Source: Candidatus Falkowbacteria bacterium (GTDB lineage: Bacteria; Patescibacteriota; Patescibacteriia; CAIXNZ01). Taken from it: a stretch of DNA of 64,000 nt. The notes beneath the pieces were generated by a model, which saw only the letters and a program-made list of their open reading frames with translations, was not told the DNA's origin and ran no database searches. How positions within the stretch are numbered: position 1 is the first letter of the stretch; the number at the start of each line of letters is the position of its first letter. The DNA lies in the NCBI GenBank assembly GCA_963774955.1, contig CAVZGV010000006.1, positions 8,354 through 72,353 of the forward strand, given 5' to 3'. A program made the translations under genes and the position numbers. Shown piece after piece: positions 1 through 64,000 of the stretch.

Positions 1-109
1 TCTTTTTCTCGCCTTCATGTTTAATAATCCGCCGTTTCTTGCCGCATTCGGTACAAATATCCTCGGGCGGCTTATAGCCATTTCTTTTACCTGGCCTTGT
101 TTTTTTCAA
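1..109 (-). CDS. Partial small basic Cys-containing protein (5' end of a gene running off the left edge or ending near nt 3)
   Basis: Reverse-complement translation gives ...KKTRPGKRNGYKPPEDICTECGKKRRIIKHEGEKK... The AGGAGGGG RBS is followed by a TTG/ATG-context start near nt 105. The gene is truncated by the window edge. Confidence 0.25.
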   Translation of the reverse strand, partial: MKKTRPGKRNGYKPPEDICTECGKKRRIIKHEGEKK

Positions 110-206
110 TGTCCCCTCCTGTTACTAATTGTCTAAACTTAGCAAATGATCTTGAAATTGTCAAACATAAAATCACCCCGCGATGCAGGGTGATTTTAAT
201 ATCCAA

Positions 207-692
207 TTATTTAATTTCAATTTTTACTTCATCACCGACTTTAAAATTGTTCTTTTCAGCCGCACCGCCGTTTAGTTCCAGGACATAATTAACTTCGCTG
301 TCAGAACGGTAAAGAGGCAGGTTAGCTTCATCAACCGTCGCTACAGGCACATTAGCCTGAATACCGATAATCTTATTATCATCGATCCAAATCATATCTA
401 AAGGAAATTGCATGTCTTTCATCCAGAAAGATCGGTATCTTTTATCAGGAAAAACAAAAAGCATGCCGGAATTTTGCTTTAAACTCTTACGATTTGAAAG
501 TCCGGCGATTAATTGTTCAGGGGTTTTGGCAAGCTCAACATTTATGGTTTTGCCATTAATAATTACCTTGCCTTTTTCCAAGCCGGAGGTAAAATATCCG
601 GGATTAGTCAAGATTATTACGGCTATTACCACGAAAATAAAAACCAGTAACGCTGTAATTATTAAGATTGTATTTAACTTAGATTTAGCCAT
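207..692 (-). CDS. DUF192 family protein (COG1430-like), N-terminal TM anchor
   Basis: 161 aa. It has an N-terminal hydrophobic helix followed by a DUF192-like core (…LFVFPDKRYRSFWMKDMQFPLDMIWID…VLELNGG…). Confidence 0.6.
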   Translation of the reverse strand: MAKSKLNTILIITALLVFIFVVIAVIILTNPGYFTSGLEKGKVIINGKTINVELAKTPEQLIAGLSNRKSLKQNSGMLFVFPDKRYRSFWMKDMQFPLDMIWIDDNKIIGIQANVPVATVDEANLPLYRSDSEVNYVLELNGGAAEKNNFKVGDEVKIEIK

Positions 693-695
693 ATT

Positions 696-1790
696 TTATA
701 TACTTTTAGACTGTTGATTTTTCTGTTTATATATAATAACAAGGATTGCGGCTAAAATCAACATAAATACTGCCAGGGCTAATAAAGCCAGCAATTTCCC
801 AAAGGTTTGTAAAAAGAGAGCAAATGACCCGAATAAAGCGGTTAAACAATATAAAAACACGACTGCCTGTCGATGTGATAATCCTATATCAAGTAGCCGA
901 AAATGTAAATGCTTACGGTCAGCCAGGCTGATTTTACGATAATAAATCAGACGGCGTAAAATGACCCAGACAACATCCAGAATGGGTACGCCCATGATTA
1001 AAAGCGCTGTTGCCACCTTTGACCCGGAAATAATAGCCAAGATACCCAACATTAACCCGGCCAGCAAACTGCCGCCTTCACCCAGAAAAATCCTGGCTGG
1101 ATGGAAATTAAGCAGTAAAAATCCGGCAAAAGCCCCGGCTAAAATAATGGCTATCAAGGCGGTATTAAACTGCGCCACTTCCTTATTTATAGCCACAGCA
1201 AAAATTATTAATGAGCCAATGACGGTAATTCCGGAGACTAAGCCGTCAAGCCCGTCCAGTAATTTCGTGGTATACATCATACCCATTAACCAAATCAGCG
1301 TAAATAAATCAGCGAATAAAGTCACCTTATAAGGAATTCCTTGAAACCAAAAAAGTATAAATTGCCAGTTATTGAAACTGATAATGCCGCCAAACGGATT
1401 TCTGATATGGCTGATGCCAATGCCACTGGCAACAATAACAATAGCGGCTAAAATCGGAAATATTATTTGGGATTTTGGTTGCCAATGATATTTATCGTCT
1501 AAAAAACCACCGATAATAATAAGCAGGCCGGCCAGGATGATCCCGACTATAAATTTGGGCTGAATAAAATCATAAATTATAAAATCCGTAAAATAGCTGT
1601 AAAAAACCAAAACCGAGGCAAAACTAAAAAAAACCGCCAGACCGCCCAGCAAAGGCATTGGGGTTTTATGGATCTTTCTCTCGCCAATCGGCTGATCAAC
1701 AATTTTAAAATATAAGGCAATTTTCCTGACCAACACAGTCAAAATCGCAGAGAGAATAAAAGTAATGACAAAAGCTAATAAATAATTCAT
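696..1790 (-). CDS. Glycosyltransferase family 4 polyprenyl-phosphate sugar-1-phosphate transferase (MraY/WecA/TagO family)
   Basis: 364 aa polytopic membrane protein. It carries DDxxD-like (FLDDKYH) and LDGLDGL motifs typical of MraY/WecA-family transferases. Confidence 0.7.
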   Translation of the reverse strand: MNYLLAFVITFILSAILTVLVRKIALYFKIVDQPIGERKIHKTPMPLLGGLAVFFSFASVLVFYSYFTDFIIYDFIQPKFIVGIILAGLLIIIGGFLDDKYHWQPKSQIIFPILAAIVIVASGIGISHIRNPFGGIISFNNWQFILFWFQGIPYKVTLFADLFTLIWLMGMMYTTKLLDGLDGLVSGITVIGSLIIFAVAINKEVAQFNTALIAIILAGAFAGFLLLNFHPARIFLGEGGSLLAGLMLGILAIISGSKVATALLIMGVPILDVVWVILRRLIYYRKISLADRKHLHFRLLDIGLSHRQAVVFLYCLTALFGSFALFLQTFGKLLALLALAVFMLILAAILVIIYKQKNQQSKSI

Positions 1791-1793
1791 ATA

Positions 1794-4559
1794 TTATAAT
1801 TCTCTGGCTTTTTCCACTCTAATTACTCCCCCTTTTTCCAAGATGGCCACATCGCGGCGGCCGATTTTACCGGTTATTAAATAATTAGCCAAAGCATTGT
1901 CCACATGATCCTGAATAGCCCGACGCAAGGGTCTGGCTCCGTATTGAGGATCAAACCCGATCTGAGCCAATTCTCTGACGGCCTCTTCAGTAGCCTGAAA
2001 ATTTATACCTTTGGCTTCCATGGCTTGGGCTACTCTGGCCAGCATTAAGCCGGTTATTTTAATGACTTCTTCAAGACCCAACGGTTTGAAAATTATTATA
2101 TTATCAAATCTATTTATAAATTCCGGTTTGAAATACTGTTTTAGCTCAGTTTCTAAAAGCTGACGCTTTATGGCCTCAACCGTTAACCCGGCCGCCAGTT
2201 GCTGCTGGATAAAATTCGTTTGGGCGTTGGAAGTGGCAATCAAAATTACATTGGTAAAATCAATAGTCCTGCCGGATGAATCTGTCAGCCGTCCGTCATC
2301 CATAACCTGTAAAAAAAGATTCAAAATATCAGGATGAGCTTTTTCCAATTCATCTAAAAGTACGATGCAATAAGGCTTTTTCCTGACTGCTTCGGTTAAA
2401 ATACCACCGCCTCCGGAACCGGCATATCCGGGCGGAGCTCCAATCAACCGGTTAACAGCCGAGGCTTCCTGATATTCAGACATATCAACTCTAACCATAT
2501 TCTCCTCATTGCCGAAATAAACTTCGGCAATAGTTTTGGCTAATTCTGTTTTACCGACACCGGTCGGTCCTAAAAATAATAAATTAGCAATCGGTCTGGT
2601 TGTTTCACGTAATTCGGCCCTGGCCCGTCTCAAGCTGTTAGCCACGGCAGAAACAGCCTCTTCCTGGTCAATCATGCGCTCATGAATTATCTCTTCCAGT
2701 TTAAGCAATTTTTCCGATTCACCTTCTGTAATTTGAGTAACTTTCATGCCGATTTTTTCAGACATCAAGGTCGCCACATCATTGCCTGTGACCAAACAAT
2801 TGGCACCTTTGGTTTTCCTGGCCCAAACTGCAACTTCTTCCAATAAAGTAATGGCCTTGTAAGGCAAAAATTGGTCGTGGATAAAACGATCAGTCAATTT
2901 AACAGCTGATTCAAGCGCATCATAGGTTAAAAAAACATTATTCTTATTTTCAATATAACCGGCCTTACCTTCAATAATCTGAATGGCACCGTTTAATTCC
3001 GGTTCCTTAATTTCAATCTTTTTAATTATATTTCCCAAATTACTCCTCTCGATATAACTCGTATAATTGGCTGAAGTGCTGCCGCTGATTAAAATAAATA
3101 AATTTTTTGACAAAGCTTCGGCTAAAACCTCTATTAAACCGCTGCCACCGCTCATGGCTATTAAATCATGAATATTGTCAATATATAAAATGACATTGCC
3201 GGCGCGCGCTATTTCGTTAAAACAGATATAAAGTCTTTCCTGAACCTGGCTGATACTTGCACCTGCCACTAATTTTGGAATGCTCAAGCTTACCAGGCGC
3301 TTATCCTGCAAAAAATCCGGCAAATCATCGGCAATCATTTTTTGCGCCAGCCCCTCAATTATTGCTGTTTTACCTACACCCGGCTCCCCGACCATAATTA
3401 CTGCCTTGATGCTACTGCCTTCCAAAACACGATATATTTCGGAAAATTCCTGATCGCGATCAACTGAAATGTCCAAATACCCCTGTTTGGCTAACATAGT
3501 CAAATCTTCGGAAAACTGATTTAAAAGCGGAGTTTGAACTGCGGTCATGGCCCGATCAAGGCCGGTCTTGGATTTCAGCTTAGAACTTGTTCGATAAAGC
3601 TGCCATTGTTGCTTTAATTTACGCTGAATTCTAAACCAAACAATGACGTTATCAATTTTTTCCGGAGTAATTCCGATATCCATGAATACTTCCATTATAT
3701 ACTCATCATTTCTAACAGACTCATAAAGGATATCCAAGGTTTCAACTACTTCCAGATGATTTATATAAGCCTGACGATAAGCTTTGATCATAATCTTCCT
3801 GGCTTCGGTGGCAAATACTGTTTCAGTCTCGCTTTGAGGATAACGGGCAGCTAGTCGGCTGATTTTTGCCGATAAATCATTAAGGTCAATGCCCAAACGG
3901 ATGAAAACATTCTGAGCTTTGCCTGAAAGCAGTAAGGCTGCAATCAAAAAATGGACTGGGGCTACTTCTAAGGCTTTATGGCTATAAGCCAGATCATAAG
4001 CCTTCTCAACTATTTTCAAAGCCTCTTCGGAAAAAGTCTTGCTAATGTCAATTTTATACTTATGACTAATACCTTTGACAGATTGCCAATCAACCGGGGG
4101 CGGTGCCAGCAGGCTCAAATCACCTTCGGCTTGATATTTTTTGGCGACAACTTTTACTTTCCGGTCGTTTTTCAAGGAATTAAAATATATGATAAACAAA
4201 TCGAAAAATAACGAGAGCCAGAAATAAAAATGATATTGATTTGGACTTTGCCAATAATTTAAAGATAATATCTGGTAATAATCAAAATTAGTCAGGTAAA
4301 AAGAATAAACCAAGCTAGTAATACCGCCTAAGCCAATAACCAATAAAATCACTTTTATTATAAAATCAATAACCCGTTCCACTTTGTATAATTTAAGATG
4401 AGGATAGTCAATGACTCTATCCCAAAATAAAATATATGAGTCCAAACTGCCGATAATTCCCCGGCCGTCACAAACCTGACACTTTTTAGCGGCTAAGTGC
4501 CCAACCCCGTTACAATTGGAACAAATTAGAAACTGCAAATTTTCTTTGTCATTTGCCAT
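1794..4559 (-). CDS. ClpC/ClpA-like double-AAA+ unfoldase with unusual N-terminal Cys4 zinc ribbon and two TM helices
   Basis: 921 aa. D1 Walker A is GEPGVGKTAI and D2 Walker A is GPTGVGKTELAK. Clp_N-like repeats lie upstream of D1. The first ~130 aa contain CSNC…CQVC plus two hydrophobic helices. Confidence 0.8.
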   Translation of the reverse strand: MANDKENLQFLICSNCNGVGHLAAKKCQVCDGRGIIGSLDSYILFWDRVIDYPHLKLYKVERVIDFIIKVILLVIGLGGITSLVYSFYLTNFDYYQILSLNYWQSPNQYHFYFWLSLFFDLFIIYFNSLKNDRKVKVVAKKYQAEGDLSLLAPPPVDWQSVKGISHKYKIDISKTFSEEALKIVEKAYDLAYSHKALEVAPVHFLIAALLLSGKAQNVFIRLGIDLNDLSAKISRLAARYPQSETETVFATEARKIMIKAYRQAYINHLEVVETLDILYESVRNDEYIMEVFMDIGITPEKIDNVIVWFRIQRKLKQQWQLYRTSSKLKSKTGLDRAMTAVQTPLLNQFSEDLTMLAKQGYLDISVDRDQEFSEIYRVLEGSSIKAVIMVGEPGVGKTAIIEGLAQKMIADDLPDFLQDKRLVSLSIPKLVAGASISQVQERLYICFNEIARAGNVILYIDNIHDLIAMSGGSGLIEVLAEALSKNLFILISGSTSANYTSYIERSNLGNIIKKIEIKEPELNGAIQIIEGKAGYIENKNNVFLTYDALESAVKLTDRFIHDQFLPYKAITLLEEVAVWARKTKGANCLVTGNDVATLMSEKIGMKVTQITEGESEKLLKLEEIIHERMIDQEEAVSAVANSLRRARAELRETTRPIANLLFLGPTGVGKTELAKTIAEVYFGNEENMVRVDMSEYQEASAVNRLIGAPPGYAGSGGGGILTEAVRKKPYCIVLLDELEKAHPDILNLFLQVMDDGRLTDSSGRTIDFTNVILIATSNAQTNFIQQQLAAGLTVEAIKRQLLETELKQYFKPEFINRFDNIIIFKPLGLEEVIKITGLMLARVAQAMEAKGINFQATEEAVRELAQIGFDPQYGARPLRRAIQDHVDNALANYLITGKIGRRDVAILEKGGVIRVEKAREL

Positions 4560-4564
4560 TTTTG

Positions 4565-4939
4565 TTAGGTTAAATTACCAAAAGATAATACAAGCATATA
4601 GAGAATAAGTATGGGTAAAACCAGCCAAAATATATAGAAAACCAGAACTAAAATGATTATGCCCAGTAAAGCCAAGCCCTTGAATATAATCTGAAATATT
4701 CTCAGAAAAAAACTGATTGCCCGGCCCGCAAAATCTGTCTGACCAAACATGGGCACAAACAAATTTTTCAGCCAGATAGAAAAACCAAGAGTCAGATCAA
4801 AATCCCGAATCATACCTAGCCCGCCTTTTAAAACTTTCAGTAAGCCTTGCCCGTACCACCACAACGGAAAATATAAAAAATTCCTAATTTCAGCAATTAG
4901 AAGTAAAATTGTTATTTTGCCTAAACTCGCATTGTTCAT
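4565..4939 (-). CDS. Small polytopic membrane protein, unknown function (start taken at internal Met; ORF could extend to 5065)
   Basis: Hydrophobic helices run throughout. The longer ORF overlaps the RBS-supported small gene at 4998..5237, so the internal start MNNASLGK is preferred. Confidence 0.4.
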   Translation of the reverse strand: MNNASLGKITILLLIAEIRNFLYFPLWWYGQGLLKVLKGGLGMIRDFDLTLGFSIWLKNLFVPMFGQTDFAGRAISFFLRIFQIIFKGLALLGIIILVLVFYIFWLVLPILILYMLVLSFGNLT

Positions 4940-4997
4940 AGTATTATTTATTAATATAATTTTACCATATTTTGGCAGAAAATTAAACAGGGCCTGT

Positions 4998-5237
4998 TTA
5001 TACAGGCCCGGAATTTGTCTCTGGGGAATTTGTCGCCTTGACCTCAAGAAAATTGAGTAAAACATTCAATTCCGATTCTGACGTCCCCAAGTCCGCCCAG
5101 GAAAAGTCACCGCCGTTAACCCGCAATTTAATATTGTTTATCATGATTAAAGCGGCCTGATAATTAAAGGCCTTATTGCGTAAACAGTTGATAGCGCCCT
5201 GACAAGCTGTAATTTTCCGCTGTTTATCATCATCCAC
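4998..5237 (-). CDS. Hypothetical 79-aa protein (GTG start)
   Basis: AAGGAGGTGA lies 6-7 nt upstream of a GTG start. The product is MDDDKQRKITACQGAINCL…. Confidence 0.4.
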   Translation of the reverse strand: MDDDKQRKITACQGAINCLRNKAFNYQAALIMINNIKLRVNGGDFSWADLGTSESELNVLLNFLEVKATNSPETNSGPV

Positions 5238-5280
5238 GGCTCACCTCCTTTTCCGCTAAAGTTTTTTTAACGAAATTCCG

Positions 5281-6396
5281 CTACAGTTTCTGCCTTTGAA
5301 TTGCCTCTCTGATTACGCGCATTAGCTCCAGGTAAAACTCCACATTATTCAAAGTTGCCAAACGCAAACCCAACCCCTCCTCGGTTTTCAAGAGATGATA
5401 AAGGTACGCTTTGGAATGAGTATGCAGCAACTTGATTTTTGAACTGGTGTTAATCGGCTTTAAATTATCCTTATACTCACTGTTTTTTATATTGATAGTA
5501 TTGTAATAAATAGTGCCAAACAACTTAAGTGCTCCTTTTTGACGCTGAGTACAAAATTGATACAAGCGGCCATGACGCGCTTCCCTGGTCGGAATCACGC
5601 AATCAAACATATCTATGCCCTGTTTTAACGCAAAGACAATTTCTTCAGGACGGCCTAAGCCCATTAAATATCTGGGCGCATCAGCCGGCATCTTCGGCGC
5701 TATATGCTGTAAAATTTTATACATATCTTGACGATCTTCGCCCACGGCCAAACCGCCTAAAGCATAACCGGAAAAACCCAGGCTGGTAATCTGTTGCAAA
5801 CTTAATTCCCTTAAATCCTTAAAAATACTACCCTGAATAATACCAAAGAGCATTTGCTTAGTCTTTTTCTTTTGCCACTGTTTTCTGCATATTTGGGCCC
5901 AGTTATAGGTCATATCCACAGCTTCCCGAATCTTATCCTTGGGCGCATTACCTTCGGGACAAATATCTAAAGCCATCATAATATCAACACCCAAATCCTG
6001 CTGAATCTGAATCGCTTTGGCCGGCGTTAAAAAGTGTTTGGAACCGTCTAAATGAGACTGAAATTCCACACCCTCTAGCTTGATTTTCCTTATTTTTGAC
6101 AAGGAAAAAACTTGATATCCGCCGGAATCAGTCAAAATCGGCCTGGGCCAATTCATAAACTTATGAAGGCCTCCGGCTTTCTTTATCAGTTTTTCACCAG
6201 GCTGTAAATATAAATGGTAAGTATTGGCCAAAATAATCTCAGCGTCTAATTCATTCAATTCCTCTCCTGATAAATTCTTAACCGCGCCTTTAGTGGCAAT
6301 CGGCATAAAAAATGGCGTATTAATGCTACCATGGCCTGTTTTCAAGATCCCAAGCCTAGCTTTGGATTTTTTCGATTGTTTCAGTAATTTAAACAT
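5281..6396 (-). CDS. tgt: Queuine tRNA-ribosyltransferase (Tgt); the canonical CxCxxC…H zinc site appears replaced (SSKIKLLHTHSKAYLYHL)
   Basis: 371 aa. The N-terminus reads LGILKTGHGSINTPFFMPIATKGAVKNL. Catalytic Asp contexts are LTDSGGYQV and DMFDCVIPTR. The ending is Tgt-like. Confidence 0.85.
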   Translation of the reverse strand: MFKLLKQSKKSKARLGILKTGHGSINTPFFMPIATKGAVKNLSGEELNELDAEIILANTYHLYLQPGEKLIKKAGGLHKFMNWPRPILTDSGGYQVFSLSKIRKIKLEGVEFQSHLDGSKHFLTPAKAIQIQQDLGVDIMMALDICPEGNAPKDKIREAVDMTYNWAQICRKQWQKKKTKQMLFGIIQGSIFKDLRELSLQQITSLGFSGYALGGLAVGEDRQDMYKILQHIAPKMPADAPRYLMGLGRPEEIVFALKQGIDMFDCVIPTREARHGRLYQFCTQRQKGALKLFGTIYYNTINIKNSEYKDNLKPINTSSKIKLLHTHSKAYLYHLLKTEEGLGLRLATLNNVEFYLELMRVIREAIQRQKL

Positions 6397-6481
6397 TAGT
6401 ATATTTACAAAATAATTAACTTCTGCTAATATTTGGTAATCAAGGGATCAAAAACGGTTCTTTATAAGGAGGACTTTAAAG

Positions 6482-7273
6482 ATGGATCGAAAAGGAGCGC
6501 GGCATTACCGGAAGCATCCCAGGATGAAAAAAACAGACTACCTTTATTTGCCGCTGATCAAAATCACCCCCAAGCCCATCACGCCAAACCATTTGTCACT
6601 GATCCGCCTCTTGCTTGCGCTCCCTATCATTGTACTCATTTTTCTGCACTTTTTCAAGGTCGCTGCCGTCTTTTTCTTAATTGCGGCCATATTTGACGGC
6701 CTGGACGGAGCCCTGGCCCGCTATCGCGATCAAGAGACTAAACTGGGCGCGATCATTGACCCCACAGCTGACAAGGCAGTCAATTTTATGGTTTGGATCG
6801 GCTTTCTTTTCTACATTAAAAACGACATCTATTTGGGCTCGATCCTAACCATCATCATCATTGATTCCTGCCTGTTTGCCGTGGCCTTGCTCAAATTCTT
6901 TATCAAGGACATTTTCCCGAAACTGGAAAAAAGCAGTCATTACTTTGAAGAGCTGGGTATCCCCCAGATCATCAACGAAATTGACGTCAGCAGAACCGGC
7001 GCCAATAAGTGGGGCAAAACCAAAATGGTCCTGCAAATCATTGTCATTTCGGCTCTGCTGCTCTTTGACCCGGCCACTTCAGTCAGGCTCCACGAAACTT
7101 TTATGTTTTTGCCCGATCACCTGAGCCTACTGCATCTTTCATTCCCATTGTTAGTGGCCTGCATTGTCTTTGGCTTACTCAGTCTCTATGGACATATTCA
7201 GGTAATCAGCTTCAATAAAGAAAAAGGACCAGAGACTGAATATCCAGTTCAACTAAAGCTCCCAGGCATATAA
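6482..7273 (+). CDS. CDP-alcohol phosphatidyltransferase family protein
   Basis: Carries the D-G-x2-A-R…G…D…D motif (FDGLDGALARYRDQETKLGAIIDPTADKAVN) in a polytopic membrane protein. The true start is probably an internal Met near 6524. Confidence 0.75.
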   Translation: MDRKGARHYRKHPRMKKTDYLYLPLIKITPKPITPNHLSLIRLLLALPIIVLIFLHFFKVAAVFFLIAAIFDGLDGALARYRDQETKLGAIIDPTADKAVNFMVWIGFLFYIKNDIYLGSILTIIIIDSCLFAVALLKFFIKDIFPKLEKSSHYFEELGIPQIINEIDVSRTGANKWGKTKMVLQIIVISALLLFDPATSVRLHETFMFLPDHLSLLHLSFPLLVACIVFGLLSLYGHIQVISFNKEKGPETEYPVQLKLPGI

Positions 7274-7297
7274 ATTCAAATGCCGCCAAGCAAAAGT

Positions 7298-7330
7298 AAA
7301 GGACGTTTCCGTACGGAAACGTCCTTTTAA
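7298..7330. terminator. Bidirectional intrinsic terminator between convergent genes
   Basis: AAAGGACGTTTCCG-TACG-GAAACGTCCTTTTAA is a perfect 13-bp stem flanked by an A-run on one side and a T-run on the other. Confidence 0.7.
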
Positions 7331-7361
7331 ATATATAAAATTTATCAATTACTTATGGCAA

Positions 7362-7727
7362 TTATCTATTCATAGCCACGGTAGAACCATTTGCCTGCAG
7401 GTATTCAATGCGGGAAACTTCAACCATATTCAACTTGGCAACTTTTTCTTCAAGGCGGCTGGTCGAGCGGAGTTGAGTTATTTCAATTTGTAATTTTTGA
7501 TTAGCATCTTTAAGTTCAGCAGCTTTGTCCTCCAACTCCCTGATTTGATAACCTCTGGTTGCCATTCCATTAATCTGCCACAAATAAACCATGCCGACGC
7601 AAAATATCAAAACTCCCATCAATAATAATTTATTTCTGTTTTTGTTTTGATAATTTGGATTCTGGTCAATATCAGCTAGCTTTTCCTTGAGACTCTGCCA
7701 TTTAGTTGATAAAAATGCTTTTCTCAT
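7362..7727 (-). CDS. ftsL: FtsL-like cell division protein (single TM + coiled coil)
   Basis: 121 aa. It sits immediately downstream of rsmH in the mraZ-rsmH-ftsL order. It has one TM helix followed by a coiled coil (…IRELEDKAAELKDANQKLQIEITQL…). Confidence 0.55.
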   Translation of the reverse strand: MRKAFLSTKWQSLKEKLADIDQNPNYQNKNRNKLLLMGVLIFCVGMVYLWQINGMATRGYQIRELEDKAAELKDANQKLQIEITQLRSTSRLEEKVAKLNMVEVSRIEYLQANGSTVAMNR

Positions 7728-7760
7728 AATTTTCCCCCTAATATCTAAATTTACTTATTA

Positions 7761-8693
7761 TTAAAGTTTGACAATTGCTCTTAATTTGGCGCTTCTGCTT
7801 CTGGGATTGGCCTTTACTTCAGCCAGTCCTGCCTCAACTACCTTTTTAGTTAATATTTTTATCCTGGGCTGATGATTACAGATGCAAACCGGTAATTTTG
7901 GCGGGCAAATACAGCCTTTAGCTTCATTTTTAAAAAAATCCTTAACGATTCGATCTTCCAGGGAATGAAAGGAAATAACAACTAATCTTCCTCCCGGTGG
8001 CAATATTTCCATAATTTGAGGCAACACTTCCTGCAAATTTTCCAATTCATGATTCACCTCTATTCTTAAGGACTGAAAGACCTTGGTAGCCACGTGAATT
8101 TTTGGTTTAGGCTTATGCAGATAGACTTTTTCAATAATTTGCACCAGATGATCAGTTGTTCTTATGGGTTTTAATTTACGTTCTTTTATAATTTCTCTGA
8201 CAATCTCTTTGGCGTATCTTTCTTCTCCGTATTCTTTGAAAATTTTAACCAAATTTTCTTCTTTATATTGATTGATGATATAAGCAGCGGTTTTTTCCGT
8301 ACTGCCAAAACGCATATCTAAAAATGCAGAACCGCGAAAAGAAAATCCGCGCGTTTGGTCTTCAAGCTCAGCGCTAGACAGCCCAAGGTCAAGTAAAATG
8401 CCGTTAATTTGATTAAATCCTGGGATATCATAAACTATTTTCTTTAAATTTTTGTAATTTTCTCTGTTTAAAATTATTCTATCTTTGAATTCGTGTAAAT
8501 TTTCATTGGCCGCCGAAATAGCCTGCTGATCTAAATCAAGAGCTAGAACCTTTCCAGCAGGACCATTAAGTTTTAAAATTTCCCTGGTATGTCCGCCGCC
8601 GCCAACAGTACAATCAATAAAATTTTCATTAGCTTTTGGCGCTAAATACTGCAAAACTTCCTGAACTAATACCGGCTGATGTTTATAATCCAT
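7761..8693 (-). CDS. rsmH: 16S rRNA (cytosine1402-N4)-methyltransferase RsmH (MraW)
   Basis: 310 aa. Begins MDYKHQPVLVQEVLQYL…DCTVGGGGHT. Lies in conserved synteny with mraZ. Confidence 0.9.
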   Translation of the reverse strand: MDYKHQPVLVQEVLQYLAPKANENFIDCTVGGGGHTREILKLNGPAGKVLALDLDQQAISAANENLHEFKDRIILNRENYKNLKKIVYDIPGFNQINGILLDLGLSSAELEDQTRGFSFRGSAFLDMRFGSTEKTAAYIINQYKEENLVKIFKEYGEERYAKEIVREIIKERKLKPIRTTDHLVQIIEKVYLHKPKPKIHVATKVFQSLRIEVNHELENLQEVLPQIMEILPPGGRLVVISFHSLEDRIVKDFFKNEAKGCICPPKLPVCICNHQPRIKILTKKVVEAGLAEVKANPRSRSAKLRAIVKL

Positions 8694-8780
8694 CGAATAA
8701 ATTTAATTAGCAACGAATATTTAATTATTTGTTTTTGTTTTAGGGGATATTGAATATCCCCAGTTTTGAGAAAACCTGTT

Positions 8781-8975
8781 TTAAGCCACGGCGATTTTGT
8801 AATCACCTTTACCGATTGGCTGTAAAAACGGGCTGCCTACTCCGTTGACGAAAGCTGAAAGCGCTCTTTTGGCTCTTGTCCTTTTGACAGGATCTGAATG
8901 CTTGGGTTGGCCTTCACTTGCAGGCGGCAACATGATTGTTCCGCCCCCATCTGGCAATTCAATGGCAACTTGCAT
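8781..8975 (-). CDS. Hypothetical 64-aa protein in GC-elevated mini-island
   Basis: AAGGAG RBS followed by ATG. Local GC is visibly higher than the flanking genes. Confidence 0.4.
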   Translation of the reverse strand: MQVAIELPDGGGTIMLPPASEGQPKHSDPVKRTRAKRALSAFVNGVGSPFLQPIGKGDYKIAVA

Positions 8976-9002
8976 GTTTTTTCTCCTTGGTTAGGACTCT
9001 TT

Positions 9003-9137
9003 AGCCGTTACCCAGACGATGCTGACCTTCTTACTGATAATCTGCTGCTGGTTTGTCACCATAGCTTCAAGCTTCGCTTCAAAATCAGGATCGTCCGGAT
9101 GAATCAGAAAGATATTATTCATGATTCCTCCTTGCCT
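9003..9137 (-). CDS. Hypothetical 44-aa protein (not in ORF track; found by eye)
   Basis: AAGGAGGAATC followed by ATG. The product is MNNIFLIHPDDPDFEAKLEAMVTNQQQIISKKVSIVWVTAKES, and the gene is tightly packed between two other small genes. Confidence 0.3.
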
Positions 9138-9138
9138 T

Positions 9139-9414
9139 TTAGGCAGTGGCTGAAACAAAATGCTTGAATGGTGTGAAGGGCTTGTCTACCTGATGTCCGC
9201 GACTGGGTATTTGCCTGATCCCTTGATGATCCGGCTCCAGAAGCGACTTTGAAAATGGCCGCTCTTTGACTGGGCTGGCGCATGGCTGACGACAAGTATC
9301 CAAAGCAGCAATTAACTCTGGGGTCATCTCCCCAATTTCTCCGAATTGCTTCTTGGGACCTTCATCATCCAAACCAAACCAATAAACCTTAGCTCGTTCA
9401 GACAATTCGTTCAT
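9139..9414 (-). CDS. Hypothetical 91-aa protein in GC-elevated mini-island
   Basis: GGGGAGGAAGG RBS followed by ATG. GC is elevated. Confidence 0.4.
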   Translation of the reverse strand: MNELSERAKVYWFGLDDEGPKKQFGEIGEMTPELIAALDTCRQPCASPVKERPFSKSLLEPDHQGIRQIPSRGHQVDKPFTPFKHFVSATA

Positions 9415-9689
9415 GACCTTCCTCCCCTTTTTTGGTTTTTTGTTAAATGTTCAATTCCCCGATTTACAATCTAGGTTTTTACAGGCGGGAAATAGGGATA
9501 AGCATATGCCCATTTCTCACCTGGATAAAACCCTACTTGTTTACATTTTATTCATTTGTAAGGTACTTTTGAATTGACCTAGAAATAAAAATGTTAACAA
9601 GCTTTTTTTAATTTTTCTTTCTTAATTTTCTGGCCCCCAAGCTTTGGGCTTAAGAGGCTCCTTAATTATATGAATAATTGAAGGTTAAA

Positions 9690-10121
9690 TTAGACATCCA
9701 GACCCTGCAAGGCTTCAGCGATATCCACACTTTGCTTTTCTGTTCCCTTTTTATATTTATTCCAATTATCTTCATCCCAAATTTCTAAACGATTATATAA
9801 ACCGGCGATAATGGTTTTTTTCTTAATCCCGCCAAACTGCCTCAAATATTCCGGTAAAACTATTCTACCCTGCTTATCCAACTGGATATCCATAGCACCT
9901 GCCAGCATCAAACGGGCAAAAGCGCGGGTGTTAGCTTTGCTAATGGGCATAGCAGCCAACTTTGGTGCCAGTTTTTCCCATTCTTCCATGGTATATAAAA
10001 ACAAACAATTATCTAATCCTTTAGTCACGACAACACCTTTACTTAATTTCGCCCTAAACTTGACTGGTACTGCCAGCCTGCCCTTTTCATCCAAATTGTG
10101 TTGGTATTCACCGATAAACAT
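9690..10121 (-). CDS. mraZ: Transcriptional regulator MraZ
   Basis: 143 aa. Begins MFIGEYQHNLDEKGRLAVPVKFRAKL… and has the tandem MraZ/UPF0040 repeats. Lies upstream of rsmH. Confidence 0.9.
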   Translation of the reverse strand: MFIGEYQHNLDEKGRLAVPVKFRAKLSKGVVVTKGLDNCLFLYTMEEWEKLAPKLAAMPISKANTRAFARLMLAGAMDIQLDKQGRIVLPEYLRQFGGIKKKTIIAGLYNRLEIWDEDNWNKYKKGTEKQSVDIAEALQGLDV

Positions 10122-10179
10122 AGTTGGATTTTAGATTTTGGATCTTAAATTCTGGATTTTAGTGGAAATGACCGATTTT

Positions 10180-10240
10180 GAGTTATCCACAGATATATCG
10201 ACCTATCCCCACTTTTATCCACATTACTCCCCTATACATC
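10180..10240 (-). promoter_or_regulatory. Phased GTGGR direct repeats (10-bp period) overlapping/just downstream of mraZ promoter; two copies equal the DnaA-box 9-mer TTATCCACA
   Basis: The minus strand reads GGGGAgtaatGTGGAtaaaaGTGGGgatag…ctGTGGAtaac. TTATCCACA occurs on the plus strand at 10183..10191 and 10215..10223. Confidence 0.45.
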
Positions 10241-10241
10241 C

Positions 10242-10270
10242 ATTATACTCCACTAAGCTATCCGCGTCAA
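10242..10270 (-). promoter_or_regulatory. Sigma-70-like promoter for mraZ operon (TTGACG-17-TATAAT)
   Basis: Reverse complement reads TTGACGcggatagcttagtggagTATAAT. Confidence 0.6.
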
Positions 10271-10376
10271 CCACTTTATACACAGGGCAATTTCCCTTTA
10301 AATTAAAGACTTTATAAGCCATGTGTATAAATAAATCACCTAAATATTGCCTATTGTGGATTCAATTATGTGGCTC

Positions 10377-10408
10377 GGAATCCAATTCCCTATTGGGAAT
10401 TGGATTCC
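10377..10408. repeat. Perfect 14-bp inverted repeat with 4-nt loop (GGAATCCAATTCCC-TATT-GGGAATTGGATTCC)
   Basis: Read directly from the sequence. No U-tract follows it. Confidence 0.7.
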
Positions 10409-10448
10409 TAACCTCCCAATATTCTTTACCTACGCCATTCGCATTAAA

Positions 10449-10482
10449 TAAAAAACCGCCACAACTTCGCAGTTGGGCGGTA
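10449..10482 (-). terminator. Intrinsic terminator after 10507..10779 gene
   Basis: The minus strand reads CCGCCCAACTGCGAAGTTGTGGCGG followed by TTTTTTATT. Confidence 0.6.
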
Positions 10483-10506
10483 ATATTAACTTGATTATGA
10501 ATCCAG

Positions 10507-10779
10507 CTATTTTTGGGTCAAATCGGCATTGACTATAATCAACCCGATTTCAGGCGCAAAAGCCACGATTTCAAAATCTTGACCTTCGCAGCCTTTTTCA
10601 CACAATGCAGCTTGGACATAAGCCGACAAAGGCTGGTTAGCGTGAGCAATATGACCGATACGGTCTTTGCCCCAATAATCATCCTCCATACCGGAACAAT
10701 ATCGTTCTTCCGGCTTTTTGAAGATGATCTTGGCTCCGCCTGTAAACCTGGTATTCGGATCAATTGGCTGATCGCTCAT
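10507..10779 (-). CDS. Hypothetical 90-aa protein (GC-elevated)
   Basis: AAGGAGGAACAA RBS followed by ATG. Contains Cys residues (CSG…CEKGCEG). Confidence 0.4.
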   Translation of the reverse strand: MSDQPIDPNTRFTGGAKIIFKKPEERYCSGMEDDYWGKDRIGHIAHANQPLSAYVQAALCEKGCEGQDFEIVAFAPEIGLIIVNADLTQK

Positions 10780-10794
10780 TTGTTCCTCCTTTAC

Positions 10795-11091
10795 TTAAAC
10801 AAAGTATCCTTTGCAAATATCGGCAAATTCCGGGCCGACTGTTTCGGCCATTAGCCGGTCATGTTCAGGCAATAAGTCTTTGATTGCCTGAGTGACTTTG
10901 GAAATCTGCCGGGCATTGCCTAAGGCCAAAATCACGGCCCTGCCTCCGAAATAATGCCAGTCAACTTTTTGACCGGACATTTGGGCCACTTGCTTAACCC
11001 ATTTTTCGATTTTTTCCGCCGGAATACTGTGGGTGGTAAAAAGGTGGGTGCCTTTCCTGTGAATTTTGTCATTACAAGGTTTCAGTCCCAT
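10795..11091 (-). CDS. Hypothetical 98-aa protein (GC-elevated)
   Basis: AAGGAGGAGAGTA RBS followed by ATG. Confidence 0.4.
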   Translation of the reverse strand: MGLKPCNDKIHRKGTHLFTTHSIPAEKIEKWVKQVAQMSGQKVDWHYFGGRAVILALGNARQISKVTQAIKDLLPEHDRLMAETVGPEFADICKGYFV

Positions 11092-11118
11092 TACTCTCCT
11101 CCTTTTGTTTGATTGTGT

Positions 11119-11592
11119 TCAGCTATTTTTTCCTATGGTTATATTAGGATTACGATTATAAAAAGGGCTGATATATTTACCTCCTTTTGCTCTATAAATT
11201 TTACTTAAACCCAACTTAACTAATTCATCATTATCTGTCAAGCCTTTTTTATTCATTATCCCGATTACTGGTATTTTCAAAGTATAAGCTAAAGTATTGG
11301 CCACAGTACAGGTAATTCTTAGCGAAGTAAACGGGCCAGGGCCGGTTACGGCCATGATTCCAGTCAAATCAATGTTTTTAACTTTATTAGCCTTTAAAAT
11401 CTGCTCAATAGATTTTAACAAATATTCAGTCACTTTATAATCCCCGGATTGGCTGAGCTTATCTAAAATCTTATTTCCTGAAATCAAAAAAACATCCAAG
11501 TCCTTATCCTTAGATGTATTTAAAAACAAGATGTATTGTTTATTCTTTTTCTTCGTCATCCAAGACAGTAATTTTATTAAATATTTCATCAA
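11119..11592 (-). CDS. tsaB: tRNA t6A biosynthesis protein TsaB (YeaZ-like, short)
   Basis: Contains a GPGPFTSLRI motif in a Kae1/YeaZ-like fold. The true start may be an internal Met near 11559. Confidence 0.55.
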   Translation of the reverse strand: MMKYLIKLLSWMTKKKNKQYILFLNTSKDKDLDVFLISGNKILDKLSQSGDYKVTEYLLKSIEQILKANKVKNIDLTGIMAVTGPGPFTSLRITCTVANTLAYTLKIPVIGIMNKKGLTDNDELVKLGLSKIYRAKGGKYISPFYNRNPNITIGKNS

Positions 11593-12160
11593 TCATGACA
11601 ATCTTATCGGCGTCCAAGATGGAATACAAAAATTTATCAGCCACACTGCGTCTATAATCAAATTCTTCTTTACTTAAAAAGGTATAATTAATTTCGCGTC
11701 TGAAATCCTTTTCAAAATTCTTGACAATTTTCTCAAATTTTTTCTTATTCAAATTACCGACGATTAACATATCAATCGGTAAATCCTTATCCCCGACAAA
11801 AAAACCGGTTAAAGCCAAGAAAAATACTTTGCCCGTCTTTTTCAAGGAAGTAGCGAAATTCTTTTCCAGAAGAAATTGGGCTTTTTGAAATGTTGATTTT
11901 AGTTCAGGGAAAATAATAAACTTAGTATTAACCTGATAAAATTTACACTTGGAATTCTGAGAGGTCTCTTCGGCTTTAAGCGTGACTATTTCCTTGATTA
12001 CTCCCAATTCTTCCAAGTTCTGTAATTCACGCCTAACCGCATTAATTTGTGAATTCAAAGCCCTGGTCAGTTCTCTGACAAAATACTTACCCTCCGGATT
12101 GCTTAAAAACACATGCAAAAGCTTGCATCTTGTTTGTGAACCAAATAATTGTTCAAGCAT
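11540..12160 (-). CDS. Winged-helix transcriptional regulator-like protein with C-terminal extension
   Basis: The N-terminal wHTH resembles the ArsR/MarR class (…LLHVFLSNPEGKYFVRELTRALNSQINAVRRELQNLEELGVI…). Confidence 0.4.
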   Translation of the reverse strand: MLEQLFGSQTRCKLLHVFLSNPEGKYFVRELTRALNSQINAVRRELQNLEELGVIKEIVTLKAEETSQNSKCKFYQVNTKFIIFPELKSTFQKAQFLLEKNFATSLKKTGKVFFLALTGFFVGDKDLPIDMLIVGNLNKKKFEKIVKNFEKDFRREINYTFLSKEEFDYRRSVADKFLYSILDADKIVMIDEIFNKITVLDDEEKE

Positions 12161-12285
12161 AACTCAAAAATTAGGCTATATAGGCATTGAATAAATTATG
12201 TGTATAACTAGCTTCTAACCCTTGGCAAATTTGCCTATTTTTAGTATAATACAAATATCCAATTTAAGTCAATTAAAGACAAACA

Positions 12286-14532
12286 ATGGCTAATATCCTT
12301 AGTCAATTTTCTCATGTTTTCATTCACTATTATTCAAACAAGACGTCATCGGCTTGTAAGCTTTTTATTAGTGAACCGACGCAAAATCAGGAAAGACTTT
12401 TAGGCCGTCTGTTTGGAATTGTTGAGATTAATACCCCAAGCCGAGAAAACAGCCAGCTAATTAGTCAAATCATCGGTAATTTGGAAGAAGCCTATTACAG
12501 TCAGGCTGAGAATGAAGACCTTGATTTTACCGCCTGCCTGGAAAATTCACTAAAAGAAGTAAACCAACGTTTCAACGAAATGATCCGCAACAGGCAAATT
12601 ACCTTGGTCGGGAATTTGAATGAACAGACCATTAAAGAAAAGATCAATCTGGGTATCGGTGTGCTCAAAGAAAATCAGCTTTTCCTATCCTATCTTAATA
12701 ATATTAACATCTACTTGATTCACAAAACCAAGCAAGATTACAAAATAATTGATATTAAAAAAGTCGCTCAGGAAGGAAACAGTGCCGAAGCAACTCAGGC
12801 TACGAACTTATTTGCGAATATTATTTCAGGGGAATTAAATCCTCCTGATTTTTTAATTTTAGCCAACGGCAGTTTTTTAAATTACATAACCACTGAACGT
12901 GTTCAAAAAATTGTCACCTCTTTACCGATTCATAAAGCAGCTGAATATTTTAAAAATTCTTTACTCCAATATGAGGGTTATAATTTTGCTTCCATAATTA
13001 TAAAAAACAGCCCTAGCCAAGCAGAAGAAGCCAAGGAACCGGCATCTTTAACCTCAATTACAGAATTGAATTTTACCGAATCAACTACTGAAAAACTGCT
13101 GGCTCCGTCGATTTTAAACATAATCAAAAATTTTCTGGCTAAAATATATACTCTGTTAAAACGTTCTTCCACAGTCAAGAAAATTAACAACAAAACTGAA
13201 AAAGCCAGCTCAGAATCAACTGAAACTGTGAGTGTGCCGCAAGATAAAGAACCAAAAGCTTCCGTCACAACAGTGAGCGCTTTCGATAATTATTTCAGAA
13301 GTGTTAAAAGAGGTCTTAAAAGTATAGGCCAAAAATTTTCAAACAGCCAACTAATTGAAAATCTGAAAACTTTCTTGCGCATCAAGTCAGCCTATCTCGG
13401 ACATTTACTCCGAAAAATACCGAACTTCAGTAAATTTTTATTACTGTTTGCAAGCATTTTAATAATTTTATTTGTTTTTAGCGTTACTTATTTCAAACAG
13501 AAACAAGGTCAGACTATCTCCCAAAAAGAATACCAGGAATTGATCACCCAAATTCAGGAAAAGAAAAATCAATCAGAATCTGACCTGATTTATGGCGATG
13601 AGACCAAAGCCAGGACCAGTATAGGTGAAGCTCAGGTTTTATTAGCCTCACTACCGATTGATTCCAAGAGAGAAAAAGAAGTTCACGATAGCCTAAATCA
13701 AGAGCTTATGACCGTGGTGGCCAAACTGCGCAAAATTACTATTATTAATGATCCGCTCTTGGTTGCCGACCTCTCGGCACAACAGGATAATAACATAGAT
13801 ATCCAAAATATTGTATTACAAAATAATAATATTTTTGCTTTTGATTCTATCAATAATAACAGCTACACGATAAACATTGAAAGCCGCAATATCCAAAAAA
13901 ACCTGACAAATCTTAATGATATTGGCAAAATCGTCAAAGCCAGAAAAATAGCTGACAAAATTTTACTTTACCATGATAAGAACGGTTTCGTAGAATATAA
14001 TGATAATAAATATTCCCCTTTCTCGGTTGCTTTAAACCCGAATGCAAGTATTGCGGATTTTGCCGATTATAACAGCAGATTATATGTATTGGATATCGGT
14101 AATAATCAAATTATTCGACAGCCTCAAACTGATAACGGTTATGGCCCCGGAATAAACTGGTTCAAGACTGCGCAGGATATAAAAGATATTATAGCCTTAT
14201 CAATAGATACCAACATTTGGCTGTTAGATAAGAAAGGCGCAGTTTTAAAATTCACCAAGGGTATTCTCCAAGCTTTTGAGCTTAAAAATGTTGAGCCGAT
14301 CCTGGAGGCACCGACTAAATTATTTACTAATGACCAAACTAATTTTATTTATATTTTAGAACCAAAAAATAAAAGAATTGTGGTTATTGATAAATCCGGA
14401 GATCTGATTATCCAGTATTATAGCGATACCTTTAGTAATCCCCAGGATTTTGCAGTCTTGGAAAGCGAAAAGAAAATCTTTATTTCCAGTGATAATAAAA
14501 TATACTCTTTTGAGCTGACACATCTGAAATAA
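12286..14532 (+). CDS. Large hypothetical protein with one internal TM helix
   Basis: 748 aa. The only strong hydrophobic segment is LLLFASILIILFVFSVTYF. I cannot assign a family. Confidence 0.5.
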   Translation: MANILSQFSHVFIHYYSNKTSSACKLFISEPTQNQERLLGRLFGIVEINTPSRENSQLISQIIGNLEEAYYSQAENEDLDFTACLENSLKEVNQRFNEMIRNRQITLVGNLNEQTIKEKINLGIGVLKENQLFLSYLNNINIYLIHKTKQDYKIIDIKKVAQEGNSAEATQATNLFANIISGELNPPDFLILANGSFLNYITTERVQKIVTSLPIHKAAEYFKNSLLQYEGYNFASIIIKNSPSQAEEAKEPASLTSITELNFTESTTEKLLAPSILNIIKNFLAKIYTLLKRSSTVKKINNKTEKASSESTETVSVPQDKEPKASVTTVSAFDNYFRSVKRGLKSIGQKFSNSQLIENLKTFLRIKSAYLGHLLRKIPNFSKFLLLFASILIILFVFSVTYFKQKQGQTISQKEYQELITQIQEKKNQSESDLIYGDETKARTSIGEAQVLLASLPIDSKREKEVHDSLNQELMTVVAKLRKITIINDPLLVADLSAQQDNNIDIQNIVLQNNNIFAFDSINNNSYTINIESRNIQKNLTNLNDIGKIVKARKIADKILLYHDKNGFVEYNDNKYSPFSVALNPNASIADFADYNSRLYVLDIGNNQIIRQPQTDNGYGPGINWFKTAQDIKDIIALSIDTNIWLLDKKGAVLKFTKGILQAFELKNVEPILEAPTKLFTNDQTNFIYILEPKNKRIVVIDKSGDLIIQYYSDTFSNPQDFAVLESEKKIFISSDNKIYSFELTHLK

Positions 14533-14553
14533 ATATAAATTTTAAACGTTAAA

Positions 14554-14588
14554 AGAGCTCCGCGCCGCGGAGCTCTTATTTTTTCCTT
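14554..14588. terminator. Bidirectional intrinsic terminator
   Basis: AAAAGAGCTCCGCG-CCGCGGAGCTCTTATTTTTT. Confidence 0.75.
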
Positions 14589-14596
14589 TTTATGGA

Positions 14597-14833
14597 TTAA
14601 ATTACGGTGCCGGCTATCGGCTTATCCACTGCATACGAGATCCAGACCGTGTGATGGCCACCGCATCCGCACTTGTAGCCACGGCCACCCTGACTGTCCA
14701 GGTCGAAAGATTTCCAGGGAGTGTGACATTCGGCACAGATACCGTTATTCCAGGCCTTTTTTTCCGAGGAACGAGCCCAGAAGCCTCCGGCAACCAGTAA
14801 AGCCACCAAAACCAACACAATTCCTAAATGCAT
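14597..14833 (-). CDS. Small membrane protein with Cys/His cluster (CAECH…CGCGGHH)
   Basis: AAGGAGGCAAAC RBS followed by ATG (MHLGIVLVLVALLVAGG…). The longer ORF to 14935 lacks an RBS. Confidence 0.45.
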   Translation of the reverse strand: MHLGIVLVLVALLVAGGFWARSSEKKAWNNGICAECHTPWKSFDLDSQGGRGYKCGCGGHHTVWISYAVDKPIAGTVI

Positions 14834-14961
14834 GTTTGCCTCCTTTGACCTTGAGAATTGAATCATTAAAGCTTTGATGAAAACAATACCAATATAATAG
14901 CATGTTTTTAAAAATTTGTCAATGTCTTTATCCACCTTAGACGCTACAAAGGGAATAAAAC

Positions 14962-14990
14962 AAAAAACCCCGCAAAGCAGGGTTTTTTGG
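14962..14990. terminator. Intrinsic terminator downstream of rplL
   Basis: AAAAAACCCCGCAAAGCAGGGTTTTTTGG. Confidence 0.7.
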
Positions 14991-15001
14991 TATTACGAAG
15001 T

Positions 15002-15400
15002 TTATTTCAAATTCACACTGGCGCCGACTTCTACTAATTTCTTTCTGATTTCTTCGGCTTCTTCTTTTTTCACGCCTGCTTTAATAACTTTAGGTGCGGC
15101 ATCAACCATATCCTTGGCTTCTTTCAAGCCTAAACCAGTTACATCTTTGACAATTTTGATCACGCCGATCTTATTATCACCTACGGCAGACAATTCAATA
15201 TCGAATTCTGACTTAGCAGGTGCTGCATCAGCAGCAGCAGCTGGACCAGCCATCATGGCCATAGGAGCAGCAGCGCTAACGCCGAATTTGTCTTCCAGGA
15301 CTTTGACTAATTCAGCCAGGTCCAAAACAGACATTTTTTCAATTTCCGCAACCAAATCCTTGAATTTAGCCGGGACTTCAACTTTCTTTTCTTCTGACAT
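15002..15400 (-). CDS. rplL: 50S ribosomal protein L7/L12
   Basis: [33 protein letters not shown]… Ala-rich hinge …KEAKDMVD…[20 protein letters not shown]. Confidence 0.95.
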
Positions 15401-15452
15401 ATTTTTGAAGTTAATTAGTTTATTAATTTATTGGTTAATTAGTTATATTTAA

Positions 15453-15977
15453 TTACACTTTGGAATCTTTAATGCCATTTAAGACATTCATTAAACCACG
15501 AATATTGGCTGCCAGCACATTCACAAAGCCGGAAACCGGTGAATTTATGCTGCGTACCAATTGGGCCAATAATTCCACTTTGGAAGGGATTTTTGATAAA
15601 GCCATCACCTGATCCAGATCAATAAACTTATTTTCCATGATACCACCTATCAAATTAAGGGCTTTATGTTCCTTGGAATAATTAGCAATAATTTTTGCTG
15701 GTGCCACTTCGTCTTCCAAGCCAATGACCAAAGCGATATTACCTTGCAAACCTTTAACATCAATATCTTTTAAACCTGCTTCTTCCAAGGCCCTTTGGAT
15801 TAAGGTCTTTTTGGCAACAATATACTGGACATTTTGCTTTTTACATAAGCTTTTGATTTCAGAGGCTTCTTTGACTTTCAAGCCTTTATAATCAGCAAAA
15901 ACCAAGCTTTTAAAACCTTTAAGCTTAGCAGTTAAATCTTGCAAAGACTGTTCTTTTTGAATTCTTGTTTTAGCCAT
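15453..15977 (-). CDS. rplJ: 50S ribosomal protein L10
   Basis: 174 aa. L10 N-terminus (MAKTRIQKEQSLQDLTAKLKGFKSLVFADYKGLKV). Lies upstream of rplL. Confidence 0.9.
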   Translation of the reverse strand: MAKTRIQKEQSLQDLTAKLKGFKSLVFADYKGLKVKEASEIKSLCKKQNVQYIVAKKTLIQRALEEAGLKDIDVKGLQGNIALVIGLEDEVAPAKIIANYSKEHKALNLIGGIMENKFIDLDQVMALSKIPSKVELLAQLVRSINSPVSGFVNVLAANIRGLMNVLNGIKDSKV

Positions 15978-15995
15978 AGAGTTATATAGGTTAGA

Positions 15996-16040
15996 TGAAC
16001 CACGAAAATATTTGACGAAATAACACGAAATTTCCGTGTA
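15996..16040 (-). promoter_or_regulatory. CACGAAA-type palindromic motif in rplJ leader (shared with 36789..36862)
   Basis: GAACCACGAAAATATTTGACGAAATAACACGAAATTTCCGTG. The imperfect palindrome CACGAAATTTCCGTG sits at 16024..16038. Confidence 0.4.
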
Positions 16041-16206
16041 TTTTCATGATTAAAATTTAGCGGTTCAATATTCATTATAAATAAAAAAATCTGCGCATTA
16101 CCGCAGAAAATCAATAGCCATATGCTATTAGCCATTAGCTATAAACTAATGTGTAACCTCGATAGGATTTATGCTTTGCAGCCACCTATTGTCTGCGGTT
16201 AAATAC

Positions 16207-16234
16207 AGTATACCAGAAGCAAAAAATATGTCAA
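16207..16234 (-). promoter_or_regulatory. Sigma-70-like promoter upstream of rplJ-rplL (TTGACA-16-TATACT)
   Basis: The minus strand reads cTTGACAtattttttgcttctggTATACTg. Confidence 0.6.
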
Positions 16235-16244
16235 GAAAAAAGGG

Positions 16245-16278
16245 CATCTCAGCTGAGAATACCCTTTAACTTGGCTTT
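16245..16278 (-). terminator. Intrinsic terminator after 16279..16545 gene
   Basis: The minus strand reads AGGGTATTCTCAGCTGAGATGCCCTTTTTT. Confidence 0.5.
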
Positions 16279-16545
16279 TTAGGCCACTTTGCCCTTGGCA
16301 ATGGCTGTCAAGGCATCTATGTTGTTTTTTGGTCCCCTGATGCAGATCATGGGCTCACCGTGATTGGTAACCACTTGAGTCACCCTGATGCTAAGCTGAG
16401 CCAATAATTCCGCCAAGTCAGGACGAAGATTGTTCCCTCCGTTAAGCAGACTTTTACCCACAAACCACCTGGTCTCTTCTGCTTCTGTCCTGACAGCTAA
16501 CAGAGGCACTTTCTCCTTCCCTCCATTAGTTCCCTTTTTCGGCAT
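16279..16545 (-). CDS. Hypothetical 88-aa protein (GC-elevated island)
   Basis: Long ORF with atypical composition. No family assigned. Confidence 0.35.
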   Translation of the reverse strand: MPKKGTNGGKEKVPLLAVRTEAEETRWFVGKSLLNGGNNLRPDLAELLAQLSIRVTQVVTNHGEPMICIRGPKNNIDALTAIAKGKVA

Positions 16546-17251
16546 GACAATCCCCTCCTTGCTTCAAGTTAAACCCTCCTGAGGCGACAAAATAAGGATT
16601 TGCACCTTTTTTACCGCCATTTTTACCTTGCAGTTTTTTTAACCTGCGACGTTGTTTCCGATTCATTACGTTATGCCCCTCCTTGTTACAAACTTAAAGA
16701 GCTGACCTATTTGGCCAGCTCTTGGTATTTGAATAATCTCGCGATTTATACACAATTAAACAAGCTGGCTTTGCGTCCGCTAAAAAAGTAATAGGTAAAC
16801 CAAACTTGTTTTATAATATTCATATGTATTAAATTTATCACATGGCTAATTTTTGTCAAGAAATCTGGGGAAAAGTCGAACTTTTTAAAAGAAAAACCCC
16901 GCTGTGTTAAGCGAGGTTTGTTGATTAAGTTGGTTGAGACATAACAGGGCGATACGGATCCTTCCCACCTAAGTCAATTCCGAAGAATTAACCATAGCGG
17001 ACCCTCTCGTACCGGCTTAAGCCTATTGCCAAACGGCCTTCCCCATTTCTCCTTACCATTTCCTAAGAAGTTTGGCGTTCTTATTCAACGGTAAGTTGTT
17101 TTTTACCCTCCCATTTGCTTCAAAATCCAACGTGCAATTTCTAAGCATTTTGGGCTAGGCAGCCTTGTCTCAACCTGGTGGTAACAATACCTTAACAAAG
17201 CCCCAAAAAGTTGTCAAAAAGCCCCTGTGGATAACCACAAAGGCTTTTAGC

Positions 17252-17644
17252 TTAATCCAAGATCAAACCTCCAACATTAGCTGGATCTAGTTTGGTAGTC
17301 CCCATTGGATGGATTATGCCCCACCAGCCAGTGCCGACCATTAAATTAATGGTTCTGCCATTATCAAAAACTAATCTCTCGTCACGTGCATCTGTTTTAC
17401 TTTTACCCATCCATTGTTTCCAACTACCATGAAGACCGGCACTTTGAAGATACTCTAACCCAACCCAGGCTATTGGCTGATGAAGAATTTTTTCAGCCAG
17501 CCATTCAGTGTAAATCCGTAAAAACCCTGTGGGTTTTACCAGAATGTCATAAATTGGTCCACGGATCACTCCGCAAGGCGGGATAAAAAATTCCAGATCA
17601 CCACCGATTACGTCATTTCGACTCATAACTTGCTCCCATCCCAT
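17252..17644 (-). CDS. Hypothetical 130-aa protein (GC-elevated island)
   Basis: ORF. Trp-rich. Confidence 0.35.
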   Translation of the reverse strand: MGWEQVMSRNDVIGGDLEFFIPPCGVIRGPIYDILVKPTGFLRIYTEWLAEKILHQPIAWVGLEYLQSAGLHGSWKQWMGKSKTDARDERLVFDNGRTINLMVGTGWWGIIHPMGTTKLDPANVGGLILD

Positions 17645-17721
17645 TTTCGTTCCTCCCTTCGGTCGTCATAGCTTTAGCGAAGGCGACCTTTAATTTTGAT
17701 TTGAGCAGTTTTAAGACTTGC

Positions 17722-18405
17722 TCAGGTCTGTTTCATCCTGATTCCCTCAGGCTTATAATCCAGAAATTTAAATCTCTTACGAAATAATTCATCTAAAACA
17801 TAAGCTGCGTTGCTTGCATATGAACCGTAATTTTTCACAACTTCAGCCAGCTGTTTTACTTTGTCCGCCCAAACCTTCTTAGTTTCCGGATCTATGCGAA
17901 TAACCAGCAGGACTTCGCACAAATCAACAATTGCCTTTTGCCTATACTCTGCTTCATCTTTAATACAGCCTTTCCAGTGAGGGCTAATCTTCAGCTCCTG
18001 ACAATCTTTAAAAAGCAATTCCAACAACCGTTGGGCAGGATCAAGATCTGGTTCTGGTCCTATGATTATCGGGTTATCAATAGGCCTTATACACATGTAA
18101 TTATCACAGGTGTCTTCAGTTAGGTTTAAAAGCTGCCCGCACCCAGGACACTTTTGAGTCAAGTTTGGGAAGAGCTTTTTACCTTCGGCTGACATGGGTT
18201 CACTGTTAAATTCTTCATCTCCACCATCCCATTGCAGAATAAAATATGGCCGGCCATCCTTAGCATACTCAACGTATTCAGTATAATAATACTTAGTTGA
18301 GTTTGGACCAGGCATAGCTCCCATTTTATAACAGGCTGAACTATACTTATAACTCCTTCCTATCTTTTTCATTTTCTTCCTCCCTTTTTGTTTGGTACTA
18401 AACAA
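17722..18405 (-). CDS. Hypothetical 227-aa protein with CxxC…C cluster (GC-elevated island)
   Basis: ORF. Contains …KCPGCGQLLNLTEDTCDNYMC…. Confidence 0.4.
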   Translation of the reverse strand: MFSTKQKGRKKMKKIGRSYKYSSACYKMGAMPGPNSTKYYYTEYVEYAKDGRPYFILQWDGGDEEFNSEPMSAEGKKLFPNLTQKCPGCGQLLNLTEDTCDNYMCIRPIDNPIIIGPEPDLDPAQRLLELLFKDCQELKISPHWKGCIKDEAEYRQKAIVDLCEVLLVIRIDPETKKVWADKVKQLAEVVKNYGSYASNAAYVLDELFRKRFKFLDYKPEGIRMKQT

Positions 18406-18410
18406 ACTTA

Positions 18411-19466
18411 CTACCTTAACTCAATTACCTGTTCCCAAGGATAATTTGAGTTACTAAAATGACCGTTTTTGGCCGTATCCAAGTAGATTGGCTGGCGCAG
18501 ATCTAATTTCTCAATTATAGCCAAGGGACGAAAATCAAATTTTTGTCTGACTAAATCAGTCAATTTCTGATCATAACCGTTTTCAGTTTCCACGATAACC
18601 ATCAAAGGCTCAGCTTTACCAATAGCATAAGCCACGCTGACCAGGCATTTTTTAGCCAAACCATTAGCCACCAGATTTTTAGCCACGTAGCGGCAGTAAT
18701 AAGCGGCTGAACGGTCAACTTTTGACGGATCTTTGCCTGAGAAAGCGCCACCGCCATGAGGCATCAAACCGCAATAGGTATCAACCATTATTTTGCGCCC
18801 GGTTAAACCTGTATCTGCTTCAAAACCGCCCAATTCAAATTTACCGGTCGGATTAATTAAAAATTCCACATCACTTAAATCCTCAACCAAGGTCGGCAAA
18901 AACTTTTTGATGATTAGAGACTTTAATTCATCTTGTTCAATATCTTTATCGTGCTGAACAGAAATCAAAATTGTTTTTAACTTATTACCCTGCAAAGTTA
19001 TTTGGGCTTTACCATCTGGTTTTAACCATGCGAACTCAGGATTATGTCTCCTGAATTCAGCTAGCGCCTTGGTAATTTTATGCACCAAAACAATTTCCTT
19101 AGGCAAAAATTCAGGAGTTTCGTCAGTGGCAAAACCATACATAATACCCTGATCTCCGGCTCCGCCAGTATCCACGCCTTGGGCAATATCAAGCGATTGT
19201 TTTTCTATTCTAGTTATAATTTCCAAATCCTCATGATAGCCAATATCTTTATAGACCCTTTGGACAATCTCAATCGGATTAACATTTCCTTTGGAAGTAA
19301 CTTCACCGCCAATGACCAAAAGTCCATGGCAGCCGAATGTTTCAATTGCTACTCGTGAATTTGGATCCTGCGCCAAATAAGCGTCTAAAATCGCATCGGA
19401 AATCTGGTCGCAGACTTTGTCAGGATGACCATCTGTCACCGATTCTACAGTAATAAATTTTTCCAT
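18411..19466 (-). CDS. metK: S-adenosylmethionine synthetase (start at MEKFITVES)
   Basis: Contains ESVTDGHPDKVCDQISDAILDA, a GGGAFSGKD P-loop, and a MetK C-terminal domain. Confidence 0.9.
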   Translation of the reverse strand: MEKFITVESVTDGHPDKVCDQISDAILDAYLAQDPNSRVAIETFGCHGLLVIGGEVTSKGNVNPIEIVQRVYKDIGYHEDLEIITRIEKQSLDIAQGVDTGGAGDQGIMYGFATDETPEFLPKEIVLVHKITKALAEFRRHNPEFAWLKPDGKAQITLQGNKLKTILISVQHDKDIEQDELKSLIIKKFLPTLVEDLSDVEFLINPTGKFELGGFEADTGLTGRKIMVDTYCGLMPHGGGAFSGKDPSKVDRSAAYYCRYVAKNLVANGLAKKCLVSVAYAIGKAEPLMVIVETENGYDQKLTDLVRQKFDFRPLAIIEKLDLRQPIYLDTAKNGHFSNSNYPWEQVIELR

Positions 19467-19485
19467 AAAGTATATGTTAATAATT

Positions 19486-19648
19486 AAAAAACTCTTTCCC
19501 AACGAGGAAAGAGCTAAAATATAAAATTATTCATCTTTCCCTTGCGGGCAGGATTTAGCACCTTTTCCTCCTTCGCTAAAACTTAGGAGGATAGGTTGCT
19601 GCATAATTTAACGGGCCTGTTCCCTGCTATGCTCTTGATAATTTATAT
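19486..19648 (-). promoter_or_regulatory. SAM-I (S-box) riboswitch, proximal copy, with intrinsic terminator (19486..19517)
   Basis: The minus strand reads AAUUAUCAAGAGCAUAGCAGGGAACAGGCCCGUU…GCAACC…AAGGUGCUAAAUCCUGC…GAAAGAUGAAUAAU. It is followed by AGCUCUUUCCUCGUUGGGAAAGAGUUUUUU, and the metK ATG lies 20 nt downstream. Confidence 0.8.
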
Positions 19649-19667
19649 TCAATTGTTAAAGGACTGC

Positions 19668-19835
19668 TATTAAAAACAAAAAATCTTACACGCTAGCTGG
19701 GGTAAGATCTAAATATATTACTTATTATCTTCCCCCGCGTTGCGAGGCTGAATTTAGCACCTTATGGCCAAAAACCACAGGTTGCTGGTGAGCTTGTAAC
19801 GGGTCAGTTCCCTTGCCCACTCTCTGGATAATGAT
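19668..19835 (-). promoter_or_regulatory. SAM-I (S-box) riboswitch, distal copy, with its own terminator (19683..19715)
   Basis: The minus strand reads UUAUCCAGAGAGUGGGCAAGGGAACUGACCCGUUACAAGCUCACCAGCAACC…AAGGUGCUAAAUUCAGCC…GGGGGAAGAUAA. It is followed by AUCUUACCCCAGCUAGCGUGUAAGAUUUUUUGUUUUU. Confidence 0.85.
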
Positions 19836-19859
19836 TATTCAATTTTTAACTATGATTAC

Positions 19860-19888
19860 ATCTTAGCATATCTGAAGAAAAAAGTCAA
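19860..19888 (-). promoter_or_regulatory. Promoter for riboswitch-metK transcript (TTGACT-17-TAAGAT)
   Basis: The minus strand reads cTTGACTtttttcttcagatatgcTAAGATg. Confidence 0.55.
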
Positions 19889-19901
19889 GATACAAATGAT
19901 A

Positions 19902-19935
19902 AAAAAATCCCCACCGTGTCACGGCGAGGATTGAA
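19902..19935 (-). terminator. Intrinsic terminator (copy A of a repeated terminator-promoter module)
   Basis: The minus strand reads ATCCTCGCCGTGACACGGTGGGGATTTTTTTATC. Confidence 0.6.
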
Positions 19936-19946
19936 CATTATTTTTG

Positions 19947-20333
19947 TTAAAATCCTTCTTGTTCCAAATAAACTTCCATTGGAATTGCCGCCAGCATTCT
20001 GGCAAATTCCCGGAAATCCGGCTTACCGGTGCACACAAGCAACGCCTTGAGAGTAATGTCGCTTGGCTGGCAATGATTAAGTTCAGCCAGGATCCTTTTC
20101 ACCAGATCCAAGTTAAACTGGCTGACAAAGGCTTCAAATTCCTTGGGCCAATGCTGCCGCTGGATAACGAAATCTTTACTGACAACTCGTAAAGAGCCGT
20201 AATTCATGGCAATCAGGGCCTGATGCATGTCAGGATCAACTGTGATAAGCACAGTAGGCCCGTCAATGCTCTCAAATTCAACTGAAATCTGCTTGCCAGG
20301 CTTGAGAACCTGATCACGATATTCGTAAATCAT
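19947..20333 (-). CDS. Hypothetical 128-aa protein
   Basis: ORF flanked by a promoter and terminator modules. Confidence 0.45.
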   Translation of the reverse strand: MIYEYRDQVLKPGKQISVEFESIDGPTVLITVDPDMHQALIAMNYGSLRVVSKDFVIQRQHWPKEFEAFVSQFNLDLVKRILAELNHCQPSDITLKALLVCTGKPDFREFARMLAAIPMEVYLEQEGF

Positions 20334-20401
20334 TCTGCCCTCCTAAAGGATATTTGATCTTGATATAATAATCTATCATTTTTTATATCTTTTGTCAAGA
20401 T

Positions 20402-20432
20402 AAAAAAATCCCCACCGCGTCGCGGTGAGGAT
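20402..20432 (-). terminator. Intrinsic terminator (copy B; ~85% identical to 19902..19935 element, followed by TTGACA -35)
   Basis: The minus strand reads ATCCTCACCGCGACGCGGTGGGGATTTTTTTATCTTGACAA. Confidence 0.6.
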
Positions 20433-20437
20433 TAACC

Positions 20438-20650
20438 TTAACGGAAAAAATTTCTGATTTCCCAGGCTATAAACTCGGCTATGACTTTAAAAAATAATTC
20501 AACGTCATCCCGATACCAGAATAAAAAAAGGCTACTCAGGATAAAGATGAATTGGAACCACTCAGTGCTCATGCCAAAGACTTCAATGAAAAAAATACCT
20601 AATAGCCAGGAAAAAACTGCAGCTCCGATATAATACCGATAGCCCCACAT
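20438..20650 (-). CDS. Small (70 aa) two-helix membrane protein
   Basis: Hydrophobic segments are present, with AGGAGG-like sequence upstream. Confidence 0.4.
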   Translation of the reverse strand: MWGYRYYIGAAVFSWLLGIFFIEVFGMSTEWFQFIFILSSLFLFWYRDDVELFFKVIAEFIAWEIRNFFR

Positions 20651-20739
20651 TATTTTCCACCTCCTTTGAAAGAATCAAATCCCTCAATACTCTAATTAAA
20701 GATTAATTTTTTAATTATGTCAATACTAAGCTTAAATCA

Positions 20740-20768
20740 TTGACATATTTGTTTTTTTCTGCTACACT
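20740..20768 (+). promoter_or_regulatory. Sigma-70-like promoter (TTGACA-17-TACACT)
   Basis: aTTGACAtatttgtttttttctgcTACACTacc lies upstream of the 20839 ORF. Confidence 0.55.
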
Positions 20769-20838
20769 ACCTTATTCACTACTACCCCAATCTAATAATT
20801 TTTCTTGCCAGAACATAAATCAAAGGAGGTGATGACAT

Positions 20839-21132
20839 GTGTCAAACAAAATGTTCGGCGGCAAGATAGGCGGTAAGCACACGACCCTGATTGACGCGGC
20901 TTTGCCTTTAGTCATTCAGGCGTGTAAGTTACCGACAGTTCGCAAGGTTACTCTTAACACCATAAGGTATGTTAATAGTAAACAAGGCGGACCAAACCGG
21001 GTAAAGTTCCGAATTATAAACGGAGGCTTGCAGGCCAAAGTGCGCGGCAATGCCTCCATCCAGTTTATCTGTATTTATTGTTCGGAACCGGAACAAACCC
21101 AGGAAAGGCTGGAACAAGTTTTCAGCCACTAG
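20839..21132 (+). CDS. Hypothetical 97-aa protein (GTG or internal ATG start)
   Basis: AGGAGGTGATGAC upstream. No family assigned. Confidence 0.4.
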   Translation: MSNKMFGGKIGGKHTTLIDAALPLVIQACKLPTVRKVTLNTIRYVNSKQGGPNRVKFRIINGGLQAKVRGNASIQFICIYCSEPEQTQERLEQVFSH

Positions 21133-21216
21133 ACTAGAAAGGAGTTTATAATGAATAATGAAAAGAAACTAACTCCATTCTAAAAGACCCTGCTCGTAAT
21201 TGAGACAGGGTCTTTT

Positions 21217-21657
21217 CTATGTACCTGAGTTTAATTTATATCTGATTCTTAAAATACCGTCGCTATAATCGTGAGAAATAATTTTAAACTCTCCGATTTC
21301 CCTTGTAGAATTTACATGTGGTCCTATGCAAGGACAGGCATCGTAATCTCCTATTGTAATAATGCGAATTTGATCTGTATCGCCGTCCGGTAAACGAGAA
21401 AGGTCGAATTCCTTAGCAGCAAATTCACGGCTTACAAACCCCTCAATAATCCGCAAATCTTGAGCAATTACTTCGTTAATCTTATTTTCTAAAGTCACAA
21501 CTTCAGTTTCAGTCAAATCACGATCAATCTTGTAATCGCATTTAGATTTTTTGGCTTCAATATGGGCACTAAAACAACGACCAGTGCCGAATAAACGGAT
21601 CATGGTCTGATTGAGCAGATGTTCGGCGGTATGCATAGGCGGATTAGTATCTTTCAT
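21217..21657 (-). CDS. alaX: AlaX-S-like tRNA editing domain protein (Ala-tRNA synthetase second additional domain)
   Basis: Zinc motifs HTAEHLL and CPCIGPHV (HxxxH…CxxxH). 146 aa. Confidence 0.7.
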   Translation of the reverse strand: MKDTNPPMHTAEHLLNQTMIRLFGTGRCFSAHIEAKKSKCDYKIDRDLTETEVVTLENKINEVIAQDLRIIEGFVSREFAAKEFDLSRLPDGDTDQIRIITIGDYDACPCIGPHVNSTREIGEFKIISHDYSDGILRIRYKLNSGT

Positions 21658-21663
21658 ATTTTA

Positions 21664-22371
21664 CTAGATTTTAGTTTTAATTATTGTACCGATAAAACTC
21701 CCGCCATTGATATAGCTTAATAAATTCCAGATGTTATTGCCGTTCATAATAAAGACTTCCAGCTTTAATTTTGCGGCCAGCTGACTGGCAATAGGATCAA
21801 AAGGCAAATTCGCGCCCGGATCCCATTCAGTACCCACAATTTTAATAAATTCCGGCCAAGTAGTTTGCTCAATTTTTTTGGCGTCTGGGAATTTCTTGGG
21901 ATCTTTGTCATAGACATAATCAATATTAGACAAATTAATGACTTTTTTAGCTTTAAATTTTTTAGCCAAATTAACAGCCATGTTATCCGAAGAAGCTCCC
22001 GGTTTCCAGCCGCCGGCTACAATGACGGGCGCATTTTTATTCCTATCCATCCGGGCATTCGGTTTATCCAGAACTTTATAATAAGCAAAACTATTAAACA
22101 TAATTCTGACCAGTTCGGCGTTAACTTTGGTGGCCTTTATTCCCATCCAGTCCAATTCCCTGGCCGTAACCTGGGGATTTAATTCCCTAGCTACTTGATT
22201 ATATTTACGGCAAATCCTGCCCCCGCCGGTAATCAAAACGATACGATTACCCTGACCAACAAATTTTAAAACCGTCTCTTTTAGTCTAAGAAGAAAATTT
22301 AAATCTAATTCCTCGGGATAAATTAACGAGCCGCCGACTGAAATAATGATTGTTGCTTTAAATTTTTTCAT
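21664..22371 (-). CDS. Amino-acid kinase family protein, probable uridylate kinase (archaeal-type PyrH-like)
   Basis: IIISVGGSLI…ITGGGRICRKY…VIVAGGW. This is carbamate-kinase fold architecture. Confidence 0.5.
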   Translation of the reverse strand: MKKFKATIIISVGGSLIYPEELDLNFLLRLKETVLKFVGQGNRIVLITGGGRICRKYNQVARELNPQVTARELDWMGIKATKVNAELVRIMFNSFAYYKVLDKPNARMDRNKNAPVIVAGGWKPGASSDNMAVNLAKKFKAKKVINLSNIDYVYDKDPKKFPDAKKIEQTTWPEFIKIVGTEWDPGANLPFDPIASQLAAKLKLEVFIMNGNNIWNLLSYINGGSFIGTIIKTKI

Positions 22372-22423
22372 ATTGACAATATTATATAATTGAATTAAGT
22401 TATAAGTCAAAGGAGGGCTTAAA

Positions 22424-23185
22424 ATGAAAATGGCAATAGCTTGTGATCATGGTGGCTATGATTTCAAAAGCAATATTCTGATGGGTTTTTTGGAGAAATT
22501 GGGACACGAGTCAATTGACTGCGGCACCTATTCTTCAGAACCAGTTGATTATCCTGATTTTGCAGCCAAGGCTGTCTACAAAATTTTGCTGGCTGAAGCC
22601 GAAAGGGCAATTTTAATCTGTGGCACAGGCATCGGTATGTCTATGGCAGCCAACAGATTCCCCCAAATCAGAGCAGCTTTAGCTTATGATAACGCGAGCG
22701 CCTGTCTGAGCCGCGAACATAATGATGCCAATGTTTTGTGCCTAGGAGCCAGAATAACCCCATACGGCAAGCTACTGCAAATAGTCCAACTTTGGCTGGA
22801 AACAGAATTTTCCTCCGAACAACGGCACATTAATCGTTTAGCCAAAATTGAACTTATAAAGCCGGAAATTCATTCCCTACCGGAAATTGACGGCAATCTG
22901 CTCGAAAAAACTGTCAGTGATTTCCAGTCCCAGATTGCCCGCCTAAAAGCAAAATGCGAATATTTGCATCATGAGAAAATTTATTGGGTCGGACTGGCCT
23001 CCAGAGCTGCTAAAGACAAACGCGATTTTGTCCAAGCAGCCTGCATGCAAGCCATGCGAAAATACAATTTACAGATAACCGAAGAACTGAACATTGAATC
23101 AGCGTTCGACGACAAGGTCGCAGAGCTGGAATCAAGAATCAATATCCTGCAACACATGCTGGATATTGCCTGCAATCAAAAATAA
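22424..23185 (+). CDS. rpiB: Ribose-5-phosphate isomerase B (RpiB/LacAB) fused to a ~100-aa C-terminal coiled-coil extension
   Basis: Residues 1-145 are MKMAIACDHGGYDFK…ICGTGIGMSMAANRFP… The remainder is helical and unrelated. Confidence 0.75.
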   Translation: MKMAIACDHGGYDFKSNILMGFLEKLGHESIDCGTYSSEPVDYPDFAAKAVYKILLAEAERAILICGTGIGMSMAANRFPQIRAALAYDNASACLSREHNDANVLCLGARITPYGKLLQIVQLWLETEFSSEQRHINRLAKIELIKPEIHSLPEIDGNLLEKTVSDFQSQIARLKAKCEYLHHEKIYWVGLASRAAKDKRDFVQAACMQAMRKYNLQITEELNIESAFDDKVAELESRINILQHMLDIACNQK

Positions 23186-23207
23186 AGAACGACGCAAGTC
23201 GTTCTTT

Positions 23208-23672
23208 TTATTTATGATAATCACTGCCCTTAATAATTTCAAAACTGCGATAAATTTGTTCTAAAAGTAATAACCTAATCAACTGATGAGTAAAAGTCAT
23301 TCTGGAAAACGATAAAGCTAAGTCGACTTTAGCCAGAACTTGCTGAGACAAACCCAAGGGCCCGCCGATGATAAAACAAATTTTCGCGCCTTTAAAATCT
23401 TTATTCTCTTTAATCAAATTACTCAATTCCTCACTATTAATTTCTTTACCCATGACATGTAAAGCAATATTGTAATAATCCTGATCCAAACTTTTCAAAA
23501 TCCGTTCCCCTTCCTTGGCCAATATATCATCAGCCGGCTGAGATTTAATCGGTTCTTCTTTTAAATTTATAATCTCAATCTGGGCGTATCGGGTTAAACG
23601 CTTTAAAAACTCAGTCTCAGCCTCAGTGTAATCTGACTTGGTTTTAGATATGGTTATGATCTTTATTTTCAT
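23208..23672 (-). CDS. rlmH: 23S rRNA (pseudouridine1915-N3)-methyltransferase RlmH (SPOUT)
   Basis: 154 aa. Begins MKIKIITISKTKSDY… and has a GGPLGLS knot region. Confidence 0.8.
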   Translation of the reverse strand: MKIKIITISKTKSDYTEAETEFLKRLTRYAQIEIINLKEEPIKSQPADDILAKEGERILKSLDQDYYNIALHVMGKEINSEELSNLIKENKDFKGAKICFIIGGPLGLSQQVLAKVDLALSFSRMTFTHQLIRLLLLEQIYRSFEIIKGSDYHK

Positions 23673-23735
23673 ACTGTATTAATTTTATCGCTTATATTTA
23701 AAAAGGACAAGGCAGTTGCCTCGTCCTTGGGAATT

Positions 23736-24071
23736 TTAATTTTCCTTCATTCTGGCGCGGTTACACTTGGGACAAATTCTGACAGTTGTGTATTTCTCAA
23801 CCGGACAGTCTGTTTTCGTCGCCGATATTAACTTCCCTTTATTTTTACCGTCAGCAGCGACCAGCATAACCGGCCATTTGTCTGATGCTTTAGGTTTGAT
23901 GACCATTTTCCCTGTTTTGAGGTCTTTAGTCGCAAACAGAGGTCCGACTTGGCCGCAAAGCACGCAGATTACATGATATTTACCACTGGCATCCATCTGA
24001 GCTCTTTGTTCGGCAATTAGCTTCGAAACAGCTGACTTCTTTCCCCTGCCAATTACAGTGTTTTGTGACAT
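23736..24071 (-). CDS. Zinc-ribbon protein, unknown function
   Basis: CVLCGQ…CPVEK…CPKCNRA. Confidence 0.45.
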   Translation of the reverse strand: MSQNTVIGRGKKSAVSKLIAEQRAQMDASGKYHVICVLCGQVGPLFATKDLKTGKMVIKPKASDKWPVMLVAADGKNKGKLISATKTDCPVEKYTTVRICPKCNRARMKEN

Positions 24072-24106
24072 GAGTTCCTCCTTAAGCTAAAATTATCAAC
24101 TAATTT

Positions 24107-24670
24107 TTAATTAGTCAAATGTGTTATTTCCAGACCTGTGCCGATATCCTTTAATTCACTTTGATATTTTTTTTCGTTGTTAACATAGTATAAATAATCT
24201 TCCAATACATGCTTATGCGAAATGACATTGTCAGCTACGATCAAAGCACCCTCATTCAAATGGGGTTCCAAAAGTTTTAACTGGGGCAAGTATTCATTTT
24301 TGCGTCCGTCCAGAAAAACAAAATCAACTTTTTCATTCCAATGTTTTAGCCGTTTATTAGCATCATCAGGAATTATATTCACATACTGGATTAATTTGGC
24401 AATTTGCAGATTATGAACCAAATCACGGACTTTGTCCGGTACAAATTCAAAAGTATAAAATTTAGCGCCTACATGTCTGGCGCCCATAGCCAGCCAAATC
24501 GTGGAATAACCATTGGATGCCCCTATCTCCATCATCACCTGAGGTTTTTTCTCAAGAATTAACTCGTACAAAAACTGCCCGGTTTCCCGGGAAATATTCC
24601 ACTGGCCGCCTTCATTGTTAATTACCTCAAGTTTCTTGAGTAAATTATCGATTTTGTCATCAATAGTCAT
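24107..24670 (-). CDS. Class I SAM-dependent O-methyltransferase (family 3-like)
   Basis: MMEIGASNGYSTIWLA… is a Rossmann motif I, followed by …FLDGRKNEY…. Confidence 0.65.
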   Translation of the reverse strand: MTIDDKIDNLLKKLEVINNEGGQWNISRETGQFLYELILEKKPQVMMEIGASNGYSTIWLAMGARHVGAKFYTFEFVPDKVRDLVHNLQIAKLIQYVNIIPDDANKRLKHWNEKVDFVFLDGRKNEYLPQLKLLEPHLNEGALIVADNVISHKHVLEDYLYYVNNEKKYQSELKDIGTGLEITHLTN

Positions 24671-24794
24671 ACTCTTAATTTAGCTTATTTCAGCCTTTTT
24701 TACAAGTAACTGATTGACATTTTGACTTAAAAATGCTAAATTTATCAATCAAAAGAAGTCTAAAGATTGTTATTTTAAAATAAGGAGGCAGATC

Positions 24795-25937
24795 ATGCTG
24801 TCAGATAAAGCCAGATACAGAATCTTCGGCCTGGCGCTGGAGACTGTTTTTGAAACCGGTGATTTCCTGAAAATCATTCAAGACTTACAACGTGACGATC
24901 CGGAAATGGCAATTTTTTTCTTCAAAATAAAATGGGCTAAGGTCAAACGAATCCTGATTGACAGCGGCTCCTGGGCCACACGGTTTGAAGCCATTGAACT
25001 TTTAGACACCTTCATGAATACTTATCGGATTAAAAACCGGGAAATTTGGGAAGAAGTTCTGCATACTGATCAGGATCTATTCCTCTTCGGGAAAAAAATC
25101 TCCCTGAATACGATCTGGGAAGAACGGCTCAAGGCCGATCCGAAACAAAGGATGGAAATTGACCGTCTGACCATTATCAAGGCGCTCCTTAATACTTACA
25201 TGCTCGAAACTAAAATCATGCAGGATTCTGAATCCCTAAGGCGTCTTGATGTCATTTTCCCCCAGGAACTGCAAATCGTGGTGGATAAGCTTAAACACTA
25301 CCAGATTCGTTGCAGTGTTGAAGACCTGCAACGGCTGCTGGAAGAAGAATTTCCCAGATTACCGCAAAGCTATTTCAACTATGTTGGAAAATACTTGCAG
25401 CAAATTCTGGATGGGTATCAGGCTGTTGACTTTGAACTGCCTTCAAGGGTAAGCGCAGAAACAGACACGTTGGAAGATGAATTTGACAATGTTTTCGCCA
25501 ATGCCCTGGTGGATGAAGAAATCAATCACCTTAAAACCAGAGAACCAGAAGTTTCTCTGGATGAAGGCAATCAGTCACTGGTCATAAATCTAAAGGGCAA
25601 AGATTATGAAATCACGGTTGACAGCATCACGGATCTGTTACTCAAGATGCTTAATTTCCCAGTCGAGGAAATTTATAACCGGGTGGCCGATCAGATACGA
25701 ACTTTCCGCCGCCATGCCAGGGATGAAGACAGGCTGGAAACATTCTGGCTAATCATTGATAATGTGGAAAAACAGCTGCAGGCACAATGGACAAAAGATG
25801 ATCAGTCCGAACTGATGGAAAAAATCGGCAAAATTATAACCTGTATCAGTATCCTCAAAACTGAGATGGGTAATGATATTGCCTTACTGTGCAGCCTACG
25901 CTTGGCCAAAGAAGCGCAAAATAAGGCCGGGACTTAA
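24795..25937 (+). CDS. Hypothetical 380-aa helical protein
   Basis: Long ORF with an RBS (AAGGAGGCAGATC). No family assigned. Confidence 0.5.
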   Translation: MLSDKARYRIFGLALETVFETGDFLKIIQDLQRDDPEMAIFFFKIKWAKVKRILIDSGSWATRFEAIELLDTFMNTYRIKNREIWEEVLHTDQDLFLFGKKISLNTIWEERLKADPKQRMEIDRLTIIKALLNTYMLETKIMQDSESLRRLDVIFPQELQIVVDKLKHYQIRCSVEDLQRLLEEEFPRLPQSYFNYVGKYLQQILDGYQAVDFELPSRVSAETDTLEDEFDNVFANALVDEEINHLKTREPEVSLDEGNQSLVINLKGKDYEITVDSITDLLLKMLNFPVEEIYNRVADQIRTFRRHARDEDRLETFWLIIDNVEKQLQAQWTKDDQSELMEKIGKIITCISILKTEMGNDIALLCSLRLAKEAQNKAGT

Positions 25938-25957
25938 AACCCGGCCTTTTTATTTTT
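25925..25957 (+). terminator. Intrinsic terminator
   Basis: GGCCGGGACTTAAAACCCGGCCTTTTTATTTTT. Confidence 0.7.
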
Positions 25958-25988
25958 CCTATATATCTGATTTTAAAATCCTAATTAT

Positions 25989-26567
25989 CTAATTCCTTTT
26001 CTTGATTTCCAAATCATACATTATTTCCTCAATTTTCCTGAGATTATTCTTGGCCTGATCGAATTTCGGACGTAAAGGACCGAGCATATTAAACTTTATT
26101 AATTCCTTAACCACATCTTCAATTGTCTGCTCACAGGCTGCCACTTCCTCATATCTGTGTCTGGTCGCTAAAAAAATGGCCTTTCTAACCAGTTCACCGG
26201 TAAAATCACATAATCCCCCCAAATAGCTGTCACAATCGATTTTAAGCCCTGCTATAGCCGTAATTTTGCCTGTTTTTAGGTATTGATAGAATAACTTAGC
26301 TTCCACATACTCTTCCATGGCCGCCAAATAAGAACCTTCGTATTCCAAACCGTCTTCGACTTTAATTTTTGTCGCCAAGTACTTAAATAACTTATCGCAC
26401 TCTTCAAGACACTTTTCCGCTTCAGCGATATTATCGCGATGCAAGGCAAAAATAGCCATTTTAGCAAATTTCAAAATGTCATTGCTGTGTTTAATAATGA
26501 TCCTGCGGTTGATATCGTAAGAATCATACTCTTTCTTCAGCTTGGTAAAAAATTTTTGATCTAACAT
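25989..26567 (-). CDS. Hypothetical all-alpha protein (possibly translin-like)
   Basis: 192 aa helical. The family call is tentative. Confidence 0.35.
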   Translation of the reverse strand: MLDQKFFTKLKKEYDSYDINRRIIIKHSNDILKFAKMAIFALHRDNIAEAEKCLEECDKLFKYLATKIKVEDGLEYEGSYLAAMEEYVEAKLFYQYLKTGKITAIAGLKIDCDSYLGGLCDFTGELVRKAIFLATRHRYEEVAACEQTIEDVVKELIKFNMLGPLRPKFDQAKNNLRKIEEIMYDLEIKKRN

Positions 26568-26618
26568 ACTTTTAGCATATAGCTAATGGCAAATAGCGTA
26601 TTGCTATTAGCATAATAA

Positions 26619-27659
26619 TTAATTATTAATAAAATATTTGGCCCGGTTAGCGGCATGTTCTTCCAATGTTCTGGCAAAAACCATATCACCCTCAGGCGTA
26701 TTAATGAAATAAAAGTAGTTATTCTTATCAGGATAAACTGCAGCTAAAATTGAATCCAATCCTGGATTACAAATTGGACCAGGAGGTAAACCTGGATATT
26801 TATAGGTGTTATATAAGCTATCAACGTCTAAATCGTCATAGCTCGGACGGTCAGTCTGTTTACCCGTAATGTAATTGACTGTCGGATCAGCCTGTAATGG
26901 CATCCCGATTTTGAGACGATTATAATAAACTCCCGCTACCATTTTTTTGTCTTCCGAAGTTTGCGCTTCCTTTTCAACTATGGAAGCCAGGGTCAGAATA
27001 TCATAAAGCTTTTTATCCTGGCCGACAATATCACCCAAGACTTTACTGTCAATTTTTTTATCAAAATTATTAAGCATTTTAACGATCACATCTTTAAGGT
27101 CAGAATCCTTAAAAATCCGATAGGTGTCCGGAAACAAATAACCTTCCAAACTAACTCCCTCGGGTTTTTCCTGCAAAAATTCATAATCTTTAACCCAAGC
27201 CGGCATTTGAATATTATAATGCTTACCAGGTTGTCCGCTTTGGGCAAAAAAGTCTTCTTTTTTCGCCAAGCCTATTTTTTCAAAATAATCCGCCAAATCA
27301 TACAGGTCCCAGCCTTCAATAATTTTTATATTCAATTCATTATCCAAGGCATTGCCTGAAGTTAAAGCATTGGTCAGCTGACGGAGGCTCCAGGTATCTT
27401 TTATCTCATGCTCTCCGGCCAGAATTTTACCTTCAGCTTTTTTCAACCAAACATAGGTTTCAAAAACAAAAGAATTGTCAATCAAACCATCTTTTTTCAA
27501 ATCGCGGCTGATTTGGTTAACACCAGAACCTGCCTTGATCACAAAAGTCTTGCTGACACCCGACCCCTCCTGGGAAATAAAAACTATCTTAAAAAGCCAA
27601 CCGGCAATTAAAACCGCAATAATAAATATAACAATAATAATGGCGAAAAATTTTTTCAT
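26619..27659 (-). CDS. mltG: Endolytic murein transglycosylase MltG (YceG-like)
   Basis: N-terminal TM helix, a YceG domain (…LASIVEKEA…) and GLPPGPICNPG. Confidence 0.8.
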   Translation of the reverse strand: MKKFFAIIIVIFIIAVLIAGWLFKIVFISQEGSGVSKTFVIKAGSGVNQISRDLKKDGLIDNSFVFETYVWLKKAEGKILAGEHEIKDTWSLRQLTNALTSGNALDNELNIKIIEGWDLYDLADYFEKIGLAKKEDFFAQSGQPGKHYNIQMPAWVKDYEFLQEKPEGVSLEGYLFPDTYRIFKDSDLKDVIVKMLNNFDKKIDSKVLGDIVGQDKKLYDILTLASIVEKEAQTSEDKKMVAGVYYNRLKIGMPLQADPTVNYITGKQTDRPSYDDLDVDSLYNTYKYPGLPPGPICNPGLDSILAAVYPDKNNYFYFINTPEGDMVFARTLEEHAANRAKYFINN

Positions 27660-28474
27660 TATTTTAGTAACAAATAAATTATTATAGCAATACCTAATAT
27701 TATACGGTAATAGCCAAAAACATTCAATGAATGATTTTTCAGATACGCCAACAAATATTTAATGGCCAATAAACCGATAAGCATAGCCGCAAAAAGGCCG
27801 GCTAAATAGATAATCATGTCAAGACTGTTTAAGCTGATTGCCCTTAAATCCCAGGCTTTTTTAATGCCTGCGGCAAAGACTATCGGGATAGACATCAAAA
27901 AAGAAAATCGAGCCGCAGTTTCCCTTTTCAGGTTCAGGCCCATTCCCGCAGAAATAGTTGCGCCTGAACGGGATACTCCTGGAATCAGGGCCAGAGCCTG
28001 CGCCAATCCCAAATAAATAGCCTTGGACCAGTTTAAGCTCTGTAAGTCTAATGTTTGCCGACTGATTTTTTCAATAATCAGGAAAATAACACCAACAATG
28101 ATCAGAAATAAGGCGACGCTAAATAAATTACGGAAAATACTGTCAATAAAATCATTTAAAAATAAGCCGGCAATAACCGCGGGAATCATGGTTATAAGAA
28201 TTAACCAGGAAATTCTTTGATCAAGGTTGGACTTTAATTCCCATTTGATTAAACTCTTTATAAAAGCCCTTAAATAACGTATAATATCCTTATAGAAATA
28301 AATGACTAAAGCCGCTAAGGTACCCCAATGCAAAAAAACATCATAAGCCAGATCATCGGCTGTTTGCCAATTGAAAATATCGTGAAAAATTAACAAATGG
28401 CCTGAGCTGGATATGGGCAGAAATTCAGTTAACCCCTGAATGATGCCTAAAATAATTGATGAAACTAAACTCAT
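27659..28474 (-). CDS. uppP: Undecaprenyl-diphosphatase UppP (BacA)
   Basis: GIIQGLTEFLPISSSGHLLI…PGVSRSGATI. Confidence 0.9.
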   Translation of the reverse strand: MSLVSSIILGIIQGLTEFLPISSSGHLLIFHDIFNWQTADDLAYDVFLHWGTLAALVIYFYKDIIRYLRAFIKSLIKWELKSNLDQRISWLILITMIPAVIAGLFLNDFIDSIFRNLFSVALFLIIVGVIFLIIEKISRQTLDLQSLNWSKAIYLGLAQALALIPGVSRSGATISAGMGLNLKRETAARFSFLMSIPIVFAAGIKKAWDLRAISLNSLDMIIYLAGLFAAMLIGLLAIKYLLAYLKNHSLNVFGYYRIILGIAIIIYLLLK

Positions 28475-28555
28475 ATTTTGCCATGATTTATGATATAAGA
28501 TTTACGATATAAGTAACAACTTATATCTTAGATCCTAAATCTTAAATCCAAACTT

Positions 28556-28972
28556 ATGTCTTATAAACTCATTCTCGTCCCCTTTATTGCCCTTTTTCTC
28601 GCCCAATTAATCAAGGTAACCATTGACTCATTTAAAGGCCAATTTTCCTGGCGTAATTTCAATAATTACGGCGGTATGCCCTCATCTCATTCGGCCATGG
28701 TCGCGGCTTTAGCAACTGTGATGGCTAAAGAATTTGGTTTAACATCCGGATATTTTGCCCTGGCCTTTGCCTATGCCTTTTTAACGATTCGTGATGCTGT
28801 AGGTCTACGTTATCAACTCGGCTTTCACAGTAAAATAATTAATCGACTGATCAAAGATTTGCCCGATGATAAAGAAAATAAATATCCGTATTTGCAGGAA
28901 AGGCTCGGCCATACTTATTGGCAAGCTCTGGCCGGCATAATCATGGGTATAATTATTGCCCTAATTATTTAA
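28556..28972 (+). CDS. Divergent PAP2 (DUF212) membrane protein
   Basis: GGMPSSHSAMVAALATV. Confidence 0.7.
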   Translation: MSYKLILVPFIALFLAQLIKVTIDSFKGQFSWRNFNNYGGMPSSHSAMVAALATVMAKEFGLTSGYFALAFAYAFLTIRDAVGLRYQLGFHSKIINRLIKDLPDDKENKYPYLQERLGHTYWQALAGIIMGIIIALII

Positions 28973-29088
28973 TAAATTATCCACATCTCTTTACAAACCC
29001 GAACATCTTTGCTAAATTTACATAACTCTTAAAGTATAGTTCTTTTCATTGTAATTATCAACATTAAACTGAACAAAGGAGGCAGAGA

Positions 29089-29916
29089 ATGCATAAATTG
29101 CTGAGTAAGGGCTTACTGTCGGCATTCCCCTTTGGGCAGCCAAACCAGAGCCAAAACCAGAATCAGGGCAAACCCCAGAAAGGGCCGGGCTGCTATCTTG
29201 TTGTGGCTGTCGTCAGCTTTATCATGATTATAATCTTTAAGGCCATTGATAATAAATGGCAGACCAACCTTATACCCTACTCCCTGTTCGAATTCTGGCA
29301 CTGCCAGTATCCTTTAATTGAAGGTGTCAAAGCAGCTATGCCCCTTTTTTACTGGGGTGTTTTGCTAAAAACTCTTGACATCACTTTCAGGTCTGATTCC
29401 TCAAACAGAGAAATTGCGGAAAATATCACCCCGGCCCAACTACTGGGCGGCGGCATCCTCATGAGCGTTTTTGCCGGAGTGTTTGAAGAAATCAGTTTCC
29501 GCTGGATCATGTTTTTCGATAGCATTGTCGCCAACAAACTGATAAATTACCTGCTTTTGGGCTTCATGGATCATGGCATTGTGAAATGGCTATTTTTGCA
29601 CTGGGGAGCGCCCATAACCAACTGGGTCACCTTTGATCTGTTTTACTCCTATATTCATAATCCGTTGGGTTGGTCTGTAGGAGCGGCCATGATCGCCATC
29701 AATGCCACTTTTCGTGACGGTCACAAATATCAGGGGCCTATTGGCTGGCTGAACAGCTGGTATGTCGGCTTTTTCCTTTTCTGGATCATGTTTAATTACG
29801 GCTTGCTAAATGCCATCATCGCCCATGCCATCTACGATTTGCTGGTTACTGGCGAGGAATTTCTTTACTTTAGCTACTATTGCCGTAAACACGGAATTAC
29901 GCCCCAAACAGAATGA
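29089..29916 (+). CDS. CPBP family intramembrane metalloprotease (CAAX protease/Abi-like)
   Basis: EEISFRWIMF…FLHWG…AHAIYD. Confidence 0.75.
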   Translation: MHKLLSKGLLSAFPFGQPNQSQNQNQGKPQKGPGCYLVVAVVSFIMIIIFKAIDNKWQTNLIPYSLFEFWHCQYPLIEGVKAAMPLFYWGVLLKTLDITFRSDSSNREIAENITPAQLLGGGILMSVFAGVFEEISFRWIMFFDSIVANKLINYLLLGFMDHGIVKWLFLHWGAPITNWVTFDLFYSYIHNPLGWSVGAAMIAINATFRDGHKYQGPIGWLNSWYVGFFLFWIMFNYGLLNAIIAHAIYDLLVTGEEFLYFSYYCRKHGITPQTE

Positions 29917-29969
29917 CTACAAATTCTGTTGAATCTAAATATACCCGCGGAAAACTTTCTGCGGGTATT

Positions 29970-30488
29970 TTATTCTCCGACAATCTGGACCGTGATTAAA
30001 CGGTCCCTTTTTTTAATATCAAAATCTAAAAGCACAATCTGTTGCCAGGTGCCTAAAACTAATTCCTGGTTTATCAAGGGTACTGTCAATGAGGTGCCGA
30101 TCAAAGTCGAACGGATATGGGAAAAGCCATTGCCATCCTGCCACTTTTTATCATGGTAATATTCCTTGCCCTGCGGCGCAATTATTTCCAGTGCGTCTTT
30201 CAGATCCTTGTCCAATTCAGCACCCACTTCCATGGTAGAAATCGCGGCCGTAGATCCGGTGACAAAAACCAAAACCTGACCGCTTAATATTTTAGAGTCA
30301 CTGACGATTTTTTCCACCTCATCAGTAATATTTATAACAGCGCAACAACCTTCGGAATTAATTGTAAAATTTTCAGAGTATACCATAAAATTATTTCTGA
30401 CACTTAGGACAATATGATGAAGTCCTGCCACCGATTTTAACCCGTTCAATCTTCCCTCCACACGAACATATTTCACCGTATTTACCAT
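29970..30488 (-). CDS. yjbQ: YjbQ/UPF0047 family (secondary thiamine-phosphate synthase-like)
   Basis: …GQVLVFVTGSTAAIS…GFSHIRSTLIGTSLTVPL… The start may be an internal Met. Confidence 0.7.
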   Translation of the reverse strand: MVNTVKYVRVEGRLNGLKSVAGLHHIVLSVRNNFMVYSENFTINSEGCCAVINITDEVEKIVSDSKILSGQVLVFVTGSTAAISTMEVGAELDKDLKDALEIIAPQGKEYYHDKKWQDGNGFSHIRSTLIGTSLTVPLINQELVLGTWQQIVLLDFDIKKRDRLITVQIVGE

Positions 30489-30494
30489 AAACTT

Positions 30495-31253
30495 TTAATT
30501 TTTCAGAATAACCGCCGCTTCTCCGTCAGCATTACGAAAATCGCGAAAAGTCGTACCCTGGGCTTTTATCGATGCCTGCAAAATACTTTTTATACCTTTA
30601 TAAATTAAACTTATTTCTTTTTCCTTCAAGTCTTTAACTTTACGAGTTGGACTTACTCGCGCGTAAAAACAAACTTCGTCGCTGTAAATATTCCCCACGC
30701 CGACAACAACCATTGGATCCATCAGAAACTTCTTTAATGGATTATTGGGACGTTTTTCCATCCAGGCTTTCAAGTATTTCAAAGTAAATTCCGGATTCAA
30801 AGGCTCAGCGCCTAATTTCATGTCTGCCAATTGTTTATTCAAGTTTTTTGCATCAAACAATCTAATCCAGCCAAATTTACGAATATCATTAAAATACAAA
30901 TGACTACTATCAGTAAAAATAATCGACGCATGAGTAAATTTATTGGGTAAGCAGTCATATCCCTGTTCAATCGGATGTCCGCCGACTACGCATTTTATCT
31001 TCTCGGCATAAACCAATTGTCCCGTCATTTTTAAATGAATTAAAAAATGCCAATCCTTAGTCAAATCAAGAATCAGCATTTTAGCCCGGCGCCTGACAGC
31101 TGTAATTTTAAGTCCTGGCAATAAACGCTGATAATCTTTTAACGGCTTATTTAGCATTTTCTGCCAATCACAACCAAAATCGGAAATTGTTTTTCCGATT
31201 ATACTTTTTTCCAACCCGCGCTTAATTGTTTCTACTTCAGGTAATTCCGGCAT
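30495..31253 (-). CDS. mutM: Formamidopyrimidine-DNA glycosylase (Fpg/Nei family)
   Basis: Begins MPELPEVETIKRGL (catalytic P2/E3). 252 aa. Confidence 0.8.
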   Translation of the reverse strand: MPELPEVETIKRGLEKSIIGKTISDFGCDWQKMLNKPLKDYQRLLPGLKITAVRRRAKMLILDLTKDWHFLIHLKMTGQLVYAEKIKCVVGGHPIEQGYDCLPNKFTHASIIFTDSSHLYFNDIRKFGWIRLFDAKNLNKQLADMKLGAEPLNPEFTLKYLKAWMEKRPNNPLKKFLMDPMVVVGVGNIYSDEVCFYARVSPTRKVKDLKEKEISLIYKGIKSILQASIKAQGTTFRDFRNADGEAAVILKN

Positions 31254-31300
31254 AATAATTTAAATACTAATATTTAAATTAGTAACCTGAGTTCAAAGAC

Positions 31301-32885
31301 CTAAATCAAGGATGTTCCAGTCATTTCCTCTGGTTTTTTAACATCCATTATTTTTAAAATAGTCGGTGCCACATCCGCTAAAATTCCTGACGGCTGAACC
31401 AAACTCAAATCTCCACCCACAGTATCTGGCAAACCTATATTTTTGCCTTCCCATTCATTACCAATAATCAAAAATGGCACCGAATTTGTACTATGTTCCT
31501 TATCAATTTCACTGGTTTTAATATTTTGCAATTCTTCGGCGTTGCCATGATCAGCGGTGACTAAAACCACGCCGTTTTTACTTAAGGCCAGGGTAACAAT
31601 TTTCCCCAAACATTTATCAACCGTTTCCGCAGCCTTAATCGTTGCCTTCAAATCAGCAGTGTGGCCGACAATATCGGCATTGGCAAAATTTATCACGATA
31701 AAATCATATTTATTTTCTGTAATAGCCTTAATAACTTCATCGGTTACTTTCAGTGCGGACATTTCTGGTTTTTCAGCAAAAGACGCAACTCGAGGCGAAG
31801 GAATGACTATTCTGTCCTCACCCGGGAAAGGCTGTTCCATGCCCGCCATTAAAAAAATAAGTTACATGCGCGTATTTTTCTGTTTCCGCAATATGCAGCT
31901 GTTTTAATTTTGCATCGCTAATAACTTTGGCTAAAGGCATTATTAATTTCAAAAGGATAAAAGGCCACGGCATCCAAAGGCAAATCCTTATCATACAGAT
32001 ACATAGCGCAAAAAAATAAATTTTTAAAATCAGTTTTACGGTCAAACTTATTAAATTCAGGCAGAATAAAAGCTTCAGTTATCTGTCTGGCGCGATCTGA
32101 ACGAAAATTAAAAAATATGACCGCGTCCTTATCTTCAATTTTGGCAATCGGACTTGTCTTTTTCCATAATTACCGTGGGCACGAATTCCTCATCATAAAT
32201 TTTGCTTTTTCATATGAAATTTCAATCGCCTTTATCGGATCACTGAATTTGTTATCACTTTCACCCAGGACCATGGCCTTAAAAGCTTTTTCTGTTCTTT
32301 CCCAGTGATTATCACGATCCATGGCATAAAAACGGCCAGACAAAGTGGCAATTTTCGCATTAATTCCGATTTCCTTAATTTTAGCCAGCAATTCTTCAAC
32401 AAACCTTTTACCACTATTATAAATGGTATCTCGACCGTCCAAAAACGCATGGATATAAACTTCTTTTACTTTTTCCTTTTTGGCTAATTCCAATAAAGCG
32501 TATAAATGTTCTATATGCGAATGTACACCGCCGGAAGAAACCAAACCCATTAAATGCAATTTAGATTTATTTTTCTTAGCATGTTCAATCGCCTTTAAAA
32601 AAGCTTCATTTTTATAAAAATGAACCGTCAGTAATCGTTTTAGAAATTCGGGGACAAGTCTGATAAAAAATAAAACCGGCGCCCAAATTAGTATGGCCGA
32701 CTTCTGAATTACCGATTTCTCCCCAGGATAAACCGACTGAATCGCCTGAAGCCATCAAAGTCATGGCAGGATAGGTGGAGATATATTTTTTAATAATTCG
32801 GTAATTTTGCTCGCGTAAGGGCATTGCCCGGAGAATCAGGCGCCACGCCCCAGCCGTCCAAAATTATTAAAATTACCGGTTTATA
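31301..32885 (-). pseudogene. gpmI: iPGM (2,3-bisphosphoglycerate-independent phosphoglycerate mutase) copy 1, broken into at least 4 reading-frame fragments
   Basis: The fragments are 32612..32824 (…SGDSVGLSWGEIGNSEVGHTNLGAG…), 32170..32559 (MHLMGLVSSGGVHSH…FLDGRDT), 31818..32045 (…[13 protein letters not shown]) and 31301..31849 (…TADHGNAEE…). The N-terminus [12 protein letters not shown] is in yet another frame. Confidence 0.7.
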
Positions 32886-33029
32886 TTTTATTTAGGCATG
32901 AATTTAAAGTTCAATATGAATTTAAAGCTAAATACTAATTAAGTTTAAATTTTTTAAACTTAAATTTGATTTTAACATTAATTATTTAAATTTAAATTTT
33001 GATTAATAAGACCTGTCATTTCTTTGGGC

Positions 33030-34560
33030 TTTTTAATTTTCAGCAGATCTAAAATAGTTGGCGCCACATCGCCAAAATCCCCTTTTTACTTTAATTTTAT
33101 TTTTTTCAAATCTTTATTTACCAAAATAAACGGCACCGGATTAGTACTATGTTCAGTATCAATTTCGCCTGTTTGCAAATTAATCATTTCCTCAACATTA
33201 CCGTGATCAGCGGTTATAATCATTGTGCCGCCCTTTTTACTTATAACCTTATAAATTTTCCCCAGAGATTTATCAATAAATTCAACCGCCTTAATTGCCG
33301 CTTTAAAATTGCCAGTATGCCCGATCATATCCGCATTAGGAAAATTAACCATAATAAAATCAAATTTATTTTTATTTAAATCATTGATAATGATCTTGGT
33401 TAACGGTAAAATTGACATCTGCGGATATTCTTCATAATTTTTCTTACCAGCAGAAGGAATCACCTGCCATTTTTCACCATTGACCGGCTTATTATGGCCG
33501 CCATTAAAAAAGTAAGTCACATGGGCGTATTTTTCCCTTTCTGATATATATAATTGCCTCAAATCCTTCAAACAATAAGGCAACGGATTTTCCACTGTTA
33601 TACTGGGAAAAGCAGTCAACACACTATCCAAATCCGGCCCAAAATCAGTTAAAGCCACAAATTTTAAATTCTTTAATACTTTTTTTCTTTTAAACTCCCC
33701 GATATTTTTACCTTCAAAATCTTTCTGGACAAAAGGCTTGGCCATTTGTCTGGCCCGGTCAGATCTTAAATTAAAAAATATTACCGAGTCATTATCTGCA
33801 ATAAATTTTGGCTTTTTTACCGGGTTTAAAATCACTGTCGGCGTAATAAATTCATCGGTTTCGCCGCGATTATATGCTTCGCTAATTGCTTTATAAGGAT
33901 TATCAGAAACAATACCCTCGCCTAAAACCATGGCATTGTAGGCCATTTCTGTGCGTTGCCAGCGTTTTATTCGATCCATGGCATAAAATCTGCCGATTAC
34001 CGTGGAAATAATTTCGTTATTCTGAAAATTATTTATCAATTTGCTAATTAAACGGGAAGCCGCGTGCGGAGAAGAATCACGGCCATCAGTAAATAAATGG
34101 AGATAAACACGTTCAAATTTCTGTTGCTTGAAAAATTTCAACAAGGCATAAAGATGTTCGGGATTAGAATGGGCACTTTGGCCGTTTGATAATAAACCCA
34201 TTAGATGCAGATTGGATTTATTTTCCTTGACATGGCGTATGGCTTCAAGCAAAGCCGTATTTTTATAGAAAGTTCCATCTTTGATAGTTTTCTGATACTG
34301 GACTGCATTCTTGCTGAACTATTCGTGCCAGCGCCTAAATTCATATGACCGGCTTCAGAATTACCATCCTGTCCCCTGGGCAGACCGACTTCCCTACCTG
34401 ACGCAATTAACTGAGTCTGGGGATAATGGCTGATTAAAAAAATCCCAATTCGGCAATTTAGCCACAGATATTGGGTTTGAAGCGCTGGCTGGCGCAATGC
34501 CCCAGCCATCCAGAATAACTAAAATAATCGGCAAAAAATTTATCTTTTTGGCCTGTTTCA
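33030..34560 (-). pseudogene. gpmI: iPGM copy 2 (tandem paralog), at least 3 frame changes near N-terminus and a deleted/out-of-frame C-terminus; the 388-aa core is intact
   Basis: [21 protein letters not shown] (34560-) then …[26 protein letters not shown] in another frame. The core is at 33086..34252. The C-terminal …GDFGDVAPTILDLLKIKKPKEMTG is out of frame past 33086. Confidence 0.6.
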
Positions 34561-34699
34561 TATACTCTTATTTTAGCGCATTTTAAGATATTTTTCAAAT
34601 AAAAAAGACAAACCGTCCAATGGTCATTCAGAGCAACGCGTGGAATCCATGAAGTCCTGGATTCTTCGTTACACTCTTAATACGGTTTGTCTTTTTTTA

Positions 34700-35959
<1,260 letters not shown>

Positions 35960-35997
35960 AATTTTTTATTTGTCATTAATTATTTGTCTTTACCAGG

Positions 35998-36771
35998 CTA
36001 GTCCAATTCATAGACAACAGTGGCTGTAATTACAATATCCTGGCTGCCTGCCTCCACTGCCGGTGCAGCGGCGATACCACCGCCCATTTCTGCACCCTTG
36101 AAACTGGAATAATACGGTTGGGGCATATAACTGTCGCCTTCGCTGAAAGAAACAACCTTCCCAAGTTTTACGCCCATAACTTTAGCCAGATCATCAGCTT
36201 TTTGCTTGGCATTTTCCATGGCTTTAACCCTCGCTTCCTGTCGGTATTGTTCCGGCTCATCAATATTAAAAGATAACCCACCGATCTGATTCAGATTTAA
36301 ATCACCTGCCAACTTTAAGACATCGTCAACTTTATCAGTCTTACGTAATTTTACCTGCACTTCCTGATAAACCGTATAACTGCGCAATGTCTGTTTACCA
36401 TAATTATAATCGTAGTTAGGATAGATATTATAACTGCTGGTCTGAATATCCTTTTTCTCAATATCAAGACCTTTAAGTTTTTCTATTAAAGAATTCATAG
36501 TCTTGGTATTTTCTGTTTGAGCATCTGCGACTTTAGCCTTTTCCACGGATAAACCCAAGGTAACAAAAGCAATATCAGGAATAACCGTTACTTTGCCTTC
36601 GCCGCTGATGCTGATAGTTCTTTGGATATCAGTACTTTTACCGATGTAGTAATTTTGTTTATACAAATTGCGTGTCCAAAAAATAAAACCGAAAATGAGC
36701 ACGACCAGTAAAATTGCCAGGATAACGGCAAAGACTGGATTTTCCTTGAGTTTTGGCCAGAAAGAGTTCAT
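35998..36771 (-). CDS. SIMPL/DUF541 family protein (N-terminal TM anchor)
   Basis: …TISISGEGKVTVIPDIAFVTLGLS…TATVVYELD. Confidence 0.7.
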   Translation of the reverse strand: MNSFWPKLKENPVFAVILAILLVVLIFGFIFWTRNLYKQNYYIGKSTDIQRTISISGEGKVTVIPDIAFVTLGLSVEKAKVADAQTENTKTMNSLIEKLKGLDIEKKDIQTSSYNIYPNYDYNYGKQTLRSYTVYQEVQVKLRKTDKVDDVLKLAGDLNLNQIGGLSFNIDEPEQYRQEARVKAMENAKQKADDLAKVMGVKLGKVVSFSEGDSYMPQPYYSSFKGAEMGGGIAAAPAVEAGSQDIVITATVVYELD

Positions 36772-36788
36772 ATGTTTTAAAGGTTAAT

Positions 36789-36862
36789 TGAACCACGAAA
36801 TTTTAATCACGAAATTACACGAAATATTTTCGTGCTTTTTGTGTAAATTTTTTGTGGTTCAG
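36789..36862 (-). promoter_or_regulatory. CACGAAA palindromic motif cluster upstream of SIMPL gene (perfect palindrome CACGAAATATTTTCGTG at 36818..36834; flanking TGAACCAC/GTGGTTCA IR)
   Basis: TGAACCACGAAATTTTAATCACGAAATTACACGAAATATTTTCGTG…TGTGGTTCAGG. Confidence 0.45.
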
Positions 36863-36939
36863 GCTTCTTTATTAATTAGTTTATATAATACATTACGCAA
36901 ATTTTATATAAAGGTAACGTTTTCGTGTCTAATAAATAA

Positions 36940-37161
36940 TTATTTCTGAATCTCACTGACAATTTTCAAAATCTTTCCAACCATTTTTTTCTGATACCCC
37001 ATCCTGGCCAACATTTCCTTAACTAAACTATCAAGTTCTTCATCAGCGATACTGATCACGATGGTATCGCATACATAAGGAGAATCCTCCGGGTTCAAAA
37101 GCTCCCTTATCTCTGATAATTTGTTTTCAATTTTATCCAAATGATCAAGGTTCATATCCAA
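36940..37161 (-). CDS. Hypothetical 73-aa protein immediately downstream of pgk
   Basis: ORF abutting the pgk stop. Confidence 0.35.
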   Translation of the reverse strand: MDMNLDHLDKIENKLSEIRELLNPEDSPYVCDTIVISIADEELDSLVKEMLARMGYQKKMVGKILKIVSEIQK

Positions 37162-38349
37162 TTACTTTCTCAATGGTTTTAGGCCAGGCAATACTTTACC
37201 TTCCAGAAATTCCAGCATAGCACCGCCGGCAGTAGACACATAATCAGGCCAGCTGTTTAAATGCAGTTTATTCAAGACAGCTAGAGTCTCACCACCGCCC
37301 ACTACTCCGAAAGCAGCCCCCTTGGCATGAGCAGCGACTTTATGGCAAATATAATTCGAGCCGTGATTAAAAGGCTCGGTTTCAAAAACGCCCATCGGAC
37401 CGTTCCAGATCAATGTTTTGGAGCTATGGATAAGACCTTCATAATAATTCTCGGTCTTTGGCCCAATATCCGCAATCTGAAAATTCTTCTGAGTTTTCAA
37501 CTGCTCCAATTTTACACTTTTTGTCTTGGCGCCGGCCTTAATCTTTTTGGTAATAATAACATCAAGCGGCAGGACAAGCTTATCCTTAGCCTTAGCGAGT
37601 AAATTTTTCGCCATGGTCACATAATCTTTTTCAAAAACTGAATTGCCGATATTCAAACCTTTGGCTTTGAAAAAATTATTAGCCAAAGCACCGCCGATCA
37701 GTATATGGTCATAACGTTTTAACAAGTTTTCAATAACTTTAATTTTTGTAGAAATCTTAACACCGCCGATAATAGCAATGGCCGGTCTTTTAAAACCGCT
37801 CAATAATTTACTCAAATTCTCCACCTCATTGGCGAGGTTCAGGCCGGCATAAGCTGGTAAATACCTGGTAATACCGGCAACTGAGGCATGGGCGCGATGG
37901 CAGACTGAAAAAGCTTCATTGACATATATATCAGCCAAATTAGCCAGTTCCCTAGCGAATTTGAGGTCATTTTTTTCCTCACCCGGATTAAAACGCAAAT
38001 TTTCCAAAAGCAAAATTTGCCCTGATTTTAATTTTTTAACCTGGGTCTGAACCTGTTCACCAATACAGTCAGATGCAAAAGTTACTTTTTTCTTGCCTCG
38101 GCTGTCCAGAAAATATGCAATTGGTTTTAAGCTTAATTCTTTAACATACTTGCCGTCCGGACTGCCCAGATGGGACATTAGAATAACTTTAGCCTTTTTT
38201 TTGACCAAATAATTAATGGTAGCAAAACTGCGTTCAATTCTTTCAGCTTCCAAAATTTTGCCGTGTTTAAGCGCGACATTATAATCAACGCGCACCAAAA
38301 CTGTTTTGTTTTTTAGATTCTTAAGTTGTAAAATTGATTTTAGTTTCAT
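37162..38349 (-). CDS. pgk: Phosphoglycerate kinase
   Basis: VLVRVDYNVAL…GGGASLEF-like C-terminus. 395 aa. Confidence 0.9.
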   Translation of the reverse strand: MKLKSILQLKNLKNKTVLVRVDYNVALKHGKILEAERIERSFATINYLVKKKAKVILMSHLGSPDGKYVKELSLKPIAYFLDSRGKKKVTFASDCIGEQVQTQVKKLKSGQILLLENLRFNPGEEKNDLKFARELANLADIYVNEAFSVCHRAHASVAGITRYLPAYAGLNLANEVENLSKLLSGFKRPAIAIIGGVKISTKIKVIENLLKRYDHILIGGALANNFFKAKGLNIGNSVFEKDYVTMAKNLLAKAKDKLVLPLDVIITKKIKAGAKTKSVKLEQLKTQKNFQIADIGPKTENYYEGLIHSSKTLIWNGPMGVFETEPFNHGSNYICHKVAAHAKGAAFGVVGGGETLAVLNKLHLNSWPDYVSTAGGAMLEFLEGKVLPGLKPLRK

Positions 38350-38392
38350 ACTTATATATTATAACAAATTATTAGCAAATAAAAAAATCCCC

Positions 38393-39106
38393 CTAATTCT
38401 CATCATTATCTACTTTTTCCCATTTACCGTTTTTATATTCGGCTATCCAAATATCTTTTCCAGGTTTATATTTACTGATTATGGTATGCAACGGCCCCGA
38501 AACCTTACCTGAACCTCCCAGCCTATAGTCGTAATGATAATCAAGACCAACAACCCCCAATTCTAGACTGATCAAATCTCCTCGTTCATTAATAACTTTT
38601 TGTATTACAAAAAAGTCTTCAGGTTCTACTTCTGGGCAAAATTGATAAAACTTATCCATTATTATTTGTTCACTCTGAATAGGCCCGTCAGATTCTCGAG
38701 CCTGAAAATCTTCATTAGCAATGACCTGCGATTTTTTATTTTCCGGCAGGGCAATGATTATTTTCTGTTCTTCTAACATTTTCAAAATATTATTTCTAAC
38801 CAAACTATTATCAACATAATCTTTGTCTGTCTCTTCTGCCAGCTCTTTGATTTTTTCTGACTGTTTATCTTTCAATCTTTTATCCTTTTTCCAAACTGAC
38901 ACTAAATCTTTTAACTCCTGATAAATTTTAACAGCTTTAAGCGTATCACCCACCTTTTCAGCTTTGACCGCCTCATCAATCGAGTCATTGAGTATTTTAT
39001 GCTGTTCCGGCGTCAAATCCATTTCCTTAACCCGACCCAAAACCTGCCTGGCCATGGCTAAGACCGGTGGTTCTTGTTTTTCTGGTTGTTCTAAAAATTT
39101 AGTCAT
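38393..39106 (-). CDS. Paralog family member P1 (divergent N-module + short C-terminal beta-module)
   Basis: N-module …VLAMARQVLGRVKEMDLTPEQHKILNDSIDEA… The C-terminus is …GDLISLELGVVGLDYHYDY…. Confidence 0.6.
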   Translation of the reverse strand: MTKFLEQPEKQEPPVLAMARQVLGRVKEMDLTPEQHKILNDSIDEAVKAEKVGDTLKAVKIYQELKDLVSVWKKDKRLKDKQSEKIKELAEETDKDYVDNSLVRNNILKMLEEQKIIIALPENKKSQVIANEDFQARESDGPIQSEQIIMDKFYQFCPEVEPEDFFVIQKVINERGDLISLELGVVGLDYHYDYRLGGSGKVSGPLHTIISKYKPGKDIWIAEYKNGKWEKVDNDEN

Positions 39107-39117
39107 AACAATAATTC

Positions 39118-39882
39118 TTATACTATTTGTATAGATTTACCGGTCTTTGTCAGCCAACACCTCTGAGCATCATTCCAACCAACTATTATTTTGGAAAAAC
39201 CAATTGTAGCCGGCCTAACTTCAATATTTAAATCTTGCAGGTCAATAAAAGTCTCATCCGAGAAATGATTGCCTTTGTGATTTTCACCGGCTGCATGATA
39301 ACCATAACTGATTTCTGGATCACCGACTTTGCCAATCTCTAAGTTAATAATTCTCCCCTTTTTATCTTTCGTGCCGTCATAAACAAAAAGATCTTCGGCA
39401 TTAACTTCTTCGTCTGCCGCGAGAATTACCCTAAGAATTTGTTCGGCAGTAAATTGACGTTCTAATGACAGATTATAAACTCCTTCATAAGGGATAATTA
39501 TTTCATCTGCTGTCTTTTCCAGATCAATTATTTGCTGCCTCATGGCTAAAACTAAATCCTGCCGCTTTTCTTCATTCAAGGAATCATCAACAATTGCTTC
39601 TGCTATCGCCTTATTGACCTTTTCAATTTGCCTTTCTTTTAATCCCTCATAATTCGGCCTTGCCGTTATGACCTCTAAATATTTTTTTAATTGATTGTAA
39701 ATATTAATGGCTTTAGACAAGTTCTTTGATTGTTCATAATCTCGAGCTTCCTCAATCATGGCCATAACTTTTTTATTCTGTTCCGGCGTCAGATCCATTT
39801 CCCTGACCAGACCTAAAGCAGTCCTGGCCATGGCCAGGGATTGAACTTCAGGACTATTTGATTGGGGTTTTTCTTTGGGCAT
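39118..39882 (-). CDS. Paralog P2 (N-module + short beta-module)
   Basis: MPKEKPQSNSPEVQSLAMARTALGLVREMDLTPEQNKKVMAMIEEA… and a C-terminal …GRIINLEIGKVGDPEISYGYH…. Confidence 0.65.
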   Translation of the reverse strand: MPKEKPQSNSPEVQSLAMARTALGLVREMDLTPEQNKKVMAMIEEARDYEQSKNLSKAINIYNQLKKYLEVITARPNYEGLKERQIEKVNKAIAEAIVDDSLNEEKRQDLVLAMRQQIIDLEKTADEIIIPYEGVYNLSLERQFTAEQILRVILAADEEVNAEDLFVYDGTKDKKGRIINLEIGKVGDPEISYGYHAAGENHKGNHFSDETFIDLQDLNIEVRPATIGFSKIIVGWNDAQRCWLTKTGKSIQIV

Positions 39883-39910
39883 AAATTAAGATAAAACTTA
39901 TATCCATTAT

Positions 39911-40690
39911 TTACTGTAACGGAAACTCCCAACTATTTGAGTTTTCGTCATATTTAGCTATAACTTGGCCGGATTTTTGTCCACGATTATTGGAATACAC
40001 AATTCTTATAATGTTTGTATCCCCGCGGTCAATTGCCACATTTGTCTTCAAACCAGCCAAACTGAAAAAATATTCAACATCAGGAATACCGGCTAATCCC
40101 AATTTGAGCGTCAACAACTTCCCGTCTTTATCTTCTGTTCTTTCTTGTAAGAATAAAGTTTCTGCTGTACTTTCTTTTAAAGATGTAGTCTCTTCTATTG
40201 AATCCTCATTTTTTGAAATAACAGCGGCTATTTCTTTCTCAGAAAAAAATATTGCAGTATCCAGGTGGATATCTTCTTCAGCTATAACTTTTGTCTTCCC
40301 CTGACTCGGTGTCATTATAATATTTTTCTGTTCTTCCAGCGCCTCCCACAGTACAAGTTTATTAATAGACCATCGGGCTCTGGGCATAGACTCTATTTCA
40401 TTCATTTCAGCATCAATTATTTCCAGCTGTTTTTTTATTTTTTCGGGATTCGCCTCAATTCTATCAGTAGGTACCTCGTTTATCTTCTGCAGATATTTTT
40501 TCAGCTCCAAATAAAAGTTTAAAGCTTTACTTTGATTGCCCCCATTTTCTGCAGCCGTAGCTTCCTCAATCATAGCCATGACTTTTTCTTTTTGTTCCGG
40601 CGTCAGCTCCATTTCTTTCACCCGACCCAAAGCCTGCCTAGCCATTTCCAGCTCTTGTTTTTTATCAATTTTTGGCTGTTCTCGTTTCAT
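39911..40690 (-). CDS. Paralog P3 (N-module + short beta-module)
   Basis: …ELEMARQALGRVKEMELTPEQKEKVMAMIEEA… and a C-terminal …GKLLTLKLGLAGIPDVEYFFSL…. Confidence 0.65.
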   Translation of the reverse strand: MKREQPKIDKKQELEMARQALGRVKEMELTPEQKEKVMAMIEEATAAENGGNQSKALNFYLELKKYLQKINEVPTDRIEANPEKIKKQLEIIDAEMNEIESMPRARWSINKLVLWEALEEQKNIIMTPSQGKTKVIAEEDIHLDTAIFFSEKEIAAVISKNEDSIEETTSLKESTAETLFLQERTEDKDGKLLTLKLGLAGIPDVEYFFSLAGLKTNVAIDRGDTNIIRIVYSNNRGQKSGQVIAKYDENSNSWEFPLQ

Positions 40691-40710
40691 AATTTATAAC
40701 TTTATACTTA

Positions 40711-42174
40711 TTATATTACCTCCTCATCTTCTTCCTCATCAGTAGCTTCTGTATCAAATACCTTACATCCGATAGGCACCTGCTGATGAATTTTTTCAAG
40801 TTCACTGTCTGATAACTTATTATTATAGCAGGTCACTCTTTCCAAATTGATTAAATTGCTTAAATCCGGCAGAAATTCCAATTCATTGTTTGGACAATTT
40901 AATTCTTTAAGCTTAGTCAACTCTGATAAATCCGGCAATTTTTTAAGCTTATTTTTTCCGCAATGTAATTGCACCAAATTTTTCAAAGCTGAAAGTTTTG
41001 GCAAACTTTCCAGGTGATTACCAATGCAGTTCAAATTCTTAAGATTCTTAAAACCGCTTAAATCCGGCAGACTTGCTAATTCATTGTCTGCGCAAACTAA
41101 AAGCTCTAACTCCGCTAAATGGCTGATATCCGGCATTACAGTCAAATTATTATGAGTGCACCATAAAATTCTAAGCTTAGTTAAAGCGCTAATATCCGGT
41201 ATTAGAGGACAATAATCACAAGTCAAATCTTCAAGATTTTTCAGCTGGCCAAGATCAGGAGCAACCTTAAAAGGATTTTTTGAAATTTCTATTGCTTTTA
41301 ACTGGGTTAAGGCGCTTAAATCGGGCAATTCAGCGAGATTATTACTCCCAATGTCTAAGCTTTCCAGGCCGGTAAAGACTCTTAGATCAGGCAAGCTTGC
41401 CAGTAAGTTACCGTGCAGGTCTAAGCTTTTAAGCTTAGTCAAGGCGCTTAAATCCGGAATGGTAATGAGGCCTTTTTTCACAACAGTATTAATATCTTCA
41501 TCTTTAGTTAACGCAAACAAATTAATCTTCAACCAGGTGATATTACCTTCGGAATCAGTATTAATTCCTGCTTCAATTATTTCCCAAATTTCATCACTGT
41601 CAGTACGTAATTCAGTTTTCAATTTAATATCAACAAGTTTTTCTTGTATCTCATATAAAACACAAAATTGCCGATATAAAACCCTGTATTCGCCTAATTC
41701 CATCTGCAATTTTGGTAACTTTGTCAGAAAATCACCCGATTCAATATTTTTATCGTATAATTTTATTAGTATAATATTGCCATCTTCATCGACTTCCAGC
41801 CCATTATCCAATATTATATTTACTGCCTCCTTTTCTGTCATACCTATCGAAGTTTTCACCATATTTGCTGCCAACTCCTGTAAAACCTGGACTTGCGGAT
41901 ATAAAATCTGATAGCCGCCGTAATCTACTAAAGTTGCCTCCATTTTACTCGCCATTTCATTTTCTTTTAGGGATCTGAGAAGCTCATTATATACTCTTAA
42001 AGCGCCGGCTAAATTTTTATTTTTCTCTAGTGCCTTGGCCTCGTCTATCATGGCCATTACTTTTTCCTTTTCGTCAGGAGTCAGCTCCATTTCCTTAACC
42101 CGACCCAAAGTACGCCTGGCCATGGCCAGGGACTGAGCTTCTTGATTGTTTAATTGCGGTTTTTCCTTAGGCAT
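40711..42174 (-). CDS. Paralog P4: N-module + leucine-rich repeats (~22-aa LPDLSxLxxLxxLxCxxNxLxx) + acidic tail
   Basis: MPKEKPQLNNQEAQSLAMARRTLGRVKEMELTPDEKEKVMAMIDEA… followed by at least 12 LRRs and ending …TDEEEDEEVI. Confidence 0.7.
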   Translation of the reverse strand: MPKEKPQLNNQEAQSLAMARRTLGRVKEMELTPDEKEKVMAMIDEAKALEKNKNLAGALRVYNELLRSLKENEMASKMEATLVDYGGYQILYPQVQVLQELAANMVKTSIGMTEKEAVNIILDNGLEVDEDGNIILIKLYDKNIESGDFLTKLPKLQMELGEYRVLYRQFCVLYEIQEKLVDIKLKTELRTDSDEIWEIIEAGINTDSEGNITWLKINLFALTKDEDINTVVKKGLITIPDLSALTKLKSLDLHGNLLASLPDLRVFTGLESLDIGSNNLAELPDLSALTQLKAIEISKNPFKVAPDLGQLKNLEDLTCDYCPLIPDISALTKLRILWCTHNNLTVMPDISHLAELELLVCADNELASLPDLSGFKNLKNLNCIGNHLESLPKLSALKNLVQLHCGKNKLKKLPDLSELTKLKELNCPNNELEFLPDLSNLINLERVTCYNNKLSDSELEKIHQQVPIGCKVFDTEATDEEEDEEVI

Positions 42175-42200
42175 ATATAATTTTAGACAATTTTAACCCA

Positions 42201-43325
42201 CTAAACTTTACCGTCAGCTTTTAATTTATTCCAGACTCCAATCATGCTTGGCGGACCGACCAGACAATGGATCAGTTCAGCCACCTCGCCTACAGACAAT
42301 TGGTCGGGATCTTTTTTTGCCTGCAAACGCCATTGCCAAGCTTTGTCGCTATTGACGTAAGCCAGACTATGCAATATCTCAACAGGATATCGTGTAATCT
42401 CCTTATTACGCTTATTTATCGGATATTCTTGCAAATATGTTGACCTGAATTTCCAGGCATCTTCGCTATCCAAGCCAACCAAACTGGTAAGTATTTCCTG
42501 CGGATTTTTCCTTTCTGCCAACATCTGACGCCGTATTTGCCAGGCTCTCTCGCTGTCCAAACCGGCTAAACTAGCTATTACCGCTTTGGGTAAAGACCCT
42601 ACATATTCGTTTCTTATTTTCCAGGCTTGCGGCGTGTCCAAACCGGCCAATCCCTCAATAATTTTACTTTTAATATTCTCACTGCAGGCGTCACTTTCTA
42701 AATAATCATTCCTATGGTTCCAAGCCTGGGGTGAATCGATTCCCGCCAAACTCATGGCAAATTTTATATCATATGAATCGGGAGAAGAAAATAATTCTTT
42801 TCGTTTTAACCAAGCTTTTTCACTATCCAAACCAGCCAGACTATTTGCATAATCAAGAGAGCCTTCCAATTTGTTTCGCAATTCCCAGGATTCCTCATCA
42901 TCCAGACCAACCAGACTTTTTATAACAGATCTTCTATCAATCTCCTCGTCACTTTTGGCATATTTCCTTCTGATTTCCCAAGCTTGTTCACTCTCAAATC
43001 CCATAATTTTTGATAATACACTATATTGGGACAATTTATATTTAAGCTGTAAATCAGCCAAAAAAGAAATCACCCGCTGTTCATATTCATAGGGCATTTC
43101 CGGGCTTTTTATTTTTTCCAAATATATTTTTAATTTATTGTAGGCATTAAGCGCTTTAGACAGCTGTTTAACCTTTTCATATCCCTTAGCTTCATCAATC
43201 ATAGCCATGACTTTTCCCTTTTCCTCCGGTGTCAAATCCATTTCCTTGACCCGACCCAAAGTCTGCCTGGCCATGTCCAGGGCTTGAGATTCAGGACTAT
43301 TTGATTGAAGTTTTTCTTTGGGCAT
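42201..43325 (-). CDS. Paralog P5: N-module + ~32-aa ARM/HEAT-like repeats (SLAGLDSExAWxxRxxxL)
   Basis: MPKEKLQSNSPESQALDMARQTLGRVKEMDLTPEEKGKVMAMIDEA… followed by about 8 repeats. Confidence 0.7.
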   Translation of the reverse strand: MPKEKLQSNSPESQALDMARQTLGRVKEMDLTPEEKGKVMAMIDEAKGYEKVKQLSKALNAYNKLKIYLEKIKSPEMPYEYEQRVISFLADLQLKYKLSQYSVLSKIMGFESEQAWEIRRKYAKSDEEIDRRSVIKSLVGLDDEESWELRNKLEGSLDYANSLAGLDSEKAWLKRKELFSSPDSYDIKFAMSLAGIDSPQAWNHRNDYLESDACSENIKSKIIEGLAGLDTPQAWKIRNEYVGSLPKAVIASLAGLDSERAWQIRRQMLAERKNPQEILTSLVGLDSEDAWKFRSTYLQEYPINKRNKEITRYPVEILHSLAYVNSDKAWQWRLQAKKDPDQLSVGEVAELIHCLVGPPSMIGVWNKLKADGKV

Positions 43326-43330
43326 ATTTA

Positions 43331-44452
43331 TTAGTAACTACTTTCTTCTTCATCCTTTCTTGCTTTGCGCACACCGGCCATAAGATAATCGCCATTGACT
43401 CCCCTAGCAACAGCATCTTTATCTGCGCCTTGTTTTAAAAATTTTTTTCTCATTTGCCAGGCCCGCTCTGAATCCAGTCCGGCTAAACCTCTAGCAATAT
43501 AATCTATACTTGTAAATTCCCATAATAATTTTTGCCTCATTTGCCAGGCTTGCTCGGAATCCAATCCGGCTAAGCCTAGAGCAACATAATAACTTATATC
43601 TGGGACGTCTTGCTCTAATAATTCTTTCCTCATTTGCCAGGCTTGCTCGGAATCCAATCCGGCTAAGCCTGAAGCAATACCTTCACCTGCATCTTTCTCT
43701 AAAAATTCGTTTCTCATTTGCCAGGCTTGTTCTGAATCCAATCCGGCTAAACCCTCAGCAACAGCATCTTTATCTGCGCCTTGTTCTAATAACTCTTTTC
43801 TCATTTGCCAGGCTTGCTCTGAATCCAATCCGGCTAAGCCTCTAGCAACATATTCTTTTCTTGCGCCTTGTTTTAATAACTCTTTTCTCATTTGCCAGGC
43901 TCGCTCGGAATCCAGTCCGGCTAAACCTTGAGCAACATAACCTTTTGTTGTGCCTTGTTCTAATAATTCATTTCTCATTTGCCAGGCCTGTTCTGAATCC
44001 AGTCCGGCTAAGCCTAGAGCAACAGCATCTTTATCTGCATCTGCGCCTTGTTCTAATAACTCTTTTCTCATTTTCCAGGCTTGCTCGGAATCCAGTCCGG
44101 CTAAGCCTTGAGCAACATATTCTTTTCTTGCGCCTTGTTTTAATAACTCTTTAAAATAATCAAGGGGCTTAGCCTCTAATTTTTCTTTTTCAATTCTTAA
44201 TTTAATATCTTCTTTTTCTTTTTCAATTCTTAATTTAATATCTTCCAAATATTTTAATAATTGGTTATAAACATTCAGGGCTTTAGACAATTGCTTTGAA
44301 TTTTCGTAACTTGTGGCCTGATCAATCATGGCCATCATTTTTTCATGCTGTTCCGGCGTCAGATTCATCTCTTTCACCCGACGCAAAGACTGCCTGGCCA
44401 TGTTCAGGGATTGCGATTCAGAATCTCCGCTAGGTAAATTTTTATTCTTCAT
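43331..44452 (-). CDS. Paralog P6: N-module + about 9 near-identical 29-30-aa tandem repeats (GLAGLDSEQAWQMRKELLEQGADKDAVA)
   Basis: …SQSLNMARQSLRRVKEMNLTPEQHEKMMAMIDQA… The DNA repeat unit is about 87-90 bp and highly identical. Confidence 0.7.
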   Translation of the reverse strand: MKNKNLPSGDSESQSLNMARQSLRRVKEMNLTPEQHEKMMAMIDQATSYENSKQLSKALNVYNQLLKYLEDIKLRIEKEKEDIKLRIEKEKLEAKPLDYFKELLKQGARKEYVAQGLAGLDSEQAWKMRKELLEQGADADKDAVALGLAGLDSEQAWQMRNELLEQGTTKGYVAQGLAGLDSERAWQMRKELLKQGARKEYVARGLAGLDSEQAWQMRKELLEQGADKDAVAEGLAGLDSEQAWQMRNEFLEKDAGEGIASGLAGLDSEQAWQMRKELLEQDVPDISYYVALGLAGLDSEQAWQMRQKLLWEFTSIDYIARGLAGLDSERAWQMRKKFLKQGADKDAVARGVNGDYLMAGVRKARKDEEESSY

Positions 44453-44461
44453 ATAAAATCA

Positions 44462-45196
44462 TTATTTAATAGTCCACATATCTGAATCCTCATTGTAATC
44501 AGCAAAGCCATTCATGGTCGTATCCATTGGATTCTTAAAATCAATATGAAATTCCGTTATTTCTGTTTTAATTATTCGTTCAGGAAATTTTTTACTTGCC
44601 TGTTTCACGCTGAAAGCGTAATTAAATTCCGGGCTTCCCACCACGGAAAAATTCAGGTTCATTATTCTGCCGTTTTCATCAACCTGTATCTTTTCAAGCA
44701 TAAAATTATACAGGGGCAAATCTACAACCTCTGCTATAAATTCATGAATTTCATCAATGGAAAATTTATGTTTGGAAATTATTTCATTATTTTCATTTAT
44801 TACCTTTTCCACCGCGCGTTTTCCTTCAATAAGTTCTTTCTGTTTTTCAAGTTCGGCGCGCATTTTTTCTCTGACTTTGGGGATTACACCGGTATTTGTC
44901 TCGTTTTTTTCTATAGCTTCCTCAATTTTTTGCAGCTGCCGCCTGATTATTTCCGGCGATACCGGAGATCCCTCACTCTTAATAATTTTTAAAAACCTTA
45001 AAAGCTTGTTATAAGCATTCAGTGCCTTGGAAAGTTCTTTGTTTTTTTCATATTCTTTAGCTTCGTCAATAATCGCCATGATCTGTTCTTTCTGTTCAGG
45101 CGTCAAATCTAAGTCCTTCACCCGGCCCAAAGACTGCCTGGCCATGTTCAGGGACTGAGTATCGTTCCCTTTTAGTTGTTCACTTAATTTTGACAT
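44462..45196 (-). CDS. Paralog P7 (N-module + short beta-module)
   Basis: …TQSLNMARQSLGRVKDLDLTPEQKEQIMAIIDEA… and a C-terminal …GRIMNLNFSVVGSPEFNYAF…. Confidence 0.65.
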   Translation of the reverse strand: MSKLSEQLKGNDTQSLNMARQSLGRVKDLDLTPEQKEQIMAIIDEAKEYEKNKELSKALNAYNKLLRFLKIIKSEGSPVSPEIIRRQLQKIEEAIEKNETNTGVIPKVREKMRAELEKQKELIEGKRAVEKVINENNEIISKHKFSIDEIHEFIAEVVDLPLYNFMLEKIQVDENGRIMNLNFSVVGSPEFNYAFSVKQASKKFPERIIKTEITEFHIDFKNPMDTTMNGFADYNEDSDMWTIK

Positions 45197-45201
45197 ATAT
45201 T

Positions 45202-46365
45202 TTAACTTTTTTCTTTATTGATTACTTTACATCCTTTGGGCAATTTAAGGGCTGCCCTTTTTATCTGTAACCAGCTTAAATTATTGCCAAAACAGACCAA
45301 GCGCTGCAATTTTTTATTTGCGCTTAAATCAGGCAGTTCATCTAATAAATTTTTTGACAAATCAAGTTCCTGCAAATTTACCAGCTGGCTTAAATCGGGT
45401 TTTTCTGTCATAGTATTTTTACTCCATAATAATATCTCGAGTTTTTTCAGATGACTAAAATCCGGAAGCTTAACTAAATGGCAGCCCCGGCAGGAAAGGA
45501 ACTTCAAATTATCCAAACCGGTAAAATCCGGAGAGAAAAGCTTAAGCTCATCGCAGGTCAATTCCTCTAGCTTTGACAAGGTCCTTAAATCAGGGAATTT
45601 GTTGGCTACGCATTCGCTAATATCCAATTTTCTAAGACTTGTTAATTTGGTCAGATCAGGAACTTCAGTATCTCTGCAGGAAAATTGTTCCAGATCCCGC
45701 AAGGCACTGATATCAGGGGTGTCCTTAAATCTGGTGCCATCTAAATTCAAATTTTTTAATTTTTTTAAATTACTAAAATTAATGGGTTCATAGTCCCAAA
45801 AATTATGTGACAGATCCAACTCCTGCAGCTCCTTCAACTCGCTTAAATCGGGAAACTTTAAAAAAAGGTTACGGGTCGAACCGTCTGTAAAAAAATTCAC
45901 CCATTTTATATTTTCCCCGTCATTTTCCGGATTATACAAAGATAATTTAAACTTCACAATATTGCCATTTTGAACTTTAATGTTGTTCTTGATCAAGCCC
46001 CTTATTTCCTCTACATCTTTTTTGTCACCGACAGCTTCAAACAAATCCTCCAAATATCTTTCATACGCTAATAATACTTCCGCCTGTTTGCTTTTTATTT
46101 CAAAACCTTCATAGTTTATAATATCTTTACCTTCCTTAAGCTCTCCTTCTTTTTGCTTTAAAAATTTCATGAGTTTATGATAGACATTCAAAGCCTTGGC
46201 TAAATCCTTATTATCCTCATGCGCTTTAGCCTCCTCAATGAAATTCATTACTTCCGTTTTCTGCTCCGGCGTCAGATCCATTTCCTTAACCCGACCCAAA
46301 GTCTGCCTGGCCATGGCCAGGGCTTGTATTTCCGTGCCTTTAATAGTTTCAGAGTTATTTTTCAT
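45202..46365 (-). CDS. Paralog P8: N-module + leucine-rich repeats
   Basis: …IQALAMARQTLGRVKEMDLTPEQKTEVMNFIEEA… followed by …LSELKELQELDLSHN… LRRs. Confidence 0.7.
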   Translation of the reverse strand: MKNNSETIKGTEIQALAMARQTLGRVKEMDLTPEQKTEVMNFIEEAKAHEDNKDLAKALNVYHKLMKFLKQKEGELKEGKDIINYEGFEIKSKQAEVLLAYERYLEDLFEAVGDKKDVEEIRGLIKNNIKVQNGNIVKFKLSLYNPENDGENIKWVNFFTDGSTRNLFLKFPDLSELKELQELDLSHNFWDYEPINFSNLKKLKNLNLDGTRFKDTPDISALRDLEQFSCRDTEVPDLTKLTSLRKLDISECVANKFPDLRTLSKLEELTCDELKLFSPDFTGLDNLKFLSCRGCHLVKLPDFSHLKKLEILLWSKNTMTEKPDLSQLVNLQELDLSKNLLDELPDLSANKKLQRLVCFGNNLSWLQIKRAALKLPKGCKVINKEKS

Positions 46366-46380
46366 TAAATAAAATATAAT

Positions 46381-47136
46381 TTATTTAAAATCCAGTTCTA
46401 AAGGGACAGCTTGACCAAAATCTATCTTAGAACCAAACCATTGTTTATTGCTCGCATTCCATTTCGCGACTGACCGTTTAATATTTGATTCTCTAAATTT
46501 ATCATCTAACTGTGATCTAAATATATTGTATGCAGATTCACCGAATCTGAAGGGATGATAATAAACGACAAAAACTACGGAGGGATCAGCCGCAATACCG
46601 ATATACAGCTGTACAATCTCATTTTTTTGATTAACCATGCCGTTATAGACAAAAAGATTTTCCGGACGAATATTTTCAGCAGCGCAAACTATTTTCATAA
46701 ATTGATCGGCTGTAAAAAACTTACTACCGATTAAATAGTCTTCATTCTTATCCACTGCATACTTTTCATCTTCTGTCCGTTCCAAAGCGACTAGCTGTTT
46801 TTCCAGGGCTTCTATATATGCTTTTTTATTTCCTATTCTAGATGTAGATATTTCATTAATTTTATTTTTTACCATTTCTGTTTGCCTTTCCTTCAATTTA
46901 TCCTTATCCGCAAAAACATTAACACTCTTAAGATACTCAGAAAGATTAAGGTAAATGTTCAAAGCTTTTGACTTATTCCCTACAGTTTCTGCGTCCTTTG
47001 CCTCGTCAATCATAGCCATAACTTTTTTGTGCTGTTCCGGCGTCAGATCCATTTCCTTAACCCGACCCAAAGCCTGCCTGGCCATTTTTAGTGACTGGGC
47101 TTCTGAAATTTCAGATTTTTCAATTCCTTTGTTCAT
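46381..47136 (-). CDS. Paralog P9 (N-module + short beta-module)
   Basis: …AQSLKMARQALGRVKEMDLTPEQHKKVMAMIDEA…. Confidence 0.65.
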   Translation of the reverse strand: MNKGIEKSEISEAQSLKMARQALGRVKEMDLTPEQHKKVMAMIDEAKDAETVGNKSKALNIYLNLSEYLKSVNVFADKDKLKERQTEMVKNKINEISTSRIGNKKAYIEALEKQLVALERTEDEKYAVDKNEDYLIGSKFFTADQFMKIVCAAENIRPENLFVYNGMVNQKNEIVQLYIGIAADPSVVFVVYYHPFRFGESAYNIFRSQLDDKFRESNIKRSVAKWNASNKQWFGSKIDFGQAVPLELDFK

Positions 47137-47160
47137 AAAAATAATTTCGATACAAACGTG

Positions 47161-48765
47161 CTATTTTTCAACTTGGATCACTTCTCTTACATAGCTATTA
47201 TCCCGCTTGGCAATGAGATAGACGCGCTTATCATCACCGGCTACGGCGTTGAAATGATAGATTGTTTCATATTTCTGGCTGATTCTTTGGCCTTGGACAT
47301 TAACCATAAAAAACTGGCCGTCATTTTCAACCTTAAAAAACATTCGTCCGTTTATCTTTTCGGGGATATATACCTTATCATATTGAGCCCCAATTCTTTG
47401 GCCTTGATCATTAATTAACATTGATTTGCCCTCTGACCTGGCAATAAAAAAAAGTTTATTGCCAATATCTGTCAGTGAACTAACATCATCATATAGCGCA
47501 CCGACTCTTTGGCCTTGGTCATTGACTACAAACCACTTACCATTTATCTTGGCCTTGAAAACTATTTTACCGCTAATATCCTGAGGGTAGCCTGTATCAT
47601 CATACTCCTCACCGACTTTTTGCCCCTGATCATTGATAATAAAACACCTACCCTTATCCTGAACCTTAAAAGCCATTTTACCGCCAATATCCACAGGAGG
47701 GTTTACGTACTCATATTCACCGCCGACTCTTTGGCCTTGATCATTGACTACAAAATTTTTATTACCTGTTTTGGCTGTAAAAGCTATTTTACCGCCAATA
47801 CCCACCAAATAATCTACCTTATCATAAATACCTCCGACTTTTTGTCCTTGGTCATTGACGATAAACCACTTGCCGTCTTTCTTGGCTCTAAACGCAAGTT
47901 TGCCACCGATATCTTGGGGGTCGTCTATGTCTTCATATTCATCGCCCACCCGTTGCTCCTGGTCATTGATAACAAACCACTTATCATTTTTTTTAGCTTT
48001 AAAGGCCAGCTTGCCGCTGATATTTTTAGGCTCACCTACTTTATCATATCTGGCGCCAAATGTTTGACCTTGTTCATTGATTATAACCTGAGTTTCCTTC
48101 TTTCTAACCTGTTTGCTCGCCCTAAAAAATATTTTTCCCTCAATATATTCCAAACTGTCCACATAATCATATTTATGACCGATCCTTTGTCCTTGGTCAT
48201 TGACTATAAACCATTCACCATCACTTTCAGCGCTGAAAGCAAATTTATCACCATCCTGACAGATATCCTCTATGTCGTCATATTTATCTCCAACCTGTTC
48301 GCCCATATCATTAACGATTAGCCACTTGCCGTCTTTTTTGGCTTTAAAAACTATCTTACCGTTAATATTTTGAATTTTGTTATCGTCTACATCTTCATAA
48401 TCTCCTCCGATTTTTTCTCCTTTTTCATTGACTACAAAAATTTTATCTTCTTCCTTGGCCTTAAAAAATATTTTAGCGTTGATATCCTGAGGATTCCAAA
48501 CAGAATCAAAGGAACTTAAATCCACCCCAAATTCCTTAATCTTTTCATTAATTTTCTGCAAAAATCTTACCAGACGCTGATAGACTTTAAAGGCTTGCAA
48601 CTTTTTCTCTAAAATTTCATATTCACTAGCCTCATTAAGCATAGTCATCATTTTTTCTTTTTCTTCAGACGTTAAAGCCATCTCCCTGGTGCGCCCCAAA
48701 GCAGCCCTGGCCATTTCTAGGGACTGATTTTCAGAATTATTCAATTGTGATATTTCTTTTGACAT
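47161..48765 (-). CDS. Paralog P10: N-module + at least 10 tandem ~46-aa WG-like beta repeats (GKxxFKAKxDGKWFIVNDQGQRVGxxYDDV)
   Basis: The start is placed at MSKEISQLNNSENQSLEMARAALGRTREMALTSEEKEKMM… The ORF-track upstream extension overlaps repeat element 1. Confidence 0.65.
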   Translation of the reverse strand: MSKEISQLNNSENQSLEMARAALGRTREMALTSEEKEKMMTMLNEASEYEILEKKLQAFKVYQRLVRFLQKINEKIKEFGVDLSSFDSVWNPQDINAKIFFKAKEEDKIFVVNEKGEKIGGDYEDVDDNKIQNINGKIVFKAKKDGKWLIVNDMGEQVGDKYDDIEDICQDGDKFAFSAESDGEWFIVNDQGQRIGHKYDYVDSLEYIEGKIFFRASKQVRKKETQVIINEQGQTFGARYDKVGEPKNISGKLAFKAKKNDKWFVINDQEQRVGDEYEDIDDPQDIGGKLAFRAKKDGKWFIVNDQGQKVGGIYDKVDYLVGIGGKIAFTAKTGNKNFVVNDQGQRVGGEYEYVNPPVDIGGKMAFKVQDKGRCFIINDQGQKVGEEYDDTGYPQDISGKIVFKAKINGKWFVVNDQGQRVGALYDDVSSLTDIGNKLFFIARSEGKSMLINDQGQRIGAQYDKVYIPEKINGRMFFKVENDGQFFMVNVQGQRISQKYETIYHFNAVAGDDKRVYLIAKRDNSYVREVIQVEK

Positions 48766-48775
48766 ATTTAATTTT

Positions 48776-48865
48776 GGGCGAAAACGGCTGACGGCAAGGA
48801 CCTCTATATGTAGAGACGCGCTGCAGCACGTCTCTACCGTCCGCAAACAACAGCCGTTTTCGCCC
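48776..48865. repeat. GC-rich nested-palindrome intergenic element, copy 1 (GGGCGAAAACGGCTG…GTAGAGAC-N-GTCTCTAC…CAGCCGTTTTCGCCC)
   Basis: Outer 15-bp IR and inner 8-bp IR. GC content contrasts sharply with the AT-rich flanks. Closely related to copy 4. Confidence 0.8.
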
Positions 48866-48884
48866 TAGCAATTACTCTTCATTT

Positions 48885-50174
48885 TTATTCATTTATTAAC
48901 CTTTCGACATTTTCCACCACCCGGTAATATTTCCCGTTTTCAAAACAAATATACATAATTTTCTTGCCGTCAGGACTCCAGGCAACCGTATCAATCTGGA
49001 CATTTTTACCGACTGCCTCTCGGTCATTTATAAAAATCGTCCAGCTCCAAACCTGGTCCTGCACCACTGCGGCAATATTATTGCCGTCAGGACTGTATAA
49101 TATCCTTTCAATGTCAGTAAATTCATTTTCCCAAATCCGACGCCCATTTTCCACGAGAGTATAAGCTTCATCTCCTTTTTTGATCATCGCCGCAATGGCA
49201 ATTCTTTTACTGTCAGGACTATAAACCGGACCGCACTTGCAATCTTCGTAATAATCTACCCAAATCAGCTTATCATTTTCAGCCACGCTATAGCCTTTTG
49301 CATCGTCCAAATAAACAATAGCCACCTTTTTACTATCGGGACTGAATACCGGATAATTACACTCAAAAAAATGATGATCCCATTTTTTACCGTTCACGAT
49401 AATCCCAAAATCATCCGCATCAATCACGCCGCAGGCAAATTGCTGATTATCAGGGCTTAGGGTCGGCCTTTGATAATAATCCGTATCTGACTCTAAAATT
49501 ATTTCCTGATCTTTAATTATTACATCCTTAACAGTCTTATAAACAGGGGATTCATTTCCGTCTTCGTCTTTTTCCATATGATCAATGGCTTTATTTTCTC
49601 CTTTGGCAATGACAGATTTGGCATTGGGTGAAAAAAAGGCCTCCATTTCATCATAATTTTGCGGCCAAATTTCACTATTAACAGCTAGTCCCGCTTTACC
49701 CTGCACAGTCTGAAATCCCACCAAGATAGACTGGCCGTCAGGGCTTATTCTTCGGCTATCGTAATTAATATGAGGAAAATTTCTATTCCACAATGTCTTT
49801 TCATCCTTAACCAAAATTTCACCCGCAGGTCCCTTTACTTTAAAAAGATAATTTTCACCGTCAAGAGAAAATTCAGGAGATTCAATATTTTCCTGGCCGT
49901 GCATTTCTTTCAATTCATGCCAATCAATAATCAAACGCTTGCCTACTTCCCAGTCCCACCGTTCTTTCCAGCGTTCGGCTAAGGGTATTTTTAAATTAGC
50001 CTTGATGGATTCTAAGAATTCCAAAAGTTCCCTGTAAACTTTCAGGGCTTTGACTTTATTTTTTGCAGTTTCAAATTCTCTGGCTTCATCAATCAGATGC
50101 ATCATCAGTTCTTTTTCCTCAGCAGTCATTTCCAACTGATTTATCTGATGCAGACGCTGCCGCGCCATGGCCAT
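48885..50174 (-). CDS. Paralog P11: (5'-eroded) N-module + TolB-like beta-propeller (YSPDGxxIA repeats)
   Basis: MAMARQRLHQINQLEMTAEEKELMMHLIDEA… An upstream in-frame remnant VKEKPQPQSPDEQF has no start codon (1-nt frameshift relative to an ATG). Confidence 0.65.
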   Translation of the reverse strand: MAMARQRLHQINQLEMTAEEKELMMHLIDEAREFETAKNKVKALKVYRELLEFLESIKANLKIPLAERWKERWDWEVGKRLIIDWHELKEMHGQENIESPEFSLDGENYLFKVKGPAGEILVKDEKTLWNRNFPHINYDSRRISPDGQSILVGFQTVQGKAGLAVNSEIWPQNYDEMEAFFSPNAKSVIAKGENKAIDHMEKDEDGNESPVYKTVKDVIIKDQEIILESDTDYYQRPTLSPDNQQFACGVIDADDFGIIVNGKKWDHHFFECNYPVFSPDSKKVAIVYLDDAKGYSVAENDKLIWVDYYEDCKCGPVYSPDSKRIAIAAMIKKGDEAYTLVENGRRIWENEFTDIERILYSPDGNNIAAVVQDQVWSWTIFINDREAVGKNVQIDTVAWSPDGKKIMYICFENGKYYRVVENVERLINE

Positions 50175-50229
50175 AAACTGCTCGTCAGGACTTTGGGGTT
50201 GTGGTTTTTCTTTAACATATTAATTCTTC

Positions 50230-50316
50230 GGGCGAAAACGCCCTGAAATATATTTCACGTAGGGGCGGGTCGCGACCCGCCCCTACGACTGCCGTAGGCA
50301 ACAGGCGTTTTCGCCC
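50230..50316. repeat. GC-rich nested-palindrome element, copy 2 (GGGCGAAAACGCC…GTAGGGGCGGGTCGCGACCCGCCCCTAC…GGCGTTTTCGCCC)
   Basis: Same terminal 11-mers as copies 1, 3 and 4. The inner palindrome is 12 bp. Confidence 0.8.
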
Positions 50317-50341
50317 TACCACTACTTTAGACTTTATGGAC

Positions 50342-50791
50342 TTACAATCTTTCCACCGGTCCCACCAGGCTGAAGAAATTATTATAATTCAGCTTTTCCA
50401 ATTCCTTATCCGTAGAAACTATGATAATATTGCTTTCCTCCGGAATATCTAAAGTCACCCAGTCTTCCAATTTAGAAAATTGCATTCTTTTATCATGAGA
50501 AATCAGATACAATTGGTTATAAATCTTGGGATCAAGATATTCATGGAGCCTGATTATTGCCCATCTTTTATTTTTCATGGCTTCATACAGCCAGTCAATC
50601 TGAGTCTCCGCATCTTTATTCGGAGTTAATTCAAATGAGGTGACCATATTTAAATCAGGGGCCAGATTAGAAATGTCTGCTAAAGTCTCTTTTTTAACGA
50701 CTAAAAGGCCAATTTCCTTGGTCGCAGCCGGCTGTAACCTGCTGACTACTTCATAAAATTTTTTAATTTTTTCAATGTTTTTTGGAGTCAT
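50342..50791 (-). CDS. Hypothetical 149-aa protein upstream-adjacent to VWA/MoxR pair
   Basis: ORF in the same orientation. No family assigned. Confidence 0.45.
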   Translation of the reverse strand: MTPKNIEKIKKFYEVVSRLQPAATKEIGLLVVKKETLADISNLAPDLNMVTSFELTPNKDAETQIDWLYEAMKNKRWAIIRLHEYLDPKIYNQLYLISHDKRMQFSKLEDWVTLDIPEESNIIIVSTDKELEKLNYNNFFSLVGPVERL

Positions 50792-50895
50792 AATGTTTCA
50801 TGATGTTATATTAGGTTTTATAAGGTTATATAAAGTTTATAAGTTGCTTTGTTGGAATTTGTAATAATCTGTATTTGATTTGTAGATTTGTATCA

Positions 50896-52914
50896 TCATT
50901 TTTTCTGAATTAAACCTTTAACCGTATCGCCAATTTGCTGAGCATAATCATCAATATTAATCGAAGGCAGGTTTTTTACCCGCGGCAAAGAATCATCATA
51001 AAACTCTTGGACATGGTCAGTACCCGGACCGATGCCTGTACCCAGCACATACTGTTCACCTTGTCTGGAAATATCTTTAATCACTTCTTTTAACTGTTCG
51101 TTCTTATCTAAATCCGCATATCTTTGAACATCAGTATCAGGTGCCGGAGCCGGCTGTCCGTCAGAAGTCACAATTAAAAACTGACTATCACCGCCTGCAG
51201 CCGCTAAAATCTGACTGGCTTCATCCACGCAATAAGCATCGCTGTTATGACCATTTTCATTATTGGCGCCGGGCCTGCTATTTTTGCCCGCAGCCTCATC
51301 TTTCATGCCGCTCATTCTTTCTCTGACAGCGTCATCCATTTTATCATCAAAATCTTTAAACTTTATCAGCTTATCCTGAAAACCGTAAATGGCCACTTTT
51401 AAATTAGGCAAAGTATTCCCGACCCGTTCCAGAGCCTCGGACAGTAAAACCGCGCTTTTGAAAGCCTCGGCGATTTTTTCACCATCCATGGACCCTGAAA
51501 GATCGATTAACAGTAAAAAAGTAAAAGACTCTCTTTCCAAGGTTTTTCTGGTTTCAAATAATTCCCTATATTCCTTGGTCGCGGCCCATTTCATAGCGCC
51601 TTTGAGGCGCAGACGCTGGCCCGGAAATCTGGTTTTAAATTTGGGAAATCGCTCCAAAATAAAAGCATTAATCAGATCATCAGCCACATCATCAATATAT
51701 TTGGCGACTGATTCATAAGCTTTGTCATATTCACTTTTTTGGGCTTCTAGTTTTTTCTCCAGATCTCTTAAAGTTTTTCTATTTTCCCTTTCTTTGGCCT
51801 TGTCTTCCTTTTTCTTTTCTTCATCCTCTTTCTCTTCCTTGGCTGATTTTTTTTGTTTCACAAAATGACCTTTCAGTTCCTTATTTAAATCATCTTCCAA
51901 CCCGTCCAGACTATCTTCAGCTGCTTTGGCAGCTTTTTCCTCCCATTTTTTCCTGTCTTCTTCTGACAGGCCATCCAGCCATTCCTTTAATTTCTTTTTC
52001 AACTGTTCGCGTAAATCTTCCGGTATTTGATCCAGTGGTAAAGGCTCACCGTTGGCACCTTGACCTTCTTCAGGTAAGTCAAAATTACTGTTTTCAATCA
52101 TGTCCTTGATCTTCTGCCGCATTTCCTCATCTTCAAAAGACTTGTCAATCAGCTGTTCATAAACCGGCCAGATAGTATTGTAAACAAGATTGTAAACTCT
52201 TTTGGCTTGTTCAACTATATCATCCTCCTTGGGATCTTTAATATCCGGCAAAGTCTCATAAGCCAGTTCCGCATACTGATTGGTTTCATCCAGGGCTTCC
52301 TGGACATCTTCAGGTAAATTTTCAGAAAATTTTTGATAAAACCAGTAACGGATAATTTCCAAACCATATTTAATATGTTTAGGCGTATAACCCAGCTTGT
52401 CTTTGGCTTTCATATCCAGATGGTCAACCGGCAAATCCTCCAGATAAACCTGATTCAACCATTCGCGGGCACCCTTGTATTTTTGCATGGCGAAATTATT
52501 AACCCGAGGATCTTCAACCGCATTCATCAGGAAAGAAAAGCCTGTAGTTTGCCAGACATTTTTGGGAATAAAATCCACCCGCGAAATATTACGGTGAGCA
52601 CCTTCATGGGCCAGTACACCCCAGCAATATTCCTTACTTTTTTCTACGATATCAACGGGATCAACCTCAATTTTATTATAAGGTTTGAAAATATAACGCC
52701 AGCCGCGTTCTTTGCCGACTTCAACTTTAACCCCAAAATCCTCGCCAATGACTTTACCCAAGGTAATTAACTCTTCCATTCTTTGTTTGACTTCGGCTGT
52801 CATTTCCGGCTTAGCTTCTGGCGGGACCGTCTGGCTAGATTGATTGGGATTTTCACTCTCTAAATGAAAAGATTGTTCCTTCATATATTTATCTTTATTT
52901 TTTCTTGGGTTCAC
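50896..52914 (-). CDS. DUF2201-like protein: N-terminal putative metallopeptidase-like region (HEGAH = HExxH) + C-terminal VWA domain with MIDAS (DLSGSMDG)
   Basis: 672 aa. Contains …CWGVLAHEGAHRN… and …FLLLIDLSGSMDGEKI…TSDGQP. Overlaps the start of the MoxR gene by 20 nt. Confidence 0.7.
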   Translation of the reverse strand: MNPRKNKDKYMKEQSFHLESENPNQSSQTVPPEAKPEMTAEVKQRMEELITLGKVIGEDFGVKVEVGKERGWRYIFKPYNKIEVDPVDIVEKSKEYCWGVLAHEGAHRNISRVDFIPKNVWQTTGFSFLMNAVEDPRVNNFAMQKYKGAREWLNQVYLEDLPVDHLDMKAKDKLGYTPKHIKYGLEIIRYWFYQKFSENLPEDVQEALDETNQYAELAYETLPDIKDPKEDDIVEQAKRVYNLVYNTIWPVYEQLIDKSFEDEEMRQKIKDMIENSNFDLPEEGQGANGEPLPLDQIPEDLREQLKKKLKEWLDGLSEEDRKKWEEKAAKAAEDSLDGLEDDLNKELKGHFVKQKKSAKEEKEDEEKKKEDKAKERENRKTLRDLEKKLEAQKSEYDKAYESVAKYIDDVADDLINAFILERFPKFKTRFPGQRLRLKGAMKWAATKEYRELFETRKTLERESFTFLLLIDLSGSMDGEKIAEAFKSAVLLSEALERVGNTLPNLKVAIYGFQDKLIKFKDFDDKMDDAVRERMSGMKDEAAGKNSRPGANNENGHNSDAYCVDEASQILAAAGGDSQFLIVTSDGQPAPAPDTDVQRYADLDKNEQLKEVIKDISRQGEQYVLGTGIGPGTDHVQEFYDDSLPRVKNLPSINIDDYAQQIGDTVKGLIQKK

Positions 52915-54349
52915 CCTTACCCATTATTTTACTTTTGGCTTCTGGCGGCAGACCCATGCCCAGCAGATCACCTTTTATGGCGCGAAGCTGTTTTTCCATT
53001 TCCAATAATTCCTGAGCTTCAGCCTTGATCTCAGGTTCCTGAACTTTTATCAGTTCCTCGGCCACTAATTTTAAATCGTCCCGATCTTTCTTATCCTTGC
53101 ATTTATTCATAAATAAATGTTCAATGGCCTCGGTAATCACCTCTTTCATCCGGCCGACCTCATGAAATTTTCTGAGATAATCTTCAAACCTGACCGCGTC
53201 TCTTTGATCAAAAACGAATTTCTGTTCCTGTTTTTGACAAATTGATTTTTTTTCTAGCATTTCAATCCCCTTATAAACAAATTCACTAAATTTATCAGCC
53301 AGGTCAGCCAGCCATTCCTCTTGATAATATGCAGTCATCTTTTTATCTTCAAGTATCGGAGAAAGTGAAAGATAGCGCAAATTTTTCAGTTCCGGTTCTT
53401 GGGGCGTACAGCCGAAACTTAAAGCCACGCGCGATTTAAAAACATTTTTGGGCAATTTGCCAAGATTCTGATAATTCCAACGGGAAATCCATTCAGCTGA
53501 CAAGGGCACACGGCCTTTGAAATCGCCTCCGGGCGGATTAACCGTGGCAAAGAGCCGAAAATCTTTATGGCGAGGAATTACTTTTGAACCGTCTTCATGC
53601 AAAACCAGCTGGCCGCCTTTTTCCAAAACAGCATTTAAACGCACCAGAATCTGAGGTTCGCAGGTATTGACTTCATCCAATACAGACCAGGCTCCCTCCA
53701 GCATCTGTTTAGGTATATCGCCGTTTTGCCAGGCCCATTCGCTTTCCGAGACTTCAATGCCTTCCAACTCGGCAATCTGCTGCATTTCCTTCTTGGTTAA
53801 CCCGATTTTCTGTTTGGCAATGACTTTGGAGTCACTAGGATCGCTTTCTTTTAATTTACTGACATCAATATTCTCTATTTTTGTTTTAGCTTCGATCAAC
53901 TTTCTGGCTTCCTCACTGGTGCACTTTTCCGGATGTTTTAATAAAACGTTAATTTTGTCTTTCAAACCTTCTACCCTGGGAACCCATTTGCCGATCAGGT
54001 CGGTCACATCAGTCTGGCCATTTAAGGACATTCTGTAAACGGGTTTATTTAAAAGCATAGCCAGATATTCCACGGTAATGGTTTTACCAATAGCCTGTTC
54101 ACCCTCAATCATCAGCGGTGAATCCATTTCCACTGCTTTGGCAATATCCTGCAGTAATTTAAGAGAATAATCGTCCAAAGAAAAATCCTCAAAGCGTTCA
54201 GGCTTTGGCACTTTATCGGACGTTTCTCTGTTTTTGAACATCTCAATGCCCAGGATTTTGACCCGATTTTCAAACTCCTGGACCGGTTCTTTTGATTCCT
54301 CCTCAGGCGCTGCCCCCATGCCCGGGATATTCATGTCTGGTGATCTCAT
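52895..54349 (-). CDS. MoxR-like AAA+ ATPase (AAA_5/dynein-related clade) with N-terminal extension and insertion after Walker A
   Basis: Walker A is GEQAIGKT. Walker B is VLDEVN. Sensor region is ATVNPPGG. 484 aa. Confidence 0.75.
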   Translation of the reverse strand: MRSPDMNIPGMGAAPEEESKEPVQEFENRVKILGIEMFKNRETSDKVPKPERFEDFSLDDYSLKLLQDIAKAVEMDSPLMIEGEQAIGKTITVEYLAMLLNKPVYRMSLNGQTDVTDLIGKWVPRVEGLKDKINVLLKHPEKCTSEEARKLIEAKTKIENIDVSKLKESDPSDSKVIAKQKIGLTKKEMQQIAELEGIEVSESEWAWQNGDIPKQMLEGAWSVLDEVNTCEPQILVRLNAVLEKGGQLVLHEDGSKVIPRHKDFRLFATVNPPGGDFKGRVPLSAEWISRWNYQNLGKLPKNVFKSRVALSFGCTPQEPELKNLRYLSLSPILEDKKMTAYYQEEWLADLADKFSEFVYKGIEMLEKKSICQKQEQKFVFDQRDAVRFEDYLRKFHEVGRMKEVITEAIEHLFMNKCKDKKDRDDLKLVAEELIKVQEPEIKAEAQELLEMEKQLRAIKGDLLGMGLPPEAKSKIMGKGEPKKK

Positions 54350-54418
54350 AATTTTAAAGTTAATTTTAATTTTTAATATTGTGTATACCGCTACGCGGCA
54401 TTAGTATTTATCAATTTG

Positions 54419-55192
54419 TTACTCGATTGATTCAAGCGGATTAATATATCTTGTCCATCTGCCGGTACCGTCACCATGATCAGCAAATTCTGCAATAACG
54501 GAAATAGTCCTCGGCTTTTTTTCGGTAAATTTCGACCTGTGGATTACTGTATTACTTGACGAACCTACACTGCCATAACGACCTTTCAAAAAATATTCAT
54601 ACTCAACTTCGGGCAAACCAACCTGTATCAGCTGTAAATGCAGTAAATTCCCTTTGGAATCAATAATTTTCTTGGTGGCAAAAAAGTGGGTATCTGTCAG
54701 GCCTTCAATATCTCCGATAATATCCCTGATTTCTTTTTCCGTAAATACTTTTGATGATTCTATTTCCGCTTTATTAGAATCAATAACTTCGGGTTTAAAA
54801 TCTTGCCATTTAGTAATTAATGATTTTTGGTTCAACAACATTTTTGCCCGGGTTTGACGATATGCAGGCCTAAGCCCATAATTTTTTTCATTATCGGCTA
54901 TGTTCATATCTATTAAATCCAATTGATTTTTGATAATCTCAGGGGTAATTTTATAACCGCTGTTATTTTCAAATTGAATAGTTTGCAATAGATTTAATAG
55001 TTGCTGGTAAATTTTAAAGGCATTTACTCCCCTGCCGGCTTGCTCCTCCGCCTTGGCCTCATCAATCATAGTCATGACTTTTTCCTTTTCTTCCGGCGTT
55101 AAATCCATTTCCTTAACCCGACCCAAAGTCTGGCGAGCCATTTCCAGGGCCTTAGATTCTGAACTTTTAGGTTGTAGTATTTCTTTGGGCAT
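54419..55192 (-). CDS. Paralog P12 (N-module + short beta-module)
   Basis: MPKEILQPKSSESKALEMARQTLGRVKEMDLTPEEKEKVMTMIDEA… and a C-terminal …GNLLHLQLIQVGLPEVEYEYFL…. Confidence 0.65.
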   Translation of the reverse strand: MPKEILQPKSSESKALEMARQTLGRVKEMDLTPEEKEKVMTMIDEAKAEEQAGRGVNAFKIYQQLLNLLQTIQFENNSGYKITPEIIKNQLDLIDMNIADNEKNYGLRPAYRQTRAKMLLNQKSLITKWQDFKPEVIDSNKAEIESSKVFTEKEIRDIIGDIEGLTDTHFFATKKIIDSKGNLLHLQLIQVGLPEVEYEYFLKGRYGSVGSSSNTVIHRSKFTEKKPRTISVIAEFADHGDGTGRWTRYINPLESIE

Positions 55193-55213
55193 AAATTAAT
55201 TAACTTGGGAAAA

Positions 55214-55975
55214 TCAGTCTAAAATTTCCCACATATGCAATTTCATATTATATTTAGCCATTTCTCTGATCTGTCTCTTTCGTTTATCTTGAAGATTAAC
55301 TTCATATTTAATAATCACAGTATCAGTAACATCCTTCTTACCCTTAGTATCTTCAAATATTTCTGACAAATGGATCCGAAAACCGATCTCCGGTTTGCCC
55401 GCTACATGTAAATCCAAATATACCAAATGACCATCCTCATCCAAACCTTTATCATCTAAAAAAAGGGCGCCCTCGGGAAATTTTTCTTGATTTTTGATCA
55501 GATCCCAAATATCTTTTTCTTTTAACACCTCCGGAACATAATTATGTTGTTCTGCGGGAATGTATCTTGTTTTCATTTCAGTTGATTTTAAAACCTGCTT
55601 TCTCTGTGCCTGCAATGCATCAACTCTCTGTAAATTTTCCTCTTTAACCCCTGTAGAGGAAATAAGCATATTTGTTAATTTTATTGTTTGAGCGTCTATC
55701 AAACGTAATTGCCTTTTTGTAATTTCCGGGTCATCTATTATTTCACCTTTGTCTTTCGCCTTTAAATGTTCCAGATGTTTTCTTAATTCCAAATATAGAT
55801 TCAAGGCCTTACTTTTATTACCTGCCTTTTCCTCTGCTATAGCCTTATCAATCATAGCCATGACTTTTTCCTTTTCCTCAGGACTTAAATCCATTTCCTT
55901 GACCCGACCCAAAGTCTGGCGTGCCATTTCCATGGTCTTAGTTTTATTTTTCGGTTGTTCTAAACTTTTTTTCAT
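55214..55975 (-). CDS. Paralog P13 (N-module + short beta-module)
   Basis: …TMEMARQTLGRVKEMDLSPEEKEKVMAMIDKA… and a C-terminal …GHLVYLDLHVAGKPEIGFRIHL…. Confidence 0.65.
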   Translation of the reverse strand: MKKSLEQPKNKTKTMEMARQTLGRVKEMDLSPEEKEKVMAMIDKAIAEEKAGNKSKALNLYLELRKHLEHLKAKDKGEIIDDPEITKRQLRLIDAQTIKLTNMLISSTGVKEENLQRVDALQAQRKQVLKSTEMKTRYIPAEQHNYVPEVLKEKDIWDLIKNQEKFPEGALFLDDKGLDEDGHLVYLDLHVAGKPEIGFRIHLSEIFEDTKGKKDVTDTVIIKYEVNLQDKRKRQIREMAKYNMKLHMWEILD

Positions 55976-55993
55976 AGACTTTAGACTTTTTAA

Positions 55994-56773
55994 CTATATT
56001 TCCGGTTCCCAAATATGTTTGTCTTCGTTATAACTTGCACTAACACCGACGGTTCTCCCGCCCCTTAATATATCCTTAAAATTTACGGTTTTACCCAGGA
56101 TTGTCCTTGGTTCTACAGAATTTCTTTTTGTATCGATTCGATATTTTGCTGCCAGAAAATACTCAAGCTCAATTTCTGGTTTGCCAACAACCCCTAAATT
56201 AAGATAAAGCAAATCACCTTCTTCATCCACGATTTTTTTATCCAAATAAAGATCCGCATCAGACAATTTTTCCCTTTTCTTAATTTCTTCCCAGACCTGT
56301 TTTTCAGTAAGTATTTCCAGCGCAGTTATTTCCACCTCGTTATTGGGCCGTATTTCCGTTTTTAATTTTCTCGCTTGAATTATCACATTTTTCTGGAGCT
56401 TCAAAGCGGCAAACATTTTATTCAAATATTCTAAATCCTTCATGCTTATTTTAGCGCTTGATATTTTATCACTAATCTCATTAATCCTCATATCAACCAG
56501 CAATAATTGCGTTCTGATCATCTCAAGATCATCCAACATTTCACCGGATAAAGCTAATTTAATATCGTCCAAATATTTTTTCAATACCTGATAAATATTT
56601 ATGGCCTGGCTCGGGTTCACCTTTTCAGCCGCCTTAGCCTGATCAATCATAGCCAGCACTTTTTCTTTTTGTTCAGCTGTCAAATCTATTTCCTTGACCC
56701 GACCCAAAGTCTGGCGGGCCATTTCCAGGGCCTGCGATTCGGAGTTCTTCGGTTGTGGCTTTTCTTTGGGCAT
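55994..56773 (-). CDS. Paralog P14 (N-module + short beta-module)
   Basis: MPKEKPQPKNSESQALEMARQTLGRVKEIDLTAEQKEKVLAMIDQA… and a C-terminal …GDLLYLNLGVVGKPEIELEYFL…. Confidence 0.65.
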   Translation of the reverse strand: MPKEKPQPKNSESQALEMARQTLGRVKEIDLTAEQKEKVLAMIDQAKAAEKVNPSQAINIYQVLKKYLDDIKLALSGEMLDDLEMIRTQLLLVDMRINEISDKISSAKISMKDLEYLNKMFAALKLQKNVIIQARKLKTEIRPNNEVEITALEILTEKQVWEEIKKREKLSDADLYLDKKIVDEEGDLLYLNLGVVGKPEIELEYFLAAKYRIDTKRNSVEPRTILGKTVNFKDILRGGRTVGVSASYNEDKHIWEPEI

Positions 56774-56784
56774 AATATTCAGTT

Positions 56785-56923
56785 GGGCGAAAACGCCCTT
56801 TGTCTTTTGTCATTTCGAGCCCTTCGGTTTCACTCAGGGCAAGCTCCGCCGAGAAAGTATTCTTCCGCGGAGTTTACACTAAACGAAGTGAAGTGGTCGG
56901 TATGACAAAGAACGTTTTCGCCC
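56785..56923. repeat. GC-rich nested-palindrome element, copy 3 (longest, ~139 bp, several internal hairpins)
   Basis: GGGCGAAAACGCCCTTTGTCTTTTGTCAT…CTCCGCCGAGAAAGTATTCTTCCGCGGAG…ATGACAAAGAACGTTTTCGCCC. Confidence 0.8.
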
Positions 56924-56934
56924 TACAAACTTAA

Positions 56935-57684
56935 TTAAATGTCAATTATATCCCAATCCTTTTTAGACTCATCATATCTGGCAACTTGAACGCCATGCAC
57001 GGTACTCCCGGTTTCAGGATCCAATTCCAATCTGGCTAACCCTGTTTCCATTGAGGAACCAATATCCTTAAAACTGCCTGCCAAGATATAATTGTATTCC
57101 GTATCAGGTCGGCCGGCTATGCCAACGTTCAATGATAATAGCATGCCGTGTTCATCAACAGCTTTATGAATAATATATATTTTATCCCACTCCGGTCCCG
57201 GCAAACTTGCTAAAACACATATAAGCTCCAGAACATTAGCTTCTGTGGGTATGGTCTTAGCTTCAATTTTTACGTCTTTCTTCGGGACTATCTCTGTTTT
57301 ATCTTCAAGAGGCTGACGAATAATTTTTTTTTGGGACACCAAAACAGTAAATCGTGACTTTTTTGAATTTTCATCAATTTCCTCATTTGTCATTAAGTCA
57401 GCTATCGCCTGATCAACATATTCCAATTGTTTTTTTATTTTATTATGGTCAACATTTTTATCCTGTTCAATCCCCTGCAAAAATTTCTGCAATTGGATAT
57501 AAATTTTTAAGGCTCTGGCTTTATTGCCTGAATTTTCTTCAGCTTTAGCCTGGTCAATCAGGGCCATCATCTTTTCATGTTGCTCCGATGTCAAATCCAT
57601 TTCTTTCACCCGACCCAAAGTCTGCCTGGCCATTTCCAGGGTCTGTGTTTCTGAACTATTTGATTGTGGTTTTTCTTTGGGCAT
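56935..57684 (-). CDS. Paralog P15 (N-module + short beta-module)
   Basis: MPKEKPQSNSSETQTLEMARQTLGRVKEMDLTSEQHEKMMALIDQA… and a C-terminal …GMLLSLNVGIAGRPDTEYNYIL…. Confidence 0.65.
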   Translation of the reverse strand: MPKEKPQSNSSETQTLEMARQTLGRVKEMDLTSEQHEKMMALIDQAKAEENSGNKARALKIYIQLQKFLQGIEQDKNVDHNKIKKQLEYVDQAIADLMTNEEIDENSKKSRFTVLVSQKKIIRQPLEDKTEIVPKKDVKIEAKTIPTEANVLELICVLASLPGPEWDKIYIIHKAVDEHGMLLSLNVGIAGRPDTEYNYILAGSFKDIGSSMETGLARLELDPETGSTVHGVQVARYDESKKDWDIIDI

Positions 57685-57705
57685 AAATTGATTGCTAGGC
57701 GAAAA

Positions 57706-57786
57706 CGGCTGGCGTCAGAGACGTTGGTCGGTAGAGACACGGTTAACCGTGTCTCTACCGTCCGTAAACAACAGCCGTTTTCGCCC
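57706..57786. repeat. GC-rich nested-palindrome element, copy 4
   Basis: AGGCGAAAACGGCTGGCG…GTAGAGACACGGTTAACCGTGTCTCTACCGTCCGTAAACAACAGCCGTTTTCGCCC. About 80% identical to copy 1. Confidence 0.8.
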
Positions 57787-57902
57787 TGTTATAATATTAA
57801 AAAATTACCAACTTCCCCCTGAAATTAGTTATTTTAATAATGTGGATAACACTGATCAATCTATATTAATTTTATCATTTATTAGCCAAAAAAAGAAGGG
57901 GA

Positions 57903-58157
57903 TTACTCCCCCTCAATCTCTTTTAGTGCCCAACCGTCAATTTTGGCTGACCTTACATCAATTTTTAAATTATCTGCTAAGGTTCCTCGAGCCAGCATTT
58001 GCATATTAAAAGCCAGATTTTCTGAATTTATTTCTTCGCCATGTTCAATAACGCTTCCCAGCTCAACCGTAGCTCTGGTCACTTTAGAAAGCTTATTCTG
58101 CCTGGCATATTCCAGGACCAAATTTAAAATTTTATTGGCTTCGTGCAAATCGTGCAT
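57903..58157 (-). CDS. hypA: HypA-like protein, N-terminal (Ni-binding MHE) domain only; C-terminal Cys4 zinc finger absent
   Basis: MHDLHEANKILNLVLEYARQNKLSKVTRATVELGSV…ARGTLA… has HypA architecture. There are no Cys residues and it ends at 84 aa. Followed by a GGGGAGTAATCCCC-T-run hairpin. Confidence 0.5.
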   Translation of the reverse strand: MHDLHEANKILNLVLEYARQNKLSKVTRATVELGSVIEHGEEINSENLAFNMQMLARGTLADNLKIDVRSAKIDGWALKEIEGE

Positions 58158-58158
58158 A

Positions 58159-59226
58159 TTAACGCTTGATTTTAAATCTTAAAATCTTAATTACGGTATA
58201 GTCATAAAGTAGCTGCGCGCACTTGGCCAGAAAATAGCTGGCAATTACACTCAACAAAAAAATTAAGCCGAAATTCAAATAATAATTTATATTTAACATA
58301 CTGCAGTAATAATAAACTGCCGAGACCAAAGCAAAATGAATCAGATAAACCCAAAGACTATTTTTCCCGAAAGAAATAAAAATCTTCTGCCAAACCGATT
58401 CTCTGAAAAATTTATCTTTAAAATAAAACAACAAATTAAAAACTGCCAAACCGTAAAATAAACGAACATTATAATACCATTCAGGCCGGAAGATCATAAA
58501 AATAATATAGAAGATTAAAATCGACAGCCACAAAGCCATTTCTTCCCTGTTTTTAGTATAATTAAAATATTTTTCACGGTTGCGCAGGCCATAACTGAAA
58601 AAGAAAATATACGGCAAAAAAGTCGGGATACCATTGAAAAATTGCAGCTCCATGAAATAATTGCTGACAAAACTTATCAAAAAGGTTACTAGCAGGAAAT
58701 ATTTTGATTTTTTATAAATATCCAGAATCGGATAGAAAAGATACAACTCAATTAAAACTATGATGAAATAATAAGGCGGGGCAATATGTCCGGTTATTAA
58801 ATTTAAATAAAAGTCCGTAAAATTCAGGCGTAAAATTAAAATATAAACAAGCGTGCATAAAACATAGGGCCAAAAAATTCTCCAGAGTTTACGCCGGTAA
58901 AAATCGATAAATTCTTTTTCTCCGTTTATCGGATTTAATAATATGCCCGAACAAACAAGAAAGGCCGGGATAGCAAACCTGGCCAAATTATTCACTATAA
59001 TAATAAAAGGTAAATTATTTACCGTGTAAGGATAAGTATAAAAAAAATAAGCCACATGTATCAAAATCACAGCAACAATTGCCAAGCCCTTGATAAAATC
59101 AAAAAAAACCAGCCGTTGGGTGATATTTTTTTCATTGACCGGACAATCAGCCGCAAAGTAAAGCTTGCGTAGCCAGGGCAAGGGTAAAATAAACAAAGCC
59201 AAGAATAACAGATTAATATATTCCAT
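58159..59226 (-). CDS. Acyltransferase family 3 (OafA-like) membrane protein
   Basis: 355 aa with about 10 TM helices. Contains …FDFIKGLAIVAVILIHV…. Confidence 0.65.
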   Translation of the reverse strand: MEYINLLFLALFILPLPWLRKLYFAADCPVNEKNITQRLVFFDFIKGLAIVAVILIHVAYFFYTYPYTVNNLPFIIIVNNLARFAIPAFLVCSGILLNPINGEKEFIDFYRRKLWRIFWPYVLCTLVYILILRLNFTDFYLNLITGHIAPPYYFIIVLIELYLFYPILDIYKKSKYFLLVTFLISFVSNYFMELQFFNGIPTFLPYIFFFSYGLRNREKYFNYTKNREEMALWLSILIFYIIFMIFRPEWYYNVRLFYGLAVFNLLFYFKDKFFRESVWQKIFISFGKNSLWVYLIHFALVSAVYYYCSMLNINYYLNFGLIFLLSVIASYFLAKCAQLLYDYTVIKILRFKIKR

Positions 59227-59231
59227 AGACT

Positions 59232-59948
59232 TTAAAGGTTAGCGCACAAACCGCAGGCAATAATCGCGGCAGTTTCAGCTCGCAGGATGCGTTGGCCCAA
59301 GCTGACCAAGATTAAAGAATTTTGCCGGGCTAAATCAATTTCAAACTGAGAAAACCCGCCCTCCGGACCAATAAATAAATTAATTGTTTTTTCAGAATTT
59401 TGAGCCAGGACCTTGGCCAATGACAAGTCCTGCTCGTCTTCATGACAGATCAAATTCAGGCTACGCGGGTGCAAATTTTTAATTGCACCTTCGAAGTGAA
59501 CAGCCGGCTCAAATTTGGGCGGAATTTTACCGCCGCTTTGGATGGTCGCCTCTTCAATAATTTTTTTATAACGGCTGTCTTTATGGGGATTTAATTCCTT
59601 GATCACGCAATTTTCCGAAATAACCGGAATAATCCGCTTAACCCCGATTTCAGTAACTTTCTGACACAACCATTCCAATTTATCTTTTTTTAATAAAGAC
59701 TGATATAAATTAATTTCAGTTGCTAATTCACGGCCAATATTTAAACGGCTGACCAGGCTACATAAAACCTCCTTGCCTTTAATTTCCTTAATTCTAACTT
59801 CGTATTCCTCACCGTTAATGTCAAAAACCACAAAAACATCACCTATTCCGAAACGCAGAACTTTGGTGATTTTATTGACTGCTTCCTTGTCACTAATGAT
59901 AATATGTTGAGGATCTTCAATTGTAGTTTTAAGAAAAAAACGAAACAT
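59232..59948 (-). CDS. rsmE: 16S rRNA (uracil1498-N3)-methyltransferase RsmE
   Basis: MFRFFL… N-terminal PUA-like domain plus a SPOUT domain (…IGPEGGFSQFE…). Confidence 0.8.
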   Translation of the reverse strand: MFRFFLKTTIEDPQHIIISDKEAVNKITKVLRFGIGDVFVVFDINGEEYEVRIKEIKGKEVLCSLVSRLNIGRELATEINLYQSLLKKDKLEWLCQKVTEIGVKRIIPVISENCVIKELNPHKDSRYKKIIEEATIQSGGKIPPKFEPAVHFEGAIKNLHPRSLNLICHEDEQDLSLAKVLAQNSEKTINLFIGPEGGFSQFEIDLARQNSLILVSLGQRILRAETAAIIACGLCANL

Positions 59949-59997
59949 AGGGACTTAGAGTAAGAAGGTTAAGGAGAGTAAGAGGAGTAAGAAGGGG

Positions 59998-60381
59998 TTA
60001 CCTTTCAAATTGAGACTTTATCATTAAAGATTTAATTAACCTATCAAAAAGATAGTCAGTTCTTTTACAAAGATCATCTAATTCCACAAATTCTTCGTTA
60101 TTAATAAGGTTGTCCTCATAACAATCTTCAATATCTCCATGAAGTTCAGACAGACTAGGCCTGCTTATATTTCTCACATAATTAATATACTTTAGCAAAG
60201 AGGACTTATAACCTTCTTGTATATTTTGTTTAGTTGATCGAGCCGCATCATTCATTTGGCTGACACGTTTATACTCTGATTTAGGAAATTTTTTTGTAAT
60301 TTCATAAATTCTTTTTCTTAAAAGTTTGCAATTCTGCCAAACTATTAACTTTTTATAACCTTCATTATCCCTATATGTCAT
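59998..60381 (-). CDS. Four-helix-bundle protein (TIGR02436 / 23S rRNA intervening-sequence protein family)
   Basis: …LIVWQNCKLLRKRIYEITKKFPKSEYKRVSQMNDAARSTKQNIQEGY…. Confidence 0.75.
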   Translation of the reverse strand: MTYRDNEGYKKLIVWQNCKLLRKRIYEITKKFPKSEYKRVSQMNDAARSTKQNIQEGYKSSLLKYINYVRNISRPSLSELHGDIEDCYEDNLINNEEFVELDDLCKRTDYLFDRLIKSLMIKSQFER

Positions 60382-60501
60382 AAATTAAATTAATTAAAAT
60401 AAAACCATATTACACATCTTCCCGTCGCTACCCATCTTTCCCAAATTTCATAAAAACCCAACTTCCTCTTCTTCCTCATCTCTACCCATCTCTCCCTTCT
60501 C

Positions 60502-61776
60502 CTAGTGAGTCGCACAGGATATACAAGGGTCGTATGACCTAATTAACGCCCTAATCTTTTGTCGCCTGGTGTGGATTGGCAATTTATAGACATTAGGCAA
60601 ATAAGCCATAAGATCGGCTTCTAAATTGGCCAAAAACTGAGCGGTAGGTGTCATAATATTGGCATCCAAAATCTTCCCGTTTTTATCAAATTTATAATAA
60701 TCAAGCAAAATACCGCGCGGTGCTTCAACCGCTCCAAAGCCCTCACCTGCTCTAGGAATCACCTTTACTTTCAAATTTTTCTGGTCAATTCTACCCATTT
60801 GAGAAACTATTTTTTTAATCTCTTCCAGACAATGAATTAGTTCCACTGCCTGGGCATAAATATTATAAAAAGTATTTTCACAGGGCATGGCCAAGCCTTT
60901 AGCTTGCCACATTTTTTTCGCCAGCGGGTTTAATTTCCCAAAATTCAAATTTACCCTGGCCAAAGCACCTGTATAATACGGCTTATCATCCAGATTTACC
61001 CGCTTAACCTTTTCAAAAGGCTGGTGAAATTCCTTGATTTTATGATAAAAGTCCGAAACGCTATAGCGTTTACCCTGGCTGGAGACAATATCTCCCTGCA
61101 AGACTTCATATTCATCCTTATCATACAGAGCCACATACTCCTGGGACCGTTCAAACTTCGGCAATTTAATTTTGGCTATAAATTCAGCTAAACCAATCGC
61201 ATCTTCAATAACCGGAGAAATATTTTTCATTAAATTATTGACAGCCGCCAGAGACGGCAATTTTTTAAATCCACCGACTTCTATAGTCAAAGGATGCACA
61301 ATTCTACCGCCGATCAGACTGACCAAATCAATGGCAAACTGACGCACCCTGAGCGCGGCCTGAGTTTCCTTAGGAAATTTCTTCATAAAATTCAGATCAT
61401 TTTCTATTCCAAAAAAATCAGGCGCTGACAGAAAAAACATATGCAAACTATGAGAATGTATAATCTGTAAAAGTTCCATGACTTTTCTTAAAACAACAGT
61501 CTGTTCCGATACTTTAATTTGAAAAGCAGCCTCAATCGCCTGAGTTGAAGATAATAAATGAACAATCGGACAAATTCCGCAGATTCTGGCAGTGATTATC
61601 GGAATCTCAAAATAATCTCGGCCTAAAAGTATACCCTCAATTAAACGAGCGCCTTCCAGTGTCTCCAATTTAGCCTTTTTAACATCGCCGTCCAGAATCG
61701 AGGCCACAAACCCGGTATGCCCTTCCATTTTGGCAATGTGATTGATTTTAATTGTTTTTAACCCCATAATATTCAA
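60502..61776 (-). CDS. [NiFe]-hydrogenase large subunit (group-3-like, short); ends exactly at DPCISCATH with no C-terminal extension
   Basis: L1 motif RICGICPIVH. L2 motif DPCISCATH is followed by the stop codon. Confidence 0.85.
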   Translation of the reverse strand: MNIMGLKTIKINHIAKMEGHTGFVASILDGDVKKAKLETLEGARLIEGILLGRDYFEIPIITARICGICPIVHLLSSTQAIEAAFQIKVSEQTVVLRKVMELLQIIHSHSLHMFFLSAPDFFGIENDLNFMKKFPKETQAALRVRQFAIDLVSLIGGRIVHPLTIEVGGFKKLPSLAAVNNLMKNISPVIEDAIGLAEFIAKIKLPKFERSQEYVALYDKDEYEVLQGDIVSSQGKRYSVSDFYHKIKEFHQPFEKVKRVNLDDKPYYTGALARVNLNFGKLNPLAKKMWQAKGLAMPCENTFYNIYAQAVELIHCLEEIKKIVSQMGRIDQKNLKVKVIPRAGEGFGAVEAPRGILLDYYKFDKNGKILDANIMTPTAQFLANLEADLMAYLPNVYKLPIHTRRQKIRALIRSYDPCISCATH

Positions 61777-61811
61777 AATAAAAGCTGCTATTTAAATTAT
61801 TTTAAATACCT

Positions 61812-62039
61812 TTAGTGAATGTGCAGATTTTTTTCATATTCCGGCCAGGTCGCTTTCAGCTGTGATTCCATACTTTCAGTATCCTGGTCAACAGCTAATT
61901 CTCCCTCACTAAGTTTGTCATTCAGATAATTTTCCACAATGCTGTCAAAAGCCTCTTTAGAAGTTACGCCTTCTGCCTCGGCTATTTCCTTTATTTCCGC
62001 ATAAGCTTGCTGTAAATTAAAGGTTAAAAATTCAGTCAT
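61812..62039 (-). CDS. Hypothetical acidic 75-aa protein upstream of hydrogenase large subunit
   Basis: ORF co-oriented with the hydrogenase genes. Confidence 0.4.
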   Translation of the reverse strand: MTEFLTFNLQQAYAEIKEIAEAEGVTSKEAFDSIVENYLNDKLSEGELAVDQDTESMESQLKATWPEYEKNLHIH

Positions 62040-62247
62040 AAATTTGATAGATTTTAGTGTATTAGATTCTAGATTCTGGATTATTAACTAAAACTTAAAA
62101 TCTAAAATCCAAAATCTGTTTATATTATACCAAAAATTCTATTGATTGCCCAATCTTGACAACAGACTATTTTACTGTTATTCTTAGACAAAGAAGTTTG
62201 CCTGATTTCTGGATGGAAACGCCATTTTTTCACAAGGAGGATAATAC

Positions 62248-62439
62248 GTGAAAGATAGAAGAACCAAAAATGATCACCTTCTGCTGGTCAAGCCAGCAAC
62301 GGTAAAAACCGAAGCTAAGGTGATACCCATCAAGCGCGGCAAATCGCCCGGCCGTCACGGCAGTCAATGCAATGAATGTGGCGGCAACATTGACGAAGGC
62401 GGCTATTGCACTGGTTGCCATACCTATCACAAACAATAG
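62248..62439 (+). CDS. Small zinc-ribbon protein (CNECGG…CTGCH), GTG start
   Basis: AAGGAGGATAATAC followed by GTG, and a strong terminator downstream. Confidence 0.45.
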   Translation: MKDRRTKNDHLLLVKPATVKTEAKVIPIKRGKSPGRHGSQCNECGGNIDEGGYCTGCHTYHKQ

Positions 62440-62465
62440 GTCCAACGCGTTGCCCCCCGCGTCAA

Positions 62466-62502
62466 CCCCCGCACCCTCAGGTGCGGGGGTTTCTATTTTT
62501 TA
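62466..62502 (+). terminator. Intrinsic terminator
   Basis: CCCCCGCACCCTCAGGTGCGGGGGTTTCTATTTTTT. Confidence 0.75.
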
Positions 62503-63091
62503 AACAACCAATATAAATAAGCTACCGTCGGCAAAATAATCGACGGTATTTATCTTGCCGCCTATCGTGTGGCTAAACCTTTTGATTAATATTATCGCAC
62601 TGACCGTTTTTCAACCCTCCCTGGGGGTTTGGGGGGCCGAATAAGCCCTTCGACTCGCTCCGCTCGCTCAGGGCAGGCTCGTTTACCCGCCGTAGCTTAT
62701 GCGAAGGCGGGCTTACTTTTTTAGTTATAAAAAAGTAAGTCGCCGAAGGCGGTTTTTCCTTAATTTTGGTTCAAAAGCTGTTTTTTTCTTAAACCAATCT
62801 TATATATTCAGCGTATTATAAAAGGGAGAGCGCCGAAACGCTCTCCCTTGCCTCGTGGACCCTTGCCAGGATACTTAGGTAAACAAGCTGTGATTCCACG
62901 AGGGTTGAAGGAGGGTGCGGACAGATCAGCCTGTCTGCTTCGGTCGAAACAAACAAGCCTTTCCATTCGCAGGTAAAGTTTCACATAAAAAACTTATTTT
63001 GTCAAGGATTTAACATCCAAAAAACTTGAACACAAAAATGTCCAAGTATACTTGTTTAATCCTCTTTCGTGCCTGTAGACAGGCTAAATTC

Positions 63092-63874
63092 TTATTTCTT
63101 CACTTCCGGCTTTTGCAAAGCCGCCTCAATTCTGTCCCTGGCTCCAAAAAATTCCATTTTTTCCAAAATGTCAGCCAGGCTCCAGCCGTGATTCTGAATT
63201 ATTTTTATAAGATTCCTAATTTTTTCGTCTGACTGGTCCAAGATACCCCGACAAGCCCAGCATTCCTGGCGTGAATTCAAACAAACAGCATTACAACCGC
63301 CTAAAGCAATCGGGCCGAAACAAATTTTACCCTGCTGTAATAAGCAAGGATTTTTATTGATCTGACATTCATAACAGACCGGATTCATTTTTAAAGCCCA
63401 GGCTTTGCCGTTCAACAGATTGAAAACCAGATCCAGAAAATTCTGGGCGTTTATCGGACAACCCGGAATGACATAATCAACCTTAATGGCTTTGGGAACT
63501 TCAATAATCTCACGATTTTCTATAGTTTCGCATTTTTTGTATACTTTACAGCCGAGTTTTTTATAATCATGATAATTTTTAATCTCCCAGACACCGCCGA
63601 TATCTGCGCATCCGCCTAGAACAACAACAACTTTGGAAATTGCCCTGATACGTTTTAAAATATGAAGATTTTCAGTGGTCACGGGATTACCCTCGATAAA
63701 AGCAATGTCATAATGCGAACGTTCCTTTTCATCCTCAATCAGACGAAATTCGTCAAGATCAACATATTTAGTCAGCTCAAAAAACTTCTCGTGTAAATCT
63801 AAAAGCGCGAACTGACACCCCTCGCAGGAAGTCAGGCCGAAAATGGCGACTGATGGTTTTTTGTTTTTTTTCAT
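63092..63874 (-). CDS. [NiFe]-hydrogenase small subunit (group-3-type, MvhG/HoxY-like with extra FeS-Cys clusters)
   Basis: VAIFGLTSCEGCQ… GGCADIGG … PGCP … and C-terminal CxxC clusters. Confidence 0.8.
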   Translation of the reverse strand: MKKNKKPSVAIFGLTSCEGCQFALLDLHEKFFELTKYVDLDEFRLIEDEKERSHYDIAFIEGNPVTTENLHILKRIRAISKVVVVLGGCADIGGVWEIKNYHDYKKLGCKVYKKCETIENREIIEVPKAIKVDYVIPGCPINAQNFLDLVFNLLNGKAWALKMNPVCYECQINKNPCLLQQGKICFGPIALGGCNAVCLNSRQECWACRGILDQSDEKIRNLIKIIQNHGWSLADILEKMEFFGARDRIEAALQKPEVKK

Positions 63875-63878
63875 AATT

Positions 63879-64000
63879 ATGGTTTTGGATTTAATAACTC
63901 ATAAATTTTCGGCGAATATTGTTTTATCGCCTGACTCCATTTTTTTATAACTTTGATTTCCTCTTGCCAGTGGTCTTTGGAAAGTTTAAAATCAAGAGTT
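63879..64000 (-). CDS. 3' end of an upstream co-oriented gene (partial, unknown)
   Basis: Frame …TLDFKLSKDHWQEEIKVIKKWSQAIKQYSPKIYELLNPKP*. The stop overlaps the small-subunit start (TAATTATGA). Confidence 0.3.

Follow-up and report, generated by a model that had tools for sequence, protein, structure and literature searches.

The window, a 64,000-nucleotide stretch of a contig from Candidatus Falkowbacteria bacterium, contained a clp gene (1794..4559, minus strand) for a predicted membrane-anchored ATPase of the Clp/Hsp100 type. The gene was a complete ORF for 921 amino acids with an ATG start, the stop codon being included in these positions, and the protein had the domain order Cys4 finger, two hydrophobic helices, Clp_N, and the AAA+ rings D1 and D2. 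A survey of orthologues for the N-terminal extension, as proposed in a preliminary description of the same DNA, showed that this module was conserved in 107 full-length homologues of Patescibacteria with 38–73% identity. A profile search gave 558 clusters (50% identity), in which the module was always N-terminal on this type of Clp protein; among the matches listed, 146 were newly found representatives, including 45 full-length sequences and 81 colinear fragments. The predicted membrane-anchored Clp/Hsp100 protein is thus no one-off and represents a widespread family of the ultra-small Patescibacteria (CPR) present in hundreds of species. We found no literature on this family, which looks undescribed.

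The N-terminal module and the start of the gene

Residues 9–36 (4452..4535, minus strand) formed a putative Cys4 zinc finger with two CxxCxGxG motifs, assigned from the motif and column conservation and predicted to be cytoplasmic. The cysteines of the sequence CSNCNGVG...CQVCDGRG were C13, C16, C27, and C30, and were conserved in 84/85, 81/85, 85/92, and 89/95 of the homologues occupying the respective column, in agreement with the Cys4 pattern of the preliminary description. Gly18, Gly20, Gly32, and Gly34 of the finger were also conserved in the family alignment. The arrangement CxxC...CxxC was found in 79 of the 107 full-length homologues, and the strict paired CxxCxGxG form in the present protein and 52/107 relatives. 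Weak matches of the finger to anti-TRAP RtpA (7e-6), DnaJ_bact (7.5e-4), and BSD2_CRD were all under the curated cut-offs, and Pfam DnaJ_CXXCXGXG (PF00684), a model covering four repeats, gave 19.5 bits versus a gathering threshold of 32.7 (E = 1.2e-3) at profile positions 44–65 only. The AlphaFold2 (AF2) model had short beta strands at residues 9–45. The likeness to the cysteine-rich domain of DnaJ, to anti-TRAP (RtpA), and to BSD2 consisted of two CxxCxGxG motifs making one Cys4 centre; DnaJ has two zinc centres, whereas the Clp protein had one predicted Cys4 centre, with scores under the curated cut-offs. The paired motif suggested a finger of the DnaJ/anti-TRAP type with putative zinc binding, so that the earlier term "zinc ribbon" was right as to the four cysteines and can be replaced by a more specific type. 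The finger was missing from about a quarter of the family and is therefore not essential to the core function.

Residues 42–66 (4362..4436, minus strand) contained two elements, the conserved motif L-Y/F-W-G-K/R and, after it, a juxtamembrane helix of basic and amphipathic character. Trp46 was found in 93/107 and Leu44 in 80/107 homologues, Lys and Arg were enriched at positions 48, 59, and 62, and the motif was kept even by family members without the zinc finger. TM1 (residues 67–88; 4296..4361, minus strand) was assigned from Kyte-Doolittle hydropathy (maximum 2.45), Hessa dG (−0.2 here, family median −2.0, 97% of members below 1 kcal/mol), conservation, and its location within AF2 helix 52–89; its columns were nearly free of charged residues and included small-residue positions at Gly76 and Gly79, the latter conserved in 88/106. 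The following loop of about 20 amino acids (residues 89–109; 4233..4295, minus strand), predicted to be extracytoplasmic from Lys+Arg counts and conservation, contained an F/Y-W pair, with Phe102 in 57 and Trp103 in 71 of about 105 sequences. TM2 (residues 110–127; 4179..4232, minus strand), assigned from conservation, Hessa dG, and AF2, had the pattern F113-W114-x-S116...D120...Y125-R126, in which Phe113 (96/107), Trp114 (81/107), Asp120 (84/106), and Tyr125 (93/107) were conserved. TM2 was only marginally hydrophobic (Hessa dG +3.6 here, family median +3.2) because of the conserved Asp, which was missing in about 20–40% of members; in 87% of members, TM2 nevertheless exceeded every window of the remaining approximately 750 amino acids in hydrophobicity. 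Ordinary ClpC proteins had no segment comparable to TM1 or TM2. A Lys/Arg-rich linker, predicted to be cytoplasmic (residues 128–171; 4047..4178, minus strand), identified by its Lys+Arg count and modelled at a pLDDT of 56–78, connected TM2 with Clp_N.

The predicted topology was an N-in/C-in helical hairpin, which was consistent with the mean Lys+Arg counts of the family: 4.8 in the stretch preceding TM1 and 5.2 in that following TM2, as against 1.5 in the loop between them. AF2 modelled the two helices at residues 52–89 and 108–133 with a pLDDT of 84–93. Since the ATPase needs the cytoplasm, an even number of membrane crossings is required, and a hairpin anchor would therefore hold an unfoldase-type motor at the cytoplasmic membrane face. 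This supported the FtsH-like placement of the motor suggested in the preliminary description. Of the two hydrophobic helices reported there, TM1 was corroborated by the family values, whereas TM2 proved to be marginal and to bear an Asp.

The stop codon of the upstream gene was located 5 nt before the clp ATG, which fits translational coupling, and no Shine-Dalgarno-like sequence was seen before this ATG. The next in-frame Met was residue 257 in Clp_N, with none in residues 2–256; an internal start just past the TM region, which had been named as the case that would remove the anchor, was excluded for this reason. The lack of a Shine-Dalgarno-like sequence, the marginal TM2 on the Hessa scale, and a query with only the N-terminus, which gave no match in a word-indexed database, could be taken to mean that the start codon was wrongly assigned and translation omits the N-terminal 170 residues, or that the hydrophobic segments do not form membrane helices. 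The word index limited that search, which explains its empty result: the same proteins were recovered by other searches. We regard such an artefact as extremely unlikely, and it is contradicted by evidence already in hand: the absence of an in-frame Met over this region, the conservation at the protein level of the Cys and Gly residues, Trp46, Phe113, Asp120, and Tyr125 down to 38% overall identity and in 558 clusters, the high pLDDT of the N-terminal helices, and the 5-nt spacing to the upstream stop codon, which suits translational coupling. The N-terminal extension of the 921-amino-acid protein is genuine.

Clp_N and the two AAA+ rings

The protein matched Pfam AAA_2 (1e-61), ClpB_D2-small, and AAA_lid_9, the last limited to profile positions 4–62 of 104. 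Its best PDB sequence matches were ClpC (6e-144) and ClpB (5e-135), and the AAA core of the AF2 model (pLDDT 85) superposed on ClpC/ClpB protomers with TM-scores of 0.80–0.86. The Clp_N domain (residues 172–327; 3579..4046, minus strand) scored 22.3 bits versus the Pfam cut-off of 20.7, aligned with ClpC residues 6–150, and was all-helical in the AF2 model. The Clp_N-like domain and two AAA+ modules of the preliminary description were thus recovered by Pfam. Clp_N, two AAA+ modules, and D2-small are the features of a class-I Clp/Hsp100 protein, and the sequence and fold matches were ClpC, ClpB, and ClpA.

The D1 module (residues 345–590; 2790..3527, minus strand) was assigned from family columns against ClpC references, and the D2 module with D2-small (residues 591–921; 1797..2789, minus strand) from motif conservation and NCBIfam; the column statistics of both rings compared the 107 full-length homologues with six Firmicute ClpC references. 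In D1, Walker A was present as GEPGVGKT and Walker B read ID-N. The Walker-B Glu column contained Asn in 76, Asp in 24, and Gly in 3 of the 107 homologues, and never Glu. The Arg fingers were absent, their columns being N/S/Q and V/I/A, and the pore loop, A-S/T-x-S/G-E-A, was without Tyr, an aromatic residue occurring in 5/107. These columns suggested that D1 is a pseudo-ATPase family-wide with a retained P-loop for nucleotide binding. ClpC residues 400–458, the M-domain, were without counterpart, query residues 577 and 578 being contiguous at this site, and alignments of ClpB with the Clp protein were likewise split into two stretches. UVR (PF02151) was listed for Firmicute matches P0115–P0119 and for none of the clade. 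As the M-domain was absent, no DnaK coupling is expected.

In D2, Walker A (GPTGVGKT) and Walker B (LDE) were present in 107/107 homologues and GARPLRR was conserved, which pointed to an intact ATPase site. The D2 pore loop of the present protein was GYAG, with Tyr retained as in 17/24 of the closest sequences; a pore-loop aromatic was found in 36/106 members, so that roughly two thirds of relatives have lost it. Among the NCBIfam models, ClpB matched the D2 region best.

The partner gene and the gene neighbourhood

Directly upstream of clp was a partner gene for a 124-amino-acid protein (4565..4939, minus strand), the stop codon of which was the one 5 nt before the clp ATG. The N-terminal part of the partner was a helical domain containing the motifs YFPxWWYxxG and NxFxPMFGQxDxxGRxIS, and about 35 amino acids at the C-terminus made up a hydrophobic anchor (Hessa dG −5.4). 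The motif NxFxPMxGQxDxxGR was invariant and predicted to be cytoplasmic. The AF2 model of the partner (pLDDT 90.6) comprised helices 6–51, 53–58, and 70–123, and a PDB fold search with it gave no match; neither Pfam nor NCBIfam contained a matching family, and all of the homologues (42/42) were unnamed or "hypothetical". A partner homologue was located directly upstream of clp in 7/7 loci and in 68/69 GTDB loci, with gaps of 1–27 nt or a 13-nt overlap regardless of the wider context. Scanning the region between tgt and the partner gene revealed a terminator-like G+C-rich hairpin with a T-rich tail (4990..5009, minus strand), which is probably the 5' limit of the operon. This hairpin fell within the non-conserved N-terminal extension of a longer ORF, 4565..5065, to which homologues aligned from Met43 onward only.

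Downstream, 3 nt past the clp stop codon, began a gene for a 364-amino-acid GT4-family polyprenyl-phosphate sugar-phosphate transferase (MraY/WecA-like; 696..1790, minus strand; Pfam Glycos_transf_4, 1.4e-26), for which the NCBIfam models MraY_archaea, WecA, and MraY were all under their cut-offs. A GT4 homologue was downstream on the same strand in 44/48 loci with full flanks, at a median gap of 29 nt. The last gene of the tight cluster, beginning 3 nt past the GT4 stop codon, encoded a DUF192 protein of 161 amino acids whose N-terminus includes a hydrophobic segment (207..692, minus strand; Pfam DUF192, 9e-32), and DUF192 was downstream of clp in the related loci L001, L004, L005, and L007. 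The clp cluster was often found behind mraZ-rsmH-ftsL, a division-cluster context. In streamlined CPR genomes, gene order may persist without functional coupling, and the adjacency of the partner and GT4 genes to clp may be kept in the same way.

Relation to known systems and proposed function

Assignment of the protein to a named Clp type was examined with NCBIfam models and domain features. ClpB was rejected on a TIGR03346 score of 577.6 bits versus a cut-off of 1232.1, the absence of the M-domain, and a D1 lacking the Walker-B Glu, the Arg fingers, and the pore-loop Tyr; ClpA on a TIGR02639 score of 502.2 bits versus 993.15; and ClpK, ClpG, and ClpV (TssH) on 500.6, 470.5, and 464.3 bits versus 1900, 1900, and 885, respectively. 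ClpC was rejected by the absence of the short M-domain/UVR between D1 and D2, and a ClpP-activating unfoldase like ClpC, ClpE, or ClpA by the absence of the (I/V/L)-G-(F/L) tripeptide on an extended D2 loop. FtsH was rejected since no peptidase domain was among the Pfam/NCBIfam matches. In the functional sense, the ClpC/ClpA type given in the preliminary description therefore did not hold, no NCBIfam equivalog cut-off being reached and both the M-domain and the ClpP loop being absent. Taken as a whole, the observation made there was confirmed and its interpretation was partly supported. The degenerate D1, the poorly conserved pore-loop Tyr, the linkage to the partner and GT4 genes, and the Patescibacteria-wide family went beyond it.

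The protein shared Clp_N, two rings, D2-small, and a short stretch without a ClpP-docking tripeptide between sensor-1 and FxPEF with the stand-alone disaggregases ClpB/Hsp104, which differ in having an M-domain and an active D1 and in lacking a zinc finger and a TM hairpin at the N-terminus. Its N-D1 linker, TPxL..F..DLT, was ClpC-like, Clp_N was common to both, and its best PDB sequence and fold matches were ClpC; ClpE and ClpX likewise bear an N-terminal Cys4 element, the finger here being of the DnaJ CxxCxGxG kind. ClpC and ClpE, the ClpP partners of Firmicutes, however, have a VGF ClpP loop and a UVR/M-domain, whereas the protein studied here was predicted to be membrane-anchored and to have an inactive D1. 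The order N-D1-D2 without M-domain was that of ClpA, with one continuous alignment over query residues 177–899; ClpA has an IGL loop and no TM hairpin, and D1 was degenerate in the present protein. Skd3/human CLPB is an Hsp100 relative with a single active D2-type ATPase and no M-domain, which needs neither ClpP nor Hsp70; its PDB entries 7ttr and 8zr0 aligned to D2 only, and it differs in that ankyrin repeats replace Clp_N and D1 and that, once processed, it is a soluble protein of the intermembrane space. In FtsH, one classical AAA module is fused to an M41 metalloprotease, and the extracytoplasmic domain is of considerable size. By analogy only, two N-terminal TM helices position its AAA+ ring on the cytoplasmic side of the membrane as predicted here, whereas the Clp protein had two rings of the Hsp100 type and only about 20 amino acids in the loop, and was without a protease domain. 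Archaeal LonB is grouped with FtsH as a membrane-anchored AAA+ protease. Msp1/ATAD1, Bcs1, and spastin likewise have an AAA+ ring that acts on membrane proteins and is attached to the membrane by an N-terminal anchor or hairpin (e.g. Msp1, PMC12793716). The anchored ring may be compared with these by analogy, the partner here being a protein of the tail-anchored type; they are single-ring, eukaryotic/mitochondrial proteins of another AAA clade, with no N-terminal homology shown.

The preliminary description had left open the use of ClpP and proposed a search for an IGF/LGF loop in D2. The docking tripeptide position read AGL here and [A/E/Q/K]-G-x in the family, and hydrophobic-Gly-hydrophobic occurred at this position in just 3/107 relatives. 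The stretch was 6 residues shorter than in ClpC, whose references carry a longer loop, and equal in length to that of ClpB. The protein is therefore unlikely to use ClpP. Neither tblastn, with E. coli ClpP as the query, nor Pfam scans of ORFs of approximately 170–200 amino acids revealed a clpP gene in the window, in agreement with the earlier remark that none was adjacent, and no ClpP-like sequence was found in 824 kb of 87 related loci. A membrane-bound ATP-dependent protease, in which the ATPase docks ClpP and degrades membrane proteins in the manner of FtsH, would suit the ClpP partners ClpC, ClpE, and ClpA among the best sequence and structure matches, and AGL recalls the IGL of ClpA. Given the family-wide tripeptide, the short loop of ClpB-like length, ClpB as the best D2 model, and the failure to find clpP in the window or in the 87 related loci, we consider this very improbable.

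We somewhat favor a stand-alone membrane remodeller or extractor that is independent of ClpP and DnaK, draws its power from D2, and acts together with the small partner. In a hexamer, twelve TM helices would keep the entry face of Clp_N and D1 pressed to the inner surface of the membrane, D1 would serve assembly and nucleotide sensing, and D2 alone would supply the work. Needing neither ClpP nor coupling to DnaK, such a machine would remodel or extract membrane-associated proteins, probably ones with a role in envelope or division biogenesis, and substrates or adaptors may be bound by the zinc finger and by the small partner of the tail-anchored type. The sparse pore-loop aromatics (36/106 in D2 and 5/107 in D1) are hard to square with conserved threading. 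Together with the invariant D2 nucleotide site, the very tight linkage to the partner (68/69) and GT4 (44/48) genes, and the invariant cytoplasmic motif of the partner, they are in line with a non-threading regulator or assembly factor, in which ATP binding and hydrolysis by D2 would be a switch controlling the partner and/or the GT4 enzyme; the controlled process would be envelope precursor synthesis or division, and no polypeptide would be pulled through the pore. Yet the protein of the window and most of its close relatives retain the D2 Tyr, the fold, D2-small, and Clp_N are those of true threading unfoldases, and to our knowledge all class-I Hsp100 proteins thread substrates, so that we hold this alternative to be possible but rather doubtful.

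In a further alternative to the D2-driven remodeller, a polar conduit in line with the AAA+ pore would be built from the hexamer's twelve TM helices, perhaps joined by six partner anchors, with the TM2 Asp residues lining it as a ring, and the protein would be a protein-conducting motor for dislocation, export, or import. The Asp in 84/106 members, the small-residue positions in TM1, the joining of the TM hairpin to the entry face of the ring in the AF2 model, and the long hydrophobic anchor of the partner would be compatible with this. We judge it quite unlikely, however, since the channel-like features amount to one Asp that is absent in about 20–40% of members, the extracytoplasmic loop has only about 20 amino acids, and the pore loops are degenerate in many members. 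If it were true, CPR bacteria would have an ATP-driven protein dislocase or translocase acting across their membrane, a new type of bacterial machine for moving proteins that is based on an Hsp100 scaffold and linked to envelope or division genes.

Start codon, predicted zinc finger and predicted membrane hairpin

The clp open reading frame (window 1794–4559, minus strand) starts with ATG and encodes 921 amino acids. The preceding ORF ends with a stop codon 5 nt ahead of this ATG, and nothing resembling a Shine-Dalgarno sequence could be seen before the start. Within the first 400 residues, Met occurred only at positions 1, 257, 289, 293, 338, 355, and 389. An internal start just after the transmembrane region, which the preliminary description had named as grounds for discarding the N-terminal extension, was dismissed, since no internal Met is available before residue 257, which lies within the Clp_N domain.

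The Cys4 pattern noticed previously was borne out, with Cys13, Cys16, Cys27, and Cys30 in CSNCNGVG...CQVCDGRG. Both motifs conform to CxxCxGxG, which is repeated in the cysteine-rich domain of DnaJ, and the finger weakly matched anti-TRAP RtpA (7e-6), DnaJ_bact (7.5e-4), Pfam DnaJ_CXXCXGXG (1.2e-3), BSD2_CRD, and Anti-TRAP, in each case below the curated cut-off. Counting occupied columns only, the four Cys residues were conserved in 84/85, 81/85, 85/92, and 89/95 sequences, respectively, and Gly18, Gly20, Gly32, and Gly34 of the finger were also conserved in the family. The complete CxxC...CxxC pattern was present in 79 of the 107 family members. In the remainder, simple truncations aside, the finger was missing and the LYWGK motif and hairpin were kept, indicating that the finger is accessory and the predicted anchor universal. 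ClpX and ClpE are known to carry N-terminal zinc fingers, and the window Clp resembles them in having a predicted one.

The finger was followed by the L-Y-W-G-K motif (W46 in 93/107), a basic amphipathic stretch, and a helix at residues 67–88 without any charge (G79 in 88/106). A loop of approximately 20 residues carrying an F-W pair led to the second helix, 110–127, with F113 (96/107), W114, S116, D120 (84/106), Y125 (93/107), and R126. Hessa dG values were anchored to the family alignment with the rest of the protein as a control; plain Kyte-Doolittle segment counts were noisy, one Clp_N core helix also scoring as hydrophobic. The value for TM1 was -0.2 in the window protein, with a family median of -2.0 and 97% of members below 1 kcal/mol. 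That for TM2 was +3.6 (family median +3.2), which is high because the conserved Asp sits within TM2; in 87% of members this segment was more favourable than every stretch of the rest of the protein (~750 residues), and Firmicute ClpC had nothing below +6 on the same scale. Of the two hydrophobic helices in the preliminary description, TM1 is therefore clear and TM2 marginal. TM1 as a predicted membrane helix is established by sequence, and TM2 is likely to be one that depends on helix–helix partners. The AlphaFold2 model had helices at 52–89 and 108–133 (pLDDT 84–93).

On average, 4.8 Lys and Arg residues preceded TM1 and 5.2 followed TM2, against 1.5 in the loop between them, which is the positive-inside signature of a predicted N-in/C-in hairpin. 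This is the sole topology that keeps both the Cys4 finger and the ATPase rings in the cytoplasm. A single-pass arrangement with an extracytoplasmic AAA+ domain was rejected as impossible for an ATPase.

AAA+ modules and class assignment

The presence of Clp_N and two AAA+ modules after the helices was confirmed by Pfam, PDB matches, and the AlphaFold2 model. Pfam detected AAA_2 (1e-61), AAA, ClpB_D2-small, and AAA_lid_9, and Clp_N scored above the cut-off when residues 174–340 were scanned alone. The best PDB sequence matches were ClpC of Bacillus subtilis and Staphylococcus aureus (6e-144), followed by ClpB, ClpC1, ClpE, Hsp104, and ClpA. The AlphaFold2 model of the whole protein, for which 92 family sequences were used, had a mean pLDDT of 85.2, and its AAA core superposed on ClpC and ClpB protomers with TM scores of 0.80–0.86.

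In one alignment of the 107 family members with six ClpC sequences, compared column by column, the D1 Walker A motif G-x-x-G-x-GK[T/S] was kept (Lys in 102/107). The Walker-B Glu column of D1 never contained Glu (Asn in 76, Asp in 24, and Gly in 3), the two Arg-finger positions carried G-[N/S/Q]-[V/I/A]-L where ClpC has ERRF, and the D1 pore loop was A-S/T-x-S/G-E-A in place of KYRGEFE, with an aromatic residue in 5/107. The D2 ATP site was canonical throughout: GPTGVGKT and LDE-EKAH were each present in 107/107, together with GARPLRR. The D2 pore loop of the window protein (residues 707–719, nt ~2403–2441) was GAPPGYAGS, in which the Tyr is kept. In most relatives this loop was shortened and the Tyr gone, with an aromatic residue in 36/106; among the 24 closest sequences, Tyr or Phe was present in 17 and lost in 7. 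The Tyr has thus been lost repeatedly, even among relatives of 63–67% identity, beside an invariant D2 ATP site.

There was no M-domain: residues 577 and 578 of the query are contiguous where ClpC has residues 400–458. A ClpP-binding loop in D2, which the preliminary description had proposed to look for, was not found. At that position, ClpC has KYVGFNVQD and the window protein LAAGLTVEA, with AGL as the tripeptide, followed by a 6-residue deletion. The family tripeptide was [A/E/Q/K]-G-x, and hydrophobic-Gly-hydrophobic occurred in 3/107. In length and pattern this stretch resembles ClpB. The earlier statement that no clpP is adjacent in the window held: no ClpP-like sequence was detected there by tblastn with a hand-entered ClpP query or by Pfam on candidate ORFs. 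Likewise, none was detected across the 87 related loci, 824 kb in total. The hand-entered query somewhat weakens these negatives.

NCBIfam scores were below the cut-offs for ClpB (578 bits; cut-off 1232), ClpA (502; 993), ClpK (501; 1900), ClpG (471; 1900), and ClpV (464; 885), and for D2 the top model was ClpB. By these membership tests the window Clp is a class-I Clp/Hsp100 protein, and identity with ClpB, ClpA, ClpC, ClpE, ClpK, ClpG, or ClpV was ruled out. Its previous designation as ClpC/ClpA-type therefore stands as to class I, with ClpC as the best PDB match, and fails as to any equivalog cut-off, the M-domain, and the ClpP loop.

The family and its genomic neighbours

The full-length search recovered ~114 proteins of 870–945 aa, with 38–100% identity and ~100% coverage. 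All were named as Patescibacteria (Parcubacteria, Falkow-, and Uhrbacteria) save one labelled Bipolaricaulota, and the database labels of family members were 'AAA family ATPase' or 'ClpC'. After the family the score fell from 576 to 491 bits, where ordinary Firmicute ClpC aligned over ~35% of the query. A word-indexed search with residues 1–175 only gave zero matches, which reflects a limit of the method rather than absence, because the full-length and exhaustive profile searches recovered the family. The exhaustive profile search with the N-terminal module, covering 1.84 billion cluster representatives, gave 558 proteins with E ≤ 1e-3, of which 244 reached E ≤ 1e-10, and the match was at the N-terminus every time. 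Inspection of the best 150 of the 558 matches showed that four were already known from the full-length search; among the other 146, 45 were full-length (≥840 aa) and 81 were colinear fragments. Another 18 of the best 150 were made up of 16 colinear fragments whose unaligned tails were longer, plus two without a BLAST match, one being an unrelated multi-finger protein. The N-terminal position of the module indicated that it belongs to the Clp family and nothing else. The N-terminal extension, for which a survey of relatives had been suggested, proved to be part of a plan common to the homologues, and this conserved family is apparently specific to Patescibacteria.

In the window, clp is preceded by the partner gene (4565–4939, minus strand; 5-nt gap) and followed on the same strand by the MraY/WecA-like transferase gene GT4 (696–1790; 3-nt gap), itself 3 nt from the DUF192 gene (207–692), the last gene of the cluster. 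GT4 scored below every NCBIfam cut-off, and the DUF192 protein has an N-terminal hydrophobic segment. The longer ORF upstream of clp encodes 166 aa (4565–5065, minus strand); homologues aligned only from its Met43 onward, which places the start at 4939 and gives 124 aa. In the source annotation the protein is only 82 aa long (P0122) and so lacks the conserved YFPxWWY motif. A terminator-like G+C-rich hairpin (4990–5009, minus strand) lies between the cluster and the upstream tgt, inside the non-conserved 5' part of the 166-aa ORF. A promoter scan gave 30 sites vs 20.7 expected.

An exact-sequence look-up of the window Clp gave no record, and genomic context was read instead from seven loci of clp homologues at 41–47% identity. 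In all seven, the clp start was adjoined by an ORF of 116–131 aa without a Pfam match, with a gap of 1–27 nt or a 13-nt overlap; in one (L002) the gene had been called from an internal start, at 91 aa. These small proteins were mutual homologues sharing the motifs YFPxWWYxxG and NxFxPM[F/Y]G[Q/V]xDxxG[R/V]xxS and a C-terminal hydrophobic stretch of ~35 aa. The wider context varied among the seven loci (tgt; mraZ-rsmH-ftsL; yidC; an ATP-synthase operon), and murC/murB were among the neighbours in locus L004. Where the flank was complete (48 loci), 44 had a GT4 homologue after clp in the same orientation (median gap 29 nt). Mobile-element or phage origin was rejected, as core genes (tgt, rsmH, ftsL, GT4) surrounded the locus in all genomes examined.

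A scan for the partner motifs in GTDB, each species represented by one genome, gave at least 528 loci, whose titles, where they name a group, refer to Parcubacteria, Falkow-, Magasanik-, Uhr-, or Buchananbacteria or 'Patescibacteria group'; other titles were unrelated or generic labels. Among L010, L012–L014, L016–L018, and other loci, many were titled 'uncultured Gammaproteobacteria bacterium' (TPA_asm MAGs) and some Planctomycetota or Acutalibacteraceae; on a typically Patescibacteria locus, these are probably placeholder or wrong labels. Of the 69 loci whose sequence extends at least 3 kb beyond the partner gene, 68 had the Clp D2 coding region on the partner's strand, 1.4–2.4 kb downstream. 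Genetically, clp is thus bound to the gene of a small predicted membrane protein and, in most loci, to that of the GT4 enzyme. Locus L080 was the sole one of the 69 without a clp gene. Locus L079 had a second, more distant Hsp100-like D2 (43% identity; 262–1257, opposite strand) near the partner gene, and its contig ends before the usual clp gene could appear.

The partner protein matched no family in Pfam or NCBIfam, and all 42 of its database homologues were unnamed or 'hypothetical'. Its AlphaFold2 model had three helices (pLDDT 90.6), for which a fold search against the PDB gave nothing better than E = 3.9. The C-terminal segment had a Hessa dG of -5.4 and the N-terminal helix was not membrane-like, so the protein looks to be of the tail-anchored type. 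In TM2 and partner motif columns extracted by hmmalign, partner Q83 tracked Clp D120 (42/43 vs 13/30, p ~1e-7), a score that phylogeny-linked columns equalled and that is therefore no evidence of contact. The invariant partner R80 and the partner R/K at position 87 were independent of D120.

Elsewhere in the window, a 192-aa ORF (25989–26567, minus strand) matched the mainly eukaryotic and archaeal Translin family (PF01997, 1.2e-24). Nine paralogous ORFs of ~240–260 aa with 29–42% mutual identity formed two clusters (38393–47136 and 54419–57684, both minus strand), with an LRR protein (40711–42174) among them; two of the nine, scanned against Pfam, gave no match. Enolase (34700–35959, minus strand) looked split, the 256-aa ORF at 35189–35959 covering Enolase_N and the first ~106 Enolase_C positions; the rest may be in the next ORF (34700–35152), and a frameshift, a pseudogene, or an error in assembly could account for the split. 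An overlapping pair (50896–54349, minus strand) encoded a 484-aa AAA_5 (MoxR-like) ATPase and a CobT_C/VWA protein of 672 aa. No Pfam match at E ≤ 1e-5 was obtained for ORFs at 12286–14532 (plus, 748 aa), 47161–48846 (minus, 561 aa), 11540–12160 (minus, 206 aa), and 14916–15452 (plus, 178 aa).

Proposed mode of action and alternatives

The comparisons established the predicted layout [Cys4 finger]-[TM hairpin]-Clp_N-[pseudo-ATPase D1]-[active D2], without M-domain or ClpP loop. Hsp100 proteins assemble as hexamers in which substrates enter at the side of D1 and the N-domain; the window Clp would by this established behaviour also form a hexamer, and its N-terminal anchor would hold that side close against the membrane, in the manner of FtsH. 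Since D1 appears unable to hydrolyse ATP, D2 would be the motor. Skd3/CLPB has a single D2-type ring, as D2 would be the sole motor here. The missing M-domain and ClpP loop imply an enzyme that would work by itself, with neither Hsp70 coupling nor proteolysis. ClpB and Skd3 would then be most like it in their stand-alone working mode, and FtsH and Msp1 in their membrane placement. Remodelling or extraction of membrane-associated proteins would be the most economical function, in which the finger and the small partner may serve as recognition or adaptor elements. The conserved neighbours GT4, DUF192, mraZ-rsmH-ftsL, and, in L004, murC/murB point to clients in envelope or division biogenesis.

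This remodelling function is chiefly challenged by the loss of pore-loop tyrosines from most members, which sustains a reading of the ATPase as a non-threading switch regulating the partner or GT4; we consider that reading less likely than remodelling. That the transmembrane collar forms a protein-conducting channel, a proposal drawn from one conserved intramembrane Asp, seems highly improbable. A ClpP-dependent protease is poorly supported, given the altered loop position, and so is an artefactual N-terminus, given the distribution of Met residues.

Hsp100/Clp unfoldases are textbook soluble machines, and bacterial membrane-protein quality control is usually credited to FtsH. No other Hsp100 is known to have a TM hairpin, a uniformly dead D1, or an obligate membrane partner, and full-text literature searches turned up no account of a membrane-anchored Hsp100 or this CPR family. 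A large, conserved family of Hsp100 proteins with a predicted membrane anchor would widen the known uses of the scaffold, and annotation as 'ClpC' or 'AAA family ATPase' wrongly implies ClpP-dependent proteolysis. The frequent loss of the pore-loop Tyr beside an invariant ATP site offers a natural experiment on whether Hsp100 motors can operate without the canonical substrate-gripping residues. The tight linkage to the gene of GT4, a lipid-carrier glycosyltransferase, and to mraZ-rsmH-ftsL provides a testable lead on the control of envelope biogenesis or division in these ultra-small, largely uncultured bacteria.

Follow-up and report, generated by a model that had tools for sequence, protein, structure and literature searches.

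The metK gene in the window (the whole 64 kb stretch of DNA analysed here) raises the question of whether its leader carries two SAM-I (S-box) riboswitches in series, each with its own terminator, and whether both of them are at work. The arrangement was proposed in a first-pass annotation, and the sequence elements that it quoted all occur as written, in their place, on the minus strand. The regulated gene (18411..19466, minus strand) encodes a protein of 351 aa and was identified as the S-adenosylmethionine synthetase gene metK by its TIGR01034 score (432.6 bits; cutoff 309.4). Its ATG is located at 19466, 20 nt past the U run of the second terminator, and MetK homologues align from residues 1-3. 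We consider it likely that two OFF switches stand in series before metK, each of them terminating transcription independently in response to SAM, and we weigh the alternatives below alongside the evidence that bears on them.

The MetK relatives, with 57-66% identity to the query, came from metagenome-assembled genomes of Patescibacteria (Candidate Phyla Radiation, CPR), among them Staskawiczbacteria, Moranbacteria, Liptonbacteria, Sungbacteria and others. Among the other genes of the window are an archaeal-type pyrH (UMP kinase) and one for an AlaX-like editing domain that stands alone. These observations fit the reduced genome that had been ascribed to the host. The exact MetK sequence was found on one other contig, of 8.6 kb, in Logan ERR12035938.

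Read along the minus strand, the locus consists of the terminator of the upstream gene, a promoter-like site, aptamer 1, a hairpin with a U run, a linker, aptamer 2, a second hairpin with a U run, and the metK ATG. The promoter-like site (19860..19888, minus strand) comprises the -35 hexamer TTGACT (19888-19883), a 17-nt spacer and the TG-extended -10 hexamer TAAGAT (19865-19860), a string that the first-pass annotation had read correctly. It matches the consensus at 9 of 12 positions and was the sole such site in the promoter scan of 19300-20100. Shuffled sequences contained 2.0 such sites on average, so the promoter-like site alone is not significant. A leader motif, TTAAAAATTGAATA (19836..19849, minus strand), lies immediately 5′ of aptamer 1, and its second copy, TTAACAATTGAATA (19646..19659, minus strand), precedes aptamer 2 inside the linker, an AT-rich segment of ~27 nt between terminator 1 and aptamer 2.

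Given this layout, we infer that one transcript would start ~20 nt 5′ of aptamer 1, near 19853, and cross both riboswitches before metK. A promoter in the linker could instead drive unit 2 together with metK, leaving unit 1 as attenuated read-through from upstream. Hexamers resembling TTGAAT and TATAAA are indeed present in the AT-rich linker, but their spacing is unusable, and the promoter scan of this strand returned only the site at 19888..19860 and none between units 1 and 2. Moreover, the leader motif is part of the transcribed leader, given that in unit 1 it also occurs 3′ of the -10 hexamer, and the upstream gene is closed by its own strong terminator (19932..19906, terminator scan). 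We regard separate transcripts as extremely improbable and proceed with the single transcript.

The Rfam scan of the whole window gave three matches at the gathering thresholds. One was an L10 leader located elsewhere, away from the metK leader. The other two, the only SAM riboswitch matches across the 64 kb, were to RF00162 (SAM-I), a model of 108 positions with a curated gathering score of 44.4 bits. Aptamer 1 (19722..19834, minus strand) scored 54.2 bits (E = 1e-9) and aptamer 2 (19528..19644, minus strand) 55.4 bits (E = 4.5e-10). Both regions thus stand above the gathering score, the check that the first-pass annotation had proposed, and both cover model positions 1-108. On the minus strand, 77 nt separate the two matches, and both fall within the stretch from the promoter-like site to the metK ATG.

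The minimum free energy (MFE) fold of each aptamer alone consisted of the P1-P4 helices of the four-way junction, with a long P3 and a 3-bp P4 in aptamer 2 (fold z = -2.8 for aptamer 2). The P1 helix of aptamer 2 is short, with just five canonical pairs, one of them G.U. The conserved SAM-I core is present in both copies: AUC.AGAG in P1/J1-2, GCAACC and GGUGC in P3, and AGAU in the 3′ strand of P1. Both aptamers also agree with a 28-sequence alignment of Patescibacteria SAM-I elements at each of its 23 invariant columns. The P2 loop and J3/4 form a pseudoknot that covaries across the clade and keeps four canonical pairs in all five aptamers: CUGA:UCAG in aptamer 1, CAGG:CCUG in aptamer 2, and CUGG:CCAG, CUAG:CUAG and CGGA:UUCG in the others. 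At the kink-turn site of P2, both aptamers have an asymmetric internal loop that fits in position and size (AA/GUUACAA in aptamer 1, CA/GUUAAA in aptamer 2), and the canonical tandem G.A/A.G signature was not found in P2 of either window aptamer. In a crude parse, the signature was absent at that register from 22 of 59 Patescibacteria aptamers, and about one in three of the single-copy ones lack it. By covariance model and predicted fold, both elements are SAM-I aptamers, and both are predicted to bind SAM.

Each aptamer is followed by an expression platform. In unit 1, folding predicted an antiterminator (19699..19736, minus strand) in which GGGGGAAGAU (19736-19727), comprising the 3′ strands of P4 and P1, is base-paired with AUCUUACCCC (19708-19699). 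This antiterminator was the unconstrained MFE structure of the unit (-44.3 kcal/mol); enforcing P1, to mimic the SAM-bound state, gave the terminator 1 hairpin with its U6 (-39.6 kcal/mol). Terminator 1 (19672..19710, minus strand) is built from AGAUCUUAC/GUAAGAUUU (19710-19702 / 19689-19681), a 12-nt loop and U6 (19683-19678), followed by G and U5. It was not picked up by the generic terminator scan because of its long loop and only two G-C pairs.

In unit 2, the predicted antiterminator (19506..19540, minus strand) pairs GGAAAGA (19540-19534) with UCUUUCC (19512-19506), and it was the MFE structure while the 3′ strand of the terminator was left out. With that strand added, the MFE structure became the aptamer plus terminator 2 (-48.0 kcal/mol). 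Terminator 2 (19486..19515, minus strand) has an 11-bp stem, AGCUCUUUCCU/UGGGAAAGAGUU, a 4-nt loop and U6 (19491-19486); the terminator scan called it as AGCUCUUUCC-UCGU-UGGGAAAGAGUU with the U run, at 19515..19490. From these alternative folds it follows that the pairings predicted for each unit exclude one another, as those of a transcriptional OFF switch do. The proposal of one terminator per aptamer was borne out by an antiterminator/terminator pair and a U run in each unit. In the folding model, the thermodynamic balance of the units differs: unit 1 leans ON (antiterminator element alone -12.8 kcal/mol vs -6.5 kcal/mol for the weak terminator 1 hairpin alone), and unit 2 leans OFF (terminator 2 alone -13.3 kcal/mol vs -6.3 kcal/mol for the antiterminator element alone) and would need kinetic, co-transcriptional control.

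The proposed course of events is as follows. At low SAM, the antiterminator would form between the 5′ terminator strand and the 3′ strands of P4 and P1, and RNA polymerase would read through. Bound SAM would lock the four-way junction and P1 and so withhold the antiterminator strand, whereupon the terminator hairpin with its U6 would form and transcription would stop. Since the checkpoints stand in series, read-through would be the product of the two, which should lower the basal leak at high SAM and give a steeper, “pseudo-cooperative” dose response. By our calculation, the ligand must change ~40-fold to take expression from 90% to 10% if two equal switches act independently, and 81-fold if there is one. 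The steeper, more digital response put forward in the first-pass annotation would be expected from this simple arithmetic and by analogy with other tandem riboswitches. No Shine-Dalgarno-like purine run was found within 20 nt 5′ of the metK ATG, so control of metK translation by masking of the ribosome-binding site appears unlikely. In the tandem glycine riboswitch, two homologous aptamers dock together and share one expression platform. The metK leader likewise has two homologous aptamers for one ligand; unlike in the glycine riboswitch, the platforms are separate, one per aptamer, and there is no indication that the aptamers touch.

How common such a leader is in the phylum was assessed on 160 metK loci of more distant relatives, 80 from genomes and 80 from metagenomes. 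At the Rfam gathering thresholds, 31 of the 80 genome loci had a single SAM-I element 5′ of metK, and none had two. A covariance model of our own (R1), built from 28 Patescibacteria aptamers, detected a single copy before metK in 54/80 genome loci and 49/80 metagenome loci, which brings the share of the ~160 loci with one SAM-I element to about two thirds. R1 was used for detection and not as structural evidence; its RNAalifold consensus has 17 pairs and lacks P2a and P4. None of the ~160 loci has a tandem. Where the gap between aptamer and metK was unusually long (190-434 nt), a permissive Rfam scan at E ≤ 0.5 gave no hidden second aptamer, and loci L022, L135, L034, L007, L145, L062, L056, L046 and L041 were ruled out as concealed tandems at that threshold. 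Locus L113, with two R1 matches, turned out to contain one aptamer whose P2 is split by an insertion of ~270 nt.

According to this survey, a single SAM-I element before metK is the ancestral and common state in the phylum, as in Bacillus subtilis, where metK has a single SAM-I (S-box) leader. As the ~160 distant loci lack the tandem, metK control in the phylum clearly does not depend on having two copies, and the tandem leader is exceptional within it. The window leader shares the aptamer family, the gene and the terminator/antiterminator logic with the single-copy leaders of B. subtilis and most Patescibacteria; it differs from them by its two serial units, which it has in common with the two closest relatives retrieved.

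The protein search returned three closer MetK sequences, with 81%, 77% and 70% identity. The first (L161; GCA_042568725.1, “Patescibacteria group bacterium”; 81%) has RF00162 matches at 2300-2423 (55.6 bits) and 2642-2783 (54.5 bits), and metK follows at 2887. Its two full units are separated by a partial third copy, made up of the 3′ half of aptamer 1 and the start of its platform. The second (L162; 77%) is a sequence of 1.6 kb that starts within aptamer 1 and continues through terminator 1, aptamer 2, terminator 2 and metK; its aptamer 2 scored 43.2 bits, 1.2 bits under the RF00162 gathering score. The third (L163; 70%) is cut off inside its sole visible aptamer and is therefore uninformative on the tandem.

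The leaders of the window, L161 and L162 align from the promoter block (TTGAC...GATATGCTA) through the ATG. At the promoter-like position L161 has TTGACA-17-TATACT, with the block GATATGCTA conserved. The motif TTAA(A/C)AA(T/C)T also precedes aptamer 1 of L161 and aptamer 2 of L162, and is reduced to ACAATT before aptamer 2 of L161. Both units, including their terminators and antiterminators, are conserved in L161 and L162. The platform substitutions in L162 preserve both pairings, GGGAGAGAU with AUCUUUUCC and AUCUUUUCC with GGAGGGAU, and in this way keep the antiterminator and the terminator of unit 2 alike.

The platform of unit 1, with terminator 1, is near-identical in the three species (0/2000 shuffles scored as high), and that of unit 2 is less conserved (29/2000 and 185/2000 shuffles). 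Such a far stronger conservation of the unit 1 platform would also be compatible with a second role of unit 1: at high SAM, the ~175-nt transcript released at terminator 1 would build up and work in trans as a small regulatory RNA, leaving the cis control of metK to unit 2. SreA and SreB of Listeria are terminated SAM riboswitches that act in trans in this manner, and every transcription-terminating riboswitch yields a stable, structured RNA. We nevertheless consider a trans-acting RNA very unlikely here: the conservation is equally expected from the dual pairing constraints on the platform, and nothing requires the extra role.

The comparison of the two window aptamers bears directly on whether both copies are functional. 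We used a hand-made helix table in which each pair was verified by code. A pair count on the model-fitted alignment A3 was dropped, as P2a was one column off between the copies and the P3/P4 inserts were unaligned. Among the 31 pairs compared, 18 are identical, three have changed on one side and nine on both sides while still pairing, and one is non-canonical; 30 of 31 are canonical in both copies. The two-sided compensatory changes include the P2-loop:J3/4 pseudoknot. Both copies accordingly form the P1-P4 helices invoked in the first-pass annotation, with compensatory changes from one to the other, and neither of the refuting outcomes named there, a score under the threshold or helices unable to form, was observed. 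In all five full aptamers of the clade, P2a, the distal part of P3 and P4 differ in sequence, yet they are always helical. With these compensatory changes, and with the tandem kept in the relatives, both units look maintained by selection, and the pattern resembles that of two functional copies rather than of one live and one dead.

A single working unit, with the other a decaying duplicate that has lost SAM binding or termination, would reduce the regulation to effectively one riboswitch. Decay of duplicates does occur in this leader, as the partial third copy of L161 illustrates, and single copies suffice in all more distant relatives. The score of aptamer 2 in L162, slightly below the gathering score, the weak terminator 1 (-6.5 kcal/mol) and the non-canonical kink-turn in both window aptamers point the same way. 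On the other hand, the aptamers of the window and L161 are all full-length and above the gathering score, and both units with their terminators have been kept across three species at a MetK divergence of 19-23%. Neutral decay would, moreover, break helices, as in the L161 relic, which exemplifies an unselected copy; the nine two-sided compensatory changes are the opposite of that. We thus judge a single working unit to be unlikely, and retain two functional OFF switches in series as the preferred reading.

As for the origin of the tandem, the flanks of the two window units resemble each other outside the Rfam aptamer bounds. The upstream flanks share TTAA(A/C)AATTGAATA, with 13 of 14 bases in common (1/2000 shuffles as high, p about 0.0005), and the downstream flanks share ATAT.TTTAG.TCTT.CC (45/2000 shuffles as high, p about 0.02). 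In L161, the flanks of the two units were not significantly alike in the shuffle test. A neighbour-joining tree of 70 aptamer cores was uninformative as a test of sister units, the nearest neighbours being 63-76% identical and scattered. The short flank similarity within the window, on which the case for duplication rests, suggests that the whole unit, platform included, was probably duplicated in tandem in the forebear of a small clade of Patescibacteria, and that the tandem has persisted ever since. The duplication likely predates the split of the three species.

It is conceivable, although we find it doubtful, that the metK leader is a repeatedly duplicating module whose surviving units have been tuned differently and are not redundant. 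Unit 1 is ON-biased and unit 2 OFF-biased, so the two could differ in SAM set-point or in the time window in which they act. If this were true, the clade would offer a natural series of the birth, tuning and partial loss of a tandem riboswitch, in a host with almost no other regulators.

The tandem SAM-I arrangement itself is already documented in other bacteria. The first-pass annotation called it uncommon for SAM-I, which is true in proportion, but Sherlock et al. (2022, RNA Biol 19:1059; PMC9481103) had catalogued 164 double and one triple arrangement, and classed tandem SAM-I riboswitches with separate platforms as “pseudo-cooperative, multiple expression platforms”. As in the catalogued double SAM-I riboswitches (PMC9481103), two complete aptamers share one 5′ leader here, have their own intrinsic terminators and would both be OFF switches for the same ligand. 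Compared with the catalogue as a whole, the metK leader may be set apart by its host phylum (Patescibacteria/CPR) and its gene. A 2025 survey reported further tandem SAM riboswitches and an overall enrichment of tandem riboswitches in Bacillota; its main text mentions neither Patescibacteria nor metK (PMC12452182).

The experimental precedent is the tandem TPP riboswitch of Bacillus anthracis (Welz and Breaker 2007), described as giving a steeper response without true cooperativity (PMC9481103). It too consists of two independent OFF switches for the same ligand in series; it differs in ligand and aptamer class and has been tested experimentally, whereas the switch in the window is a prediction from sequence. 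In “Candidatus Pelagibacter ubique”, a tandem of SAM-II and SAM-V combines two mechanisms, termination and then translation (PMC9481103). Both systems place two SAM sensors in one leader of a streamlined genome. Unlike the Pelagibacter tandem, the pair in the window is SAM-I in both members, with a terminator in each, and its metK has no Shine-Dalgarno-like sequence to mask. Among the papers that a literature search listed for riboswitches together with Patescibacteria, Candidate Phyla Radiation or Parcubacteria, we found no description of natural riboswitches in these bacteria. A 2024 perspective names riboswitches as promising expression tools for them and cites synthetic ones (PMC11665869).

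What the aligned leaders show is a clade-specific tandem SAM-I metK leader in Patescibacteria, conserved in at least three species. The known workings of SAM-I and tandem riboswitches are unchanged by it, and the mechanism would be an ordinary one. Together with the L161 relic, the three species provide compact comparative material on the emergence of tandem riboswitches. SAM-I elements before metK are common in the phylum, and therefore native riboswitches could serve as expression tools in these hard-to-engineer hosts. For the bacteria themselves, the double checkpoint takes up a leader of ~400 nt, and the retention of that leader in a stripped-down genome suggests that tight SAM homeostasis matters to them.

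In the metK leader of this clade, a short motif, TTAA(A/C)AA(T/C)T, was located 7-12 nt 5′ of P1 in four of the clade's five aptamer units. It preceded both units in the window (19836-19849 and 19646-19659, minus strand), aptamer 1 of L161, the relative with a MetK 81% identical (L161:2278-2287), and aptamer 2 of L162, a 1.6-kb contig encoding a MetK 77% identical (L162:117-125). Before aptamer 2 of L161, the motif was reduced to ACAATT. The motif falls outside the Rfam model.

We also observed no canonical G.A/A.G kink-turn signature in P2 of either window aptamer (19788-19813 in aptamer 1 and 19601-19626 in aptamer 2); on its 3′ side, the internal loop reads GUUACAA in aptamer 1 and GUUAAA in aptamer 2. 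The same P2 variant, without G.A/A.G, was present in several single-copy Patescibacteria aptamers, e.g., those of the metK loci L037, L097 and L118.

In L161 (GCA_042568725.1, JBHPIV010000007.1), the closest relative, the two full units flank a partial third copy of the riboswitch (L161:2480-2600), which comprises the 3′ half of aptamer 1, starting at P3, and the beginning of the aptamer 1 expression platform. This copy is the remnant of an additional duplication within the same leader.

The segment from the U run of terminator 2 to the metK ATG consists almost entirely of A/T and includes UUAUUAA. In the stretch immediately 5′ of the ATG (window 19467-19486; L161:2868-2886; L162:326-345), no Shine-Dalgarno-like purine run was found in any of the three species. 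Directly 3′ of metK, the window encodes a 227-aa ORF (17722-18405, minus strand; 216 aa in the gene call of the Logan contig), which had no NCBIfam match and was not found 3′ of metK in L161. The ORF may be co-transcribed with metK and, therefore, may also be SAM-controlled. The neighbourhood from metK to the L10 operon is kept in L161 and L162; in the window, a ribosomal protein L10 leader (RF00557, 59.9 bits) is located upstream of rplJ at 16073-16216 on the minus strand. Other Rfam matches near metK in more distant relatives were a DUF3800-II RNA (L019:1436-1499, 72.8 bits) and an FMN riboswitch on the opposite strand (L045:1580-1724, 70.8 bits).

In locus L113 (Ga0172379_10002556), a single SAM-I aptamer ahead of metK (2049-2432) has its P2 interrupted by an insertion of ~270 nt (2086-2357). 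The insertion begins with GGTCATG and ends with CATGACC, sequences that represent a terminal inverted repeat or else the strands of a closing stem. At E ≤ 0.5, the insertion matched no Rfam family. One possibility is a MITE-like element that has killed the switch; alternatively, it could be a structured insert that P2 tolerates.

A single SAM-I riboswitch upstream of metK is widespread in Patescibacteria, occurring in about two-thirds of the loci examined (L001-L160, drawn from genomes and metagenomes). Many of these elements scored below the Rfam gathering threshold, yet scored well with the phylum-specific covariance model built from 28 Patescibacteria aptamers; SAM-I elements before metK in Patescibacteria are therefore probably under-called by standard annotation.

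Follow-up and report, generated by a model that had tools for sequence, protein, structure and literature searches.

An array of fifteen genes with a common N-terminal module

The window, meaning the whole stretch of 64 kb that was analysed, derives from a probable Patescibacteria (CPR) genome and carries 15 co-oriented genes on the minus strand (38393-57684 in its ORF list), arranged in a block of 11 (38393-50174) and a block of four (54419-57684). All of them begin with one N-terminal module (N-module), and an HMM of this module matched these 15 genes and no others in the window, in agreement with the original prediction. The module had been estimated at ~70 aa and measures ~75 aa, with a mean column identity of 62% in the alignment of the array members and invariant residues M18, A19, R20, L23, A46, E50, A58, Y62, and L65. 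It consists of a short leader, a helix with an invariant M-A-R motif, which sits at a constant distance from the N-terminus, and a MIT/TPR-like helical hairpin. Gaps of ~10-30 bp had been proposed between the genes; this holds inside the blocks (5-28 bp) but not at g10/g11 (119 bp), at g14/g15 (161 bp), and around the three genes between the blocks (69-167 bp).

The array paralogs are old. Their N-module DNA is 61-74% identical, with no exact match longer than 37 nt; assembly collapse is therefore no issue, and the suspicion that the array might be a collapsed repeat was dismissed. Strand and gene starts were revised where needed: the strand is minus throughout, and g10, for which a homologue of identical architecture (P0029) exists in a different genome, starts at ATG 48765 and not at TTG 48846. 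The start of g11 is displaced by a 1-nt frameshift, with the frame 5' of its ATG reading YVKEKPQPQSPDEQF and ATG 50218 out of frame; in its orthologue P0022 the head is intact.

Table 1. Genes and structured elements of the array and the intervening triad (positions in the window)
Feature	Position	Strand	Description	Evidence or remark
g01	38393..39106	-	N-module + short-form C-module, 237 aa	ORF list
g02	39118..39882	-	N-module + short-form C-module, 254 aa	ORF list
g03	39911..40690	-	N-module + short-form C-module, 259 aa	ORF list
g04	40711..42174	-	N-module + LRR, 487 aa	LRR_4 3.7e-26
g05	42201..43325	-	N-module + diverged LAGLDSxxAW helical repeats, 374 aa	ORF list, repeat analysis
g06	43331..44452	-	N-module + ~8.5 helical repeats GLAGLDSEQAWQMR, 373 aa	87-nt period, 79% matches
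g07	44462..45196	-	N-module + short-form C-module, 244 aa	ORF list
g08	45202..46365	-	N-module + LRR, 387 aa	LRR_4 2.5e-16
g09	46381..47136	-	N-module + short-form C-module, 251 aa	ORF list
g10	47161..48765	-	N-module + 10-11 beta-rich 37-aa repeats, 534 aa	111-nt period
Palindromic element, copy 4	48770..48872	-	Structured; upstream of g10	
g11	48885..50174	-	N-module (truncated/frameshifted start) + PD40/TolB-type beta-propeller, 429 aa	PD40 4.9e-12
Palindromic element, copy 3	50222..50325	-	Structured; between 149-aa gene and g11	
149-aa protein	50342..50791	-	Third triad gene	Kept after VWA gene in relatives
VWA protein	50896..52914	-	HExxH(...E) metallopeptidase-like N-domain + charged helical linker + C-terminal VWA, 672 aa	CobT_C 1.8e-9
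MoxR	52895..54349	-	MoxR-class AAA+ ATPase, 484 aa, short form	AAA_5 3e-14
g12	54419..55192	-	N-module + short-form C-module, 257 aa; directly upstream of MoxR	ORF list, HMM
g13	55214..55975	-	N-module + short-form C-module, 253 aa	ORF list, HMM
g14	55994..56773	-	N-module + short-form C-module, 259 aa	ORF list, HMM
Palindromic element, copy 2	56778..56930	-	Structured; upstream of g14; carries ~50-nt insertion	
g15	56935..57684	-	N-module + short-form alpha+beta C-module, 249 aa	AF2 model pLDDT 83
Palindromic element, copy 1	57690..57795	-	Structured; upstream of g15	

C-terminal domains

Five classes of C-terminal domain are distributed over the 15 genes. Nine short forms share a common C-module, as had been proposed, an alpha+beta module of ~125 aa (~100 aa had been estimated); among these proteins, the mean pairwise identity is 52% for the N-module and 23% for the remainder. 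Two LRR proteins (by Pfam) and one TolB-type propeller were found as expected. The two genes described as ARM/HEAT-like (g05 and g06) do encode tandem helical repeats of 29-31 aa (LAGLDSxxAWxxR, period 87-93 nt), but Pfam gives no ARM/HEAT assignment and a PDB search gave no match for the g06 repeats. At least 10 WG-like repeats had been claimed for g10; the repeat number is right, and no Pfam family matches these 37-aa repeats.

The MoxR, VWA, and 149-aa triad

Between the two blocks lie genes for a midasin/CobS-like MoxR AAA+ ATPase, an HExxH and MIDAS VWA protein, and a 149-aa protein. The first two had been recognised as a MoxR-VWA pair, and the conserved third gene had been overlooked. 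The MoxR protein has the motifs GEQAIGKT (Walker A) and VLDE (Walker B), and its best PDB match was midasin (1.6e-72; best single AAA domain 55 bits), with CobS at 8.5e-9. The VWA gene overlaps the MoxR gene by 20 nt. Its product has an intact MIDAS, with H103, E104, H107, E134, and D471-x-S473-x-S475...D585 invariant in 20 homologues, and its profile matched CobT (6e-24) and the midasin MIDAS (1.6e-10) in the PDB. The 149-aa protein has no match in Pfam, NCBIfam, PHROG, or PDB; L005, L007/L014, and L022 have counterparts with 52-57% identity 3' of their VWA genes, in the identical order MoxR-VWA-149/150 aa. The searches retrieved 85 MoxR and 91 VWA homologue clusters, and the organism names given were only Patescibacteria, Magasanikbacteria, or plain 'bacterium' (for MoxR, the names also include 'MoxR-like ATPase' and 'midasin'). 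Judged by these sequence comparisons, the three genes form a conserved unit of Patescibacteria. No PADLOC model matched.

In L005, the triad neighbours MreB, and RRF, ProRS, and DNA pol III delta' are nearby in L005 and L007. Vertical conservation in such housekeeping synteny would suit a remodelling or quality-control machine like midasin, in which the N-module proteins are adaptors bringing endogenous clients to a MoxR/VWA/zincin chaperone-protease. The AAA and VWA proteins are closest to midasin and CobS/CobT, and the midasin clients Rsa4 and Ytm1 combine a small N-terminal, MIDAS-binding docking domain with a WD40 beta-propeller. Characterised MoxR-VWA pairs such as NorQD, RavA-ViaA, and CbbQO are maturation chaperones (PMC9976466, PMC3893208, PMC4660213). 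A housekeeping role nevertheless seems quite unlikely, as the C-modules diverge much faster than the head and DGR hypermutation of recognition domains (see below) points to open-ended, shifting ligands and not to fixed endogenous clients.

Distribution of the N-module and its likeness to MIT domains

The N-module is rare, with 58 matches at E<=1e-3 among 1.84 billion cluster representatives, and these matches carry at least 15 C-terminal classes. That it corresponds to no named domain stands in so far as Pfam has no model for it; its second half, however, is MIT/TPR-like by reciprocal profile matches only, at a sub-threshold level. Matches to the Pfam MIT domain (PF04212; Vps4, spastin) recur in one and the same place across many members but score under the gathering score. 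The VPS4A/SKD1 MIT is among the top PDB profile matches, and the N-module profile recovers bona fide MIT-repeat proteins with library-wide E values of 1.9e-6 and 3.7e-10. Both are small helical protein-docking modules tied to AAA+ machines. The N-module differs by its additional N-terminal helix with the MAR motif, structure searches gave generic three-helix bundles only, and no ESCRT-III-like partner was found.

The N-module is not always located beside MoxR. Genome GCA_964411255.1 contains at least 42 copies at 13 loci on contigs of 131-233 kb, with the triad at one locus only and at least 35 of the 42 copies in the 12 loci that lack it. The neighbourhoods of P0014 and P0029 are unrelated to the triad, these being single copies among glycosyltransferase or sugar-metabolism genes. 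Such dispersal would fit a lineage-specific family that grew beside the triad through local tandem duplication and has no functional link to it. This reading is very improbable and already disfavoured: N-module genes surround the triad in three lineages, with only 56-58% identity among the VWA proteins, a DGR within the triad targets N-module genes, and variable domains of N-module proteins are fused to MoxR elsewhere.

Linkage, hypermutation, and domain fusion in related lineages

In L007/L014, the triad has N-module genes on either side, seven in all (VWA 56% identical to that of the window). In L022, one N-module gene separates MoxR from VWA, and its paralog lies 3' of the 150-aa gene. A DGR (Avd and RT) is inserted inside this triad. 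Both N-module genes match the template repeat of this DGR at their 3' ends, and 18/18 and 12/13 of the mismatches fall on template adenines.

The MoxR proteins fall into two length groups, of ~440-500 aa and of ~705-826 aa. Among 16 long MoxR proteins (548-826 aa), 13 have a C-terminal extension homologous to the C-terminal domains of N-module proteins, namely P0033 (nine at 1e-48 to 6e-87; two at 5e-8 and 9e-6), P0048 (2e-27), and P0025/P0014 (1.5e-54 and 7e-35). These fusions involve other C-terminal classes of the family than those of the window, whose short beta-module, LRR, and solenoid classes were not found fused to MoxR. In L024 and L025, the MoxR-fused variable domains are DGR targets. 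Across the six lineages examined, and thus on the basis of six loci, N-module genes adjoin the short MoxR (window, L007/L014, L022), whereas none lies within 10 kb of the long MoxR (L005, L024, L025). The linkage in two further lineages, the DGR targets of L022, and the MoxR fusions support the proposal that the constant head is the handle of the MoxR/VWA module and that the variable tails are recognition domains.

Possible function

All 18 array and triad proteins are free of signal peptides and of hydrophobic segments of TM strength, as had been predicted for the N-module proteins, which also lack a lipobox; no secretion or membrane genes occur in the triad or array. Of the two partners originally envisaged for the N-module, a MoxR/VWA machine or an export route, the comparative evidence supports the former, and these absences argue against the latter. 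They also make it unlikely that the family serves an episymbiont in host interaction or attachment, with variable domains that bind molecules of the host cell, the N-module as signal for an unrecognised export or assembly route, and MoxR-VWA as loading or assembly chaperone. Patescibacteria have been described as epibionts, and a role in host interaction has been proposed for their DGR targets (work cited in 10.1101/2023.09.22.558884); LRR, WD40, and PD40 are typical interaction modules, the family has been greatly enlarged in one genome, and the fixed position of the MAR motif is leader-like. A variable domain fused to a cytoplasmic AAA+ ATPase in sister lineages is nonetheless hard to square with export.

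The 15 genes may, with roughly even chances, encode swappable cytoplasmic recognition subunits of a Patescibacteria-specific MoxR/VWA/149-aa machine. Because of the triad neighbourhood, the DGR hypermutation of flanking genes, and the MoxR domain fusions, the N-module is most likely a tether between interchangeable recognition domains and this machine. We infer that it would act as a constant docking handle that links each variable binding domain non-covalently, probably to the MoxR hexamer, and would thereby stand in for the covalent fusion of variable domains to the MoxR C-terminus in sister lineages. Variety is generated there by a DGR hypermutating one or two domains, and in the genome of the window by paralogy instead of hypermutation, giving a germline panel of LRR, PD40 propeller, 37-aa beta repeats, helical solenoids, and nine diverged beta-modules. 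Binding of a ligand could trigger ATP-driven MoxR action on the VWA-MIDAS/zincin protein, resulting in a switch or in proteolysis. As all parts are cytoplasmic, the likeliest ligands would be intracellular foreign proteins, which would suggest a role in conflict or immunity, as has been proposed for MoxR-vWA ternary systems. Several observations count against this explanation: most members of the N-module family are not beside the triad, the triad lies in conserved housekeeping synteny and not in a typical defence island, no PADLOC model matches, and the MoxR fusions concern other C-terminal classes than those of the window.

Comparison with known systems

MoxR-vWA systems with DGR-diversified or module-swapped recognition/effector domains have been described (PMC7159879; 10.1101/2023.09.22.558884), and an NTP-dependent system with diversified sensors, one of the two roles originally suggested, is favoured and fits this paradigm. 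As in the ternary systems (VMAP/iSTAND; Kaur, Burroughs, Iyer, Aravind 2020; DGR versions Dore et al. 2023/2024), the vWA gene comes directly after that of the MoxR AAA+ protein, an additional component is encoded directly upstream of MoxR, hypervariable modules arise via domain swapping or DGRs, and small helical adaptors (EADs there) are proposed to couple separate proteins to the core. Here, however, the vWA domain is C-terminal after an N-terminal HExxH domain and lacks C-terminal effectors, there is a fourth conserved gene (149 aa), the variable domains are on MoxR or N-module proteins and not on the vWA protein, and no VMAP-C or iSTAND component was detected. No N-module was detected in any of the core proteins, and homotypic pairing of the type suggested for EADs is therefore not evident. 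Patescibacteria, the host here, were omitted from the multicellularity statistics of the 2020 study.

CobS-CobT, NorQ-NorD, and CbbQ-CbbO are also two-gene AAA_5 and VWA units with an intact MIDAS, but have neither an HExxH domain nor a panel of recognition subunits; the triad has no cobalamin, NOR, or Rubisco context, and its MoxR scores 40 bits against the CobS equivalog cut-off of 558. F-box/SCF substrate receptors offer an analogy only: in these large paralogous families, too, a small helical docking module at the N-terminus is combined with LRR, WD40, or other recognition domains. They showed no relationship in sequence, and a ubiquitin ligase takes the place of AAA+/VWA/zincin.

Midasin/Rea1, which the AAA protein matched best in the PDB and the VWA/MIDAS matched clearly, also has a charged linker ahead of the MIDAS domain. 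It differs in having six AAA modules and MIDAS on a single polypeptide of ~4,700-4,900 residues (PDB chain lengths) without a peptidase domain, its clients dock by a UBL domain and not by a helical MIT-like module, and it functions in ribosome biogenesis.

The paralog array and its shared head

Fifteen minus-strand open reading frames constitute the array, with g01-g11 at 38393-50174 and g12-g15 at 54419-57684, and the two blocks are separated by three further co-oriented genes. The first ~75 residues of all 15 paralogs (the N-module) align readily, with the consensus MxKxxxQxxxxExQxLxMARQxLGRVKEMDLTPEQKEKVMAMIDEAKxxExxxNxSKALNxYxxLxxxL, 9 invariant columns and a pairwise identity of 29-59% over the first 95 residues. 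An HMM of this module matched the 15 array genes and nothing else in the 64-kb window. The gene list, the alignment and the HMM search thus bear out the original prediction of 15 co-oriented genes with a common head, but the gene spacing of ~10-30 bp given there fails at four junctions, where spacers of 119-167 bp were found.

The head is constant and the tails are variable. Among the nine short forms, mean identity is 52% in the head versus 23% in the remainder; all nine carry a ~125-aa alpha+beta module (AF2 model, pLDDT 89.8). Two genes carry leucine-rich repeats, two carry helical repeats with a unit of 29-31 aa, one carries 10-11 repeats of 37 aa and one a PD40 propeller. Counts and layout of these five classes are as first described, but the names "ARM/HEAT" and "WG-like" found no backing in Pfam; in PHROGs, the repeat proteins g06 and g10 matched unnamed families only. 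A perfect tandem duplication in g06, which doubles the peptide (E)DIKLRIEKEK directly behind the N-module, is a sign of recent slippage there.

Between copies, the N-module DNA is 61-74% identical (50% at third codon positions), and no exact match is longer than 37 nt. Judged by this divergence, the gene copies are old. The low identity and the short exact matches rule out recent gene conversion and also an assembly collapse or mis-assembled repeat, which had been named as a possible refutation. Translation of g10 starts at ATG 48765. In g11, the ATG is displaced by one base, so that a start is possible only at the internal ATG 50174, which reflects either real decay or a 1-nt assembly error.

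None of 18 proteins (the 15 paralogs and the products of the three intervening genes) contains a hydrophobic segment of transmembrane strength, in agreement with the predicted lack of signal peptides and transmembrane helices. With neither export signals nor secretion genes, the suggested export route received no support. A polymorphic toxin or secreted effector family with an N-terminal trafficking domain (LXG, PE/PPE and similar) was likewise rejected: secretion genes are missing, the C-termini are repeat or binding domains, and the genes abut with no small intervening reading frames.

Positions of features in the window and, where a locus is named, in other genomes
Feature	Position	Strand	Remarks
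AAA+ protein (MoxR)	52895-54349		AAA_5 53.7 bits (cut-off 22)
VWA protein	50896-52914		C-terminal CobT-type VWA; overlaps MoxR gene by 20 nt
149-aa gene	50342-50791		3' of VWA gene; no match to anything known
g11 leader	50175-50222	minus	in frame and intact (YVKEKPQPQSPDEQF); ATG at 50218 off by one base
Palindromic element (~100 nt, 4 copies)	57690-57795, 56778-56930, 50222-50325, 48770-48872	minus	structured; all inside the array
Tandem duplication in g06	44180-44245		33 nt
Tandem repeat, VWA/149-aa spacer	50790-50843		20 nt, 2.8 copies (ATAAAGTTTTATAAGGTTAT)
SAM-I riboswitch aptamers	19528-19644 and 19722-19834	minus	55.4 and 54.2 bits; upstream of gene 18411-19502
L10 leader	16073-16216
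DGR of locus L022	TR 4662-4790; VRs 4179-4307 and 9543-9671
DGR of locus L024 (TR / VR)	5925-6036 / 5524-5635		RT split into two ORFs; integrase (rve) genes flank locus
DGR of locus L025 (TR / VRs)	15933-16054 / 12976-13097 and 15547-15668
Protein with major-vault-protein shoulder domain, locus L001/L002	17752-20703		983 aa; PF11978
DGR, diversity-generating retroelement; TR/VR, template repeat/variable region; RT, reverse transcriptase.

A conserved triad of MoxR, VWA and 149-aa proteins

The three genes between g12 and g11 encode a MoxR AAA+ ATPase, a HExxH/VWA protein and a 149-aa protein (p149). Their catalytic motifs are intact. The ATPase has a GKT Walker A and an hhhhDE Walker B motif and, with its AAA_5 match and the adjoining gene for a MIDAS-bearing VWA protein, belongs to the MoxR-class AAA+ proteins with a VWA partner. 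Among solved structures, its closest relative is midasin (1.6e-72 as a sum over six AAA modules; best single module 55 bits), with CobS, CbbQ and NorQ scoring lower. Midasin itself was rejected since it holds six AAA modules in one chain, unlike the ATPase of the window. An aerobic cobaltochelatase (CobS/CobT) was also dismissed, as TIGR01650 reached 40.2 bits against a cut-off of 558.55 and the neighbouring genes are the paralog array. In PHROGs, the AAA and VWA proteins matched generic CobS/CobT-like families only.

In profile searches, the VWA protein was linked to CobT (6e-24), the MIDAS domain of midasin (1.6e-10) and NorD (3e-5). In an alignment of 20 homologues, H103-E104-x-x-H107 and E134 are invariant, and so are the MIDAS residues D471-x-S473-x-S475...D585. 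The protein is hence composed of a domain of zincin type, a helical linker rich in charges and a MIDAS that looks functional. DUF2201-type proteins have the same domain order, a HExxH domain followed by VWA, and the partner had been suggested to belong with them. Pfam returned only CobT_C and VWA_2 and no match to the DUF2201_N/DUF2201 models, which does not support the suggestion.

The same three genes occur in the same order at L005 (Ca. Magasanikbacteria, GCA_026396515.1), L007/L014 and L022, which are loci of other genomes. Source names of the retrieved clusters (91 for VWA, 85 for MoxR) are only Patescibacteria, Magasanikbacteria or plain "bacterium". Together with a hydrogenase type encoded in the window (see below), these names suggest that the organism belongs to the CPR. 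Three MoxR homologues of ~535 aa (P0165, P0166 and P0174) form a third length class, with a ~110-aa extension that is N-terminal and not C-terminal. The 104-bp spacer between the VWA and 149-aa genes of the window contains a short tandem repeat.

Genomic links between the N-module family and the triad

Other lineages link the N-module family to the triad. At L007/L014, where the VWA protein is 56% identical to that of the window, the triad has three N-module genes ahead of it and four behind it. At L022 (VWA 58% identical), MoxR and VWA have one N-module gene between them, and a paralog of it comes after the 150-aa gene; the triad of this locus also contains genes for Avd and a reverse transcriptase. 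The 129-nt TR of this locus can be aligned with the 3' end of each of the two N-module genes, and mismatches fall on template adenines in 18/18 and 12/13 cases. Such adenine-specific mismatches are the signature of a DGR and identify P0025 and its paralog in L022 as DGR targets. The C-terminal domains of these proteins are hence ligand-binding domains under programmed diversification. The genes of the window were rejected as DGR targets because neither reverse transcriptase nor Avd is encoded there; a paralog panel is present.

The DGRs of the Patescibacteria loci L022, L024 and L025 all lie in or beside a MoxR-VWA unit and show TR/VR mismatches specific to adenine. Their VRs are located at the 3' end of either N-module genes or MoxR; in L024 and L025, the domain fused to MoxR is itself the DGR target. 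These loci stem from the metagenomes 3300014208, 3300029892 and ERZ1292625, and the lineage of the window from ERR12035938. MoxR homologues are either short (~440-500 aa) or long (~705-826 aa). Among MoxR proteins with additional C-terminal sequence (548-826 aa), 13 of 16 extensions are homologous to the tail domain of an N-module protein: to P0033 in nine MoxR proteins with 1e-48 to 6e-87 and in two with 5e-8 and 9e-6, to P0048 with 2e-27, and to P0025/P0014 with 1.5e-54 and 7e-35. Over six lineages, short MoxR is accompanied by adjoining N-module genes (window, L007/L014 and L022), and long MoxR has no N-module gene within 10 kb (L005, L024 and L025). Since a domain that one lineage fuses to MoxR is carried on the N-module elsewhere, the domain-fusion argument predicts an association of N-module proteins with MoxR or its complex. 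Neighbourhood, DGR targeting and fusions together support the original view of the head as a common handle for an NTPase module with diversified sensors.

Identity of the N-module

The head had been described as resembling no named domain, and no Pfam, NCBIfam, PHROG or PADLOC model matches it at threshold, but profile searches brought up a likeness for its second half. Sub-threshold matches to the Pfam MIT model (PF04212) came up at a constant position (residues ~40-90), both in relatives and in six of the 15 paralogs, with E-values of 0.02-0.07 (best 8.9e-4). The best scores (15.4 bits for the window, 19.7 bits for a relative) stay under the gathering score of 30 bits, and membership in Pfam MIT is thereby ruled out. 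A PDB profile search had the TPR of ERCC6L and the MIT domains of VPS4A/SKD1 as top matches (VPS4A MIT 0.088). Conversely, an exhaustive search with the N-module profile retrieved P0044 and P0024, MIT-repeat proteins according to Pfam (3.5e-39 and 3.5e-30), with library-wide E-values of 1.9e-6 and 3.7e-10, which for these whole sequences are sums over several repeat hits. The similarity to MIT domains is hence reciprocal, although the N-module scores below the gathering threshold. Recurrent MIT matches, PDB hits and the retrieval of MIT-repeat proteins argue that the second half (columns ~34-71) is an MIT/TPR-like helical hairpin, at sub-threshold profile scores. The first half is specific to the family, with a short polar leader and a helix carrying the invariant M-A-R, which is found 13-17 residues from the start in all complete sequences.

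No copy of the N-module was found in the MoxR, VWA or 149-aa proteins. A degenerate one in the VWA or 149-aa protein was not supported either, and an apparent likeness of the MoxR tail was no better than a reversed-sequence control. Docking of N-module proteins on the triad would thus be heterotypic.

Distribution of the family

In an exhaustive HMMER search of 1.84 billion cluster representatives, 58 matched the N-module profile at E<=1e-3. Twelve are genes of the window (among them P0017, a version of g15 with an internal start), ~39 are members of the family found outside the window, and the remainder comprises MIT/TPR-type repeat proteins plus a few other marginal hits. Two subfamilies can be told apart, the window type and a "SLESQLKMARPRR...AVAAEKAG" type, and together they comprise at least 15 C-terminal classes, including WD40 domains, homologues of g10 and g11 and two DGR-target classes. 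A word-indexed protein search with the N-module alignment and a scan of species-representative genomes with the window-type module gave no match, and a scan of JGI metagenomes yielded one weak fragment (L021).

The metagenome-assembled genome GCA_964411255.1 (L008-L020, contigs CAYPKD010000001-6) contains at least 42 N-module reading frames at 13 loci, in arrays of 1-10 co-oriented genes, and most of these members are unlinked to the triad. It is titled "uncultured Gammaproteobacteria bacterium"; as it carries a Patescibacteria-type triad and so many N-module genes, this label is probably wrong. At another locus, in a related genome (L001/L002), a protein with the shoulder domain of the major vault protein is encoded 6 kb from two N-module genes. 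In the literature, no paper was found that describes the N-module, the HExxH-VWA/149-aa triad or their link.

Possible mechanism and physiological role

The N-module head might dock a recognition domain on the MoxR hexamer, and ligand binding could then be coupled through ATP hydrolysis to the VWA-MIDAS/zincin protein, which would act as a switch or protease. The ligands may be foreign intracellular proteins, following the published reading of MoxR-vWA systems with diversified sensors (PMC7159879; 10.1101/2023.09.22.558884). This part is weakened because the triad stands in housekeeping synteny, next to MreB, RRF and ProRS, because no defence model matched, and because most family members in the expanded genome GCA_964411255.1 are unlinked to the triad. 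A known defence system found no support in PADLOC-DB 2.0, where eight representatives gave a spurious Cmr1 match (0.0042) as the sole hit. Alternatively, the role may be host interaction or housekeeping remodelling.

The proposed working of the triad is similar to that of the VMAP-type MoxR-vWA ternary system (PMC7159879), and an association with DGRs or hypervariable modules is shared, by the DGRs of L022, L024 and L025 and by the paralog panel of the window. However, the vWA of the window lacks C-terminal effectors, one of the defining features of that system; it is itself the C-terminal domain (residues ~467-640 of 672), and besides it the protein has only the HExxH domain at the N-terminus. 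Neither a VMAP-C nor an iSTAND component was detected; g12 lies directly upstream of MoxR, and Pfam gave no VMAP hit on the 15 paralogs and the 149-aa protein, the VMAP-C model being perhaps not in the library.

A tentative and rather doubtful reading is that the locus represents a cytoplasmic recognition system of Patescibacteria with no described equivalent, in which a single-module midasin-like AAA+ and a MIDAS/zincin protein are armed via MIT-like docking with a receptor repertoire. This repertoire would be germline-encoded in some lineages, with 15 to >40 paralogs, and somatic via DGR in others, so that paralog panel and DGR may be two answers to a single problem, built on a common chassis. 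As an adaptor of a new class, the N-module would turn a covalently fused sensor into an exchangeable one.

Published surveys describe the DGR targets of CPR bacteria as mostly devoid of recognisable domains and their role as open (PMC8144416); the locus connects targets of this kind with a conserved machine of defined composition, made up of MoxR, VWA-MIDAS/HExxH and 149-aa proteins. As paralog panels in some lineages and hypermutation in others apparently fill the same recognition role, both routes can be compared directly. If the link to the triad is true, it explains why very small genomes spend so many genes on the family, with 15 in the window and at least 42 in a relative. The MoxR-vWA systems, hitherto known mainly from multicellular bacteria, also gain a branch in the CPR. 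The prediction that the N-module binds MoxR or its partners concerns a small, soluble system that can be reconstituted.

Palindromic elements and further features of the window

The palindromic element consists of an outer 15-bp stem, GGGCGAAAACGGCTG...CAGCCGTTTTCGCCC, and an inner 13-bp hairpin, with compensatory changes between copies in 12 of 31 pairs; GGGCGAAAACG matches 8 times versus 1.0 expected. The copies divide the array into g15, g14-p149, g11 and g10-g01, and end 10-25 nt before start codons. An integron attC or recombination site appears less likely, as the element is present at 4 of 17 gene junctions and not after each cassette. No Rfam family reached its gathering score for the element, which is possibly a terminator, a processing site or a 5'-UTR regulator.

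Elsewhere in the window, two SAM-I riboswitch aptamers are arranged in tandem, and an L10 leader was detected. The window also encodes a group-3b-like NiFe hydrogenase, a type of enzyme that occurs in CPR genomes.
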